From: Cyanophora paradoxa CCMP329
Taxonomy: Eukaryota > Plantae > Glaucophyta
Assembly: GCA_004431415.1 (NCBI GenBank)
Contig: QPMI01000075.1
Location: 1 to 64,000 of the forward strand
DNA length: 64,000 bases
Direction: 5' to 3'
The position numbers were made by a program, and so were the translations under genes. Below are positions 1 through 64,000 of this stretch, one piece after another. The notes under the pieces were generated by a model, which did not search any database, was not told the origin of the DNA, and was given only the letters and a program-made list of their open reading frames with translations. How positions within the stretch are numbered: position 1 is the stretch's first letter; the number at the start of each line of letters is the position of its first letter.

Positions 1-1109
1 GTGCACTTTGCAATTGCATTCGGTTTTGAACGATTCGATCCCGATTGCGGCGTCGAACGAAGGATCGAACAAACGAAAAAAAGTCGCCAGAACAAGCCCA
101 GCCGAAATCAAAGCGGATCCGGAGCACAGCGAGTGACTGGCGCGAGACCGGGCGCGTATAACGTACTAGTAGGAAGTGCATTTTTGATCAGCCGAGATGA
201 GTGGTCTCCCGCCAGAACCTCGCTACTAGCTAGCTCGCCGCGCGAAAGTTGGCCTCCGAGGCTCGGAGGTCGCTGCCCCGCCCCTCTTCAGCCCTCGACA
301 GCGCAAGGCAGCTCAGGCCCGCTCAGCTCCCCGCTCCCCCCAACTGCCCTTCCCGGACTCAAACGCTGGGCTAATTAGTTGAGGGCAACTTAGTAAGACG
401 CCGGCCGGGCGCACTGCTAGCTCGGCGAACTCGCTGCGAAAGTCGGCTTTCCCTCGTGCCTAAGACTCGCCTTTGCACGTATGACCATACATCTAGAACG
501 TTTTGTACGCAAATTGTACGCGCCCGCGAGCCTCGGAAGACTGAGCATCTGATATGCATTAAGAGGCGTACTAGCTCCGAGTAGCTCGCCGAGTCGTGTT
601 AAACGCTTCGGTCTCCGCCAATCGCTCCCCCTAATTTAATCGAGCCGAACCGAACAGAAGTACTACGGTACTAGTGTCCGACTCGGCGACGGTCACGGTG
701 AGAGCGAAAATTCATTCTTTCGCATTAAGTAGTTATAAGCTGCTGGTACTCATAGCCTGCGGCACGGCTGCTGCATAGCACCGTCGGGCTGGGCTCTCGT
801 GCGCGCTGCGGCTGCGTGCGCGCTCTCGTGCGGGTTCGAATCCGGCCCGGCCGGTCCTCATTCATAAGCATAGACGACATTTAGTATACGAAGTCCCTTT
901 AATTTCATGTATACGTACTATATATATAGACCAAGGAGTCAGGCAAGGCTAACCAACGACGTCGACAGGAGAGCCCTTGGGGAAAAGGCGACTGAGGAGG
1001 AGCTCGAGCTGGAGGACATGAACGTCGGAGAAAGCCAGTCCAACCTTCCCCCCCAGACCTTTCGCCCACGCTCCCCTCTCGTCCCCAACTTGCCCCCGTT
1101 CCTTGAGCG

Positions 1110-2408
1110 ATGATCCGCATCCGAAGCGCAACGCCGGCGTGCCTTCTCTTGTGCGCGATTATCGCGGCCTGCGCATGCGCGGCGGAGATCGATCTGCGCG
1201 GGGGCTCGAGCTCGGAGCTCGAGTCGGCCACGGAGCCGGCCGCGGGTGCACGTGACGACTTCGAGGACGCCCACGCAGAGCGCGACGTGGCTTCTCCCGC
1301 GCACGGTCTCGCATCTCGACATTGAGCGCTACTCAGGTGCCGCCGCCGCGCGCGCGGAAGATACAAGATGCCGCGAAATTTATTTACATGCGGATTTTGC
1401 GAATTGGCCGCAAAAACTGTGATACGCGCGCTTGCAAATTGGTTCACGCCAGGGCGCTGGTACGAGCAGGCATCCGTGTATTTGTGAAGGTCGGCCATTA
1501 TTTTCGCGCGCCGATCAACGTTGTCCGGTTGTCAGTACTAGCTACACGTGCCGACGTCGACGCTTTCGCTGCAGGCTGTTATCGAGCGCGGGTGCGCGTG
1601 CGTCACCGCGGACTACACCGAGCGCGATGACGGGAAAGTGGACGTCCTGAACCGCTGCACGAGGGTGCAGGCGGCCGCGAAATCGTCGTCAAAGGCACCG
1701 CGGAGGTCCCCGGTCCGTCTCGCCGGGCCGGATCCCGACGTCGACCGAGCCCGAAGTTTTTTTCGCGCGCGCGTGCATGCACAGATCCCGAAGAGCCGGG
1801 AAAGCTGCAAGGTCGGCGCCATATGCTGGCCATATGAATGGTCACTGACCTTGGGTTTCCCAGTCCGGCTCTCCCCGAACCCCTTCCCCGCCCCCTACTG
1901 GGTCGCTCTGCTCGGCCCTGTCCGCGAGACCGAGTGCGAGCCTCACTTCTTTGATTTCCTTGCTTTTATTTAAGCAAATGCGATGTCTAATTCTTCAAGG
2001 CGCGCAGCGAGGGGCGCAAGGAGTACGCGTGGGCTGTCGTGACGGACCCGACGCGCCTCTCCCTCTGGATCCTCCCGCCCCCGCGCGGTCCGCATGTCCA
2101 ATTCAGATTAAATCTTCGAATTCAAACTGACGCACGTGCTTTGGCGGCGCAGATGGACGACGAGACGTACGCGCACGTGCTGGCCCGCATGCGCGGCGCG
2201 AGCCTGCCGTCGCCCTGCTCCGCCGCACGAGCAGGGCGGCGCCTGCAGCTACGCCTCTGCCCCCTCCGCGGGCGGCCCCGCCCCCGTCAACTTCGACGGC
2301 GACGCCGCGGGTGCGTGGCGGGGCCGGGCGTCCTGGCGTGAGCTCGTGCAGACAGCGACTTCGCCCCTTCAGCTTCGCATCCCGCGAGCCCGCTTGGCAT
2401 ACACTTAA
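1110..2408 (+). CDS. Secreted lipocalin (ApoD/Blc-like), multi-exon
   Basis: N-terminal signal-like LLLCAIIAACACA. Spliced motifs TVSHLDIERYS/GRWYEQA (lipocalin GxW motif, 1300-1470), ERGCACVTADYTERDDGKVDVLNRC, FPAPYWVALLG and EYAWAVVTDPTRLSLWIL. One frame shift is needed near the G-run at ~1200. Exon boundaries and stop are approximate. Confidence 0.78.
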
Positions 2409-2578
2409 GCTTATTGCAGCGAAAGCCTTGTAGATTAAATCTTTGGCGCAAAATTTAAAGTAGAATTGTAATTACCGCTTGATGGCGCGCCCGATCGCAG
2501 CTATCTGCTTTATTTAGCCGTAGTGGGAGCGAGTTTACGCGGGGCGGGAGAGGCGCGCGAGGGAGCTCGAGGCCTAGG

Positions 2579-2598
2579 GTGTGTGTGTGTGTGTGTGT
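2579..2598. repeat. (GT)10 microsatellite
   Basis: Seen directly in the sequence. Confidence 0.9.
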
Positions 2599-5500
2599 GG
2601 ATTTTTGCAGCACTGCGCATGGGCATGCCCTCGGAATCATTAACAGTCACTGAGTGTTAATGAATCCGCCCCGGCCTCGAATTAATTTCTTATACGTTAC
2701 TAAGTTACTTATACGTCTTATACGAGGTATGTGCTGATATCGATGTCGACGCTGAAAGATCACGTGCGAAGGGCTCGAATTTCGAAGGGAGCGTGTCGTG
2801 CAAATTTTCAATGACCAACTACAGAATCAGAAGCTCAAGCTTAAGGGGCCGGCACGGGTGCGCGGGCGGGCCGGCGCGCGCCTAGGCTGAACATGTACAC
2901 AGCCCGAGCCGCCTACGAGCCGCTGGTCGCCTCCGCATCTGCATCGACGTCGACGCGGTTTAGGAGGCGCCTCTGCCGCCCGCGGACCCGCCCGGGAGCA
3001 GCGCGGTCGCGCGCGGCGCTCCGTTTCGAGGATCCAGCCGCGGACCTGCCGCGCGCCACCGGATCGAAACGGGCGCATGCGCGCGCTCGCGCATGCGCAC
3101 GAGGGCGACGGCCCTTAGGCCCGCGAAGGCGCGAGCTGCGCCCCGAACGACCAGATTCGCTGCAGCTTTGCCGTACAGTTTGCGTGCCGCCCCGGCGGTC
3201 GCAGTGGGGACGAGGACGAGCGCGAGGGCGGTGAAGAGCGTGCCAGGGTCCCCCTCCCCCCGCATGACCGGCCGCCAGCGGGAGTGGGCGGCGTCGCCCA
3301 AAAGGAGCCGCCCGGCGCGCGAAGCCAGCAGTGCCTGCGCATGCATATGCCACGCCGATCGGGAGTCAAGCCAAGAGGACGGTCGAGCACGATATCGATC
3401 GCGAAGCGCTCAAGCTACAGGCGGACCAAGAACAGAGCTCCTGCCGCCCAGCAATCGATGAAGAACCAGAGAGAATCGTAGCACAGAATGCACTGCAGCA
3501 GAGTTGGTGAGAAGCCTGGCGATAAGCCTAAGATATACGGTCCATTTTGGCAATCAGTCTTATTAGTATGCTTCATTAGTACCTGCTTCGCCTCGGGATC
3601 AGGCTCCTTGATGGTGACGGCGCCACTCCCAAAGAACAGAAACGACCCGAGAATCGCTGGCATTTCGACGATAAAAACGTACATTAAGATGTACTGCAGC
3701 AATAAACGCTGGAATTGAAGCGATTCGCGAATACATATGCGAGGCGGGTCGTGGTCAGCGTTTTGCGAAATTTAAAGCAACCTCATATGCATTTAATTAT
3801 AAGCGAAATCACGGATATTCGATATTTATAAAAAATCTAAATCGATATTGTGCGCGGATCAGGAGAGCTCACGAAAGCTTGCGTGATTCGATTCGGCTCA
3901 AAGAAAGCAGTTTCGCCCTGCGCCCTGCTTTAATACATACGATAGATATATACGATTTCTCACGCGCGCGAGCACATTCGCCGACTGGTACGCGTGACGC
4001 AGGAACGGGAATATAAAAAGCGTGATACAATGGCACAAGAGCGCGAGCAGCGTGACGGCCAGCAGGTCGCAGCTGGGGGCGGCTACATCCGTTGCAGGGG
4101 CCGGAGTGTGCAGACGCATGCGGAATTGCACGAGAAGACTCGGGATCCGGGTGAGCGCCACTGGCCGTATATTTCACGCTCGATTACACCGATATCATAT
4201 TTAACAGAGGAACGCACCGGGAGCGGAAAGTAGAACAATGAACGTGCAGAATGCACTGAAGAGAGCCGCCACGGAAAGAAGGAAGCCGGCGGCCTTCGCG
4301 AGCCACCGGTACCGGGGATCGATGTCTGGCGCCCAGAGCCATCCAAGGGGCGGAGATTCGGACTTCGCCAGCACTCTGCACGCGCTCAAAGATATCAGGA
4401 GGTCGGACTGACGTCGGACGTCGGGATTTATATTATCCATGCCGAGAGAAGCGGCGTCGACGTCGGATATTATATTATCCGTGCCGAGAGAAGCGGAGGC
4501 TCAAGGGCAGGACCGGAAGGGCCAGCAGGAGGCCTTGATGACGACGGCGAACGCAGGAAGCTTAAGCCCCAGGAACGGGCCGCGCTCCAACAGACAGAAG
4601 CAGATCCCGGCCAGCCCGCCCTGCAACCGTTGAAGTCGAAGGCGAGAGGTTCGTATTTGTACTAAGTATACAGGATTCTTATTTATTCGAACCGTTCTCT
4701 TGAAGGTCGTGACGTGGCACGGGAGCCATGGGAGGGACGCGCGGCAGAGGAGGCTGGCGATCAGCGCCTGCACGCGCAAGCGCATGGAATGAAGAACAAC
4801 AGCTAATTATATAACTACGACGCAGGTTCATCCGAATTGAGGAGCGCACGGTTACGGTGTGACGAAGCACCCAAAATACGCAAGAAGAGGAGACGATAGA
4901 AAGCCCGCGGCGGGCCTGCGCAAGCCTCACACGACATCGATATATATATCGCGCGGGAAATTCGACGCATGCGTAGAGTTTGAGCTTCGAATAAGCTTAA
5001 GCGAACCTCTTCGAGAGTGAAATTCCCAGGGACCGGCTTGGCCGCAGGAGGTCCAGGCGTACATAGACCGGCAGGGAGGTCCGGGACATTGCTGCCGTCG
5101 CCTCCCTCCTGGACGCTGCACACGAGGCGCAGCATCGCCGACCGCGCGCTCGAATCCTCGACGCCCAACTGCGAGCTCGCATTGAGCCGTTACGTTGAAG
5201 CGCCAAGCTTAAGGTCTGGCATCGACACAGCGGCGCGGCGCACGCGATCACGAAGACAGCATCAGGTTCTCGCCAACATGGATACGAAATCGCGAGCTGG
5301 AAGAACGAAGCTTCCGCGGGATGGGAACCGTTGTGGCGAGCGTGATGGCGAGTATTCGGTGCGCTCCGGGCATGAACGGATGCGTCTTGACCAATCGAAA
5401 TCGCGATTGCGCATGCGAGCCGCGGCGCCGTTTCGACAGGAGGTGGAAGAGAACGAGTCCCGTCGTGAGGCGAGCCGCAGAATAGCCAGGAGGGACGGCG

Positions 5501-6904
5501 CGTCTGCATAAACTTGCATAAGCCAAGCTCGCAACGATCATGATCTTGGCTTCGAATTCAGGATCGTACCTCGAGCGTGTCCAAACATCGCAGCGGAAGC
5601 AAAGGCGGCAGCTTATGTGTCTGCCGGAATTGATTGATAAGTTATTTAAGATAGCGCAGACTGGAATCAATTACTGCATTGAAATTAGCGATTCGGCTGC
5701 CGAGATCGCGTAGAGCGCCTCAAAGTCCCAGGGCGGAAGCGGTGGAAGCGGATCCGAACCTCCGAAAACCGAATCTGATCACCGAGCCATGACGGTATTT
5801 CGCGCAGGATTAGCGGGGAAATTCGAAGAATATAAGAGCTATGCACGCGCGCGCCGTGCTGACGGCTGACCTGAGCACTGCAGATTTCGCATTTCTTCGA
5901 ATTCCAGTCGCTTTCCGACTCTGCAGCCAAGTTTCGCAGCACTCCTGGGGCGCCGACGTGAATCGCGGCGCGGCGCCGTCGCGCGCCGGCGCACGCCTTC
6001 TGTTGCGCACCTCGTGGACGAAGGACAAGCTGCGACGCAATTACATGGCTGGAAGAGCTCCGTTCGTCGTCCTCGATGGCCCGCACGGCAGATGCGGCAG
6101 ACGCGTTCGTCGCATCTGTGTGCAGATCCTCGCGATGCTCCCGCGCGGCGCGGCGATGCATGCAGCTGCTCTGTGTGCGACTAAAGAAGCTGTTGTCACG
6201 TACACCACCGCACCGGCGCGGGGAAGAGCTTTGAGTTCGAGAGAGGGTCTCGCGATCGATGATCGATCCCTATAGATCTCGCGATCGCTTTGTCTGAAAC
6301 AAATATCCCTCTAGATCTCTTGTATAATTCCCTCCCCCCTCTATAGATCTCCTGAAACTCCTTCCCCAGTATATAATAGTGTTCGATTCGAGACGCGAAG
6401 CGCTTGTTTCAGCCTGGCTGTTTGTGTCTCTAGGCGGGAAGACCGCGGCAATATTAATAACGCGTTCTAAAATTAACCAGATATAGAATGACTGAATGCA
6501 AGCTTAAGGTATACGTAGGCGCCGGCCTCAGCCGGGGTCGATCAGCTGCGCGTCGGCAATCGCCCGCGCAGGCTATTTTAATAAGACAGTGCTCCACGGC
6601 GGGTGAAATCTGCGCCACGGCACATGCCTTTCAATTCGCCGCCAAGAGGTTTAATTTGCCCGCGAAAAATATCTAGATCGACACGCTGCGATTTCGCAGT
6701 CAAAGCCGCGGTTCATGATCGACCATCAATATCGGATCGATATTCAGCATCAGCCGCATGAGCACCGTGGCACTGATCGATCATGATTCGAATATATCTG
6801 CTGCATTCGCAGCAGCAGCGACGCATAATCGAGCAGCTGTATCATAGTATGCATGATGCGCATGTGCAGGTGCCGCCGGGCCGCATGCGCAGTGCTCGCT
6901 TAAA

Positions 6905-7330
6905 TTGATATACACAACGGCTATATATGCACAGGTACGGGTGTTGCAATCATTGATCATTGAATTGACTCGCGATCATGATCGCGAAATTGCGAATAAT
7001 TCTCGCCGGGAGAGATAGGCTGTACAGGTGCAGGGGAGACCAAGGAAGATTAGAAGGCCTAACAAACTAGCTTTACGAACACACAAAATTCAGACGGTTT
7101 TTACTAGCTACCATCACATCACGAACGAACTAGTACTCGTCGAACGCGTGGTTGCATTGATATGCACACAACGCTATGCCAAGTACGGGTTTTGCAATTG
7201 AATCGCGATCATTGATCATCGGATGCGCGAACGAAGCGAGGGTAAATTGCGAGTAGGTGTACAGGTACAGGGGAGAACTAGACCAAAGAAGATCTAGAAG
7301 AGCCTAACCAAGACACACAAAATTGCGGAT
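6905..7330. repeat. Diverged ~240-250 bp tandem duplication; second copy is split by the retrotransposon
   Basis: Copy 1 ends acacaaaattcagacggtttttactagctaccatcac (7081-7117). Copy 2 ends cacacaaaattgcggat (7330) and resumes ggtttttactagctaccgtcac at 41575. Confidence 0.8.
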
Positions 7331-7548
7331 TTTTTTTTTGCAAAAGTGGACGTCGCATTGATACACCACGGCAATGTATCAATGTTCTACGTGACGTGCC
7401 CTTCCGACGGTCATCTATCTAGCCGAGGGTGCTAGCTACGTGCGGCCATGGGTCGCTCAATATGGAGGTTCGCCTGAGTGGGGGAGCCATGGTTTTCGGT
7501 GATAGCCGTAACCAGACCACGCGCCACCCTTGATCAACTCCTCCATCC

Positions 7549-9760
7549 TCATGAGCCCTGGAAGTGAAATGTCTCGCAGTCCGCCGCCTCCCTTGCCGCC
7601 GCTCCGCCACGCTCCTCCTCCACTCCGCTCCTTCTCTCCTCACCTGCGCCCAGGACCCGATTAATCGGTGTCCCGTTTTGTCGAGTGAAGAAGGTGGTAG
7701 GAGGAAGATATGAGGAAGGAGAGGGAGTGGGCGGAGGCAGCAGCTTGGGGCGGGCAGCGGATGCGGGCAAGGCAGGGAGAGGTGCCGGGACGGCAGAGTG
7801 GAGAGAGCGTGGGCACTGACAGGCGACGCAGAGAGCTGGGAGTGCGGAGACGAGGCGGGCCGCGAGGGGTCGGGAGGGGTCGACCGGGTTAGAGGGGGGG
7901 GCCGAGGCCAGGGGGGTGGCCGAAGCCATGGGGTTGGCCGAAGCCAGGGGGGTGGCCGAAGCCGATGGGGTGGCCGAAGCCAAAGGGGGGGCCGAGGCCA
8001 TTGGGGGGGCCGAAGCCATAGGGGTGGCCGGAGCCAGCGGGGGGTCTGACACTTGAGGGCCGGTTGGGGTCGGGGGGGAGACCGTAGGGGGCCGAGGGGC
8101 AGCGTCTTGCGAGGTCCCGAGCGGGGGGGTCAGCTGAAGCGAGGGGGGGGAGGGGGAGTTGGCTGCTTGCAGCGTCGTAAGTGGTTTGTACACTCCGGGT
8201 GCAAAGAGGGACGTGATTGTGGGTTGCCCCGTGGGTATCGGCACCGTTCGCGCTTTTTTGGTCATGCGCCTGGGAGTCTTGCGGCCGGTTGCCTTTCTTT
8301 TCGCCGTGGTACGGGGGGCGGGTGTAGAGGCGGGAGGGGGAGGGGTCGCGGGGCGCGGGCATTTGGTGCCGGGCGGAGGGGTATCGGCTGTCCGTTTACG
8401 TGAGGCAGGCGACGGGCGTGTTCGTTTTGGGGAGGGGCCAGGGGGCCCCGGAGCGGGCGTTTGGAAGGTTGGGTAGTGTTCGTAGGACCGCGGGCGAAGC
8501 GGGCAGGATGCCAGTGTCGGAGTTCTCGTGTGACTGTCGTGCTGGGGTACCGCAGGTGAGGAGGTAGGGCAGGAGGTGATCTCAGGGCGGGCGGGGCATT
8601 TTCCCCGTCTGGCGTCGGAGTGGGCCTGGAGGGCAGATGCAGAGGCGAACCGAGTGCCGCAGGTGCAGGAGAAGTCAGACGTCCCGGCGGCGGGTCCTGC
8701 ATCGGGCAGCTGGGGGAGGGGGGGCTGGGGGAGGGGGCGACGGGAGTCGTGCAATTGCTTGGCGGAAGTTTTCCAAGAGAATCCATGGTTGGCCTTCCGA
8801 GCCCAATTCGCAGCAGAAGTCGGTGATGGAGATGGTATCATGGAGGAGGGGCGGGGGGAGGCGGGGGGGAGGGGGGACTGGGCGGCTGCACTAGAGGCGA
8901 GCGGGAGGGTTTGGAGTCTGCATGTTTGCGGTACGACGTTTGGTTCTGTCATTGATGCGTGTCGGAGCTCCCAGGCGTGGTTGCGGGCGCAGCGGTCTCT
9001 CCAGATCGCACGGAGGTGTTGGTCGAGGAGCAGCGCTAGGTCTTTTTGGATTGACGATGAGGTGGTCTTGTTGATGCCCAGAGCTGTGCAGAGGGCAGGC
9101 AGTCCTGCCGGGGTACCGAGGCGCAGGAGAGCGAGGGCGGGGAAGGGAAGCATGTCGGCCAGGGCCGGGCTGAGTTTTTCCCATAGTGTATCGGCGAGGC
9201 CGGGGGGGCGGAAGAGAGCCGGATTTGCGGTGGGGGAGAGAAGGGCGGAATGGAGGGGAGAGGCGGGGTCAGGAGAAACGAGGCGGAGGAAGGGGAAGAG
9301 TTGAAAGATGGTATCGTCGTGTCCTAGTGGTTTGGGCGAGTGGCGGAGAACCCGGGTACGGAGGAAGGTCACGAGTGCGTCCTGGAAAGCTTGGAGAAGG
9401 AGGCGAGCGGCGGGGCAAGTAAATATGTGGACGAAGTCTTCGGGGGGGTGGGTTGTGGGGTCGGGCGGTCTGGGGTCTGCGGCCACCGGTGGGGAAAAGG
9501 GCGAGGGGGAGCCCGGGGGGGTGCATGTGGCAGGGGGCGGGGAGGGGGGGGGTGGGGAAGCAGCATCTTCGGGATGGGGCAGGGGTGGAGGGAGGTGACA
9601 GAAGGGGCAGTGGGCGGTGCCGTCGGGAAGAGAGGGCCGTAGAGGTCGGGTCGTGGAGGAGGCGGATGGTGAGGGAGGGAAGGCTTCCAAGCATGCATTG
9701 GAATCTGACTTTGCGGAGGTGGTCGCCTGTGGGGGTGCGGCAGTCCGGTGGCTTGTCGGA
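7549..9760 (-). CDS. Retrotransposon polyprotein C-terminus: CCHC (zf-RVT-like) finger plus tail with C2H2-like finger, basic patch and PIP-like motif
   Basis: LRKVRFQCMLGSLPSL...CPFCH...EDFVHIFTCP and IWRDRCARNHAWE (typical APE-LINE C-terminus). Then FSCTCGTRFASASALQAH, KRKATGRKTPRRMTKKAR, QPTITSLF and 18-bp ASA(P/T)P(L/M) repeats at 7895-8040. Confidence 0.75.
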
Positions 9761-10559
9761 CACTAGGGAGAGGGCTGGAGCGAGGGTAACATGGGGGTTG
9801 CTGAGGATGGCCCCCGCGTTGCGAAGTTGGCGCCAGTCAAGGTATTGGGAGAGGGAGGCTTCGGCTAGGAAGTGAGGGCGGGGGTCCCCTCGACGCGGTA
9901 CGCATGGAGTCTGCCTCGGTAGGGCTCGGCCCCGGGACTGGGCCGTGGGATAGTGGGGGCGGGAGGCCAACACGGATGAGGAAGCATTTGAAACTGTGGG
10001 GAATGAAAAGAAGGGCGGAGAGGGGGCGTCGGGGCTGTTTTAGCAAGCTTGTCAACGGCGTCATTGTGGCGGTTGTCAGGGTGTAGGCTGGGTTCGGGAT
10101 ACGATTCTTAGCCGGGGTGCGGGCCGCCTCCTTCTGTGCGGCTGTTTTGGATGTTTTGGCGGACCGTGGTTGCGGCAGGGTGGCTTCACGGTGAGCGGCT
10201 TCAGTTAGGATGGACGCCGCTTCGAGTGGGGTAACGTGGACGGCCGGAAGAGACGGCGCGCTGTGGCGGAGGCTTCGTTGCGAGCCAGGTCGGCGAGCTG
10301 AGAGGCGAGTTCTTGGGCGTAGCGGGCGCCGGAGGGAGGGGGTGGCGGGCCCTTCGGGGCGGGGCGGGGGAGACTCAAGCACAGTTGGGGAGCGCGGGAG
10401 GGCTGGATGGTTGGGAGAGGATGGTGGGGAGTCGAGGTAGGGAGGGTGCCGCGGTGGAGACTGGGGGCGGCGCGGCGGATGGTACGCCCGGGAAGGTCGG
10501 CGGGGCCGGAGGGCCGGGAGGGTTGGGCTGCAGCATAGGGGTCAAGGGTGACGGACCCG

Positions 10560-11200
10560 TAGCAGAGGCTGAGGGCAATATATTCACGGTATCTGCGGAG
10601 CGCTGCAGCGTCGGCCTGAATGTAGGCTGGGGGCGGGCAGGTCCGACGGGTAAGTGCTGAGGAGCGACTGAGTAGGTCAGCTGTGAGGAGGAGGAGTGGA
10701 CCGCAGGCCGTGCTGTTTGGGGCTGGAGAACGGAGAGGGATGTCTCCGGGCGTAGATAGGTCCATCTGCAGAAGGGAGTGGGGGGAGGGGAGATCCAGAG
10801 TCGCGCTGACTCCAAGTGGCCGCCAGTCTTGTGCAAAGGAGACAAGGTGATCAGGGACGTCGAGGGAGCCATTGTAGAAGTAGAATGAGCGCGTCTGTGG
10901 AAATAGAGCAAGTAGGTGCCAGTGTCCCGGAGGTCTGCTGGAGGAAGGGGTCAGCGAGGGGCTGGTGGGTCTGTTGAATTGGGCAATAGGTGAGGATGGG
11001 ACGAGAACAAGGCGGGCATCGAGGAGTCGTCCGTGGGGATGTATCGGTGTAGGGGGAGGAGGGCAGAACCCCGAGAGTCGAAGTGGGAGGCTGCGCTAGC
11101 AGGGTAGGAGCTGGACGATAGGAAGTGAGCAGGGTGGGGCGAGGCCAGGGCGGCTTCACGGGAAGAGAGCAGGTCAAAAAAGGCTTCCACGAGGGGGAGG
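10560..11200 (-). CDS. Ulp1/C48-like cysteine protease domain (copy 2, catalytic residues apparently present)
   Basis: Across frames: VEAFFDLLSSRE..AHFLSSS.Y; GHWHLLALFPQTRSFYFYNGS; (Q)PNSTACGPLLLLTADLL; RRYREYIALSL. This matches the C48 order HW...D/N...Q..C. Confidence 0.7.
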
Positions 11201-11719
11201 CTGAGGGGGGCATTCGGACGGAGGTGTAAAAGGTCGCCTCGTCGAATGAGTGAGTAACAGTGAGGGTCGGCTCGGGGGGCGGGTGGGAGGGGGGGCTTCG
11301 ACGCGAGGGTTTGCTCCGCGCAATAATCATTGTCTGCGAAGCGGAAGGCATTCCCCAGCCAGCTTTCCTCCGCCAGCGTCAGCGGGCGAGGGAGGGGGAA
11401 TTCAGTCGGGTGGACGGGGGTTCGGCCTGGGGAGGCATGCGCAGCTGGGTGGGCCGCGGGCGCCGGAGGGCGTGGATTGAGGAGTGGGCGTGGAGGGGGT
11501 GGAGGGATGTGGGGAGGGGAGGGGAGTTGGGGGACCGGGGGTGTAAGGGGCGAGGGGAAGGGGGGGACGGAAGGAGGGGGGTGGGGTCTCGTTTGCGTCG
11601 GACCCGGCGCGGGCTTTTGCTGCCGTGTGCTGGAGGGGCGGAGCTGGTGCGTGGGGTCGTGCGCTGCCGTTTTGTTGTGAAAGCCGGGCCGTTGGCCTGG
11701 ATTGTCCCAGGAGGACCTC

Positions 11720-12330
11720 AGGGTCCCGGAGGAGGAGAGCGGCCGCCCAGCGTTCCCGGTAGATGGGGGCGTGGAAGGGAATGGGCGGCCCGTCCTTTGC
11801 CGTACAGGTGGACTTCCTCGCCGCGGCCAATGAACTCAGCGGCGGTCATGACGAAGAGAGCGTCTTCACCGTGTGGACGTGTTTCCAAGCTTGCGTGGGA
11901 AGGTGCTGGTGTCGTATTTCCAGGCGAGCGCGGGAGGGTCGCCGGGGCGGAGGGTCGCCGTCCACCATTTGAGGACCCAGTCTTTAAGAAGGACCGTGAC
12001 GTCGGAGGCGGGTTTGCGGGTGACGTCCAGGATGCGGATTTCGCGGAGGCGGGCTGAGATGATTGCTAGTCGCCAGGGTCGGGACCCAGAGGGTGGTAGG
12101 GGAAGGAGAATATAGTCGTACTCCGTTGGGGAGAAGGGGTGCGGGACGTAGGATCGGTCCGTTAGCGGCCGGCTGCGCGGGTCTTGAGCGAGAGGTGGAG
12201 GGGCTGTGCCCATGAGGATTGAGGTTGCGTGGGAGGACGAAAGAAAGAGCACTTGGGGGTGGTGGGGCGTGCAGCCGGAAGGAGACTTGCCGGTTCTGAA
12301 GAAGTCTGAAGAAAGCGTCAATGGGTTCTG
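11720..12330 (-). CDS. Ulp1/C48-like domain (copy 1, degenerate)
   Basis: YDYILLPL..PWRLAIIS..REIRILD; GEDALFVMTAAEFIGRG; IYRERWAAALL. The C48 fold pattern is present but the catalytic His and Cys are replaced. Confidence 0.55.
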
Positions 12331-13559
12331 CAGGTATGGGTTGTTCGAGGAGAAGGGTGTGGCCAGGTGGGCCCCAGACCGGGGGTTGGGGTCGATGAGG
12401 GAGAGAGGAGCCGCTCTAAGGGCGGCCAGGCGAGATTTTATGCCATCAAGGAGGGAAGTACTCGGCGGTCATACCGGGGCCGTCAGGATCGATGGCAGCC
12501 GAGTAGGGAATGGCTCGGCGGCCATATCGTTCGAACAGTATGGGGAGGGCGCCGGTTTGGTCGCGGAGTGGGAAAGTGGTGGGTGCCGGGCGGGGCGGGG
12601 TGGGTGGCAGTGCGGGCAGGATAGGGCAGGTCCCGTGCCCATTGTTCTGCGATCAGGGAGGAAATGGGGAGTCCCACATGCCAGGATCACAGCGGTGGTA
12701 CGCGATCAGAGGGCACCAGCCTCAGCTTGGGAGGTGGGGGCAAGCGTGAGATCTTCGTCCCAATACCAGGCGGGAGAGGCGTGTCGCGGTCGGCGGGACA
12801 GCCGGTTTGCAGAGGGAAGTTTGATAGAAAGTCCAGCTGGGGCCGGGGCCCGAGGATGGGCTAAGTGGTGGTCGAGGGCGAGCTTCCTTGTAGGCCCGGG
12901 GTCGGGGTATTCGGCGTCGGGGGGGTCCTCGGGGAGTGGGTGAAGGAAGATTGGGTTGGGAGGGGAGTACCATTGGAAGGAGATGTTGCGAGTGATGTTT
13001 TTGCGTCCGAAGGCTTCTAGGAAGGCTGAGTAGGCGCGGAGGATGTCGCAGTCCGAAGTGATGGTGAGATGTGCGTCGGAGGGGAGGAGAGCGTGGTTTT
13101 TGGGGATGCGGATGCAGCGGTTCCAGATGAGAGTTTCCTCCGCTGCGAATGCCCGTTCGAGTCTAGCCGACGCGAGGGGGACGAGGTCTAGGATCAGGTG
13201 GGTGTTGGTAGTATCAGAGGCGTCGACATATTCGGCTAGGTCCGCCTGGCAGCGGAGGAAGTTGTAGTCGGCCGGGCTATCTGCTAGAATATATGTGCGA
13301 AGATGCCGGCGAGGCGGAAAGAGGGACGAGAATAGCGACGGGGGAGGGGCGAGGAGGAGTCGTCCGAAAAAAGGAGTCGGGCGTCGGGGATGTCCATTCC
13401 ACAATATAATGATAAGGGCCGAGGCAGGGAACGTCTGCGGGGCAGTAGGTGGGGGGCAGCTGGTCCGCTGAGGGGGACGCGGGGTCGGCGGGGGAGGAGG
13501 GGACGGGCGTCGGGTCGCCTGTGGGTTGTAGCCGTTGCGGTTGGCCGCGGAATGGTCTT

Positions 13560-13980
13560 TGGTTGGTGAGAGGGACCCATTGGAGCGTGATTTGGAAGTT
13601 TGGGTCTTGAGCGATACGAATGGCGTATTGCGTGCGAGCGTTGAGGAGAAGGGCCCGTCTTCTCGGCGGAGCAGGGTGCGGAAATTGATAGGGTGGGAGA
13701 AAGAGGAGGGGTCTCGGAAGGCGAAGGCTGTCAGGGCCCGGATAGTGTTTTGGCTGTCCGTGATAATTTTCCCACCGTGGGCCCGAAGTACGTGAATGCT
13801 GCGGAGATCGCGCCTGCTAGCTCTCCCAGGTTCACGTTGTGTTGGACACCGGGAGGCGGTGGGCGAACTCGATGTGGTTAGGTAGGTCGGGATTATTTTC
13901 GAGGGGTGCAAGGCCGGCGTAGGTGGTTCGGACTGATGCGGAGCCCTGTTTTTGTGTGCTGGCGTCCGTGTATATTACCC
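13560..13980 (-). CDS. RNase H domain of the retrotransposon
   Basis: Joined frames give VIYTDAS...NVNLGELAGAI...IITDSQNTIRAL...ITLQWVPSH (D, E, D and His loop). Confidence 0.8.
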
Positions 13981-14817
13981 GGGGAGTAGGGTCGGGGGGG
14001 GAGGTGGGAGTTTAGGGCACGGAGCGTGGGGCAGAGCTCAGCGAAGAGGGCTCGGGAGGTGGCGAAGAGGAAGTCGAGCCCGGTCGAGGAATCATAGAAT
14101 TCGCGGTCGGCTTGTGAGGGAGGGTCCTCGGGCGTGGGCGTCGCTCGAGGCGACATTGGTGGCCTGGGCTTCCGCGCGAAGGAGTCCCACCAGTCAGTTT
14201 CCCGGAGCAGAGGTCGATGAAACCAATATGTGTGATTTCGCGGGGGAGGTTGGGAGGGGGAGTTCGGGGTCATATTGGGCGGAGGGGGTTTCTGAGGAGG
14301 GGTCGAGGCGGGCTTTTTTAGCTGCTCTTGTGGGTTGAGCGCGGGTGGGCTGTTGTCCTCTGAAGCGGGAGCATGGGAAGGCGGGGGCGGAGTCGGGCAG
14401 CTGCCGGGAGCGGGTGGGAGCCGGCCTATTTAGGTTGGAGAGGCTCGGAGACCAGCCCTTCGATTCGCACGAGGAGCCCGCTGGAATTCGGCGAACGTGG
14501 GATGCGTACTCGACCCAGCGGCAGGCCGTTGTGGAGAGGCCCAGCTCGCGATGGAGCTGTTCGGAGCCGCAATATTTTGGGTGGGGGCAGAATTGGAATT
14601 CGAGTCTGCGTTCACGCCAGGCAGGGTCGAGTTCAAGAGCTGATAGGCCGGGGTCGCGTGTGGAAAGTCCATCGTATGGGGTGAGGCAGTAATGGACGAG
14701 TTCCACCCATAATTATACTCTGAGTCTCGGGGCAGTTAGGGTCCGCGTCGGGGTCCTCGGGAGCCAGTTCGTCCGGGTTTTCGTCCGGGAGAGGGGGTTT
14801 CCCGACGACGCGACCAA

Positions 14818-17657
14818 CTAGGCCTTGGGACGTCCAGACAAAGTCACCAATTTTGAGTCCCGCAAGGACGGCGTCGGCTTGGAGAGAGCGACGGATGTCT
14901 GGGATAGAGGGCGGCGGGGGCATGGGGTATCGGGGAGGAAGGGGGACTGGATGGAAGGGCGGGGAAGAGAGAGTTCTTCGCGGACCGCGTCCCACCAGGA
15001 GGGGGCACGTTTGTAGTATGCCGGGACACGACCATGACTCCAGAGGAGGGACCAATCAGCTAGTGAGCCGTCGGAGGACGTAATGTCACGGATGGTGAGG
15101 AGGCCGCAGCGATAGAGGCGCTGGCCGGCTCGTTGGAGGGTGAGGGGCGTCAACTGTGATGATATAATGTATTCTCGGCGAAGGTGGGACCGTCGGGAGG
15201 GGAGGCCGTGCGTCCAGGAATCGCATGTTGTGAGGATGTGGTGGGAGGTGGAAGTCAGGTCTGCCGTGATGGCGAGCGTAATATTTTTCTGTAGTGTAAG
15301 GGGCCCCGAAGGAAGGTTCGGATATTCATGTGGGAGGAGAGGGAGCCCGTACCGGGCCTGGGTGTCGAGGACGCGTTGTCGGTATATTTGGCCGTAGAGT
15401 GATGATGTGTGGGAGGCGAGTTCCTGGCGGAGGCGCTCGTCGACGCACTGCTGTTGGCGTTGGATGACTGCTATTGAGGGAAGGCGATAGATGGAGGAGA
15501 ATGCAGCCGTGGAGACGGACTGGGCCAGGTTGGCAGTATGTTTGGCCGCGGTGAGCCAAACAGCGTCGAGGGACTGGCATTGGGATGGCGTTAGGGTCAT
15601 GATGCGGAGGGGGTATGACAGTTTAGGGAAGAGAACCCGGTGTAATATCACTTGGAATTCGTGAACGGTAATCTTTTTCGTGGCTAGGATCGAGATTGCG
15701 GATTGGAGCTGGGATTTGAGTAGGCGGACTTGGTGGGTCCAGGACAGGTTCGCAGTAAACTGGACGCCGAGGACGCGGAAGGGCGTTGTGGGGGAGAGGA
15801 TGTGGCCAACCTCAGCTCTGGATCCCGGAATCGCCAACTCCGACATAGTATTTGCTCTTGACCGGCTCTTCGGATCGGGGGGGTTTCCAGTGAAAAATTT
15901 CCGTCTTTTTGGCGTTCAAGTTCATGCCATGGACATGTAGAAATTCGGACAGCCAGTCAAGCATATGTTGGAGGCCCTGAGCCGAGCTGGCAAGCATGGT
16001 GGTGTCGTCGGCGTATGCAAGCACAGAGACTTTGGGGCAGGGACCGGCGGGGAAGTAGAGGGGTTCGCCAGGGCATGGTGGGCGGGGGGAACGGGGGCGG
16101 GTCGGATCAGATCGGTGCGGCCCAAGCTGGTAGCCGAAATTGGACTGAGTCGCTCGTTCTTCAATGGCGGTGAGAGCGGCGTCGAAGAAAATGCGCCAGT
16201 GGAGGGGGCTTCGATGCCACCTTGGGGAGGCCACAGGGACTTGAAAATAATCAGTGCGGCCGTGGGGGTAAGGATGCACGCCGTGCGGTGTTGAGCTGCT
16301 TTTTTGTGGAGGGCTATATATCGTTTCCCTTCAGGATGGAGGTGGAGTTGGATACGTTAAGGCTGAGCTCTTGGCTATGCCAGGAGACACTGTCGTAGGC
16401 GCTGGCGATATCCCCCAGGCCGCCAAAGATTGGCTTTTTGAACTGGTGCGCGTCCTCGAGGGAGGATCGGAGGGCGTAGAGGACAGGGTCGGTAGATTCG
16501 CGGCGACAGAAACCATAATTACGGCCGCGTAGAATGTTATGTGTATCAATGCGGTCTTCCATGCGGTGGGTCAGGAGGCCCGTGACCAGCTTCCAGGTGA
16601 CTTCTTGAAGGGTGATGGGGCGGAGATCGGCGAGATCTGCTGAATTATCTCGTTTCGGGATAGCGTAGACTTGGCCGCGAAGTGCGTGGTCGGGCACGTG
16701 GCCGAGAAGAGTGGATTGAACTAGAGATCGGATGGCGTCGCGCGAGGTGGTCCAGTGGGCCGCGGACTCGAAGCTGTTTATCTCGTCTGTAGAGTGTGAG
16801 GCGGCTAAGGTCTGGCGTTCCGTCTTGGAGAGGCGGAGGGGGGACCAGAGCATTTTAAGCATTCCGTTCGTGAGGCCGGAGGGACCGCCAGCGCCATTGG
16901 ACAGGGACGAGATGAGGCGATCGAGTTCGGGGTCCTCTGGCATGGCCATTAGCCCGTCCCAGACGGCGGGGGCGAAGTGGGAAAGGGGTCGGTACTGGCT
17001 TTTCCAAAATCTGCCCAACCAGGCGCCGTTTTCAATGACCTCGAATTTCGTAGCTATGGCATCCAGGTTTGGGGCGGCCTTGCGGAGTCGCCAGAAATTT
17101 TTGAAGTGATCCAGATGTGCGCGTTTAATTTCAGTGGGATCAGTGAGCACTTCGGGGAGTCCCGCTGCCGTGCGGGTAAGATACTGGCGAGGGGCGGATC
17201 GGAAGCGGGAGAGAAGGAGTTGAATAGCCCGACCCATGCTTCGACAGTGGGACAGGAGGTGGCGGCGGGTGTCAATATTGCGAGCGATGTCGGCTTCGGT
17301 GTATGCGCGGCGATGATTGTCCAGGGCGGCCCGCGCCTGTAAATGCCACATGCTGAGTTGAGCATGGTACTCGGCGATTTCAGATCCTGTAATGATACCA
17401 TTCTCGAACTCAGGGTAATTAGGAGGGTCGGGGAAAGCGAGGAGGGAGGGGCAAAATGCCAGCGTGGTGTCCGAGCCCGCAGATTTTCGGATGTCTGTCA
17501 CGTCTTTGGGAAGGTCCCGGAAAACGGCCCGAATAGTTTCGTCAGGCGGGTGGTCTGTGGAACCTTGGCGCGCCCAGTCGTTTAGGGCCTGTCCGACGCG
17601 GCCAACAAGTTGTTCGTCGTCAGCGTCCAGCGCAGACAAGTGGTTGAATTTAGCCAT
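14818..17657 (-). CDS. Reverse transcriptase of non-LTR retrotransposon (frameshifted in this assembly)
   Basis: IPKRDNSADLADLRPITLQE; NYGFCRREST; DIASAYDSV; GLPQGGIEAPLHWRIFFD (joined frames); LAYADD at 16004-16015; FRVLGVQF; LFPKLSYPL. Confidence 0.95.
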
Positions 17658-18029
17658 ATCGCCCTGGGCGGCTACTCGGTGTTGGAGGACTTTTGCAGTA
17701 GAGAATTCTTTAGCGTGAGCGACGGACTTGATACTCTGGGCGATTGCGCAGAGGAGGGAGCGGTGGGATTTCGTGGCGCGGCGGGCGTAGTCGGGCTGTT
17801 TTCGGGAGTGAGAAGGAGCTGGATATACCGCTGACCGTGTTTATTGAGAAAGGCTTCGACAGCGAGCTTGAAAGCAAGCCGGATTGGTGCAGGCTGGGCG
17901 GCATAGTTGAAGAGAGGGGGAGAGGCTGGGTCGGGCTGGCGGGGGCGGTCGGGGGGCAGAGAGCACTCCTTCGGTTGTGAAAGTCGCCAGTACTGGGAAG
18001 TGATCGGCTGAGAGCAGGGGGAGGTCGTC

Positions 18030-18870
18030 CAGGGACAGCCAGTGTACGAGTGCCCAGCGAGCGGGCCGCTAGGGTGGGGGAGGCGAGGGCATAGTCGAGG
18101 CGGGCGGCGTTCAGGAGAGGGCGGTGGCCGTGCTCGTCGATGAAGTCTGCGTGGTGTGAGATGTGCGTGAAATCGCCGGGGGTACCGGTGTCGATGAGGC
18201 CCCAGGTCGCTCGGAGGAGGGTCCAGATTTCCGCGTAGGAGTTCGGGGGTGTAGTTTCGGTGCGCCGGTTGCCCCCGGTGATCCGGTCGTTGCACGGAGA
18301 GTATGTGCTATTCATATCGCCGAGTACCAGGAGATGTGTCTGCCAGTCAGGCTCGTGGAGGTCAGGTGCGACCTTCGCGGTCAGGTATTCGGTGAGGTCG
18401 TGGAGCTCTTTTTGCAAATTGTCGTGCCCGCAGTCCGGTACGTAGAGTGAGAGGACAATGAGGCGCTCGCGCGTGCGCGGGAAGTCAAACCGAGCGCCGG
18501 CTACTCGGCCGTCAAACGCGTAATCCGCCTGGCGGTGCGCTGCATAGCTTGCTGAGATCCACAGCGCGGAGCCGGCGGTGCCAGGACGGGCCGCGGAGGG
18601 AGGGGAGTAGACAAGGTAGCTAGATTTATGGCGGCGGACTGCCGTCTTAATCAGGTGATCGCGGATATTGGGCGGAAAGGGCTTCGAGGGGGGGCGGTCA
18701 ACGGGGACCATGTCGACCTCTTGAAGAGCAACGAAGTGACAGTCCCAATCACGGCGGCCATAGTCGATTGCGCTGATAAATTTAGTTGCAATATTGTTGC
18801 CGCTCGTCTTCCCCTCCAAGCGGCGAATATTCCACGTGAGGGCGCGGAGGTTCAGCTTCGCATTAGCCGC
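18030..18870 (-). CDS. Apurinic/apyrimidinic-like (APE/EEP) endonuclease of the retrotransposon
   Basis: LRALTWNIR, VALQEVD, LSLYVP, LVLGDMNS, DFTHISH, ARLDYALAS. Confidence 0.92.
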
Positions 18871-20585
18871 GTCCGGGGATGTGCTAGGACGGGGATCTGG
18901 AGCACATCACGATGGCGGCGAGCGTCAATACGGTCAGCGGTGTAGAGGGAGGGAGGGTATAGCGTTAGAAGGGACGAGGCCGCCGTGACTAGTGTCGGGG
19001 AGGAGAGGGCAGCGGCGGCGGTAGCGACTGCAGCGGCCGTAGCTGTGCTGGGCTCAATGTCCGCAAGAGCGACGGGGACAAGGGCGGCGAGGAGGGCACA
19101 AAGGAGGAGGCGCGCGGGGAGAGGGGCCGGGCGGCTGAAGGTCCGTTGGACTTGTGGGGCGCGGCGCGCAGGCCGGCCCAGGAGTTCGAGACCGGCGTCA
19201 TGCGGCGCAGCGTCCGTGGCGCCGGCGTCAGCGGGGCCAGCGCTGGCGTGCACGTAGGCACTGGCGCGGAAGCTAACTGCGAGGTACGCGGCCGTGCGCG
19301 TGGCTGGTACGCGTCCGGGTCCGTACGCGGGGCTCGTACGACAGCTCTCGGCGCCATGCAGCGCGGCGTCCGCGGCCGAGCTCGAGGCGCCGGCGTTGGC
19401 GGGGCTAGCACTAGCGTGGGCGCCGGAGCTAGCTGCGAAACCTGCAGTGGTAGTATCGGTGCTATAGCTAGGCGCCGGCACGCGACCGTACGCAGGGTTG
19501 GTGGTACTAGCTATAGTGCAGCTATTAAAGCGCCAATCGCGGATTGCGGAGGTATTGGGCCGCTTCGAATCATTGCCCGACTCACCGGTCGCATGAATAG
19601 AAAAAACTGTTCGCGTTGGAGTTTTTTGACGGCACGCGGCGGGGGTACCGGTAGGCGCAGTTTCGTCCGGGGCCCTGAGACGTTCCGACCGGAAGGGGAG
19701 GCTCCACCGGCCACTGCAGTAGGCGGCGGCGCTGATGGGGCTTCCGTGCTCCAGTCCAGCGATCAGGTTCTGGAGCATGCCGTAGCGCGGTCTAGCGAAC
19801 GTGGTCCAGGAGGTGCTCCAGCTGTAGACACGGCGACTGAGCTGCGAAAGTACTTGCGTGGCCTGCTGGATACCGAGGCGAACAGCGCGGCGTGGAGCGG
19901 CAGCGACAGTAGCATCAGTACGGGGATTGGCCTCTCGCTGCGGGCCTGGAGACGCGCTCGACGGGCGGGGCGTTGCAGGCGGACCTCCGGGACACTTCTG
20001 CACACCGAGGTTTGTTCTAGGGGTCGGACAGTCGGCTCGGGAGGCCGACAGCGTTCTGGGGAGGCCGACAGCGTTCTGCAGGTCGAACGGAGGCGAGACA
20101 GGCGGCGCGATGGGGCCCGGCGGCGGCTTCACTTCAGGTCCAGGTCCGTCAGCACGGGCGCGGCGCCGGGCAGCGGGGCGGCCGATAGCGTCCTGCAGGT
20201 CGCGCGGCGCGGGCGGAGGCGAGACAGGCTGCACGCTGGGGCCCGTCGGCGGCTCCACTTGAGGTCCAGGTCCGTCAGCACGGGCGCGGCGCCGGGCAGT
20301 GCGGCGGCCGACAGCGTCCTGCAGGTCGCGCGGCGCGGACGGAGGCGAGACAGGCGGCGCGCTGGGGCTCGGCGGCGGCTTCTCTTCAGGTACAGGTCCG
20401 TCAGTCCGGGCTCGGCGCGGGGCAGCGGGGCGGCCGACAGCGTCCTGCAGGTCTCGCGGCGCGGGCGGAGGCGAGACAGGCGGCGCGCTGGGGTTCGGCG
20501 GCGGATTCACTTCAGGTCCAGGTCCGTCAGCACGGGCGCGGCGCCGAGAAGTGCGGCGGCCGACAGCGTCCTGCAGGTCGCGCTG
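18852..20585 (-). CDS. Retrotransposon N-terminal region, part 3 (42-aa repeats, low complexity, signal-like LLLCALLAALVPVALA just before APE)
   Basis: ORF 18852..20642. It continues in frame with 35648-35849 and 36772-39527 once the insertions and one TSD copy each are removed. Confidence 0.7.
   Translation of the reverse strand, partial: QRDLQDAVGRRTSRRRARADGPGPEVNPPPNPSAPPVSPPPAPRDLQDAVGRPAAPRRARTDGPVPEEKPPPSPSAPPVSPPSAPRDLQDAVGRRTARRRARADGPGPQVEPPTGPSVQPVSPPPAPRDLQDAIGRPAARRRARADGPGPEVKPPPGPIAPPVSPPFDLQNAVGLPRTLSASRADCPTPRTNLGVQKCPGGPPATPRPSSASPGPQREANPRTDATVAAAPRRAVRLGIQQATQVLSQLSRRVYSWSTSWTTFARPRYGMLQNLIAGLEHGSPISAAAYCSGRWSLPFRSERLRAPDETAPTGTPAACRQKTPTRTVFSIHATGESGNDSKRPNTSAIRDWRFNSCTIASTTNPAYGRVPAPSYSTDTTTAGFAASSGAHASASPANAGASSSAADAALHGAESCRTSPAYGPGRVPATRTAAYLAVSFRASAYVHASAGPADAGATDAAPHDAGLELLGRPARRAPQVQRTFSRPAPLPARLLLCALLAALVPVALADIEPSTATAAAVATAAAALSSPTLVTAASSLLTLYPPSLYTADRIDARRHRDVLQIPVLAHPRTRLMRS
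20040..20585 (-). repeat. 126-bp coding tandem repeat (RDLQDAVGRPAARRRARADGPGPEVKPPPSPSAPPVSPPPAP), left part
   Basis: ctgcaggtc recurs at 20193, 20319, 20445 and 20571 (126-bp period). Confidence 0.95.
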
Positions 20586-23470
20586 TATAACTGCACTTTT
20601 TGACATGTACATTTGACCACTTCTGCCCAAAGTCCTACCCAAACTTTGGGTTTACCCAAACTTTGGGTAAGCCCAAACTTCTGACCGAAATCGGGCTAAA
20701 GTTCTGCCTGAACTTTGGGTTTACCCAAACTTTGGGTAAGCCCAAAGTTTGAGCCTCAACTCTTGGCAGAACTTTGGGCTTGCCCAAACTTTGGTCAAGC
20801 CCAAAGTTTGAGACTCGACTCTGGGCTGAAGTTCGGGCTTGCCCTCAAGCCCGAGCTTTAAAGCCCCAGCTGCAGTTCGACGGTCTAGCTGCACTGCACG
20901 TCGGGAGAGAGCTCGAGGTCGCCGCGACCGAGCCGACGTCGAGCGCCGCGCACTCTACCAAGGCGTGGCTAGCCTGGGCGCTAGCCTAGGCAGCTTGCTA
21001 GCGCGGGGCGTGTCCCCATCGGCTCTGGCGGTCGCCGCGCATCCTCAGTTCAGCTCCGCGCCTTGCAGCCTTGGCGGTCGCAGCACGCAGATATCGATCG
21101 CCTCAGCTGCCGCAAGTGCCCCGTCCCACGCCGTCCCAGTCGGATGCGGTTCCGCGTCCCTCGCTTCGGGCGCTCGCACAGCTCACGACGCGCGCTCGCG
21201 GCGCAGGACCCTGGATCGCCCGCGCGACAGCGCGAGCGTGCGCGAGCATGTGGCCGGCGGTGCGCGCTCGCGGCCCCTGCGGACCGCGTTCCCTTCGCTC
21301 GCTTCCCCTTAGCTCGGGCCTCTCGCAGAAAGCGCTCGTCTTCACCCCCCACGTCTGCGTGGGGGCTCATGGGGGTGAGCTCATCTAGGCTGTATATGTA
21401 CATGTACACACTGAAAGTGAAACTGAAATTCTCTGCCTGCCGCTCCTCTGCATAGCCTAGCGGCGACTACGCAAAACTACGCGTGCGGGCCAGCAAGGGC
21501 AGGGCCCCGGGCGATGCGACTAGCGATGCGTGAAGGCGTGAAGCGATGCGGCCCGCGCGCGCTGTAGGTCATGTGGCACCTCGCCGGGCCCGCTGCGCTT
21601 TGCGCATCGCGGTTAGCGAGCGCTCGAATCGAGGCGGAACCGAACGGGCCGCTGCGCACCTCGGCCAGGAGAGGGAGCAGCACACCGGCTCGAGCTCGCC
21701 CCGCGGCCAGGATTCCCGCGACCGCGACCGCGATGGCGAGGGCGAAGCGCTCGCTGCGCTTGGAGAGTCAATCGAAAGAAAAGAAGCGTGCGCGCCGACA
21801 AACGACCGCACCTGCGCCTGAGCGGCCGAAAGCATAATCTGCAAGGCGCTCGGCAGCCCACGACCGCGCGACCGCGACGGCGAGGGCGAGGGCGAAGAGC
21901 TCGCTGCGCTCGGATCGAAAGAAAAGAAGAATGCGCGACGGCAAACGACCGCACCTGCGCCCGAGCGGCCGCAAGCATGAACTCCGAGGCCGATCCCAGC
22001 AGCCACTGGGCCACACGTCCGGAAAGCGGCACGCGCTGCGCTGCGCACGCCGCCGGCGTTACAACAAGATCGAAGGACGAGCAGCGGAGACAAGAGCGAG
22101 CACCTGGCCTGCGGAAGAAGGCGCCGGGCGAACTGGGCGGTGGTGTTCTGCTCGCGGGGACCAGTCACGCCCGCTCCCTGGCCCGCCAGCGGAATGAGGG
22201 ATTGAATCAAAGGAGAGGAAACGAAAAGCACCTTGCTTAGCCTCCGCAGCCGCCGCCTACGTTCCGCGCGTGCCTGTCAGCGGCAGAACGCCCATTGGCG
22301 ACAGCCGCGGGAGGAATGGACGACAAAGCCAACAAGGAGATCGATAGCGATGCGTTCGCGAGCATTCGCGGCCGCAACCGGGCACCAGCCGCCCTGAAGC
22401 AAGGCTCTGCGTTTGAAATCAGGCGGGCGACAGGCGGCGAGAGGGGCAGAGGATGCAAGAAAGTACCTTCGAGCATCGTTCGCGCCTGAAGCCGACGATG
22501 TTCGCTGCGGCGGCAGCAAGTCCGTTCGACCTGGTTTGAAAGCGGAGTCAGAGACGCGGGCAGCGCTGCGAGACCCCGGAGGAGCGAACGAACCGAGCCG
22601 CTGTGAGAGTGAAGCGCGTCCGCGCGGCAGCCTTCAGTCGAGGCTGCAGCTGCTGGCAGCAAGGCACTTGAAGGCACTTTAAGGCAGCAAGTTTGGGGTA
22701 CACGACTGTTGGGAAAAGCCTTGTGAGGCCCACAGCGGCAGGGCCGCCGCGGCAGCCGCGCCGTAGTATAGCTTTCCGAAGCCGTCTGAAGCGATTGCCA
22801 ACGGCTCTTGCGGCCCTCGCTTGCCCCAGGCGCAGGCGGTGCACGCAGCGCCTCCCGCTGCGGCACCTTCGCGCGTGCTCGCAGCACGCAGCGCACGGCA
22901 GCTACGAGCACGCGAGCTTGTAACCATGGGTCCAGCTCCCCCAGTAGCATCGTCCCTGCGCCGCGCCGATCCACAGCTAGATCGACCGGGCCCGCAACGC
23001 AGCGCTGGGTGACTTCGCCGTGCTGGCCGGGTTCTTTGCGTGGCGTTCAGCTCACTTACATCCGCAGTATCTCTACCAGACATCCCCGCGGTCGATTTGG
23101 AGGGTTGAGGTGCACGCCGGCCGTGGATGCGGTTCTGGTCGCCGGCGGAGCTCTCTCGCATGTTTCGGTGCATAGAGCGTCCCTTTGAGATGCTCACGCA
23201 GTGCCTCTGACTCTGGACTGGCCGAGCGCTGCGTGAGCGCGCGGACCGACGCAACCTCCCGATCGGCGGTCGCCTCGGGTGCGCCTGCCAAGCACAGCAT
23301 TGGGCCAGCGACGCGCGAGCACGTGGCTTACGAGGCCCAGACCGCCGGGACGGGTGAGCCGCCTCGGATCGTCGCAGTTCGGGAGTGCTTCTACTACGTA
23401 TACATTGCCTGGGTGAGCACACAGATGCTATTTGAGCCGGCTGCGTGCGTGCGCGTCGCTGACGGGGCGC
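20586..23470 (+). repeat. Left terminal inverted repeat (~2.9 kb)
   Basis: Reverse complement of 32740-35647. Mirrored ORF translations confirm this (e.g. 22548..22844- equals 33365..33661+). Confidence 0.93.
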
Positions 23471-23499
23471 ATGCTGGACGTGCCGGGCGGCGGCGGGGA

Positions 23500-24730
23500 C
23501 AGCTTGCCGGGCAGGGCGGAGGCGCGGCGGGCGGCGGGCGCAGCTCGCGGGGCGGGACGGAGGTGCGGCGGGCGGCGCCGGGGCTCGCCGGCGCGGGCGG
23601 AGGCGCGGCGGGCGGCGGGCGCGGCTCGCCGGGCGGAGCGGAGGTGCGGCGGGCGGCGCCGGGGCTCGCCGGCGCGGGCGGAGGCGCGGCGGGCGGCGGG
23701 CGCGGCTCGCCGGGCGGAGCGGAGGTGCGGCGGGCGGCGCCGGGGCTCGCCGGGGCGGGGCGGAGGCACGTCGGGCGGCGAGCGCGGCTCGCCGAGCAAG
23801 GCGATCTCAGGAGGCGCGGCGGGCTGCCCGCGCGGCTCGCCGGGCGGGGCGGTCTCAGGAGGCGCGGCGGACGGCGGGTGGCGTACCCCTTGCTGAGGCG
23901 CAGGCAAATACCACCCTCCCTCACCCCTGCCCCGCCCCGCCGGAACCCGCTTCCGCCTCAGCAAGGGGTACGCCACCGGCCGCCCCCGTACCGCCGCCCA
24001 AGCTCAGCCCGGTTGACCTGCTCGCAGGCAAGGCGAAGGCGACGGGCGCGCCAAGGGGACAGCTTGCCGGGCAGGGCGGAGGCGCGGCGGGCGGCGGGCG
24101 CAGCTCGCGGGCGGGACGGAGGTGCGGCGGGCGGCGCCGGGCTCGCCGGCGCGGGGCGGAGGCACGTCGGGTGGCGAGCGCGGCTTGCCGAGCAAGGCGA
24201 TCTCAGGAGGCGCGGCGGGCTGCCCGCGCGGCTCGCCGGGCGGGGCGATCTCAGGAGGCGCGGCGGGCTGCCCGCGCAGCTCGCCGGGCGGGGCGGTCTC
24301 AGGAGGCGCGGCGGGCTGCCCGCGCAGCTCGCCGGCGGGGCGGTCTCAGGAGGCGCGGCGGGCTGCCCGCGCAGCTCGCCGGGCGGGGCGGTCTCAGGAG
24401 GCGCGGCGAGCTGCCCGCGCAGCTCGCCGGGCGGGGCGGTCTCAGGAGGCGCGGCGAGCTGCCCGCGCAGCTCGCCGGGCGGGCGGTCTCAGGAGGCGCG
24501 GCGAGCTGCCCGCGCAGCTCGCCGGGCGGGCGGTCTCAGGAGGCGCGGCGGGCTGCCCGCGCAGCTCGCCGGGCGGGGCGGTCTCAGGAGGCGCGGCGAG
24601 CAGTGGGTGCGGCTCGTCGGGCGAGCGGAGGGGCGGGGCGGACGTGCGGCGGGCGGCGGCGGCGCTCGGTGGGTGGAGGCTCTGCAGGCAACGGCGGCGC
24701 TCGGTGGGCGGGGGGGAGGCTCTGCGGGCG
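23500..24730. repeat. GC-rich minisatellite (~40-bp ggcgcggcgggctgcccgcgcagctcgccgggcggggcggtctcagga-type units)
   Basis: Seen directly; related in inverted orientation to 31805-32600. Confidence 0.85.
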
Positions 24731-24780
24731 GCGGTAGGGAGATAGTTCAATAGCCTTTTTATGAATTTGATGCCAGGAAG

Positions 24781-27700
24781 AGACTCGTGTGCAAAGAATT
24801 GCAAGCTCGCCGCGCCGAGCTTAGGAGCACGAATGAGCTTGCAGGAGCATCAGATTCGGATTCCCCGCCCTCAAATTGGGCGGGGTGCAAATTTGGGGGC
24901 AGTCGCGGCCCCGAACGACGCGACGGAGTGAGGTCGAGGGCGATACTTGAGACTGCAAACTTGCCGCCAAGGGGCCTAGTCGGCGAATATCACCAAGTAA
25001 AACATCTTATCTGACAAGTTAGATCCGGGCGCGGAGACGCCCCCGGGGGTTTATGAAGGTGCTGGATTTGATTCTGAGGTCGCCGGAGGCCCGGGGCGAG
25101 CTCGTAGCGCGCGGCGCATTATTTTGGAGGGCGAGTCGCCATATTTTTGGCGGGCTGTTCAGGACCTTCCCGCGCGGCAGGGCGTGCGAGTAGAAGCCCG
25201 GTAGCCGGTAGTAACGTCGAGGCCCTGTCTAAGACGCTACTGAATGACTCGCATCCGTCGGGAAGCGAGCTAGAGGGGCACGGGCGGACTGGGAATCGGC
25301 TCTCAAAATTAAATTGATCTCGGGAGAGACCCCATAAGGGAGTTGTTCTCCCCCGCAGCTCCGTCCGGGCGACCTAAGCTTCAAGTCAAATACTCTGCAT
25401 GTACAGTTGCGAGCACTGGTATCGTCTACGGGGCTCATAGGTGCCACTTACTCAGTATTTGTTTATGGCGGGTAGAGACTCATGATCATGATCATGTGCA
25501 AAGAACTGCAAGCTCGCCGCGCCGAGCTTAGGAGCACGAATGAGCTTGCAGGAGCATCAGATTCGGATTCCCGCCCTCAAATTGGGCGGGGTGCAAATTT
25601 GGGGGCAGTCGCGGCCCCGAACGACGCGACGGAGTGAGGTCGAGGCGATACTTGAGACTGCAAACTTGCCGCCAAGGGCCTAGTCGGCGAATATCACCAA
25701 GTAAAACATCTTATCTGACAAGTTAGATCCGGGCGCGGAGACGCCCCGGGGTTTATGAAGGTGCTGGATTTGATTCTGAGGTCGCCGGAGGCCCGGGGCG
25801 AGCTCGTAGCGCGCGGCGCATTATTTTGGAGGGCGAGTCGCCATATTTTTGGCGGGCTGTTCAGGACCTTCCCGCGCGGCAGGGCGTGCGAGTAGAAGCC
25901 CGGTAGCCGGTAGTAACGTCGAGGCCCTGTCTAAGACGCTACTGAATGACTCGCATCCGTCGGGAAGCGAGCTAGAGGGGCACGGCGGACTGGGAATCGG
26001 CTCTCAAAATTAAATTGATCTCGGGAGAGACCCCATAAGGGAGTTGTTCTCCCCCGCAGCTCCGTCCGGGCGACCTAAGCTTCAAGTCAAATACTCTGCA
26101 TGTACAGTTGCGAGCACTGGTATCGTCTACGGGGGCTCATAGGTGCCACTTACTCAGTATTTGTTTATGGCGGGTAGAGACTCATGATCATGATCATGTG
26201 CAAAGAACTGCAAGCTCGCCGCGCCGAGCTTAGGAGCACGAATGAGCTTGCAGGAGCATCAGATTCGGATTCCCCGCCCTCAAATTGGGCGGGGTGCAAA
26301 TTTGGGGGCAGTCGCGCCCCGAACGACGCGACGGAGTGAGGTCGAGGGCGATACTTGAGACTGCAAACTTGCCGCCAAGGGCCTAGTCGGCGAATATCAC
26401 CAAGTAAAACATCTTATCTGACAAGTTAGATCCGGGCGCGGAGACGCCCCCGGGGTTTATGAAGGTGCTGGATTTGATTCTGAGGTCGCCGGAGCCCGGG
26501 GCGAGCTCGTAGCGCGCGGCGCATTATTTTGGAGGGCGAGTCGCCATATTTTTGGCGGGCTGTTCAGGACCTTCCCGCGCGGCAGGGCGTGCGAGTAGAA
26601 GCCCGGTAGCCGGTAGTAACGTCGAGGCCCTGTCTAAGACGCTACTGAATGACTCGCATCCGTCGGGAAGCGAGCTAGAGGGGCACGGGCGGACTGGGAA
26701 TCGGCTCTCAAAATTAAATTGATCTCGGGAGAGACCCCATAAGGGAGTTGTTCTCCCCGCAGCTCCGTCCGGGCGACCTAAGCTTCAAGTCAAATACTCT
26801 GCATGTACAGTTGCGAGCACTGGTATCGTCTACGGGGCTCATAGGTGCCACTTACTCAGTATTTGTTTATGGCGGGTAGAGACTCATGATCATGATCATG
26901 TGCAAAGAACTGCAAGCTCGCCGCGCCGAGCTTAGGAGCACGAATGAGCTTGCAGGAGCATCAGATTCGGATTCCCGCCCTCAAATTGGGCGGGGTGCAA
27001 ATTTGGGGGCAGTCGCGGCCCCGAACGACGCGACGGAGTGAGGTCGAGGGCGATACTTGAGACTGCAAACTTGCCGCCAAGGGCCTAGTCGGCGAATATC
27101 ACCAAGTAAAACATCTTATCTGACAAGTTAGATCCGGGCGCGGAGACGCCCCGGGGTTTATGAAGGTGCTGGATTTGATTCTGAGGTCGCCGGAGGCCCG
27201 GGGCGAGCTCGTAGCGCGCGGCGCATTATTTTGGAGGGCGAGTCGCCATATTTTTGGCGGGCTGTTCAGGACCTTCCCGCGCGGCAGGGCGTGCGAGTAG
27301 AAGCCCGGTAGCCGGTAGTAACGTCGAGGCCCTGTCTAAGACGCTACTGAATGACTCGCATCCGTCGGGAAGCGAGCTAGAGGGGCACGGGCGGACTGGA
27401 ATCGGCTCTCAAAATTAAATTGATCTCGGGAGAGACCCATAAGGAGTTGTTCTCCCCGCAGCTCCGTCCGGGCGACCTAAGCTTCAAGTCAAATACTCTG
27501 CATGTACAGTTGCGAGCACTGGTATCGTCTACGGGGCTCATAGGTGCCACTTACTCAGTATTTGTTTATGGCGGGTAGAGACTCATGATCATGATCATGT
27601 GCAAAGAACTGCAAGCTCGCCGCGCCGAGCTTAGGAGCACGAATGAGCTTGCAGGAGCATCAGATTCGGATTCCCGCCCTCAAATTGGGCGGGTGCAAAT

Positions 27701-30700
27701 TTGGGGCAGTCGCGGCCCCGAACGACGCGACGGAGTGAGGTCGAGGGCGATACTTGAGACTGCAAACTTGCCGCCAAGGGGCCTAGTCGGCGAATATCAC
27801 CAAGTAAAACATCTTATCTGACAAGTTAGATCCGGGCGCGGAGACGCCCGGGGGTTTATGAAGGTGCTGGATTTGATTCTGAGGTCGCCGGAGGCCCGGG
27901 GCGAGCTCGTAGCGCGCGGCGCATTATTTTGGAGGGCGAGTCGCCATATTTTTGGCGGGCTGTTCAGGACCTTCCCGCGCGGCAGGGCGTGCGAGTAGAA
28001 GCCCGGTAGCCGGTAGTAACGTCGAGGCCCTGTCTAAGACGCTACTGAATGACTCGCATCCGTCGGGAAGCGAGCTAGAGGGGCACGGGCGGACTGGGAA
28101 TCGGCTCTCAAAATTAAATTGATCTCGGGAGAGACCCCATAAGGGAGTTGTTCTCCCCGCAGCTCCGTCCGGGCGACCTAAGCTTCAAGTCAAATACTCT
28201 GCATGTACAGTTGCGAGCACTGGTATCGTCTACGGGGGCTCATAGGTGCCACTTACTCAGTATTTGTTTATGGCGGGTAGAGACTCATGATCATGATCAT
28301 GTGCAAAGAACTGCAAGCTCGCCGCGCCGAGCTTAGGAGCACGAATGAGCTTGCAGGAGCATCAGATTCGGATTCCCCGCCCTCAAATTGGGCGGGGTGC
28401 AAATTTGGGGGCAGTCGCGGCCCCGAACGACGCGACGGAGTGAGGTCGAGGGCGATACTTGAGACTGCAAACTTGCCGCCAAGGGGCCTAGTCGGCGAAT
28501 ATCACCAAGTAAAACATCTTATCTGACAAGTTAGATCCGGGCGCGGAGACGCCCCCGGGGGTTTATGAAGGTGCTGGATTTGATTCTGAGGTCGCCGGAG
28601 GCCCGGGGCGAGCTCGTAGCGCGCGGCGCATTATTTTGGAGGGCGAGTCGCCATATTTTTGGCGGGCTGTTCAGGACCTTCCCGCGCGGCAGGGCGTGCG
28701 AGTAGAAGCCCGGTAGCCGGTAGTAACGTCGAGGCCCTGTCTAAGACGCTACTGAATGACTCGCATCCGTCGGGAAGCGAGCTAGAGGGGCACGGGCGGA
28801 CTGGGAATCGGCTCTCAAAATTAAATTGATCTCGGGAGAGACCCCATAAGGGAGTTGTTCTCCCCCGCAGCTCCGTCCGGGCGACCTAAGCTTCAAGTCA
28901 AATACTCTGCATGTACAGTTGCGAGCACTGGTATCGTCTACGGGGGCTCATAGGTGCCACTTACTCAGTATTTGTTTATGGCGGGTAGAGACTCATGATC
29001 ATGATCATGTGCAAAGAACTGCAAGCTCGCCGCGCCGAGCTTAGGAGCACGAATGAGCTTGCAGGAGCATCAGATTCGGATTCCCCGCCCTCAAATTGGG
29101 CGGGGTGCAAATTTGGGGGCAGTCGCGGCCCCGAACGACGCGACGGAGTGAGGTCGAGGGCGATACTTGAGACTGCAAACTTGCCGCCAAGGGGCCTAGT
29201 CGGCGAATATCACCAAGTAAAACATCTTATCTGACAAGTTAGATCCGGGCGCGGAGACGCCCCGGGGTTTATGAAGGTGCTGGATTTGATTCTGAGGTCG
29301 CCGGAGGCCCGGGGCGAGCTCGTAGCGCGCGGCGCATTATTTGGAGGGCGAGTCGCCATATTTTTGGCGGGCTGTTCAGGACCTTCCCGCGCGGCAGGGC
29401 GTGCGAGTAGAAGCCCGGTAGCCGGTAGTAACGTCGAGGCCCTGTCTAAGACGCTACTGAATGACTCGCATCCGTCGGGAAGCGAGCTAGAGGGGCACGG
29501 GCGGACTGGAATCGGCTCTCAAAATTGATCTCGGAGAGACCCATAAGGGAGTTGTTCTCCCCGCAGCTCCGTCCGGGCGACCTAAGCTTCAAGTCAAATA
29601 CTCTGCATGTACAGTTGCGAGCACTGGTATCGTCTACGGGGGCTCATAGGTGCCACTTACTCAGTATTTGTTTATGGCGGGTAGAGACTCATGATCATGA
29701 TCATGTGCAAAGAACTGCAAGCTCGCCGCGCCGAGCTTAGGAGCACGAATGAGCTTGCAGGAGCATCAGATTCGGATTCCCCGCCCTCAAATTGGCGGGG
29801 TGCAAATTTGGGGGCAGTCGCGGCCCGAACGACGCGACGGAGTGAGGTCGAGGGCGATACTTGAGACTGCAAACTTGCCGCCAAGGGCCTAGTCGGCGAA
29901 TATCACCAAGTAAAACATCTTATCTGACAAGTTAGATCCGGCGCGGAGACGCCCCGGGGTTTATGAAGGTGCTGGATTTGATTCTGAGGTCGCCGGAGGC
30001 CGGGGCGAGCTCGTAGCGCGCGGCGCATTATTTTGGAGGGCGAGTCGCCATATTTTGGCGGGCTGTTCAGGACCTTCCGCGCGGCAGGGCGTGCGAGTAG
30101 AAGCCCGGTAGCCGGTAGTAACGTCGAGGCCCTGTCTAAGACGCTACTGAATGACTCGCATCCGTCGGAAGCGAGCTAGAGGGCACGGGCGGACTGGGAA
30201 TCGGCTCTCAAAATTAAATTGATCTCGGGAGAGACCCCATAAGGGAGTTGTTCTCCCCGCAGCTCCGTCCGGGCGACCTAAGCTTCAAGTCAAATACTCT
30301 GCATGTACAGTTGCGAGCACTGGTATCGTCTACGGGGCTCATAGGTGCCACTTACTCAGTATTTGTTTATGGCGGGTAGAGACTCATGATCATGATCATG
30401 TGCAAAGAACTGCAAGCTCGCCGCGCCGAGCTTAGGAGCACGAATGAGCTTGCAGGAGCATCAGATTCGGATTCCCCGCCCTCAAATTGGCGGGGTGCAA
30501 ATTTGGGGCAGTCGCGGCCCCGAACGACGCGACGGAGTGAGTCGAGGGCGATACTTGAGACTGCAAACTTGCCGCCAAGGGGCCTAGTCGGCGAATATCA
30601 CAAGTAAAACATCTTATCTGACAAGTTAGATCCGGGCGCGGAGACGCCCCGGGGTTTATGAAGGTGCTGGATTTGATTCTGAGGTCGCCGGAGGCCCGGG

Positions 30701-31630
30701 CGAGCTCGTAGCGCGCGGCGCATTATTTTGGAGGGCGAGTCGCCATATTTTTGGCGGGCTGTTCAGGACCTTCCGCGCGGCAGGGCGTGCGAGTAGAAGC
30801 CCGGTAGCCGGTAGTAACGTCGAGGCCCTGTCTAAGACGCTACTGAATGACTCGCATCCGTCGGGAAGCGAGCTAGAGGGGCACGGGCGGACTGGGAATC
30901 GGCTCTCAAAATTGATCTCGGGAGAGACCCCATAAGGGAGTTGTTCTCCCCCGCAGCTCCGTCCGGGCGACCTAAGCTTCAAGTCAAATACTCTGCATGT
31001 ACAGTTGCGAGCACTGGTATCGTCTACGGGGGCTCATAGGTGCCACTTACTCAGTATTTGTTTATGGCGGGTAGAGACTCATGATCATGATCATGTGCAA
31101 AGAACTGCAAGCTCGCCGCGCCGAGCTTAGGAGCACGAATGAGCTTGCAGGAGCATCAGATTCGGATTCCCGCCCTCAAATTGGGCGGGGTGCAAATTTG
31201 GGGCAGTCGCGGCCCGAACGACGCGACGGAGTGAGGTCGAGGGCGATACTTGAGACTGCAAACTTGCCGCCAAGGGCCTAGTCGGCGAATATCACCAAGT
31301 AAAACATCTTATCTGACAAGTTAGATCCGGGCGCGGAGACGCCCCCGGGGGTTTATGAAGGTGCTGGATTTGATTCTGAGGTCGCCGGAGGCCCGGGGCG
31401 AGCTCGTAGCGCGCGGCGCATTATTTTGGAGGGCGAGTCGCCATATTTTTGGCGGGCTGTTCAGGACCTTCCCGCGCGGCAGGGCGTGCGAGTAGAAGCC
31501 CGGTAGCCGGTAGTAACGTCGAGGCCCTGTCTAAGACGCTACTGAATGACTCGCATCCGTCGGGAAGCGAGCTAGAGGGGCACGGGCGGACTGGGAATCG
31601 GCTCTCAAAATTGATCTCGGGAGAGACCCC
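24781..31630. repeat. Tandem array of ~9.75 near-identical ~700-707 bp units
   Basis: gcaaagaa(c/t)tgcaagctcg recurs at ~24791, 25498, 26200, 26902, 27601, 28303, 29010, 29707, 30402 and 31097. Copies differ mostly in homopolymer length. Confidence 0.97.
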
Positions 31631-31804
31631 AATGCCCGGGAGCCCTGAGCCCTGAGCTTCTCGTAAAATAATCTAGATATACACAAAGGGGCGCTGATAT
31701 CATCTCCAGGCGCTCCCATGTGCCAGTAACTCAGTATCCTTTTGATGGCAGACAGAGACTTCTGTGCAAAGAAGTGCGAAGTCACCGCGCTGAGGATAAA
31801 TGGC

Positions 31805-32600
31805 CCGCGCCCCGCGAGCCGCCGCACCTCCGCCCCGCCCCGCGAGCCGCGCGGCCGCTCGCCGCGCCTCCGCCCCGCCCCGCGAGCCGCGCGGCCGTCC
31901 GCCGCGCCTCTGCCCCGCCCGTCGAGCCGCGTGGCCGCCCGCCGCACCTCCACCCCGCCCTGCGAGCTGCGCGGCCGCCCGCCGCGCCTCTGCATCGCCC
32001 CGCGAGCCGCGCGGCCGCCCGCCGCGCCTCCGCCCCGCCCCGCGAGCCGCGCGGCCGCCCGCCTCACCTTCGCCCCGCCCCGCGAGCTGCGCGGCCGCTC
32101 GCCGCGCCTCCGCCCCGCCCGTCGAGCCGCGCGGCCGCTCGCCGCGCCTCTGTCCCGCCCGCGAGCTGCGCGGCCGCCCGCCCGCCTCTGCATCGCCCGG
32201 CGAGCCGCGCGGCCGCCCGCCGCGCCTCCGCATCGCCCGGCGAGCCGCCGCCGCCGCCCGCCGCGCCTCCGCCCCGCCCGCGAGCCGCCGCCGCCACCGC
32301 CGCGCCTCCGCCCCGCCCGCGAGCCGCCGCGGCCGCCCGACTCACCTTCGCCCCGCCCAGTGAGCCGCGCGGGCGCCCGCCGCGCCTCCGCCCCGCCCCG
32401 CGAGCCGCGCAGCCGCCCGCCGCGCCTCCGCCCGCCCGTCGAGCCGCGCAGCCGCCCGCCGCGCCTCCGTCCCGCCTGAGAGCTGCGCGGCCGCCCGCCG
32501 CGCCTCTGCATCGCCCGGCGAGCCGCCGCCGCCGCCCGCCGCGCCTCCGTCCCGCCCCGCGAGCCGCACCGCCGAGCGCCGCGCCTCCGCCCGCCTCAGC
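31805..32600. repeat. GC-rich ~40-bp minisatellite (cgagccgcgcggccgcccgccgcgcctccgccccgccc)
   Basis: Seen directly; inverted counterpart of 23500-24730. Confidence 0.85.
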
Positions 32601-32739
32601 TCCGCTCTGCAACACGCAGCACTGCAGGAAGCGCCTCCGCCCTATCCTGGAAGTCACGCGGCCGCCTGCCGCGCCTCCAGACCCGCCGCACACCAGCCCC
32701 TGGGCTTCATGCGGCATCTTCCGGTATCCTGTGTTACCG

Positions 32740-35647
32740 GCGCGCCCCGTCAGCGACGCGTACGCGTCCCCTCAGCGACGCGCACGGGCCCAGCCGGCTC
32801 ACCTAGGCAGTGTAGAAGAATGTCTCCCAAACTGCGACGATCCGAGGCGGCTCACCCATCCCAGCGGTCTGGGCCTCTTCAGCCACATGCTCGCGCGTCG
32901 TTGGCCCAATGCTGTGCTTGGCAGGCGCACCCGAGGCGACCGCCGATCGGGAGGTTGCGTCGGTCCGCGCGCTCACGCAGCGCTCGGCCAGTCCAGAGTC
33001 AGAGGCACTGCGTGAGCATCTCAAAGGGACGCTCTATGCACCGAAACATGCGAGAGAGCTCCGCCGGCGACCAGAACCGCATCCACGGCCGGCGTGCACC
33101 TCAACCCTCCAAATCGACCGCGGGGATGTCTGGTAGAGATACTGCGGATGTAAGTGAGCTGAACGCCACGCAAAGAACCCGGCCAGCACGGCGAAGTCAC
33201 CCAGCGCTGCGTTGCGGGCCCGGTCGATCTAGCTGTGGATCGGCGCGGCGCAGGGACGATGCTACTGGGGGAGCTGGACCCATGGTTACAAGCTCGCGTG
33301 CTCGTAGCTGCCGTGCGCTGCGTGCTGCGAGCACGCGCGAAGGTGCCGCAGCGGGAGGCGCTGCGTGCACCGCCTGCGCCTGGGGCAAGCGAGGGCCGCA
33401 AGAGCCGTTGGCAATCGCTTCAGACGGCTTCGGAAAGCTATACTACGGCGCGGCTGCCGCGGCGGCCCTGCCGCTGTGGGCCTCACAAGGCTTTTCCCAA
33501 CAGTCGTGTACCCCAAACTTGCTGCCTTAAAGTGCCTTCAAGTGCCTTGCTGCCAGCAGCTGCAGCCTCGACTGAAGGCTGCCGCGCGGACGCGCTTCAC
33601 TCTCACAGCGGCTCGGTTCGTTCGCTCCTCCGGGGTCTCGCAGCGCTGCCCGCGTCTCTGACTCCGCTTTTCAAACCAGGTCGAACGGACTTGCTGCCGC
33701 CGCAGCGAACATCGTCGGCTTCAGGCGCGAACGATGCTCGAAGGTACTTTCTTGCATCCTCTGCCCCTCTCGCCGCCTGTCGCCCGCCTGATTTCAAACG
33801 CAGAGCCTTGCTTCAGGGCGGCTGGTGCCCGGTTGCGGCCGCGAATGCTCGCGAACGCATCGCTATCGATCTCCTTGTTGGCTTTGTCGTCCATTCCTCC
33901 CGCGGCTGTCGCCAATGGGCGTTCTGCCGCTGACAGGCACGCGCGGAACGTAGGCGGCGGCTGCGGAGGCTAAGCAAGGTGCTTTTCGTTTCCTCTCCTT
34001 TGATTCAATCCCTCATTCCGCTGGCGGGCCAGGGAGCGGGCGTGACTGGTCCCCGCGAGCAGAACACCACCGCCCAGTTCGCCCGGCGCCTTCTTCCGCA
34101 GGCCAGGTGCTCGCTCTTGTCTCCGCTGCTCGTCCTTCGATCTTGTTGTAACGCCGGCGGCGTGCGCAGCGCAGCGCGTGCCGCTTTCCGGACGTGTGGC
34201 CCAGTGGCTGCTGGGATCGGCCTCGGAGTTCATGCTTGCGGCCGCTCGGGCGCAGGTGCGGTCGTTTGCCGTCGCGCATTCTTCTTTTCTTTCGATTGAC
34301 GCTCCAACTGCAGCGAGCGCTTCGCCCTCGCCATCGCCGCCGCGGTCGCGGGAATCCTAGCCGCGGGGCGAGCTCGAGCCAGTCAGCTGCTCCCTCTCCT
34401 AGCCGAGGTGCACAGCGTCCCGTCCGGTTCCGCTTGATGCGAGCGCTCGCTAACCGCGATGCGCACAGCGCAGCGGGCCCGGCGAGGTGCCGCATGACCT
34501 GCAGCGCGCGGGGGCAGCATCGCTTCGCGCCTTCCCTTCCCACGTGAATTCCTAGTCGCGTCGCCCGGGCCGGGCCCTGTGCTTGCTGGGCCGCATGCGC
34601 AGTTGTGTGACAGCCGCCGGTAGGCCGTGTAGCAGAGCCGCAGGCAGAGAATATCAATTTCATTTACAGGGAACCGCTAGCTACGTATGCATGCGCGGGC
34701 GAACTTCGGGCTTGCCCAAACTTTGGTACTGCGCAGCCTGGCGAGAGCAAGTGCACGTGTGAGCGTCGGAGGCGGCCGCTTGAGCGCCAGAGCTTGATTC
34801 CACCCGGCGGCGCGGATCTGCGTAGAGGGCGCATCTCGTCCGCCCGCAGCCGGCGCGGCCAGCTCGTTCGGAGGCTGACCCTTGACGTGGGGGGTGAAGA
34901 CGAGCGCTTTCTGCGAGAGGCCCGAGCTAAGGGGAAGCGAGCTAAGGGAACGCGGTCCGCAGGGGCCGCGAGCGCGCACCGCCGGCCACATGCTCGCGCA
35001 CGCTCGCGCTGTCGCGCGGGCGATCCAGGGTCCTGCGCCGCGAGCGCGCGTCGTGAGCTGTGCGAGCGCCCGAAGCGAGGGACGCGGAACCGCATCCGAC
35101 TGGGACGGCGTGGGACGGGGCACTTGCGGCAGCTGAGGCGATCGATATCTGCGTGCTGCGACCGCCAAGGCTGCAAGGCGCGGAGCTGAACTGAGGATGC
35201 GCGGCCACCGCCAGAGCCGATGGGGACACGCCCCGCGCTAGCAAGCTGCCTAGGCTAGCGCCCAGGCTAGCCACGCCTTGGTAGAGTGCGCGGCGCTCGA
35301 CGTCGGCTCGGTCGCGGCGACCTCGAGCTCTCTCCCGACGCGCAGTGCAGCTAGACCGCCGAACTGCAGCTGGGGCTTTAAAGCTCGGGCTTGAGGGCAA
35401 GCCCGAACTTCAGCCCAGAGTCGAGTCTCAAACTTTGGGCTTGACCAAAGTTTGGGCAAGCCAAAAGTTCAGGCAGAACTTTTGCCCGATTTCGGTCAGA
35501 ACTTTGGGTTTACCCAAAGTTTGGGCAAGCCCAAAGTTCTGCCAAGAGTTGAGGCTCAAACTTTGGGCTTACCCAAAGTTTGGGTAAACCCAAAGTTTGG
35601 GTAGGACTTTGGGCAGAAGTGGTCAAATGTCAAAAAGTGCAGTTATA
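32740..35647 (-). repeat. Right terminal inverted repeat (~2.9 kb)
   Basis: Reverse complement of 20586-23470, with internal indels and a diverged patch. Confidence 0.93.
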
Positions 35648-35849
35648 GCGCTGCGCGGGCGGAGGCGAGGCGCGGGGCGCGCTGGGGCTCGGCGGCGGCT
35701 TCACTTGAGGTCCAGGTCCGTCAGCACGGGCGCGGTGCCGGGCAGCGGGGCGACCGACAGTGTTCTGCAGGTCGCGCGGCGCGGGCGGAGGCGAGGCGCG
35801 GGGCGCGCTGGGGCTCGGCGGCGGCTTCACTTGAGGTCCAGGTCCGTCA

Positions 35850-36771
35850 ATTTGCGATCACTGAATTCGCACACACCGAGACAGTACAGCTAGTGATGTA
35901 ACTGGGGTGTCTGACTGTGTCATGTCGAAAGGTAACAATTTAGGCTAAGGCGCAATGCTAGCCATCAGAAACCGGACAGGGTGGAGCTATTGTACTGAGG
36001 AAAGCGACCTACACACACCTAGCAACGCTACTTACTCCTACCTAGAGAGCCAAATCAGGACAGAGCAACCATAACCCCCCCTCAAGACGTGGGAGCCTAC
36101 AGGAGAGAACCCAGGTATAAGCGAGGATATGGGGTTGGAGCCGCGCAGCCTGAACTATAGCCCTCCATCTGATAGGGAAGATGCGCACTAAGGGAGCAAA
36201 GCCAGCTAACCCCAGGGAGGGCCGGAAACCGGAGCCCGTGAGAGCCCGGGTGAAAACCGGCGGGCGCACAGCATCGCCGGCCGAAGCCGGCGACCTGTGC
36301 TCCTCGGCCGAGAGATACCTCCTCCAGCTGGCGCGCGTGCGCACGCGGAATCCGCTGCAGCGGGGTTGGGAGGCCCGGGCCGCCCGAGTGCTCAGAAGCA
36401 CGTCGCCTCGCCAGGAATCCAAGCATCTGTGCGGCCACGACGCCCACGGCCGCGACGCGGGCGTGCACTCACACGACCGGCGATCATCTGCGCGGGCGCA
36501 GCGCAGGTCGCCGACCCCATAGCCGCGGGCGGCCGATCGCTACCGCAGAGAAGTGCTTGGGCTGAACGAGAGAGCAGCTGCTAAAGCCGCCGCTGGTGTC
36601 CGCTGGAGTGGCTCGCCGAACCGACCCACGGAGCGGATTCCTAACGGACGCGCGGCTAACCAGCTAAAGGAGGGATGGAGGCGCCACCGAGGCGATTCGC
36701 GGCAGCCGGAGAGGCGCCCAGCGGGCAGGAGCCCGCCACCTACTTTCTCTCCAGGTCGGGGTACGCGAATC
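35850..36771 (-). mobile_element. 922-bp insertion with 15-bp TSD (probable 5'-truncated or non-autonomous retroelement of a second family)
   Basis: TSD ggtccaggtccgtca at 35835-35849 and 36772-36786. Its left ~130 bp is homologous to 47669-47800. Orientation is inferred. Confidence 0.8.
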
Positions 36772-37870
36772 GGTCCAGGTCCGTCAGCACGGGCGCGGCG
36801 CCGGGCAGCGGGGAGGCCGACAGCGTCCTGCAGGTCGCGCGGCGCGGGTGGAGGCGAGACAGGCGCGCTGGGGCTCGGCGGCGGCTCCACTTGAGGTCCA
36901 GGTCCGTCAGCACGGGCGCGGCGCCGGGCAGCGGGGCGGCCGACAGCGTTCTGCAGGTCGCGCTGCGCGGGCGGAGGCGAGACAGGCGGCGCGCTGGGGC
37001 TCGGCGGCGGCTTCACTTGAGGGCCAGGTCCGTCAGTCCGGGCGCGGTGCCGGGCAGCGGGGCGGCCGACAGCGTCCTGCAGGTCTCGCGGCGCGAACGG
37101 AGGCGAGACAGGCGGCGCGCTGGGGCTCGGCGGCGGCTTCACTTGAGGGCCAGGTCCGACAGCACGGGCGCGGCGCCAAGCAGCGGGGCGGCCGACAGCG
37201 TCCTGCAGGTCGCGCGGCGCGGGCGGAGGCGAGGCGCGGGGCGCGCTGGGGCTCGGCGGAAGCTTCAATTGAGGTCCAGGTCCGTCAGCACGGGCGCGGT
37301 GCCGGGCAGCGGGGTGACCGACAGTGTTCTGCAGGTCGCGCGGCGCGAGCGGAGGCGAGACAGGCGGCGCGCTGGGGCTCGGCGGCGGCTTCACTTGAGG
37401 TCCAGGTCCGACAGCACGGGCGCGGCGCCGGGCAGCGGGGCGGCCGACAGCGTCCTGCAGGTCTCGCGGCGCGGGCGGGGGCGAGGCGCGGGGCGCGCTG
37501 GGGCTCGGTGGCGGATTCACTTCAGGTCCAGGTCCGTCAGTCCGGGGGCGGTGCTGGGCAGCGGGGCGGCCGACAGCGTTCTGCAGGTCTCGCGGCGCGG
37601 GCGGAGGCGAGGCGCGGGGCGCGCTGGGGCTCGGCGGCGGCTTCACTTGAGGGCCAGGTCCGACAGCACGGGCGCGGCGCCAAGCAGCGGGGCGGCCGAC
37701 AGCGTCCTGCAGGTCGCGCAGCGCGGGCGGGGGCGAGGCGCGGGGCGCGCTGGGGCTCGGCGGCGGCTTCACTTGAGGTCCAGGTCCGTCAGCACGGGCG
37801 CGGTGCCGGGCAGCGGAGGGGCCGACAGCGTCTTGCAGGTCGCGTGGCGCGGGAGGGGGCGAGGCGCGCG
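36772..37870 (-). repeat. 126-bp coding tandem repeat, right part (~8.7 copies; ~15 in total with 20040-20585 and 35648-35849)
   Basis: Same 42-aa unit in ORF 36540..39527. Confidence 0.95.
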
Positions 37871-40800
37871 GGGTGCAGGGGCCCGGCTGCACATGTGGCA
37901 GGCGAGGCGTGATGCAGCAGTGGCCCCGGCAGGTGGTTAGACCCTGTCCGTCGATCCAACCGGTAGACGTCGGAGTGGTCATGCTCGAGGGCCCCTGCAG
38001 TCGCGTGCGGCCGCAAGCGAGGAGGGCAGCAGTAGCTCCAAGAGCAAGGGCAGCGAAAAGGGGACTGGGTAGAAGGGGGATGAGGCCTAGGGGAAGGTGC
38101 AGGACGGGTTGCGCAGCAGCGGGTTGAATGTGCGCCAAGAGGGCGGCGATGATGGTGAGGAGCTTGGGGGAGTAGTGTGGGTACGGGGCTTTCTTAAAGG
38201 GGCCACGGGGGGATATAGTGTCTAGAGCAGTTTGTAGGGCGTGGCCGACTAAGGCGGACACGGTCACTATCGAAAGAAATTCTAGGGGCTCTGGAGGAAG
38301 AACTAGGAGGAGGAGGAAAGGCAGGGCAAACGGTGCAGCCAGCACAGCCGGGGCCAGGCCCGGGTCATCTGAGACATAAAGTGCATGCAGGAGATCAGCC
38401 CCGAGCTGCCATAGTGCACAGGAAAGCACATGCCATTCGGCCGCAAGGAAGGCCGGGAAAATAATGGAAAATTCAAGGAGGCGGGGTGCGAGAAGGAGAG
38501 CGAAGTCGGCGAGGCGGGTCCAAGCAAACGCTGCCCGGCGGCGTGCCAAGGGGGACAGGACCGGGGGGGGGGCGAGGGGAGGTCGGGGGAGGGACAGGGC
38601 AGGTAAGGAGTTGAAGAAGAGCAGGGCCGGACGAGTCAAGAAGCCGCCGGCGGCGCCGGGAGAGGAGTGCGAGCAGGAGGATCCCGGCAGCTGGCGGGGG
38701 GGGAGGCAGGGGGGTAGGGGGAGGCGGGAGCGGGGGGAGGGAGAAGGGTGGGAGGGGGGGAGCAGTTGCTCGGGGTGTCCTAGGAGGAGGGGCGGGGGGA
38801 GGGCTGGTCGAGGGGGCCGGGTACGAGGGATCAATGAGCCATAGTGGGGACACGGGAATCGCTGCAATAACGAAGCGGAGGGCGCCGAAAAGGTGAGGGG
38901 CAGTTGTAAGGGGGGGTAGGGCAAGGAAACAGTGAAGGGAGAGGATAAGGAGGGGGACCCCGCGGTAAGGGCCTCCACATCGACGCCTTCGAGCTCGTCG
39001 CGCACGCTGGGCTTGCCGGCGGGCGCGGGTGAGGGGGGGACGGTGGGCGTTGGGAGCGGGATCGGGGGAGGCAAGATGGCGGAGGAAGCGGGCAGACAGC
39101 AGGAGGAGAAGCAGCGAGGGGAGGGCGAGGAAGGCGGGGGAGAGCTGAAGATAAGACGGGGGCCTGATAGAAGGAGGGGAGGAAGAGGCGGGAGAGGCGG
39201 GGAGAGGGGGCGGTGCCCTGGGGGTAGTCCACCAGGGGAGAGGGAGGGGGTCAGGGGGGGCCGAGAGAAAGGGCGATTCCGCGAAAGCCGCTGCTGAGGG
39301 GGTCCAAGGGGAGGAAAGGAGAGTTCTATGTAAGAGCCGGGCAATAAAAGGGTGCAGGGGGGGGTATTCTGAGAGGCGGGGGGGTAGCTGGAAGAGAAGT
39401 GAGAAAGGGGGTAGTGAGAGGGCGAGGAGAAAGGAAAGAAGAAAGAGGAGAGAGAGGGCGGAGAGGGCGAGGAGCTCGGGGGTTGTGATATGGGGCAGGA
39501 GAGGACACGAGCCATGTAGGAAGGCATGAAGGGGGGAAGTGGAGGCCGTACAGGAGGGAGGGGGGTCAGGGGCTGTCGTTAACGGGCTTCGGCACGGCTC
39601 CGGGGCGGGCTGGGGGCGGGGCTCTCGGGCTGGGCGGCGGCGGTTGGCGCGGCCCTTGAGGCGCCGGGCGAGGAGGGGCGGGCGGGGTCGGGGAAGGGAG
39701 CAGCCAGACGAGAGCGCAAAGCGGACCGTGAGGCGGACACCCCGGGGCGGGGCAGGAGAGCTGGCGAGGGAGCTGGCCTGCGGAGCCATCGGGCGCGTCC
39801 TCACAGCTGCTGGGGGGGGTAAAGAGGCCAGCTGTTCCGGAGGGCGAGGGCGGCTGCAACGTTACGACTTGCCCGTGCCGTCGAGAAGGGAGGGCGCGCG
39901 GCAGGGCGTCAGCGGGCGCTGGGTACGGGGGCGTACACGATTGGACGTTGCAGGACGGAGGCCAGGTAGGGGAGGTCGGGGCGGGAGGCGGCGCAGCAGA
40001 AACCTGCAGCTCAGCCGGTAGGGGGGGGGGGGGGGGGAGCTGAAGAAACGGCGGAGGCGACGCGGATGACTCTTCCGCGAGGCCCGGGGCCGGCGAGGCG
40101 AGGGACGGCTCTGATAGGGGGAGAAGGGCGAGCGCGGGAGCCAAGGAGTTGCACCAGCGAGGGCCGGGCGGGGTGTAGGGCAAGAGCGGGGGCGGGAGCG
40201 GCGAAGGCGCCGGCGGGCGGACCTCGGCAGGGGCCGCCAGGGCCGGCGACGGCGGCAGGGCGTGGGGCCTAGCAGCGGGGCGGGGCGGCGAGGGGGGCGG
40301 AGTAGGCGCGGCGATCGGGGGCCCCGGCGGAGGCCCGGGGGTCCGGGTTCGACTTCGCGGGGGGCGGGCTCGGCGGCATCGTCTAGGCGCCGGCGTCGTC
40401 GGACATAGCCCCGGACGCCGATTCCCACGGACAGGCTAAGCGCCATGAGTATCGCCAAGGCGGCCCAGCTGGGACTAGATAGGAGCCCGAGGATCTCAGA
40501 GGCGTAGACGTAGGGAGGGGAAGCCCAGGTGGAGGGTTCAGCTAGGGGCCCGAGGACCGGGGCAAAGCTAGCCGCCAGCGGGAGGAGGGTGAGGAAAAGA
40601 AAAGAAAACAGACCAAAAGTGGAGACGCCATGCCGGAGACCCAGTTTCCTGCGAGGAAGGTGTGGCATGAGAGGGTCGAGGTGGAGAGGCGGGCGGCGGG
40701 CGGGCGGGCGGGCACGCGCGCGCGGCGGAGAGCGAACAGCAGGGGGGCATCTTACCCCGGTGAGCCTTGCGGCCCCGGGGGATCGACGCGCGGGTTGCCT

Positions 40801-41300
40801 ATCCTCGGAGAGCCGGGCCGCGCGACGACGGCGTGTGGCCCCGTGGCATCGGCGCAGCGGGGGAGACCGGACGGCTAGCCAAACCGCACGACGACGGTGT
40901 AAGGCCCCGTTACATCGGTTCCTGTGTGGATTGAGGGGGGGCTTATTCATGGATAGCCAAACCGCACGACGACGGTGTAAGGCCCCATGACATCGGCCAG
41001 AGCGAGGCATGCCTTTAGCGTCGGCAGCGAACGCGGGGGGCACGTCGTTCGAACGTCGGCCGCCCGCGCCCGCCACGCAGTGAAAGAGGGGTGATTTGAG
41101 AACTGCGGGGCGGGCGTGAGGCCCGGGCGGGTGGCGCGAACGACGCGCGAGGCGGGGTGATGTCCCTTCGCAAGGGCGCATCGCACGGGGGCTTCTGCAG
41201 GAAGAAGGAGCATGTTCAGGATGTCGCCGCCCGGCTCGAGTTCCGTCGCGGGCGGCGTGTGCTGTTCGGTGGTCGCGCGGCCCTGGAATGGGCGCGGCGC
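36772..41300 (-). CDS. Retrotransposon N-terminal region, parts 1-2 (Pro-rich, several hydrophobic/TM-like segments); start uncertain
   Basis: ORFs 39862..41559, 38473..39804 and 36540..39527. Hydrophobic runs include FGLFSFLFLTLLPLAASF, WAALAILMALSLSVGIGV, APFALPFLLLLVLP, LLTIIAALLAHIQPAAA and LFAALALGATAALLA. Confidence 0.55.
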
Positions 41301-41913
41301 CACATCGTTCGACTCCCTCTGCACCGCCGAGCTGCGACGCCGCTAGGCTTGAGCCTTGTTGTTGGCGGTGCGTCGCGAGCCTGAATTGCGGCTCCGGTGT
41401 GCTCGGGCGGTGTCCTCCGGCTCCGTTTGGTGCCGGGAGGCTGCTTATGCTGCTGGACGATGCGCTAGCATCGCCAGTTTCCCGTACGCGCAGGCCTTCG
41501 CGATGGCCTGGGTACATCGTTTTTTTTTTCCACACAAAAATTGCGGATGGGTACATCACACAAAAATTGCGGATGGTTTTTACTAGCTACCGTCACTGAG
41601 TCACTTTATATGTCTGATGCCTCAAAAAGCTTGCGCTCTCTGCAGCTGGTGTAACTGGCGATGCACATATGGTTTACGAGGTCCGCGAAATGGTTTCCTA
41701 CCGTCAAACTGCAAGGAAGAAGAAAGCAAAGGGCAGCAGCATTTAAATCAGGGACCGTGATACGGAATTAACAAGAAAGGAAAAGCGTAAAACAAAACTG
41801 TTTTTGTGCATACAGACGAGATCTGTAAATATACAAGAGATTACGCTTGCAGCTGAGAATAGAACATCCTAGCCTAGATCTAGCTTCACGAGCTATTCAA
41901 AGATGCCCCCTAG

Positions 41914-42335
41914 CTAGCGAACATCATCGTCACGCCCGCCCGCAGCGCCACGGTGCAGCTGCCCTTGCCTCACCAGCTGCCGCAGTGCGTCGGAATTGTC
42001 GGCTGAAGGGCTCGCGGAAAGGGAGAGGGGAAGGGCGCGCGGCACCTGGGCGTAGTGTCCGTTCTTCGCGACGAGCTCGGCGTGGGTGCCCGCCTCGACG
42101 ACCCGCCCGTCCTAAGAACAGAGCGCGCGCACGCACGCCTCAGATGCGGGGGGCGCGCGGAGCGAATATCTTAGGGCCGAATATAAGCGGCGGCCTCCTA
42201 TCTATCTTTTGACCTCGAGGCGCGGGGCGCGCGGGGCGGGCTCGGGCCGGGGTCGGGGCCAGCGCACGCGGATGAACGCGATGGCGTGGGCGTTCCGGAC
42301 CGTCGAGAGGCGGTGCGCGACGACTAACGGGGGGG

Positions 42336-42369
<34 letters not shown>

Positions 42370-45300
42370 GGGATAATCAGGCTCGACGGAGCTGGCCATG
42401 GAGGGACGAAGTAACGAGTCCGAAGAAGCGGACCGATGGTTGTGCGGCCCTGCATGACGCGGTCCAGCGCCTCCTGCACCACCCGCTCGCTCTGCGTGTC
42501 CAGCGCCGACGTCGCCTGCGGCGCGACGGTGAGCGGCGGGCGGGCGGGGGCGTCGAGCTTGTGCGAGGGATGGGGGTTGTTTTTAGGACCTCGTCGAGGA
42601 GGAGGATGCGGGGGTTCTTGACGAGCGCCCGCGCGATGGCGATCCGCTGCTTCTGGCCCCCCGAGAGCTGCGAGCCCCGCGTCCCCACGTACGTCTCGTA
42701 CTGCGCGGGCCGTCAGCTCGGCTCAACTTAGCTAAGCTTAGCTATTAAATTTAAAGCTAAGCTTAGCTTAGGACACCTTAGCTTAGCTTAGCTTAGCTAA
42801 GCTAAGCGTGGACCGGGCGGACTCCGGCGGGCAGGGGGGCGACTCCGGGCTGGCTGTCCTTTATCAACTCTGACCGTCCCGGGCCCGGGCGGCTGGCTCG
42901 GCTTAAATCCAAGCAAGCTTGGCATCGGGCGCACGCCGGCGCGGGGAGGGAGGCGACGAATTCGGGCTTAGTAGCTCGGCTCAGCCTGGCTTAAAGCTAA
43001 GCTAGGCTTGGCTCGGATGAACGCACGCCGGCGGGGAGGGAGGCGACTCCGGGCTGGCTGTCCTTTATCAACTCTTAACCGTCCCGGGCGGCTGGCTTAG
43101 CTTAAAGCTAGGCTTGGTTTGGCATCTTTAACGCACGCCGGCGGGGAGGGAGGCGACGAGGTCGCGGGCGCTGGCGTCCCGCGCCGCCCGCTCCGTAGGA
43201 TAGAAGCGAGGGATTTAGGTCCCTCGCGGGTGTGGCGGAGGCGCTAGGCGTGCTTCCGTTCAAGAAGCGGCGGCGTCCCCCGTCCCCCGGCGAAGAGCCG
43301 AGCCTAGCTGGGACGCGTCCCTCCCAACGCCAACGCGGGTCGTGGGCGTCGGCGTCCCGCGCCGCCCGCTCCACCTCCGCGTCCGTCGCCTCCGGCCGCC
43401 CGTACCGGATCTGGGCCCCGCAGGCGCTTGTAAGAGAGAGAGAAAGAAAGATAGTAGAAGGACTGTAATAGTTATTGTGTGAGAGCGGAAGGCGGGCGGA
43501 CGTTGTCGCGGATGGATGCGGCGAAGAGGACCGGCTCCTGGGAGACGATCCCGATCTGCCCTCCGGGGCTCATGGGATTAGGGGACGAACGTTCCCGTTG
43601 CCTGGGGGAGGGGCGGGCTCCCGCCCGCCCGCCCGGCCGGGGCTCATGGGATTAGGGGGGGGAACGTTCCCGTCGCTTGGGGGAGGGGCCGGGCGGGCGG
43701 GCGGCTCGCGGCCCTTGATTAGGGGAGGAACGCTCACCTGCCGCCTGAAGTGCTTGAGGTGCAGCGTCCTGTGCGCGCGCGCGCGCGAAAGCGACGCCTC
43801 AGCGGTGCCGGTACTGATGAACAGCGAGAGAGCAGAGGGCGCGCCTGAGGTCCCGCCCGTCGACGAGGATCGAGCCCTGCTCGGGGTCGTAGAAGCGCTG
43901 CGCCAGCTGGATCACCGTGCTCTGCAGGGCGCCTCAGAGGCGGGGGCGGGGGCGGGGGCGAGGGGGGGACGAGAGCCGCGCCTTGCCGCAGCCCGAGGGC
44001 CCGACGAGGGCGAGCGTCTTGCCGCTGGGGACGGCGAGGTCCAGGCCCCTGAGGACCGCCACGCCCGGCCGCGTCGGCTGAGGGCGGCGCGCCCGTCAAG
44101 AAGGAACGAAGGAAGTAAGGGACAAGCGCACGTAGCGGAAGTGGACGTTCTGGAGGGTGAGCTCGCCCCGCTCGACGGGCGCCTTTTCCCCCGCCTCGCT
44201 CTCCGAGTCGATGGGCGGCTGCCGAAGATTGAGACGAAGGGAGATCAAGATCAATATGGAGATTAAGCGGCCGTCCGTAAATTAAAGAAGCTTAAGCTCA
44301 CGAGAAGGGCGGGAGCGGGGGCGGCGGGCGGCAAGATTAAGATTAAAGATTAATACTAGTGGCCCGGCCGCGTTTTGGCGCGCCGGGGGTGCAAGGGGGG
44401 AATCGGGATGTAATGAAAGAGTAGTAGTGGCACGAACATGCACGGGGCAGATGTAGATCGACCCCGGCCCAGCGCGCGCGGCAGGTTGAAGTAGTAAAGA
44501 TAGACACAGATTATATATGATTGAAAAGAGTAGAAAAGGGCTGATATGCAGACGCTGCGATCTAACCGAATAAAGAAAAGCCTGAATGAAAGGCCAGATT
44601 CAGCGCACTGTATATGAAAGACTGGTCTGGAGCGGAAAAACGCTGCGCATCATTTGTGTTCGCGCGGCCTACCCCTAACCCTGAACAGCTGGCTAAAAGA
44701 TGATGGTGTTGTCTGCAGAGGGCTCGCCGTAAACATAGGCGATCCAGGCCTTCTGGAGCGGGTCGAGGCGGAAGTCGCCCATGGGGGTGAGCGGCAGCCA
44801 GCGGCGGCGGTCCTGAAGAGAGCCGTCTTGCGAGAGCATGATGAGGCGGCCCGCCGCTTCGAATTCGAGCGCCCGCAGAGCCACGCGGCTGGCGCGCTGC
44901 TCGCTCCCGCTGCGCATCTGGTAGACAAGGTCTTGAATTTCGATATCCGCGAGGCTGGCGTCACGGAGGCGGTTGAGGACTCCCATGTGGAGGTCCTCGA
45001 TCGAGGAAGCCGAAATCTACAGGAGACAGCTAGCTATAGGGAGAACTGGTTCCATGCAGAACCGCGGAAGGAATTCGAAGACCGGAATGAGAGAGAAGTT
45101 GGTTTCCAGGCTTCAAGTCGAGGAAAACTGGTCTTCGCTAGAACCGCGGAAGGAATTCGAAGATCGGAATGAGAGAGAAGTTGGTTTCCAGGCTTCAAGT
45201 CAAGGAAAACTGGTCTTCGCCCTCGAAATCCTTTTTTTGCATGGACGGCCGCAGCGACAAACACGTGTCGCTGCAACCGAATTTCGGCCCATTTTTTTCC

Positions 45301-47251
45301 CGCGTTGCAAACTGGACCTCGAAAACGGCCTCATAGAAGAAATTTTGGCTGAAGCGAGGGAACGGGAAGCAAGGGGGGAAGACCTTCGGTCTTCTTTCCC
45401 CCCTTGCAATTAAGATTAAGCTGCCGTCCCACGTTGAGAGAAATGAAGCTTAAAGCGAAGGCGAAGGGCGGGCTGGCCGGCTGGCTGGCGCCGGGGCGGG
45501 CTGTGACTGCCGCACGACGCGGTCGAAAGCAAAGATGAAGGCTAAGATTAAGCTTCAGATTAGGATTAAGATTAATGATTATATATATGCTTAGGATCGG
45601 CGCGAGAGGCGCGCGCACGAGGCGGTCGAGGAGGCCGAAGACGGTGGCGCAGGCGGCCGTGGCCTTGACGAGGTCGGGCGCCTGCGACTGCGACTGCCCC
45701 GCCCCCATCGCCTGCGCGCCGGCGCCCGCGCGCGCGCGCCGCGGTGAGTTAGAGAGCCGAGTTTCGGCGAGTTTTGGAGGGCGCGGCCCGCGCGCACCAT
45801 CATCTGCGGGCCGGGGGCGATCCGATCAGACCAAGCGAGCGAGCTCAAATTTAAAGCGCGCAAAGATCGCACCACGATCGCCATCATCGTCCGGATCATC
45901 TGCGCCGGCGGCGTCAGACGGACTTCAGCGGCGGCGGAGGAGGAGGAGGAGGAGGGCGCGGCGGACCATCATGAAGTCCATCTCCCCGTTCTTGATGAGG
46001 CACCCGCCGTACCTGAAGGAAGGAGGAGAAAGAGGCTCGGCTCGGCTCGGGATCGAAGAAGAGGAGGAGGGAGGGAGGGGGGCGGGCGGGGGTGGGCGGA
46101 GCCGGGGGCGGGGGCGGGGCGCGAGCGAGCGCGCGCACCAGAAGATGAAGCCCTGGGCCGCGAAGTTGCAGAACTGCGAGAGGCCTGCAGCGGAGCCCGT
46201 GGGCCGGCGCGCGCGAAGCCGAAATCAGCCCCCCGAAGACGCTTATATAACGTGCTTATATATTACGCCTGCGCTTATTTATATATTTGCTGGAGCCGCT
46301 ATCACGCCGCCCGCGCACCGAAGCTGCAGCCGGAGACGTGCGCCTTCTTCTCGCCCGTCCGCTGCGGCCCGGCGAGGAGGCCGTCGTACGCGCCCAGCAG
46401 CCGCTGCTCGCTCGTGAAGCTGCCGAGGCCGGGGGGTTCAGAATCATTGGAGGAGGTTCAGAATCTTCGGAGAGAGGCAGCGGCAATCTTCGGCGGCGTC
46501 TCCGGCCGCGGACGCCCCGCCCCGCCCCGCCCCGCCCTGGATCGGGTCGGGTCGGACCTGGCGACGGTGCGGACGTTGGCAACGGTGTCCCCCGCGAGCT
46601 TCCCCGCCTGCGCCGCGCCCCGCCCCGGCCGTCAGCTTTCGCGGCTTCGCTGCTGCGCCGCGACACGTATATGCATGCGCGCCTGCTCGTAGGTGTCGCG
46701 GTCGGCGCCGAAGCCCTTCATGAACTGGACCCGCACGACCTCCCCGACGGCGAACGCCGGCGCTGCCCGCCCGCGCCTCAGGGCGCGCGCAGTGGAGCGC
46801 GGCGAAGCTTAAGCGGGCCGGGCACCGACGGCGAGGGTGACGAGGGCGAGCTTCCAGCCGGAGACGAACGCGATGACGAGGCCGCAGGTCACGGTCGCGA
46901 TCAGCTCGCACGTCGAGCCCAGCTGCGCTCGGCGGGTCAGCACCGGAAGGGAAAAGGGGCGGAGTTCGAAGGGCGGGGGCGGACGCGGGCGGTGGTGGCG
47001 CCCTGCACGAGCGACGCGTCCGTCTGCAGGTTCGTCGTCACCTGCGCAGGCGTCCGGTCCGCACTTAGGAGACGAAGAGGAGGAAGCAGAGTCCGACCGC
47101 GCGGAGCTTAAGCTATTAGCCGTAAGCTATTAGCCGTACGCTACAAGCCATAAGCTATAACCATAAGCTACAAGCTTAGCTTCTCCGAGGCTCGCCTAGC
47201 ACTAAGAGGAAGAAGAAGGGTCCCGCCGAGTGGAATCGGTGTGTGGGGGGT

Positions 47252-47282
<31 letters not shown>

Positions 47283-50200
47283 CGAGTGGAATCGGGCGGG
47301 CGGGCGAGGCGCACGACGCGGGCCGAGTTCTTCTCCTCGTCGAACCAGGCGATCTCCTGCCGCAGAATGGACCTGCGGGGCCTCAGACAAGCAAGCAAAC
47401 AAACGGATCAAATCAGAGAAGCGAAGGCACCGGAACGTGCCGAGGCGGAGCCGGTACGTCAGGTCCTCCCCCACGATTCCGAAGCACGCGATCTGAGGCG
47501 GAGCCCGCGGCCTCAGAGGAGCAGAAGAGGGGGGCAGAGGAAGAGGGCGGGCCTTGGCGAGGACGAAGGCGAAGATGGCGCCGCCGAGGGCCACGAACAT
47601 GAGGGACCAGAAACGCGCCTCGCGCTCCACGTCCGCGCTCCACGGCCTAGAAATAGAACGGATCAAATGAATTCGCACACACCGAGACAATACGGCTAAG
47701 GATGGAACTGAGGTGTCCGTAAAGTGTCAAGTCGAGAGATGAGTCTACTGGTTACGCCGTGTAGGGAACCTATCAGCCATCGGACAGGGTGGAGCTAATC
47801 GGCCTAAAAATAGAATGGGGGGGGGGGGAGGGGGGGGGGGGGGGGGCCTAAAGAAGTCAGCGCTCCACGGCCTAAAGGCCTAAAGGCCGAAAGGCTCCAC
47901 GGCCTAAAGAAGTGAGGAGAGGGGGGGTGGGGGGGGTGGGCAGCACTTATAGAATGGGGATGGGTGGAAGGGGCCTAAAGGCCTAAAGGCCTAAAGGCCT
48001 AAAGAAGGGAAATAGATTAGCTCCACGTCCGCGCTCCACGGCCTAAAGAAGTGACGAGAGGGAAGGCGGGGGGTGGTGGGGGGAGGGGGGGGGGGAGGTG
48101 GGAGGAGGGGGGGGGGGAGGAGGGGTAAGCACTTGTAGAAGACGGCGAGGATCTCCGAGAAGATGACGGACCAGATGGGGAAGACGCAGCCGCCGCCCAG
48201 CGCCCCCAGCGCGCCTGCTCGCCCCCGCGTCAGACTTTTGGCGGCCGGAGGAGGAGAAGGAAGGAGGCGGACCGAGGAGGAGGAGCCACCACTTGCCGGA
48301 GACGATCTTCATGACGCGGCCTGCGCGGGCGCGCGCGCACGGGTCGCGAAGGTCGGACGGGGTTGGGGAGAAGGGAGGGGAGGGGGGGGGGGTTGGGGGG
48401 GAGGGGGGGGAGGGGGAGGGGGGGGGGTTGGATGCTGAGGCTGCGCACCCCAGGGGACGGGCACCGAGAACTCCTTGGCCTTCTTCCCCTTGTCCTTGTT
48501 CTTCTTGCCGCCGTTCGCCTCCGCGTCTGCACACACTCAAACTCGTAAGTAGTCGTTCGTGGGCGGCGAGCGCGGGCGGGGGGTAGCGCGGGCACCGTCC
48601 CCCAGCTGGACCGGGGCGCCCTCCTGCACCTCCAGAGATCCCTTCAGCTGCGCCTGGCGGGGCGCAGCTCTTAGGGCGGCGTGGCGGACGAGCGCGGAGC
48701 GGGGCCGGCACACACCGGCTGCTGAGCGGGGGAGAGGGTCGCGGCCTGAGGGCGCGAGGCGGTCGATCCGTGCAAGGCGTGCGAGCAGGGCGGATCTCGG
48801 GCGCACGGCAGGGGCGGGCAGGGGCGCGTCGGGGTCGCCGCCCGCTCCCCCCGCCGCCGCACCCATCGCCTGCGAGATCTAGAGCTCAGCGCGCGGCGGC
48901 GAAGCGAAGCTCGCAGCGAGGAGCGGTGGTCGGACCTGCGCGTCGCGCTCCTCGTCTTGCTTGGTGGACTGCCCGCCAAAAATAAGATAGAGGGAGAGAG
49001 AGTTAGATAGAGGACGGTCGCATTAGATAGAGTTAGATAGATAGTTAAATAGAGGACCTGGGCCTGGACGAGCCCGTGGTAGAGGCCGCCGCGGGCCATC
49101 AGCGACTCGTGCGTGCCCTCCTCCGCCACCCGCTGCGGCCCCCAGCTCAGCTCGGCCCGGCCCGGCTTGGACGCCGCCCCCGCCCTCACCCCCTCATTGA
49201 AGACATAGATCCTGTCGGCCTTCTGGATCGTCGAGAGGCGGTGCGCGATCACTGGCGGGGATCCGGCGGTTAGGCTGGGGGAGCTCGGGAAGGAAGGAAA
49301 GGAAGCGCACCGAGGGTGGTGCGGCCCCTCATGAGGCGGTCGAGGGCCTCCTGCACCACCCGCTCGCTCTGCGTGTCCAGCGCCGACGTGGCCTGCGAGC
49401 GATCCATTCCGTGAGCGGGTGCATCGAGCTTGTGTGAGGGAGGGGGGCTATTCTTAGGACCTCGTCGAGGAGGAGGATGCGGGGGTTCTTGATCAGCGCC
49501 CGCGCGATCGCGATCCGCTGCTTCTGCCCCCCCGAGAGCTGCGAGCCTGCCGGGGGAGTGAGCGAGCGGGCAAGGGGCGAGGGGCGAGGCGCGGACGAGC
49601 ATGCAGCTGCGGGTGCGGCGAGGGCGGCGCCGGCGAAGCGCACCGATGTCGCCGACGTAGGTGTCGTAGCCCTTAGGCATCTTCGAGATGAAGTCGTGCG
49701 CGTTCGAGGCCTGCGGGGCGCGGCATCGGCGTCGGCATTGGCGCCGCGCCGCGCCCGCTCCGCAGCGCACCTTGCAGGCCGCGACGATGTCGTCCATCGT
49801 GGCGTCCTCCTTGCCCATCTGCCGCACCGCCGCCGCCGCGTGAGAGGGGGCTCGCTGAGAGAGAGAGGGGGGCCGGCTTCGGCTCCGCCGACCCGAATGT
49901 TCTCGGCAATCGAAGTGGCGAAGAGCACGGGCTCCTGCGCCAGCCATCCGACCCGTCAGAGGGAAAGAAGGAAAGAAGCCCGAGGGCGGGGGCGGGGGCC
50001 CAGGGCGGCTAGGCCTAGGACGGCCCCCAGGCCTAGGAAGGCCCCGGCCCAGGCCTAGGCCCGGGACTGGGGCGGCTAGGCCTAGGAGGGCGACCCCCAG
50101 GCGGCTCGCACGTGTACGTCAGCCGCTTATGGCCTAGGCCTAGGCCTAGGCCCGGGACTGGGGCGGCCCGCGCGCGCGCCTGGCCGACGAGGCCGATCTG

Positions 50201-53200
50201 GGAGCGCCACCAGCGGACGCTGAGGCCGCGCAGGTCCCTCCCGTCCACCGTCACCGCCCCCGCCTGCCAGCGGATAGAGGATGAGGAGCAGGCGCGTGGA
50301 GGGAGAGAGGGAGAGGGAGAGAGGCGGCACCGCCGGGTCGTAGTACCGGAGGAGGAGCTGCATGCACGTGCTCTGCAAAGGCCGCGTCCCTCAGAGGGCT
50401 CGCAGAGCGGTAGCCTAAGGTGGCTTAGGTGTGGCGGTAGAGTTAAGATCTGCCCTGTCGGGCAAGACTTGCTTGCACTGGGTGTCCTCTAGAGGGCCCG
50501 CGGGGCGGAGCAGAGCTAGCGAGGCGGGGCGATGCGTGGAGGGAGGAGGGGGCGGGCACCTTCCCGCAGCCGGAGTGGCCGACGAGGGCGACGGTCTCGC
50601 CCCTCCGGACGGAGAGGGAGGCCCCCCGCAGCACGGGCACCTCCGCCCGCGTCGGCTGCGCGCCGCCCTTCGAATTCAGACAGAGCAGACGGACGGACCA
50701 GAGCCTCGGGCGCACGTAGGCGAACTCGACGCCGCTGAAGTCGATGTCGCCCTGCGCAGAGCCGAATTCGAATCGGGGGAAGGCCGCGGCAATCGGTTCG
50801 GATTCCAAGTTTCGCTATCCAAAAGTCTAAGATTCCTCTAAGATTAAGGAGATATATAGAAGAGAGGGGGGAGCGCACGGAGAGGGACGGCAGGGTCTCC
50901 CCGCTCGGCTCGAAGACGTCGATCCTGCGCACGAAGTCAGTCGGCTCGGCGGGCCCCTCAGAAAGCAAAAGCAAACAGAACAGCGAGCTCGAGCGGGGCG
51001 CGCACGCGGACTTGCGGTCGCAGATGGCCCAGACGGAGAACGCCGCCCCGCGGCCGTCCGCGATGACGGGGAAGTGCGGGCTCGCCTGCCTGCGCCCACG
51101 CCCGCCGCTCAGCTCAAGGAGGCTTCGAGGCCGAGAGGCCTCCTAGAGGCCTCCTCCTAGAGGCTAGGGCTTGTGATCGGAATTTGATCTCGGGTCGTTG
51201 TTGCTGTTGCTGCGCACCCGATGCCGAAGGAGCCCATGATGATCGCGAAGAAGACGGTCATAATGTCGCCGCCGGTGTAGACCTGCCCCCGCGCCGGGTT
51301 GTAGACCTGTTGTTGTGGAATTAGAGCGAATCCGGACGGAGAAGAGCGGAGGAGGAGTAGAAGGGCGCGCGTTGTTGTGGATGAGCCAGGAGCCGAACCA
51401 GAAGGCCAGGGCGTAGGAGCAGAACATGGTCTGGTACCCCTTTTCAGATGTACAGCGGAGGCTAAAAATAGAGCAGGGAGTACCAGCATCATAAAGCCGA
51501 CCGACATGCCGGCACCGAACCTGCGGTCGGGCTCAACGGGTACGATAACCTCCGCGAAAGATACCGCGTACCCCTTCTTCATGCCGAAGCGCCGGGCCTC
51601 CTGCAGGTTGTCGCGGTACCGTTGCTGTTGCCCCTTCCGCTCAGCAGAGCAAGGGCAGGAAGGGGGGGGGGGTACAAGGACCTGCTCCTTTTCCTCGCCC
51701 GTGTACGAAACAACAGTCCTTATGCTCGTTACAACCTGACCGGGTACGTCACGCGAGGAAGGTCAGCGGGAGGGGGGTACGCTCGCCTCGTCGGCCACAT
51801 CGCCGGCCTTCGCGTACGCTTCCTGCCCGCTCTGGCTCGCCTGTGTCTGCCGAGGGGCTCAAGGGGTGCAGGAGCGGATCGGAGGGGGGTACCCACGCAC
51901 GATGAACTTCGTCGTCATGGCCCCACAGACCCCCAAGATCGGCATGAACTGCGGGGGTACGCGATCGAAAGGGGTACGTGATCTCGAGATGCGCGGAACT
52001 CGTACCCCCATGATCAGGAGGGCGAGGTGCCACCCCTTCGCGAATCCCACCGCCATGCCGGCTGCGCAGGCAGCGCATAAGCCGCGCAATCGGGCACCCC
52101 GGCAGGGGTAACGCGCCGATGAAGGTCGCCAGATTGTGTATCACGCTCCCAACCTTCTCGCCGATGCTACGTACACGGGGGTGAATCATCGGGTTGCTCC
52201 TTCCAATGATTCAGACCGGGGGGAGGGGGAAAAGGAGAAGGCGCACGCGTCCTGGATGAGCTTGACGTCGGCGTTGATCCGCGAGGAAAGCTCTCCCGGC
52301 TTGTGCGTGTCGAACCAGGCGACCTGGGGGTACGGTGATCCGGGAAGGGCCGAGCGGTGCGCTGGTCTCGCGCGCCTCCTGGCGCAGCATCGACTTGAGC
52401 AGCGCTGTCCGGATGCGGCGGCATTGCCGCTCCGAGTTGATCATCCACATACCCGTCTCCAGCCTGCGTACCCCCCCCCCCCCGAGCTTCAGGAGGGTAC
52501 GGCGATCCGATTTGAAGAAATGGGGTACTGCACCAGGAGGCGAAGAAAAGGCCGACGCCGACGAGGACGTAGACCTGGGTGGTGTTGAACGGGCCAGCAG
52601 CGTACCCCCCGGATCGGACGGACCTGGGCGTAGAACGAGACCTGAAGCGGGGACCGCGGGTCAGCGGGGCGGGGCGGACGGGTAGCCACGCTGGGGCGCC
52701 GCACGTGGGCTTCGATGTCCGCGCTGTTCAGGCTCTGCGTGCGCAAGGGGTCAGCAGCGGCCGCGCGGACGCGCGGCGGCACGCCGTACGTTCAACATCT
52801 CTCCCTGCACGGCGGAAGCGATCAGCGGCGCGGGACGGCGGAGCGGCGGCGGGCGCGGACAAAGATGATGGTGAGGGCGGGGAGGGCGGCGCCGTTGACC
52901 AGGGCGCCGATCGTCCCCAGCAGCATGATCAGCTTGTCCGTCGGCGTTGCGAAGCGGAACAAAAGCGATGAGAACGGGACCTGCGCGGGCGCCTCAGGAA
53001 CACGGAGGCGAGCACTAGCTAGCACGCAGCAGCGCCGCACCATCTTATCAGGATCGGGCTTCTTCTTCTTCCCCGTGCCGTCAACGTCTGCCGCCTTTCC
53101 GGCGTCTCCCTTCTGGTCGCCGCCTCCCTTCTCTGTATGCACGATCGTCATACGTATGCATGATCATGCACGTACGCGCGGACGTCCGGCGTCCACGCGG

Positions 53201-53358
53201 TGCCGGCGGCGCGCACCGTTCAACTGGGGCATGGGCTCGACATACTCCACGCCGAGCGGCGGCGCGGGGGAATCCCGCAGCTGGAATTTTTGCGCCACAT
53301 GCGTCGAGCTCGGACGGAGATGCACGGACGGATCGGCCAAGATCGCCGGCTTCTCCAT
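41914..53358 (-). CDS. ABCB1: Full-size ABCB (MDR/P-glycoprotein-like) transporter, many short introns
   Basis: [34 protein letters not shown]; [13 protein letters not shown]. Walker [15 protein letters not shown] (~50560) and [14 protein letters not shown] (~43990). Signature [18 protein letters not shown] + ILLLDE occurs twice (~49500, ~42630), as does (I/V)AHRLST. The symbol is family-level only; start and stop are inferred. Confidence 0.93.
44355..45409 (-). mobile_element. Non-autonomous Helitron2/Helentron-like element (~1.05 kb) in an ABCB intron
   Basis: Minus-strand 5' end TTGCAAGGGGGGAAAGAAGACCGAAGGTCTTCCCCCCTTGC forms a terminal hairpin. A subterminal inverse TTCCCCCCTTGCA lies ~35 bp from the 3' end, followed by the hairpin CCCGGCGCG-ccaaaa-CGCGGCCGGG and CTAG. 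Inserted in an AT-rich (attaag)n tract. Confidence 0.8.
47650..48019 (-). mobile_element. 370-bp insertion with 26-bp duplication; truncated relative of the 35850-36771 element plus templated junction DNA
   Basis: Duplication gctccacgtccgcgctccacggccta at 47624-47649 and 48020-48045. gaattcgcacacaccgagaca...cggacagggtggagcta is shared with 35863-35989. Confidence 0.75.
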
Positions 53359-53985
53359 AGTCGCTGATCTGCCAGGCTGGACGTACACACCGCGGCCGGC
53401 CGCTGCCGCAGTGCTCTCCTTGGCTTCAGTTGCTGAGTAGCTACCGGAAGTACTAGAGGCTGAGCTGCTTGAAGCTGCTTCGAGCTTCCAAGCTAACGCA
53501 ATCTGCTAGCGCTGCTCTCAGTGACTCGTGACGTGCTGTTGGGTACGTACGTATACGCTGTTGGGTACGCTACCCAGGCTAACTCAGCTCCAGGACTCCA
53601 TAAAGCCCCCGCCCTGGTACCGAACCCGCATGCGCACGCGGATCGTTCGACGGCATTTTCTCGGCTAGCAGCGACCTGCCGCAGTGGGAGGCGAGAGAGG
53701 GCTGTTCGCCGCAGTGTTCGGTAGCTTCGGGGGAGCTTTACCGACGATTCAAGGGAGGGGCGTCCGACGGTCGACAAATCATCACCCTTTCGTCGGCTGA
53801 AGAGTGTCGTGGCGTGTTCGTCTCTAGCTACGCCTCCGTCGAGTTCGACTCCGCGAGCGCGGTCGAGCCGCGGCAGTGGTGTTCGGCGGCATTAGGTGAC
53901 CCGGGCGAACTCGAGCTCGAGGACGCCATCGCCGCTCGTTCCGCAGCTGCAGCCGACGGTCAGCTCCTCTTGACGGCGCTGCGGG

Positions 53986-56900
53986 ATGGTGCGCTGGGAC
54001 GCCGCGAGCGGCGCGCTCGTCATGAAGGAGGAGAAGAGGAAGCAATGGCCGGGGGACGAGGTCCAGCGGGCCGGCCCGGACCGCCTCCGCCTCCTCGACC
54101 TCGCCGACAACAAAATCTCGTCCATCCACGGCGCGCCGCCTTCGGTCCCGCCGCGTCGCGTCGCGCGCAGCCGAAAGCTGACAGGGCCCGGGTCGCCGGC
54201 GCGCGGGCGCGCAGGGAAGAGCCTGACGCCGCTCGCGAAGCTGGAGGTGCTGTTCCTCGACGGCAACGGGCTCAAGGCGCTCCCGCCGGAGATCGGGGGC
54301 CTCACCAACCTGCGCACCCTCGGCCTGAACCGGAACAAGTGCGCCGCCCGCCTGCCCTCCGCCCGCCTGCCCCCAACCGAGCGCGCCGCGCGCCGCGCCG
54401 CGCCGCAGGCTCGCGCACATCCCGCCCGAGATCGGCAGCCTCGTCGAGCTGCGGTGCGGCGCGCTGCCTCCGCGGCGCCCCGCCTGCCGGCGCGCCTCAC
54501 GGCGGCGCCGGCGCGGCAGGAAGCTGGGACTGGAGCGGAACGAGCTGACGGCGCTGCCGGCGGCGCTGGGCGCGCTGACGAAGCTAGTGGTGCTCTCGGT
54601 GGCGCACAACCGCCTCGCGGCGCTGCCGCCCGAGCTCGAGTCGCTCTCCCTCCTGGAGGCCCTGGACGCGCGCGAGAACCGCCTCGCGAGCCTCCCGCGG
54701 GGCCTCGGCGCCCTCCCGCACCTCCGCAGGCTCGTCGTGGACGGCAACCCCCTCTCCAAGGCCGACCTGCCCCCCGCCGCCCGCCGCACCAGCGACGCCC
54801 TCCTCGAGTACCTCCGCTCCAGCCGTGCGCCCCGCGCGCGCTCCCGTCCCGCGCCGCTCTCTCTGCTCAGCGAGGCGGGGCGGGCGGCAGAGCGCGTGCT
54901 GGTGCCCAAGGAGGAGAAGTGGAGCCCGGGGGAGGGCTTCCTCAACCTCTCCCAGTCGGGCCTTGAGGCGTGGCCCGCCGACGAGATCGCCGCCGTCGGC
55001 CCCGAGAACATCCGCGAGCTCGACCTCGGCGGCAACCTCATCCGCTCCCTCCCCGGCGCGCCCCGCCCCGATTCGATCTCGCCCCGGATCGCGGCGCTAT
55101 GTGCCCCCCCTGCTGACCGGGGCGCGCGCGTGCACGCGCAGGGCCCGAGCTCGCGAAGCTGGTCAACCTCACCTGGCTGCGCCTCACCCACAACCTGTGC
55201 GCGCTCGCCGCCCGCCCCGCTCCGGCCTCCCCCGCCCCCTCGCGCTGACGCCCTGCAGGCTGACGGAGCTGCCGCCGGAGCTGGGGCGGCTGACGCGGCT
55301 GCGGACGCTCCTGCTGCGCGAGAACAAGCTCTTCAGCCTGCCCCGCGAGGTCGGCTCCCTGGTCAACCTGCGCGAGCTCCGCGTCTCGGGGAACGGCCTG
55401 CGGGCCCTGCCCCCCGAGCTCGGCCGGCTGCCCAGGCTCGAGGTCCTGCACCTGTACCCCAACGAGCTCCTGCGGCTGCCCCCCGGCTGCCACGAGGGCG
55501 ACGCGCCCGAGACCGTCCTCGAGTGCCTCCGCTCCCTCGCCGCCTCGCCCCGTGCGCCGCCCTCCGAGGCTCCGCACCCGCACCCGCCCACCTCTCACCG
55601 CTCGCGCAGAGTCCTCCTCGGGCCCCTTCGGCTCCCGCCTTCTGGTGCGCTCCCCTTCCCTTCCCGGCGCGCAGGCGCCCACCCGCGGATAGCCGCTGAC
55701 GCCGCGCCGGCAGCGCGGGCCGGGGCCGCTGGAGCTCGCCCCGGGGGGCTACCTGAATCTCGAGTGCCGCGGGCTGACCGAGTGGCCGGCGGCGCTGATC
55801 GAGGCGGCGGGGCCCGCCCGCCTCCGCCGCCTCGACCTCGACCGCAACAGCATCGCCGAGATCCCCGGTCCGCCCCCGGCCCCGCCCCGCCCCGCCCCGC
55901 CCCGAGGCCCGTACGCCGTCCGCCGAGCGGGGAGCGCAGGCGCGGCGCTGGCGCGGCTCGCGGGCCTGCAGGAGCTGCACCTGGGGGGCAACCGCCTGCG
56001 CCGCCTGCCCCCGGAGATCGTCTGCCTCCGCTCCCTCCGCACCCTCACCGTCCACGGCAACCTCATCCAGGCGCGCGCGCCCCCGTACCCCTCCCTCTAC
56101 CCCTCTTAAACCCCTTCCCCCCCTTGGCACCCCGCAGGCGCTGCCGCCCGGGCTTGCGCAGCTGCCGCGGCTGGTGTACCTGGCGGCGCTGCCGAACCCG
56201 CTGCAGGAGCTGCCGGCGGCGGCGCGCGCCAGCGACGAGGCGCTCCTCCGCCACCTCCGCCGCCTCGCCGCGCAGCGTGCGCCCCGCGCCCCGCCTGCCC
56301 GCCCTTATGTCTTCGAATTTGCGCCTCCGGGATCCGACAGTGCCCGACGAGCCGAGCGACGAGGCCGCCGCGCCCGCCACGCCGCGCGAGGCCGGTGGCG
56401 CGGAGAAGGAGCAGCCGCCCTCCCCGCGCCGCCGGCGGTCCGCCACCCCGCCGCCCCCGCCGCCCGAGCGCCGAGGCGCGCCCCTCCGACCGGCCCCGTG
56501 CGCGCTGCAGCGGTTCGACGATGCGGCCGAACCCCTCCCGCCCGTCGCGGCGGCCGGGCACGGCGCGGGCGGCCTCATGGCTAGCGCACACGGGCCGTGC
56601 AGCCTGGCGGCGGCCCCTTCGGAGGCGACGGAGGCGGAGACGGAGGCCGAGCTGGGCGCCATCGCCGAGGCCCTCGCCGCGCTGGAGGGGGGCGGGCGGA
56701 GGGGCAGCCCGAGCAGGCGCCGCAAGCCCCACCACCGGAGCCGCTGGAGCCGGAGCCGCAGCTGGCGGCGGCGGCGGGGAAGGCCCCGCCGGAGACGCCG
56801 AGAGCAGCCCCGGAGGCCGCCCCGACGGCGCTGCCGCTGACGCCCCCCGAGTCGGCGCGAATGCCGCCGGCCCCGCCGCTGACCCCGACGCCGGGCGCGG

Positions 56901-58137
56901 GCGCGGGGCCGGCCCGCCCCGCCGGCCTCGCCGCCATGTCCGTCGACGACGTCGCCGTGTGGCTCCAGTGCGCGCCGGCCGCCCCTCCCGCCCCGCCCCG
57001 CCCTGCCGACGGGGCCGGGGCTGCAGGCGGGCGGGCTTCGGGGCGCTGGAGGGGGCCTTCCGCGCGAACTTCGTCTCGGGGCGGGCCCTCCTGCGCCTCG
57101 AGGAGGCCGACCTCGAGCAGCTCGGCCTCGCCGCGCCCCTCGCCCGCAAGAACTTCCGCCTTGAGGCCCGCCCCCTAGGCCTTCGCCCGCGTCGCCCCTC
57201 CCGTCCGACCCTGGGCTTACTTTGCCCGCCTGCCCAGCTGGACGCCCTCAAAGCACAGGCGGAGGAGGCGGAGGCGGCGCCGCGGCCGGGGCACGCGCAC
57301 GCGCCCCCGGGCCTAGGGCTCGCGGGCGCCCCGGCGGGCCCCGGGGCCCTCCGCTACGACGCCTTCATCAGGCGCGTCCCTGGAATCTCGCCCCGCCCGT
57401 CCGACGTCGCTCGCTAAAAAGCGCGCAGCTACGCGCACGCCGACGCGCCGACCGTCCGGCGGTACGTCGAACGGCTTGAGGCCGCCGGCTTCTCCCTCTG
57501 GTGCCGGCCCCGCCCCCGGCCCCGCCCCACCCCGCCCCGGCCCGCCCCGAGCGGGGGGCGCCGCGCGCCGCAGGGTGGACCGGGAGCTCAAGGCCGGCCA
57601 GCAGTGGCTGGAGGTCATCGCGGTGCGCCCCCCCCCCCGCCCGCCCCGCGGCCCGGGCCCCTCGAACAGCCCCCCCTCGACGCGGGGGGTACGCGCAGGA
57701 GGCGATGGTATGCTGCCGGACGTACGTCTGCTTCCTCTCCACCCACTACTTCGCCAGCAAGAACTGCGACGACGAGATGCAGGCGCGCTGAGAGCTAGAC
57801 GGCCCCGCGCGCGGCCTGTCCGAGGCCGACGTCGCGCCGCGCAGTACGCGCACCACAAGCTGCGCATCCCGAAGATCCCCGTCTGGCTCTGCGACCCCGC
57901 CACCCCGGGGCTCAAGATGCGGAGGGCGCGCCACCCCCCGCCCCCCCCCCCCCCCCCCCCCCTCCCTCTTCCCTCCCTCCCCTCCCCTCCCGCGGCCTCT
58001 TGACTGATTGGCGGCGGCAGGACTACGAGGTGATGCTGGCGGGGTTGACACACACGGCGCAGCTGGGCCCCGAGGCGCCCCACGTCGACGCCGCCTGCCG
58101 CGCCCTCGCAGAAGGCCTCCGGTCCGCCCGCCCCTAG
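53986..58137 (+). CDS. LRR-SAM-TIR protein, multi-exon
   Basis: Three LRR blocks (LxxLxLxxNxLxxLPxEIG), each opening with a WP-containing cap. SAM: MSVDDVAVWLQ/AGFGALEGAFRANFVSGRALLRLEEADLEQLGL. TIR_2-like: YDAFIS/Y..LEAAGFSLW/VDRELKAGQQWLEVIA/EAMVCCRTYVCFLSTHYFASKNCDDEMQ/YAHHKLRIPKIPVWL. Stop TAG at 58135-58137. Confidence 0.85.
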
Positions 58138-58864
58138 CCCTGCCAGCCCTGTGCCTCAGGGGCTTGCAATTGCTCGTAGGTCGTTCGGGCTCCCGGGACC
58201 CCGCGCCGCCCCGCACGGTGGCCCACACCACGGACCCGCGGCGACACCATGAAACGATTTGGCGAGGCGATGATTTCACTGACCACGCCCAATATTAATC
58301 ATTGAATAATACACGCCCAATATTAATCATTGAATTGAATTGAGAATGCATCTGAATGTTTGCAATTGTCTCGAATACAAAAGCCAGTAGCTAGCCAATA
58401 GCTAGATACAGTGCCGAATTGCATTTCTAATCGAATCTCAATATTGTCATGTCATGATCATGATGTGCCGGAAGTCTTTTTCTTTTGGAAGTCTTTTCAA
58501 TCTAACAATATTGGCGTCGACGTCAGAGCTACGTTAGGCTACGGTATTTTAATATATAAGATATCGATCATTGCCCGGTTGGGCTTTTGATTTGCAAAAA
58601 ACTAGCTATTCATGCAGTGTTCGCAATTCAAAGCTCCCCAAAGCTGAGCCCACCATCCCGTGTCCCGAGGCTCCCATGACATGCATGGCCGGCCCCACTC
58701 TCTCCGAGGCTCGGCGAGGTTTCGCCAGCGCTCTCGCGCGGCCGCGCGCTGCAGCTGCGCGCGTGAGAAAGCTCAAGAATTGGAGCCGCGGAATAATCAC
58801 TTCTACCTATAGCTGCGTCGGTGCGAAATGGTTTTCCACCTTTACGGACGCCTCAGTCCTAGGC

Positions 58865-60800
58865 CTATCGGCGGCCATAATATGGGTGCAAATGACGATC
58901 AGCGAAATACTCGTCGACCATGCCCATGCCTAGGCCCTCCAGAAACTCCTCCGTCGAAAGGTCCTCCTCTTCCTCCTCTTCCTCCTCCTCGCTCTTCCCC
59001 CCCGGCCCCCAGAAGGAGACGCGGGCCGAGGGGAGGGCCGCCGCCGCCGCTGCCCGCGCCGCCCCCCGCTCGGCGTAGACGCCGCCCTCGTCCCCGAACC
59101 GGAAGAGGAGCACCCCCCTCGGGTCCACCCGCAGGCGCACCTGCGCCGCTCTCAGAAGAGGGGGGGGGAAGAAGAAGGGGGGTACGGACCTCGGTGGACT
59201 CGATGGCGCAGCCGGCGAAGGCGGAGAGGCGGCCGAGCTCGTCGACGAGCCCCGAGAGGTCCTCCACGGCGTCCTCGCCCACGGAGGGCACGAGGGCGAG
59301 GCGGCGGGGCCGGGCGGCCGCCAGCGCCGCCGCCGCCTCCGCCGCGCGCCCCGGCGCGAGGTCCACCGCCACGTCGAGGGAGATGCGCCCCGGGAAGCTC
59401 TGGCCCAGCGCCGCGAGCTTCGCCAGCAGCTCCGCCGCCGGCGGAACGTCTGCGGGGTACGTCTTAGAAAGGGGCGGGGGGGGGGGAGAGGGGGGTACGC
59501 GCGGGACGCACGGAAGCAGAGCTCGAGGTCGGAGAGGGAGGGGGAGCGCCCGAGGGCCGCCGCGAGGCCGTCGAGGCGCCCCGCGATGCGCCCGGGCTCG
59601 ATGCGGCTCCGGTGGCAGACGTCCAGCGGCCCCAGGCTCCGCAGCGCCGGGCAGGCCCCGAGCGCCGCCAGGTCCTTCCCCTCCACCCCCGGGTGGAGCT
59701 GCCGTAGCTCAAGTTAGAATAGGAAGAAGAAGAGCGGCAGAGGAAACGGACCCCGTAGAAGACGTGCAGGTGCTCGAGGGCGGCGAGGCGCGGCAGGGCG
59801 CGCAGGGCTCGCCCCGAGAGGAGCGCGCGGACCCGGAGCCTGCGGTCGCGCGGGCCGGGGTTAGCTAAGCCGGGCGGGGCGGGGCGGGGCGGGGCGGGGC
59901 GGGGCGGGGCGGAGCGGCGCGCACTCTTTGAGGGTGTGCGGAGCGGTGGCGGAGGATGCGAGGGCCTCGATGAGGGGCGCGGCGTCGCGGGCGGCCTCCA
60001 GGCCCGGGGCGGCCCCCTCGTCGATCTCCAGGCACTCGAGGCTCGGGAAGTGGCGGAGCAGGCCCCAGAAGTCCGCGTGGAGGCGGAAGAAGCTCAGGAG
60101 CATCTCGCCGTCGAGCGTGCCCCTGTACGTGTTCCGTATGGAGAGCCGGCGGAGCGCGCGGCACGCGGCGGGGACCGCGGCCGCGGGCGCGGCCGGCGGG
60201 TCGAAGGAGTGCAGAACGATGGGGACGCATTGCATGCACTCGCGCAGCCTCACGTCGAGGCCTCCGAGGCCGCCGCTGGCCATGGTGCACGCTGAGATGA
60301 GGGATTCGAGGCTGGGGCTCCCGCTGAAGGCGTCCCCATCGCCCTTCGCCTTCAACAGCAGGCGCGTGTTGAGCGAGGCGCCGGGGGCCAGGCGGATCCA
60401 CCGCCTGCCCTCGCCAGCCCCGACCAGGAGCTTGGCGATCCGATCCGCGACGTCGATCTTCGAGCTCGGGCGCCGCCCGACGACCTCCAGCCGCCGCCAG
60501 AGGATCGCCTCGGCCGCGTCGCGCCAGCGGCGACAGACCAGACGGGCTTTCGCCGCCGCCTCTAAGCCAAGGCTCTCGAGGATTCGCGAGATGAGCTCCT
60601 CGGGCAGCCGATCGATCGGCGGCGCGGCAACGTCCGCCTCGAGGGAGCGCTCGCTCGAGCCCCGAGCTGCGCGTGGATGAGCGGTGGCTTGGAAGTGGAG
60701 CGCATGCATATGCACGCGCACTGGGGGGCGATTCCGCGGCCTCTGTCGTCGGGCGGGCTTCCGCCTGCGGGTTCTTCCTCTTACGCCCGGCAACAGGCAT
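58865..60800 (-). CDS. F-box protein with LRR-like C-terminal region
   Basis: PIDRLPEELISRILESLGLEAAAKARLVCRRWRDAA (F-box). LRRLSI, FPSLECLEI and CPALRSL motifs, and an acidic C-terminus. Exon structure is approximate. Confidence 0.82.
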
Positions 60801-61013
60801 CTGCGGCGGAGTCAATGCACGCTAGATCGCTCTAATGCACGCATACGCACTGCGCGTGCGGGAGAGGCCGCGCTCGGCCTCGTTGGGGGGGCTACGTGTT
60901 TCTTCGTTCGCATTCGGAGACGGCAGGCTCGTAGGTAGTGGAGCGGAGCGCAAGAAGACCGGCTCTTCGGGCGTTGCTGCGGCCAGCGAGCTCAGTGCGG
61001 TGAGAGAGCAGAT

Positions 61014-63677
61014 ATGCCGCCAGCCGGCCGGCAGCGGGGAGTGAACGGAGACAAAGAGGAGCTCCTGGACGTAATCTGCCAGCGCTCCGACGACCCGTCG
61101 TTCTCGGATGGCGCCTCATCGCAGAAGAACTCGAAGCAGGAGCGAATATTATCGCCTATAGTCGAGCACCTGCCGGAGGACGACCGAGAGCCGACCTGGT
61201 TCGTAACCATCATGTATGGAGCGGGCTGCTTCCTGAACGAACTCACGGCGGCGATGTGGTTCTCGTAAGCTCTCTTTCTACAATCTTTGGCGCCCGCCCG
61301 CGCCCGGCAGCTGCGCAACTGACATCAACCGCAGCTATGTACTCTATGCTCTTCAGTTGCAGGGCGTGTCGACCGGCGGAGCCGCGGCGGTGTTGTTAGC
61401 GGGGCAGGTCCGTTTGCTGCTGGCCGCCTTGCGGAGCCTTGCGGGGTCGTTGACCGCTTCCTCAGATTGCCGATGCTGTGGCCATCCCGATTGCGGGACA
61501 GCTGTCCGATATGACGAATCACAAGTGAGATGATTCGCGCGCTAAACGGCCCCCCGACCGATCCGCAACCCCCGCAGGCTCGGCAAGCGGAGACCGTGGC
61601 TGGCAGTGGGCGCGCTCGTACTGTCGCTGGCGTTCATCGCGCTCTTCTCGCCGGCGCCGTGCGTGCCGATCTTCCCGGCCTGCAAGCAGGACAGCGTGGC
61701 GATCGCCTGGTACGTTCTCTGGGCGGTCACCTTCAACTGCGGCTGGGTGCGCGCTCCTTGCCCGCCGCGCCCCGCGCCCGCGCCGACGCCGGGGGGCGGC
61801 TGCTGCAGGCCTCGGTCCAGGTCGCGCACCTCGCGCTGGGCACCGAGCTCTCCTCGAAGCAGACCGTGCAGGTCCGCCCCGCCGCCGCCCCCGCCGCCGC
61901 CCCCGCCCCCGCCGCGGTGCCTGACGGACGGACGGACGGGGCGCGCAGGTCCGCCTGAACAGCGTGCGGTTCGCGTTTGCTGTGGCGGCCCGCCTCACCG
62001 TCTTCGCCATCGCCGCCGTGGTACGCTCCGCCACTCCCCCGCCGCCGCCGCCGCCCTCGCCGCCACCCTCCCGACGCGCGCCCCGCGTCCCCCAGTTCTT
62101 CCAGACGATCGACGGCATGTCCTTCGGCCACTTCCAGGTACCCCACCCACACACCCGCCCGCCCGCCCGTACCCCCCCCCCTCAGGCTTCGTTCGCAGCT
62201 GGTGGCGTACGTCATCGTGGGCCTGGGCGTCGTCGCCGTGGCCCTCTGCGTCGTCTTCGTCAAGGAGCCGGACTTCGCGACGGCAGCCGCCACTCCCCGC
62301 CCGGGCTCCGCCACCCCCACGGCCGCGCCCGGGACGCCCGGGTCGCCCGGGACGCCCGGGGAGGACGGCGCACCGGTGCCGATGTCCTACTGGTTCGGGG
62401 TACGCCTCTTCCACGAGGTCGCCGTCATCTTCACGGCCTCGCGGGTCGTCGTCGTCGTCGTCCAGGTGAGATCAGATTCGATCTCGAGATTAGATCTAGG
62501 TCTTGAAATATTTCATGTCACCCTTTTTCTTGTCACTCACCTCCACAATCACAAACCTTCTATCTCCAGCCTCCAGCTAGACAAGGGTCCCGGGCCTCAC
62601 ACCGGCCCGCCCCGCCCGCCGCGCAGTCCTCGATGCCGTTCTTCGTGGAGCGGACGCTGCACATGGAGAAGACGGCCGTCGCCATGGGGCCCCTCTCCCT
62701 CCAGCTCGCCTGCCTCTTCGGTGCGCGCTTTGATAGCTATCCATCCATCCATCGGGTCCGATCGAGGCTGACTGACGGGCGGGGCCGCGGCAGGCTCCTC
62801 GCTGATGCCGAAGCTGGCCCAGCGCCTGGGCGTCCGCGGCACCTTCCTCGCCGCCTCCCTCGTCTGCATCGCCGCCAGCGCCTGCCTCAAGTGCGTCCGA
62901 TGCGAACGAAGCGCGCGCGCGCGCCCGCCCCGACGCTCGCTCGTTCGACCCTGCGCAGGGCCGTCCCAGCGGGCCCCGCCGCCCCCTCCGTGTACCCCCT
63001 CTTCGTCGTCCTCGGCTTCGGCACCGCGGGCCTCATGGTCCGTACCCCTCCCCGGAGAGCCGCCCCGGGCCGTCCGCCCCGCGCCGAGCCCCGCGGCCCC
63101 CGCCGCAGGTCTGCGCGATGACGTTCGCGTCGACGGTCGTCGGGCCGCACAGCGCCAGCGGCGCCTTCGTCTTCGGTACCCCCCCCTTCTTCCTGCCTCC
63201 TTACGGGCCTCCCTGACTTGGTCCGACCTCGCGGGAAGGCTCGTTCGGGTTCCTGGAGAAGCTGGCGACGGGCCTCGTCATCTTCGTCCTGCAAGTCGCC
63301 GAGGTCTACCACAGCGCCGAGGCGAGCGAGCGAGCCCCGCCTGCATCCCCACCGCCGCTGCGGCTCGCTCAGCTCTCTTCGGACAGGGCTCGGCCATGGC
63401 GATCTCGGTGGTGCCGGCCGTGGCGGGCGCTCTGGCGTTCCTCCTCGTGCTGCAGAGCCCGGCCCTCCGCCGCGGGTCCGCGGCCGACGCCGCCGACGCC
63501 TCAGCCTCCTCCGCCTCGGAGACGGCCAACGGCAAGCCGGCGCCGAGCTCGCCGCGGCCCCTCGCGGCGGCGGCCGCCACGCGCCGCAGCGGCGAGGGCG
63601 ACCGCTCCCCGCAGGCGAACGGGCACCACCACCCCTCCGTGCAGGTCGTACCCCTCTACTCGGGCGAGCCCGTCTAG
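61014..63677 (+). CDS. MFSD12: MFS (GPH/MFS_2) transporter, MFSD12-like, multi-exon
   Basis: YGAGCFLNELTAAMWFS/Y, GQ/IADAVAIPIAGQLSD, RRPWLAVG, TFNCGW/ASVQVAHLALGTELS, LNSVRFAFAV and SASGAFVF/GSFGFLEKLATG parallel MFSD12-family motifs. The symbol is family-level only. Confidence 0.85.
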
Positions 63678-64000
63678 TCTAGGCTTCTTCTCCCGCTCTC
63701 GGCCTCGCGCTGCTTTTTGTGTTCCCCTTGCGCCTAGCTCCCGCCCCGCTGTTCCGAGTTCTCCCCCCTCCACGCTGTCCCGCGCCTCCACCCTGTAAAT
63801 GCACCCTGGCAACCCCAGCAAAACCCCGGCGGCGTTGGGGAGCGCATGCACCTACCGTAGTACAGGCATATGCACATGCATATGCATATGCATCTGCATG
63901 GCAGACGCGGCCGCGGCTATAGCTGGCGCGCATGATCGCTGGCAGGCCCTGAGGCGTCTAGATCTCTGAACCGCCGAGCTTGAGCCTCGGAGCTCGAGTC

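Follow-up and report, generated by a model that had tools for sequence, protein, structure and literature searches.

A probable giant APE-type non-LTR retrotransposon with tandem C48/Ulp1-like modules in Cyanophora paradoxa

Dualen-1_GCr, a cryptophyte LINE, encodes a protein of 5,287 aa with SET, C48, AP-endonuclease (APE), reverse transcriptase (RT), RNase H, CCHC and restriction-like endonuclease (RLE) domains (Lescot et al. 2016, PMC5029228). The Dualens of Chlamydomonas carry APE, RT, RNase H and RLE together with a Josephin-like protease (PMC9977147; Kojima and Fujiwara 2005), and Dualen has been reported to lie between the RLE and APE clades (PMC4640811). Among RLE-type LINEs, NeSL-1 and Utopia-1_TSP carry a Ulp1-like protease at the N-terminus of the protein (Kojima and Jurka 2015, PMC4640811). 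Since Dualen-1_GCr carries a C48 domain, Ulp1-type proteases are not confined to the RLE-only NeSL elements, and giant size is not unique either (PMC5029228).

We analyzed a window of 64,000 nucleotides from the glaucophyte alga Cyanophora paradoxa CCMP329 (QPMI01000075.1, positions 1-64000). A preliminary description had proposed that this window holds a giant LINE of an undescribed lineage. The claim of novelty is weakened by Dualen-1_GCr, which is already giant and already combines C48, APE, RT, RNase H and CCHC (PMC5029228). The element is rare and poorly described, and comparable giant LINEs are already known. We consider it probable that positions 7330-41557 on the minus strand represent a single full-length giant APE-type non-LTR retrotransposon, with two unrelated later insertions in its array of 126-bp repeats.

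The 3' end of the element is marked by a poly(A) tail of ten residues (7330-7339, minus strand; T10 on the plus strand), which directly abuts a 16-nt copy of the target-site duplication (TSD; 7314-7329, minus strand). The 5'-side copy (41557-41573, minus strand) has 17 nt and is followed by the resumption of the flanking repeat unit; the sole difference between the copies is one A within an A run. The tail described earlier is therefore present, although its start had been placed one position off at 7331, and so is the duplication 34 kb apart, with lengths of 16 and 17 nt instead of 17-18 bp. The flank consists of a diverged tandem repeat of ~235 bp, in which an intact unit junction (7080-7117) matches 41557-41596 at 87.5%, so that the empty site can be reconstructed from the split repeat, just as had been suggested. 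Self-BLAST revealed neither LTRs nor TIRs at the ends, and the features by which LINEs are recognized (A-rich 3' tail, TSD and absence of terminal repeats) are thus present. The 3' UTR (7340-7647, minus strand) has a conserved terminal motif: over its final ~45 nt it can be aligned with the terminus of a related element in an environmental contig (locus L001, about 11820-11864), where a short A-rich tail is followed by unrelated flank.

The A10 tail and the 16/17-nt TSD within the ~235-bp repeat are marks of target-primed reverse transcription. In such a process, the APE would nick the target DNA, the RNA's poly(A) would be the site where the RT primes, and the target duplication would result from a second, staggered nick. 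The 5' junction is more complex than the preliminary description had recognized. An extra 39 nt (41519-41557, minus strand) comprise a repeat of the element's first 9 nt, a further (third) target copy and a second A10. These extra nucleotides weigh against reading the locus as a simple full-length insertion.

Two insertions are foreign to the LINE. The first (20586-35647; 15,062 bp) has terminal inverted repeats and a 6-bp TSD (20580-20585 and 35648-35653), and it measures 15,068 bp including the duplication. Its termini are near-identical, its inverted arms extend over ~2.8 kb, and it contains an internal 700-bp satellite with 9.8 copies. The second (35850-36771; 922 bp) is flanked by an exact 15-nt TSD (35835-35849 and 36772-36786) with a spacing of 937. 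When both nested insertions and their duplications are removed, a net element length of 18,222 bp remains; the earlier values of 15,068 bp, 937 bp and ~18.2 kb were accurate. In a repeat-rich region, the locus might be an assembly chimera and the 34-kb structure absent from the genome, as the satellite, the long inverted arms and the tandem repeats found here all assemble poorly. However, the TSDs of all three insertions are clean and match, and beyond each insertion the interrupted sequence resumes exactly. Since a chimera would not produce this combination, we regard such an artifact as very improbable.

Sequence comparison establishes the 3' 11.2 kb of the element as one predicted ORF2 of ~3,740 codons that is conserved throughout its length. 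This ORF2 (7648-18876, minus strand; about 3,743 codons) contains 66 frameshifts and one stop in the assembly and was aligned to P0005, an intact single ORF of 3,720 aa on an 11,942-bp environmental/metagenome contig (L001). P0005 matches the RT piece of the window with an E-value of 2.7e-142 and 50% identity. Over the whole ORF2, a frameshift-aware alignment yielded 3,596 aligned pairs with 44% identity, colinear with window positions 18876-7648, and identity was 29-69% in every 100-aa bin. The same colinearity was seen by tblastn. The presence of an intact, colinear ORF of this length in an independent contig indicates that the long region after the RT is genuinely coding and belongs to one conserved protein. 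In addition, the window shares 100% identity with a EukProt gene model of 211 aa, and the near relatives are without exception Cyanophora proteins, in agreement with C. paradoxa or a close relative as the probable host.

ORF2 begins with the APE domain. A long linker separates it from the RT, behind which lie a conserved RT-proximal region, RNase H, a Cys/His region and then, in tandem, the two C48/Ulp1-like modules. The protein continues with a CCHC knuckle and a helical domain and ends in a low-complexity tail that contains the PIP-like motif and, at its terminus, a further Cys/His motif. The minus-strand order proposed earlier was confirmed for APE and RT and is supported, less firmly, for RNase H, the two C48-like modules, CCHC and the PIP-like motif; the position given for a second RNase H and the C2H2 finger were not supported.

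The APE domain (17982-18876, minus strand) lies N-terminal to the RT and was recognized by Pfam Exo_endo_phos with 24.5 bits (32.7 bits for P0005). Its catalytic motifs are conserved in the alignment of the window with P0005. The RT core (15760-16660, minus strand) with its YADD/FADD motif scored 39.2 bits against Pfam RVT_1 (65.7 bits for P0005) and is 64-69% identical to P0005. Both domains, listed in the preliminary description, pass Pfam. The ends, the TSD, the APE and the RT agree on a giant APE-type non-LTR retrotransposon of ~18.2 kb without the nested insertions. Between RNase H and the modules, the conserved stretch with a CxxCH motif (12490-13544, minus strand) is 29-46% identical to P0005 residues 1800-2135 and had neither a Pfam nor a PDB match.

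When compared with the PDB, the RT matched R2 proteins at 2e-10 and not one L1 ORF2p at E<=10, the opposite of a control APE LINE, which does match L1 (1.8e-27). For this reason we rejected membership in the L1 clade. The element resembles L1 (human L1 ORF2p) in the order APE-RT-CCHC, the poly(A) tail, the variable TSDs and a PIP-box-like motif, which has been reported in L1 ORF2p, but it exceeds L1 about threefold in size and contains RNase H and protease modules. In the RT tree, window and P0005 were paired (support 1.0) within a clade (0.81) that consists mainly of Cyanophora proteins. This clade includes LINE proteins of ordinary size from C. paradoxa (EukProt, e.g., P0157 with 1,408 aa), which are the nearest RT relatives and show a similar preference for R2 over L1. 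Proteins of the P0157 type align with P0005 across APE and RT (blastp 1e-100, 29% identity), and no blastp match was found past P0005 residue 1323. The C-terminal extension of 2,400 aa is therefore a feature of the giant family alone, with the reservation that the gene models could be truncated.

For RNase H, we used a profile built from 37 LINE RNase H domains. It matched the window at E 5e-8 (model positions 5-109) and P0005 at E 3e-7 (9-135), covering the N-terminal three quarters of the domain with the D, E, D and H positions (13545-13990, minus strand). Pfam itself gave no match in window or P0005, and hence the RNase H of the preliminary description was recovered with our own profile only. 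The helix bearing the last Asp is absent at this match, but a matching motif, N-D-x-V-D-K-L-A-K (10030-10075, minus strand; HMMER, model positions 135-151), is present in window and P0005 alike, ~1,160 aa further downstream. It is exactly complementary to the N-terminal match, and alone it is not significant. The RNase H fold may be interrupted after the conserved His by an insert of ~1,160 aa that holds both protease-like modules, and the last helix would follow this insert. What had been taken for a possible second RNase H-like remnant ahead of the protease modules is this short C-terminal-helix motif, and it is located after them.

In module 2 (10640-11215, minus strand), His, Asp, Gln and Cys occur in order, with Asn in place of Asp in the window. 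In P0005, D follows H by 17 residues and Q and C are six apart; the window reads H, N, Q, C. We take this spacing to agree with that of yeast Ulp1 and use it as a lead only. Pfam Peptidase_C48 (PF02902) matched P0005 alone (residues 2624-2729) with E 0.0086 and 16.4 bits, below the cut-off of 20.7. A phmmer comparison of module 2 with the PDB was without match, and its AlphaFold model (pLDDT 40.5) was too poor for use. Module 2 would act as a cysteine protease, either in processing of the polyprotein or in removal of SUMO/ubiquitin-like modifiers.

Module 1 (11800-12390, minus strand) was recognized by hhalign to module 2, with a colinear alignment of 158-198 columns (E 3.9e-4 local, 1.7e-5 global). 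Its catalytic positions are occupied by Arg, Gly/Ala and Ala in both window and P0005, and neither sequence has the catalytic His or Cys. Judged by these residues, module 1 is likely an inactive paralogue. The earlier assignment of two Ulp1-like domains agrees with the catalytic set of module 2 and with the alignment between the modules, but the Pfam score is sub-threshold and module 1 lacks His and Cys. NeSL-1 and Utopia-1_TSP likewise have a Ulp1/C48-like cysteine protease fused into the LINE polyprotein; theirs, however, is N-terminal, and these elements have an RLE without APE, are site-specific and are much shorter. Membership in NeSL/Utopia was rejected, as the element has an APE, no RLE was found in it, and its protease modules are C-terminal to the RT.

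The CCHC motif (CxxC ... HxxxC with a Pro-rich insert; 9415-9609, minus strand) is conserved in P0005 and is followed by an all-helical conserved domain (8959-9414, minus strand) with 50% identity to P0005. The AlphaFold model of this domain (pLDDT 61.7) predicts no strands, and no PDB match was obtained by Foldseek (E<3) or phmmer. In the poorly conserved tail, the PIP-box-like motif Q-x-T-I-T-S-L-F (8203-8226, minus strand) forms a conserved island, T-I-T-A/S-F/L-F, that may bind PCNA. The C-terminal CxxCxC...H motif (7798-7830, minus strand) is conserved with P0005 ~3655-3670. P0005 thus keeps both the CCHC and the PIP-like motif of the preliminary description, but not its C2H2-like finger.

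The region after the CCHC bears on whether the element is a divergent Dualen/RandI member whose RLE was lost or is too divergent to detect, which on comparison with published Dualen descriptions is possible, if rather doubtful. Like the element, Dualen/RandI are giant, show the order APE, RT, RNase H and CCHC, carry an extra cysteine protease and occur in algal/protist hosts; published Dualens share most domains and the size (PMC5029228, PMC9977147). By proxy, an RT nearer to R2 than to L1 also fits the intermediate position of Dualen (PMC4640811). However, the RLE that defines Dualen/RandI was not detected. No PD-(D/E)xK pattern occurs after the CCHC in window or P0005, the region is predicted to be all-helical while an RLE requires a beta-sheet, and it had no PDB match although RLE-bearing R2 proteins are in the PDB. 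Furthermore, the C48 modules are in tandem and located within or after RNase H, whereas the C48 of Dualen-1_GCr precedes the APE. The element also differs from Dualen-1_GCr in having no SET domain, from Dualen in general by the repeats and hydrophobic stretches of its 5' region, and from Dualen-4b_cRei, for which very long duplications have been reported, by a TSD of 16-17 nt.

Upstream of ORF2, the 3' part of an ORF1-like region (18855-20585, minus strand) is open for 599 codons, and its stop (18855-18857) overlaps the start of ORF2. TRF detected 126-bp repeats in it (20058-20585, minus strand); further units lie between the nested insertions (35654-35849, minus strand), followed by an array of 8.9 copies of the 126-bp (42-aa) unit (36772-37887, minus strand; 89% matches, 0% indels). 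The total of about 15 copies bears out the ~15 repeats of 42 aa reported before. A single frame is open through every unit, and the variable columns per codon position (13/9/15) show no bias (p 0.47). In the 5' non-repeat part (37888-41518, minus strand; ATG at 41517, its second nucleotide), the longest ORFs have 563 and 552 codons, compared with a mean of 286 and a maximum of 508 after shuffling. These lengths are only modestly above those of shuffled sequence, which, like the lack of codon-position bias in the repeats, weighs against counting the 5' part as the element's coding sequence. The hydrophobic segments described earlier exist (windows 38049-38513 and 40438-40611), but their reading frame is uncertain in this C-rich stretch.

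The 5' 6.6 kb may represent ORF1 of the element or form the N-terminal portion of one ~5,950-codon ORF. Its only links to the element are the target duplication and the C-rich composition: C makes up 46% of the sense strand in the 5' part and 42% in ORF2, and the flanks are unlike both. Searches with the 5' 6.6 kb gave no homologue, no Pfam family and no second copy, which weighs against its membership in the element. Alternatively, the true LINE would consist of ORF2 and UTRs (~11.6 kb, from 7330 to roughly 19,000), with the 5' 6.6 kb being host or foreign sequence acquired by 5' transduction from an upstream promoter or by a template switch onto another RNA. The second A10 and second target copy at the 5' junction are signs of template switching, and the coding evidence for the 5' part is only moderate. 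L001, which ends 296 nt upstream of ORF2, has nothing in common with the 5' part in these 296 nt; its ORF2 starts at its own ATG ahead of the APE, after a stop and a 177-nt spacer. In the window, by contrast, ORF2 has no ATG at its start, and the upstream frame overlaps it by ~50 nt, so the sense ORF continues from the repeats into ORF2. The single ORF of 5,500-6,000 aa proposed earlier was not confirmed by these comparisons. Moreover, the extreme sense-strand C-richness is equal on both sides, the period of 126 bp is divisible by three with all units in frame, and L001 likewise has a separate upstream ORF ending just before ORF2, without similarity to the window. We therefore consider this composite origin unlikely and favor a single element that includes the 5' part.

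The state of this single element depends on how the 66 frameshifts in ORF2 arose. They are accompanied by only one stop on the homologous reading path of 3,743 codons. A base appears to be missing in 47 of them and to be extra in the other 19; 25 of the 66 lie directly before a Pro codon (p 5e-7), with enrichment at C runs. Indels of 1 nt in G/C runs, like the ORF2 shifts, also occur in the local 700-bp satellite. Because of the enrichment at C runs, assembly errors fit better than decay. Most of the shifts are probably run-length errors of long-read assembly, as had been supposed when they were attributed largely to homopolymers, and the copy would be young and possibly intact. The Cyanophora genome has a GC content of 67.6%, and Canu and Quiver were used to assemble it from PacBio RSII reads (PMC6704402).

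If the frameshifts were instead real mutations, the copy would be an old, decayed pseudogene. Polishing of the published assembly made use of Quiver and of Illumina reads (PMC6704402), and there was time enough for two later insertions into the element. Between the inner inverted arms of the first insertion there are 17 substitutions but only 2 gaps, and 13 units of the 126-bp repeat (~1.6 kb) contain no 1- or 2-nt indel, compared with about 9 expected at the ORF2 rate, which is a poor fit to a uniform assembly error rate. Against this, one stop contrasts with 66 shifts, among which 1-nt contractions and C runs are favored. We thus regard decay as distinctly unlikely: the TSD copies differ by one A, the A10 tail is intact, and the catalytic motifs of APE, RT and module 2 are preserved.

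The element lies on the minus strand at approximately 7330-41557, and its 3' end is an A10 tail, read as T10 at 7330-7339 on the plus strand. A 16-nt TSD adjoining this tail (7314-7329) recurs at 41557-41573 with one added A in its A run. The insertion site (6900-7329 and 41574 onwards) is a diverged tandem repeat of ~235 bp with a lower GC content. An intact junction between two repeat units (7080-7117) matches 41557-41596 at 87.5%, so that the empty site can be reconstructed and the TSD cannot be read as two adjacent repeat units. The preliminary description had proposed two nested insertions, and the sizes measured by self-BLAST and direct reading agree with it exactly. The first spans 20586-35647 (15,068 bp including a 6-bp TSD), and the second 35850-36771 (922 bp with an exact 15-nt TSD, spacing 937). 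Both reside in a 126-bp tandem array, which after their removal is continuous as ~15 units of 42 aa. The net length of the element is then 18,222 bp.

The 15-kb insertion has terminal inverted repeats with near-identical termini and looks non-autonomous; no transposase was detected by Pfam in its large ORFs. Its inverted arms measure ~2.8 kb, with an inner part that is 98% identical, and 9.8 copies of a 700-bp satellite form the core of the insertion (24785-31631). Subterminal palindromic short repeats and GC-rich minisatellites of 40-48 bp are also present. The 922-bp insertion is without poly(A), tRNA-like part or notable ORF, and may be a truncated retroposon from another family.

The 3' ORF carrying the APE and RT domains (ORF2, 7648-18876) belongs to a rare family. 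An exhaustive search of 1.84 billion representative proteins with the RT piece returned a single close relative, P0005 (E 2.7e-142, 50% identity). The same search found a EukProt gene model of 211 aa with 100% identity to the window, and the remaining near matches were all Cyanophora paradoxa proteins. P0005 is one unbroken ORF of 3,720 aa on L001, a metagenome contig of 11,942 bp. As seen by tblastn and by a custom frameshift-aware protein-to-DNA alignment, it is colinear with window positions 18876-7648, with 44% identity over 3,596 aligned pairs (29% in the lowest 100-aa bin). The two elements also resemble each other at their 3' termini, each of which carries an A-rich tail. The end-to-end colinearity and the alike 3' termini indicate that the 2,700 aa past the RT belong to one protein and are conserved as coding sequence, rather than being noise of a C-rich strand. 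An 18-bp tandem repeat in the ORF2 tail (8.4 copies, 7893-8042) codes for a Pro/Gly-rich hexapeptide repeat that is absent from P0005.

JGI metagenome contigs scanned with an APE alignment and with an RT alignment yielded no further relatives, and the window ORFs had no exact match in the contig collection. Short window fragments were misplaced by MAFFT and were left out of the alignment. A length-filtered search, from which longer or shorter kin could escape, found no homologues of the P0005 region with the two protease modules described below. In L001 (11865-11942), a short A-rich tail is followed by flank unlike the window target. A shared insertion target for the family is ruled out, the downstream flank of L001 being unrelated to that of the window.

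Pfam searches of window pieces identified Exo_endo_phos (APE) at 17713-18906 and RVT_1 (RT) at 15815-16330, with a weaker RT match in 16317-17840, all on the minus strand. Both assignments are secure. Pfam found no family in most other ORF2 pieces. RNase H was detected in the window (E 5e-8) and in P0005 (E 3e-7) with a custom profile of 37 RNase H domains taken from other LINE matches; the detected part includes the D, E, D and H positions. In both proteins the match ends at the His, and HMMER placed model positions 135-151, the last helix, ~1,160 aa downstream. This distal match, a conserved N-D-x-V-D-K-L-A-K motif, is not significant alone; in model coordinates it is the exact complement of the N-terminal match. 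It is thus possible that the RNase H is split into two pieces.

Between the N-terminal RNase H match and the distal helix motif sit two mutually related C48/Ulp1-like protease modules (module 1 at 11800-12390, module 2 at 10640-11215), colinear by hhalign with E 4e-4 (local) and 2e-5 (global). Module 2 matches Pfam Peptidase_C48 below threshold in P0005 (E 0.0086), and its His, Asp, Gln and Cys, with Asn in place of Asp in the window, come in the order expected. In module 1, the catalytic positions are occupied by Arg, Gly/Ala and Ala in both proteins. The AlphaFold model of module 2, made from a four-row alignment, was too poor for a structure search (pLDDT 40.5). Further downstream, P0005 retains the CCHC motif, the post-CCHC helical domain, the PIP-like motif and the terminal Cys/His motif; the C2H2 finger proposed earlier for the tail is not conserved there. 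The RNase H, module 2, post-CCHC and uncharacterised regions, one query piece being in the wrong frame, had no matches in phmmer searches of the PDB.

A restriction-like endonuclease (RLE) is the defining feature of Dualen elements. No PD-(D/E)xK pattern was found in the window element or in P0005. The post-CCHC domain is predicted to be all-helical with moderate confidence (AlphaFold pLDDT 61.7), Foldseek returned no match for this model, and the region had no phmmer match in the PDB, though RLE-bearing R2 proteins are present there. These four results argue against a second endonuclease in the element. The RT itself matched only R2 structures in the PDB (2e-10), and L1 ORF2p was not matched even at E 10; a control APE LINE taken from that match list did find L1 (1.8e-27). 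In the RT tree, the window element and P0005 are paired (support 1.0) within a clade (support 0.81) made up largely of Cyanophora LINE proteins of ordinary size. The RT looks nearer to R2 than L1, a point relevant to the origin of APE LINEs from RLE LINEs.

The homologous reading path through ORF2, with each break entered as X, contains 66 frameshifts and one stop. Shifts resembling a missing base number 47, and those resembling an extra base 19; 25 of the 66 immediately precede a Pro codon (background 13%, p 5e-7). Where conservation is high, the shifts can be assigned to C runs of 3-5. A first homopolymer test found no excess of runs of at least 5 within 15 nt (28% vs 26%); it was too blunt, and the C runs of 3-5 emerged at the codon level. 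Most differences among the copies of the 700-bp satellite are likewise 1-nt changes in the length of G or C runs, and such indels occur at ~0.5-0.6% per base both there and in ORF2. The Cyanophora assembly was built from PacBio RSII reads (PMC6704402). Given the pattern of shifts and satellite indels, and with tail and TSD both intact, consensus errors of the long-read assembly fit better than neutral decay. Thirteen 126-bp units are without such indels, which does not fit the assembly-error reading, and in the GC-rich inverted arms the indels are rare; polishing of the assembly looks uneven along the contig. On the reading as consensus errors, the locus marks a long-read assembly stretch with ~0.6% run-length errors.

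Between the ATG at 41517 and the stop at 18855, the 5' third has 40-46% C on its sense strand, long open frames and hydrophobic windows in which several frames are open. Its longest ORFs (563 and 552 codons) modestly exceed the shuffled maximum of 508, and the 126-bp repeats show no codon-position bias. No large piece of this ORF1-like region matched a Pfam family, and the hydrophobic piece had no homologues in a length-filtered search, which longer or shorter kin could escape. Upstream of ORF2, L001 and the window showed no similarity when their DNA was aligned. TSD, composition and frame continuity tie the 5' third to the element; it may still represent a 5' transduction. The preliminary description had proposed one giant ORF. 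Within L001 1-296, a separate upstream ORF has its stop 177 nt before the ORF2 ATG; in the window, the upstream frame runs ~50 nt into ORF2, an overlap that includes C runs and offers ORF2 no ATG. From this spacer and this overlap, a single ORF and two ORFs cannot be told apart. At the 5' junction, 39 extra nt (41519-41557) lie between the outer TSD copy and the element body, comprising the element's first 9 nt, a second target copy and a second A10. This content points to template switching or to a very small second retroposition; our guess would be a switch of template as reverse transcription ended.

A typical LINE measures 4-8 kb and has a minimal enzyme set; elements of 16-18 kb with acquired proteases and modules show how far non-LTR retrotransposons can grow by domain gain. 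Dualen-1_GCr (5,287 aa) is a giant LINE with C48 peptidase, APE, RT, RNase H and CCHC (PMC5029228), and Ulp1-like proteases occur in NeSL and Utopia elements (PMC4640811); the protease of Chlamydomonas Dualens is of another kind (PMC9977147). Unlike Dualen, NeSL and Utopia, the window element has no detectable RLE, carries tandem C48 modules within or after the RNase H, differs in its 5' region and is set in a glaucophyte. Since giant C48/APE/RT LINEs are already described, these four differences make it a new variant and not a new kind. The family would be a second, independent case of C48 protease capture by an APE-bearing LINE, here in a glaucophyte. If real, the RNase H split and the paired protease modules constitute a testable domain insertion, with possible self-processing of a LINE polyprotein. 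The full reading is one we hold only tentatively and consider rather unlikely as a whole: an undescribed, early-branching glaucophyte APE-LINE lineage without RLE, its RNase H split by an insert of ~1,160 aa with an active and a dead C48 module, and its 5' third encoding a repeat-rich, membrane-like protein that is possibly fused into an ORF of ~5,950 codons. If true, such a single ORF would rank with the longest known from retrotransposons.

GC content in the window ranges from 59 to 79%, and Rfam and tRNA scans of it gave no matches. Within a stretch of 77-79% GC, an ORF on the plus strand (54825-56840) contains leucine-rich repeats (Pfam LRR_8, LRR_4) and is probably part of a host gene.

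Follow-up and report, generated by a model that had tools for sequence, protein, structure and literature searches.

A 15-kb element with long inverted ends and no coding signal occupies positions 20586-35647 of the 64-kb window (the whole stretch of DNA that was analysed), where it is inserted precisely within a LINE retrotransposon. It is confirmed as a genuine insertion, flanked by a target-site duplication (TSD), and the initial annotation was right to describe it as a very large non-autonomous element. What moved it? The explanation favoured here, tentatively and at a little short of an even chance, is that it is a non-autonomous foldback-type cut-and-paste DNA element mobilised by a trans-acting, integrase-like DDE enzyme, most likely of the IS3EU/GingerRoot type. 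What is new is one further foldback-type non-autonomous DNA transposon, the general kind being already known. A single clean, datable element would here unite a long-arm foldback transposon, a transcribed fragment captured at the DNA level and a homogeneous satellite array, still young, growing in the loop. Its parts and those of its host, with the analysis that defines each in brackets, are as follows.

20088-20585, minus strand: left part of the host target, an in-frame 126-bp (42-aa) tandem repeat of the LINE ORF (repeat, ORF and excision analysis)
20580-20585, no strand: left TSD copy, GCGCTG (126-bp register restored on excision)
20586-20830, plus strand: left terminus (TATAACTGCAC...) and subterminal zone, GC about 48% (motif and end comparison)
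20586-23397, plus strand: left arm (terminal inverted repeat, TIR), 2.8 kb (pairs with 35647-32812)
21355-21914, no strand: variable block of the left arm, 0.56 kb, about 85% identical to the right arm with indels (arm alignment)
21640-23385, no strand: inner arm, an unspliced piece of a high-copy family that is transcribed and spliced, with its mirror image in the right arm (contig depth and GT..AG joints)
23489-24662, plus strand: left GC-rich minisatellites, with a 41/81-bp unit at 23489-23876 and a 48-bp unit at 24060-24662 (tandem-repeat analysis)
24785-31794, plus strand: central array of units of about 700 bp (unit alignment)
31805-32595, minus strand: right GC-rich minisatellite, with 19 copies at 31819-32592 of a 40-bp unit that matches the left 41-bp unit in reverse complement (repeat and arm alignment)
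32812-35647, minus strand: right arm (TIR), 2.8 kb, its outer end reading ...GTGCAGTTATA (pairs with 20586-23397)
35648-35653, no strand: right TSD copy, GCGCTG (126-bp register restored on excision)
35648-37887, minus strand: right part of the host target, in which the 126-bp repeat continues (repeat and excision analysis)

Boundaries, target site and host

The element ends in TATAAC...GTTATA, that is 5'-TA...TA-3'. Exact inverted termini had been claimed, and they are borne out: within the 64-kb window TATAACTGCAC is found only at 20586-20596 on the plus strand and at 35637-35647 on the minus strand, with up to one mismatch allowed and 0.15 occurrences expected. The left and right ends agree over their first 17 nt and, beyond a 6-bp indel, are identical again. 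On either flank stands a perfect duplication of GCGCTG, five of whose six bases are G or C. In-silico excision of the element together with one GCGCTG returns the 126-bp host repeat to its exact register, which only the removal of 6 bp achieves, and the same excision lengthens the minus-strand host ORF over the junction from 596 to 645 aa. The perfect 6-bp TSD of the initial annotation is thereby upheld.

Six copies of the palindrome CCCAAA(C/G)TTTGG lie in the left subterminal zone (20586-20830), arranged in 17/59-bp modules, and 12 of the 13 such sites in the window (0.38 expected) fall within about 230 bp of the ends of the element. Clustered in this way, the palindromes are likely to be binding sites of the mobilising enzyme.

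The host was correctly recognised as a LINE-like retroelement. The 126-bp repeat region lies upstream of an APE endonuclease on the minus strand, with the corresponding domain (Pfam PF03372) just downstream of the repeat, and the next ORF resembles a reverse transcriptase (Atlas features). A second insertion, at 35850-36771, breaks the right part of the repeat. A Dualen-type identity for this LINE is not supported, the protease of the published Dualen being Josephin-like. On present evidence the element is a lone insertion knocking out one LINE copy, and its biological impact is therefore local.

Arms, inner fragment and central array

The inverted arms measure about 4 kb each when the minisatellites are included. 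Two blocks are near-identical between them, 20775-21355 with four mismatches and 21914-23299 with no mismatch and one gap, and between these lies the variable block, in which the right arm shows a 128-bp indel and the left arm an additional 143-bp tandem unit. Is the palindrome a product of assembly? Arms that differ by indels and a diverged block, around an array that runs in one direction, do not make a mirror image, and with the exact TSD this leads to rejection of an assembly-foldback artefact. In two independent strains there are contigs over sequence found in the left arm alone, and one contig of 998 nt starts in the shared block and continues into a stretch that does not resemble the left arm and is presumably that of the right arm. 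Among the matches listed, no short-read contig over the left junction and arm crosses 20586. A composite transposon, in which two elements flank a cargo, was rejected as well, as the arms have no inner termini and TATAACTGCAC stands only outermost (up to one mismatch).

The search for genes gave a uniform answer. Ten ORFs of the arms and minisatellites have no credible match in Pfam, a large protein search with the terminal-arm ORF 20839-21312 and the inner-arm ORF 22237-22974 returned no homologues at E<=0.001, and 3-base (codon) periodicity is absent from the element. Rfam at its gathering threshold finds no family anywhere in the window, and neither the element nor the rest of the 64-kb window holds a transposase of any kind. 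The statement that the element holds no recognisable gene stands in these respects and needs qualifying in another, because each arm carries an unspliced piece of a transcribed, spliced, multi-copy family. The inner 1.75 kb of each arm matches spliced transcripts of this repeated family, and summed contig depth reaches 3000-9000 over 21640-23385, against about 120 over 20777-21355. In the left arm the introns lie at 21904-21954, 22041-22103 and 22407-22466 on the minus strand and at 23009-23067 and 23110-23201 on the plus strand; their canonical GT..AG ends are confirmed, the spliced joints being seen solely in runs X15 and X17. Exons deduced from the RNA contigs and translated singly give no convincing reading frame. 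Farther out, over 20890-21258, two runs that are evidently RNA contain exact-match contigs at low depth. A transcript through the element might, as the initial annotation proposed, form kilobase-scale dsRNA.

Inside the arms, the initial annotation saw a symmetric order of TIR, GC minisatellite, array, minisatellite and TIR. The order is as described, with arms of 2.8 kb; the left and right minisatellites differ in make-up, so the symmetry is approximate. The central array comprises nine full and two partial units of 693-708 bp in a single orientation, with identities of 98.0-99.7% except for the last partial unit (82%). It begins and ends at the same unit phase, which fits amplification in place, possibly after insertion. 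Summed short-read contig depth over the array differs between strains X1 and X8, which hints at copy-number variation.

Has the element carried this array from place to place? Mobilisation of a tandem-repeat cargo had been proposed. Over 20777-21355 the contigs sum to a depth of about 120, while the lowest junction contigs reach about 77 (about 1.6-fold, in two strains, contig depth not being copy number), which suggests that the terminal kilobase is present about twice per genome, as the two arms of one element. Since the depth fits two arms only, both a multi-copy family and satellite mobilisation are unproven, and the shared unit phase at the array edges agrees with growth of the array in place. 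A second copy of the element was found neither in the 64-kb window, nor in viral or metagenome contigs, nor among proteins.

Candidate enzymes

How might such an element have been built and inserted? In the favoured explanation, a transposase of the IS3EU/GingerRoot type, supplied in trans, would recognise both ends of the element, binding the TATAAC... termini together with the subterminal clusters of CCCAAAGTTTGGG palindromes, and would insert it at a staggered cut of 6 bp (GCGCTG) within the part of the LINE ORF that holds the 42-aa tandem repeat. Each arm would consist of a family-specific end of about 1 kb, a captured 1.75-kb unspliced genomic fragment of an abundant transcribed family, and the GC minisatellite. 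Unequal exchange would have amplified the central unit of about 700 bp in situ, giving a ten-unit array.

The choice of enzyme follows from the literature on terminal signatures. Kojima (2023, PMC10045372) describes TA..TA termini in every IS3EU family and, as a rule, a TSD of 6 bp; for GingerRoot, Cerbin et al. (2019, PMC6839031) give TA..TA ends in 72 of 77 elements, GC-rich TSDs of 6 bp and frequent carriage of gene fragments. The initial annotation had cited TAY..RTA ends with a 6-bp TSD as the reported IS3EU signature, and the literature confirms TA..TA ends with 6 bp (PMC10045372, PMC6839031). The present element shares with these groups the TA..TA ends, the 6-bp TSD, the GC-rich target, the presence of TIRs and the carriage of host gene fragments, here one containing introns (PMC6839031, PMC10045372), and its size falls inside the search range reported for them, 4-13 kb to 30 kb. 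It differs in its TIRs, which at 2.8 kb are far longer than the 100-150 bp of GingerRoot (PMC6839031) or the >30 bp of fungal IS3EU, and in its ends, where TATAA..TTATA departs from the fungal motif TAYGG..CCRTA. It also differs in being apparently single-copy, in having a central satellite array, and in that no integrase-related DDE transposase or autonomous partner is seen in the window. Membership of IS3EU, as read from the end signature, is putative: the termini and TSD length fit, no transposase or second copy accompanies them, and the rve integrases of Polinton-like viruses give TSDs of equal length with kilobase-scale TIRs (PMC12220804). If the termini were linked to an IS3EU/GingerRoot transposase, this little-studied superfamily would extend to a GC-rich unicellular host and to kilobase-scale TIRs.

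Could a virus have supplied the enzyme instead? The element may be tied to a Polinton-like virus or Polinton, as its non-coding hitchhiker or as a defective, copy-back derivative, inserted by the viral rve integrase and with arms formed by template switching during protein-primed replication, an origin considered unlikely. The 6-bp TSD and long TIRs agree with it, as Polinton-like viruses with an rve integrase typically have 6-bp TSDs and TIRs of hundreds to thousands of bp, and these viruses and Polintons/Mavericks together span TIRs of 0.1 to several kb and sizes of 14-40 kb (PMC12220804); the terminal 300 bp, at about 48% GC, also lie below the rest of the element. Polinton termini, however, are AG..TC (PMC6839031) and not TA..TA, and the element ORFs contain no domain or homologue of Polinton-type genes (pPolB or other replicase, capsid, rve/tyrosine integrase), nor is there an ATPase gene. 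The arms, with 66-70% GC and a fragment, introns included, of a spliced family of host type, are host-like and not virus-like, and exact-word scans of viral contigs with the terminus, the subterminal module and an inner-arm word gave no match. Two metagenome contigs, L001 and L002, with an exact-word match to the 21-nt terminus were attributed to chance, being otherwise dissimilar to the window, AT-richer and furnished with CATGTAACTGGAT-like iterons.

A broader version of the viral origin appears improbable to a higher degree. It would place the element in a recurrent class of large, gene-less palindromic elements in this genome, parasites of the rve integrase that resident Polinton-like viruses encode; such elements would be defective or satellite virus genomes, with viral sequence swapped for host fragments and satellite DNA, and would seed arrays at new loci. 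Were the termini linked to the integrase of a Polinton-like virus, non-coding parasites of endogenous viruses would be demonstrated.

The enzyme might also belong to another, possibly undescribed DDE superfamily (for instance a 6-bp-TSD hAT lineage, Dada or Ginger2), or the element might be an orphan whose autonomous partner has been lost; the chance of this is judged to be small, on a par with that of the viral derivative. TSD length and terminal dinucleotides are weak classifiers, and the element is apparently single-copy, as judged from contig depth. Against it, TA..TA ends with a 6-bp TSD are specifically the IS3EU/GingerRoot pattern, and Ginger2 ends in TG..CA. The ends of hAT elements follow YARNG, which TATAA does not fit, and Dada elements target small-RNA genes, unlike this one. 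Least probable of all, and very doubtful, is that no transposon was involved. On this view the structure would be either a palindrome of extrachromosomal or rearranged origin, taken up at a staggered double-strand break, or a chimera assembled from foldback long reads. Inverted ends come with any palindromic DNA, so that TIRs alone are no independent evidence of a transposase, and one copy only is documented. Against this, an exact 6-bp duplication with a restored host repeat register is a hallmark of transposase or integrase action, the clustered subterminal palindromes resemble binding sites, both flanks continue the same LINE, and foldback artefacts are exact mirror images at contig ends, unlike the indels, roughly 12% diverged block and one-directional centre seen here.

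Foldback and fragment-carrying relatives

Whatever its enzyme, the element has the build of a foldback transposon, with long inverted arms, internal tandem repeats (17/59-bp and 40-48-bp), no coding signal and a TSD. Drosophila FB and Galileo are further foldback elements that carry tandem repeats. A close parallel is Tetris of Drosophila virilis, which is likewise non-autonomous, has very long inverted arms with tandem repeats and a modular, rearranged structure, is presumed to be mobilised in trans, and has tandem repeats that expand into satellite-like arrays (PMC4079207). In Tetris the satellite-forming repeats sit in the TIRs and as separate arrays (PMC4079207), whereas the unit of about 700 bp here is seen within the element, in the central loop and in one direction; the TSD and end signature moreover point to another enzyme family, and the host is a GC-rich, protist-like genome in place of an insect. 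The element agrees with current models of satellite DNA seeded by transposons.

The inner arm recalls Pack-MULEs, which are also non-autonomous DNA transposons whose ends enclose a piece of a transcribed locus in unspliced form. The TSD differs (6 bp here, 8-10 bp in Pack-MULEs), as does the arrangement, the fragment being duplicated in inverted orientation within the arms. Its source is also of a different kind, a family of high copy number that is perhaps a repeat in its own right.

Insertion boundaries and the host LINE

The foldback element, 15 kb of DNA at 20586-35647 with 2.8-kb inverted ends (its arms), finishes on both sides in the 11-nt word TATAACTGCAC, which has two exact occurrences in the window against 0.15 expected, a count unchanged when one mismatch is allowed. 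A word scan of the window places them as follows.

20586-20596, plus strand: left terminus TATAACTGCAC
35637-35647, minus strand: right terminus TATAACTGCAC

The two ends agree exactly for 17 nt, where a 6-bp indel sets them apart, and beyond it the agreement resumes and takes in the first subterminal repeats. Directly abutting the element on both outer sides is the hexamer GCGCTG. But is this a true target-site duplication (TSD)? Because both flanks are part of a 126-bp tandem repeat, the duplication was checked by repeat register, removing 20586-35647 and one GCGCTG in silico. After removal, successive units are exactly 126 bp and the minus-strand open frame across the junction gains length, with 645 codons in place of 596. 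Repetitive flanks thus do not explain the boundaries or the 6-bp duplication, both of which are exact, and the TSD-flanked insertion described in the initial annotation stands, with a perfect GCGCTG duplication.

What was the target? The nearest downstream ORF on the minus strand encodes an APE-type endonuclease domain (PF03372), the one after it has Atlas features like those of reverse transcriptases, and upstream of the two lies the 126-bp repeat, read in frame as 42 aa per unit. These features identify the target as a LINE-like retroelement, in line with the initial annotation. Its ORF holds at least 14 in-frame repeat units upstream of the APE domain, with ~89% mutual identity.

20088-20585, 35648-35849 and 36772-37887: 126-bp repeat of the LINE ORF

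A summed contig depth of 7000-12000 over this repeat shows that either it or the LINE is abundant genome-wide. At a distance of 200 bp from the 15-kb element, a second insertion of 922 bp (35850-36771) occupies the same array, bounded by the 15-bp direct repeat GGTCCAGGTCCGTCA (35835-35849 and 36772-36786). This insertion has no terminal inverted repeat, is lower in GC than its surroundings and breaks the LINE ORF.

Arms, tandem repeats and coding capacity

20586-23397 paired with 35647-32812, inverted: arms
23489-23876: left minisatellite, 41/81-bp unit
24060-24662: left minisatellite, 48-bp unit
24785-31794, single orientation: central array, 9 full and 2 partial units of 693-708 bp
31819-32592: right minisatellite, 40-bp unit x19

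In global alignment the arms are a mosaic of near-identical and diverged blocks: 4 mismatches separate them over 20775-21355 and none over 21914-23299, with the intervening block (21355-21914) only ~85% alike, with a 128-bp indel in the right arm and an additional 143-bp tandem unit in the left. The first ~230 bp at each end form a subterminal zone of lowered GC, where the palindromic motif CCCAAA(C/G)TTTGG occurs six times per zone, in 17- and 59-bp modules (13 sites in the window against 0.38 expected).

The GC-rich minisatellites inside the arms have mirror orientation left and right. Over the 40/41-bp minisatellite (23489-23876, 31819-32592) summed contig depth reaches ~21000, the highest across the stretch covered, and this repeat is therefore genome-wide and not specific to the element. 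Units of the central array are 98.0-99.7% identical to the reference unit, the last partial one 82%. The array starts and ends at nearly equal unit phase, with a short overlapping similar stretch at both edges, the trace expected if unequal exchange amplified the unit in place. The window contains no further copy of the arms or of the ~700-bp unit. The proposal that the element mobilises a satellite is unproven: one insertion alone is on record, and growth of the array may have followed it. Across 24915-25645, RNA contigs match the ~700-bp unit at only ~93-94%, and DNA contigs of strain X1 hold two unit variants of similar depth, which means that other strains have variants of the array or additional arrays.

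The element is non-coding. None of ten ORFs from arms and minisatellites has a credible hit in Pfam, two arm ORFs found no homologue in a large protein search, and codon-position GC along the element shows no periodicity (control: the host F-box ORF, spread 0.30). The rest of the window holds no transposase either, and Rfam has no match anywhere in the window. Host-type genes in the window (53986-56840 and 59861-60793) comprise plus-strand ORFs with leucine-rich repeats and the minus-strand F-box ORF, whose GC3 codon bias is strong (0.88).

Copy number and the spliced inner-arm family

Logan contigs from four sequencing runs of this organism were aligned over 20086-25900: X1 and X8 are DNA runs of two strains, X15 and X17 evidently RNA. 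Over 20777-21355 both DNA runs give one 998-nt contig of depth ~120. Junction contigs of lowest depth stand at ~77, from which a contig two-copy over 579 nt and single-copy over 419 nt should average ~122; given this fit we infer that the terminal kilobase is present only as this element's two arms, depth itself not being a copy number. The initial annotation had counted single-copy termini against a transposon. By contig depth the termini do appear single-copy and evidence for a family is gone, but the transposition reading survives because it rests on the exact TSD.

The inner arms behave differently: numerous short contigs, with a summed depth of 3000-9000 and a 2-8% difference from the window, cover 21640-23385. 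Joints skipping 51-92 nt occur in X15 and X17 and in neither DNA run. Inspection of the window sequence at the ends of the skipped pieces gave:

21904-21954, 22041-22103 and 22407-22466, minus strand: introns, canonical GT..AG ends
23009-23067 and 23110-23201, plus strand: introns, canonical GT..AG ends

A further joint (23279-23342) is non-canonical in this copy. Since GT..AG joints are confined to them, X15 and X17 are RNA, and the inner arms are therefore an unspliced piece of a family that is abundant, transcribed and spliced. The earlier statement that there is no recognisable gene thus holds for coding capacity but overlooked this fragment. The family is 90-98% similar to the inner arms (21640-23385, mirrored at 32824-34570) and diverges in its continuation beyond 23385, near the inner end of the arms. 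Both of its strands are transcribed, in directions leading away from around position 22850, and its introns are very short, most with a CGCAG end. Its exons, translated one at a time, gave no convincing protein frame. Low-depth exact-match RNA contigs also lie over 20890-21258, and low-copy arm sequence may be transcribed.

What moved the element

The element is of an already known kind, a foldback-type transposon. Functionally it is like Tetris of Drosophila virilis, whose tandem repeats grow into satellites (PMC4079207), and it resembles Pack-type elements in carrying gene fragments. Which enzyme moved it? In complete IS3EU families the termini are always TA..TA and the TSD is usually 6 bp long (PMC10045372). 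In GingerRoot, which is the same lineage, 72 of 77 elements have TA..TA, the 6-bp TSDs are GC-rich, terminal inverted repeats (TIRs) measure 100-150 bp in elements of 3.9-12.9 kb, and gene fragments are frequently carried (PMC6839031). The element shares the ends, TSD, target composition and fragment carriage, whereas its TIRs are ~20x longer than those of GingerRoot. Mobilisation of IS3EU/GingerRoot type, of which the initial annotation named the IS3EU signature, is our tentative choice, at a little under an even chance, the defining feature of this type being its transposase.

The main rival is hitchhiking on the rve integrase of a Polinton-like virus or Polinton. This integrase type also yields 6-bp TSDs, with TIRs up to several kb (PMC12220804), but Polinton termini are reported as AG..TC (PMC6839031), the element is without any viral gene remnant, and its arms are host-like in GC and contain introns. 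The viral route is rated rather unlikely. Movement by another or an orphan superfamily, as opposed to IS3EU/GingerRoot, is likewise improbable. That the element is no transposon, or an assembly artefact, is very doubtful. An assembly foldback is rejected on the arm indels and the diverged block, the one-direction centre, one LINE in both flanks and the perfect TSD. A composite of two elements is rejected on the absence of inner termini in the arms.

Exact-word scans of viral contigs with the terminus, the subterminal module and an inner-arm word gave no match. The 21-nt terminus does match two metagenome contigs, L001 and L002, which are unrelated to the element and share it by chance. In both stretches (L001:357-520, L002:562-720) the match adjoins arrayed iterons resembling CATGTAACTGGAT that precede a small ORF, probably in a bacterial or phage regulatory region.
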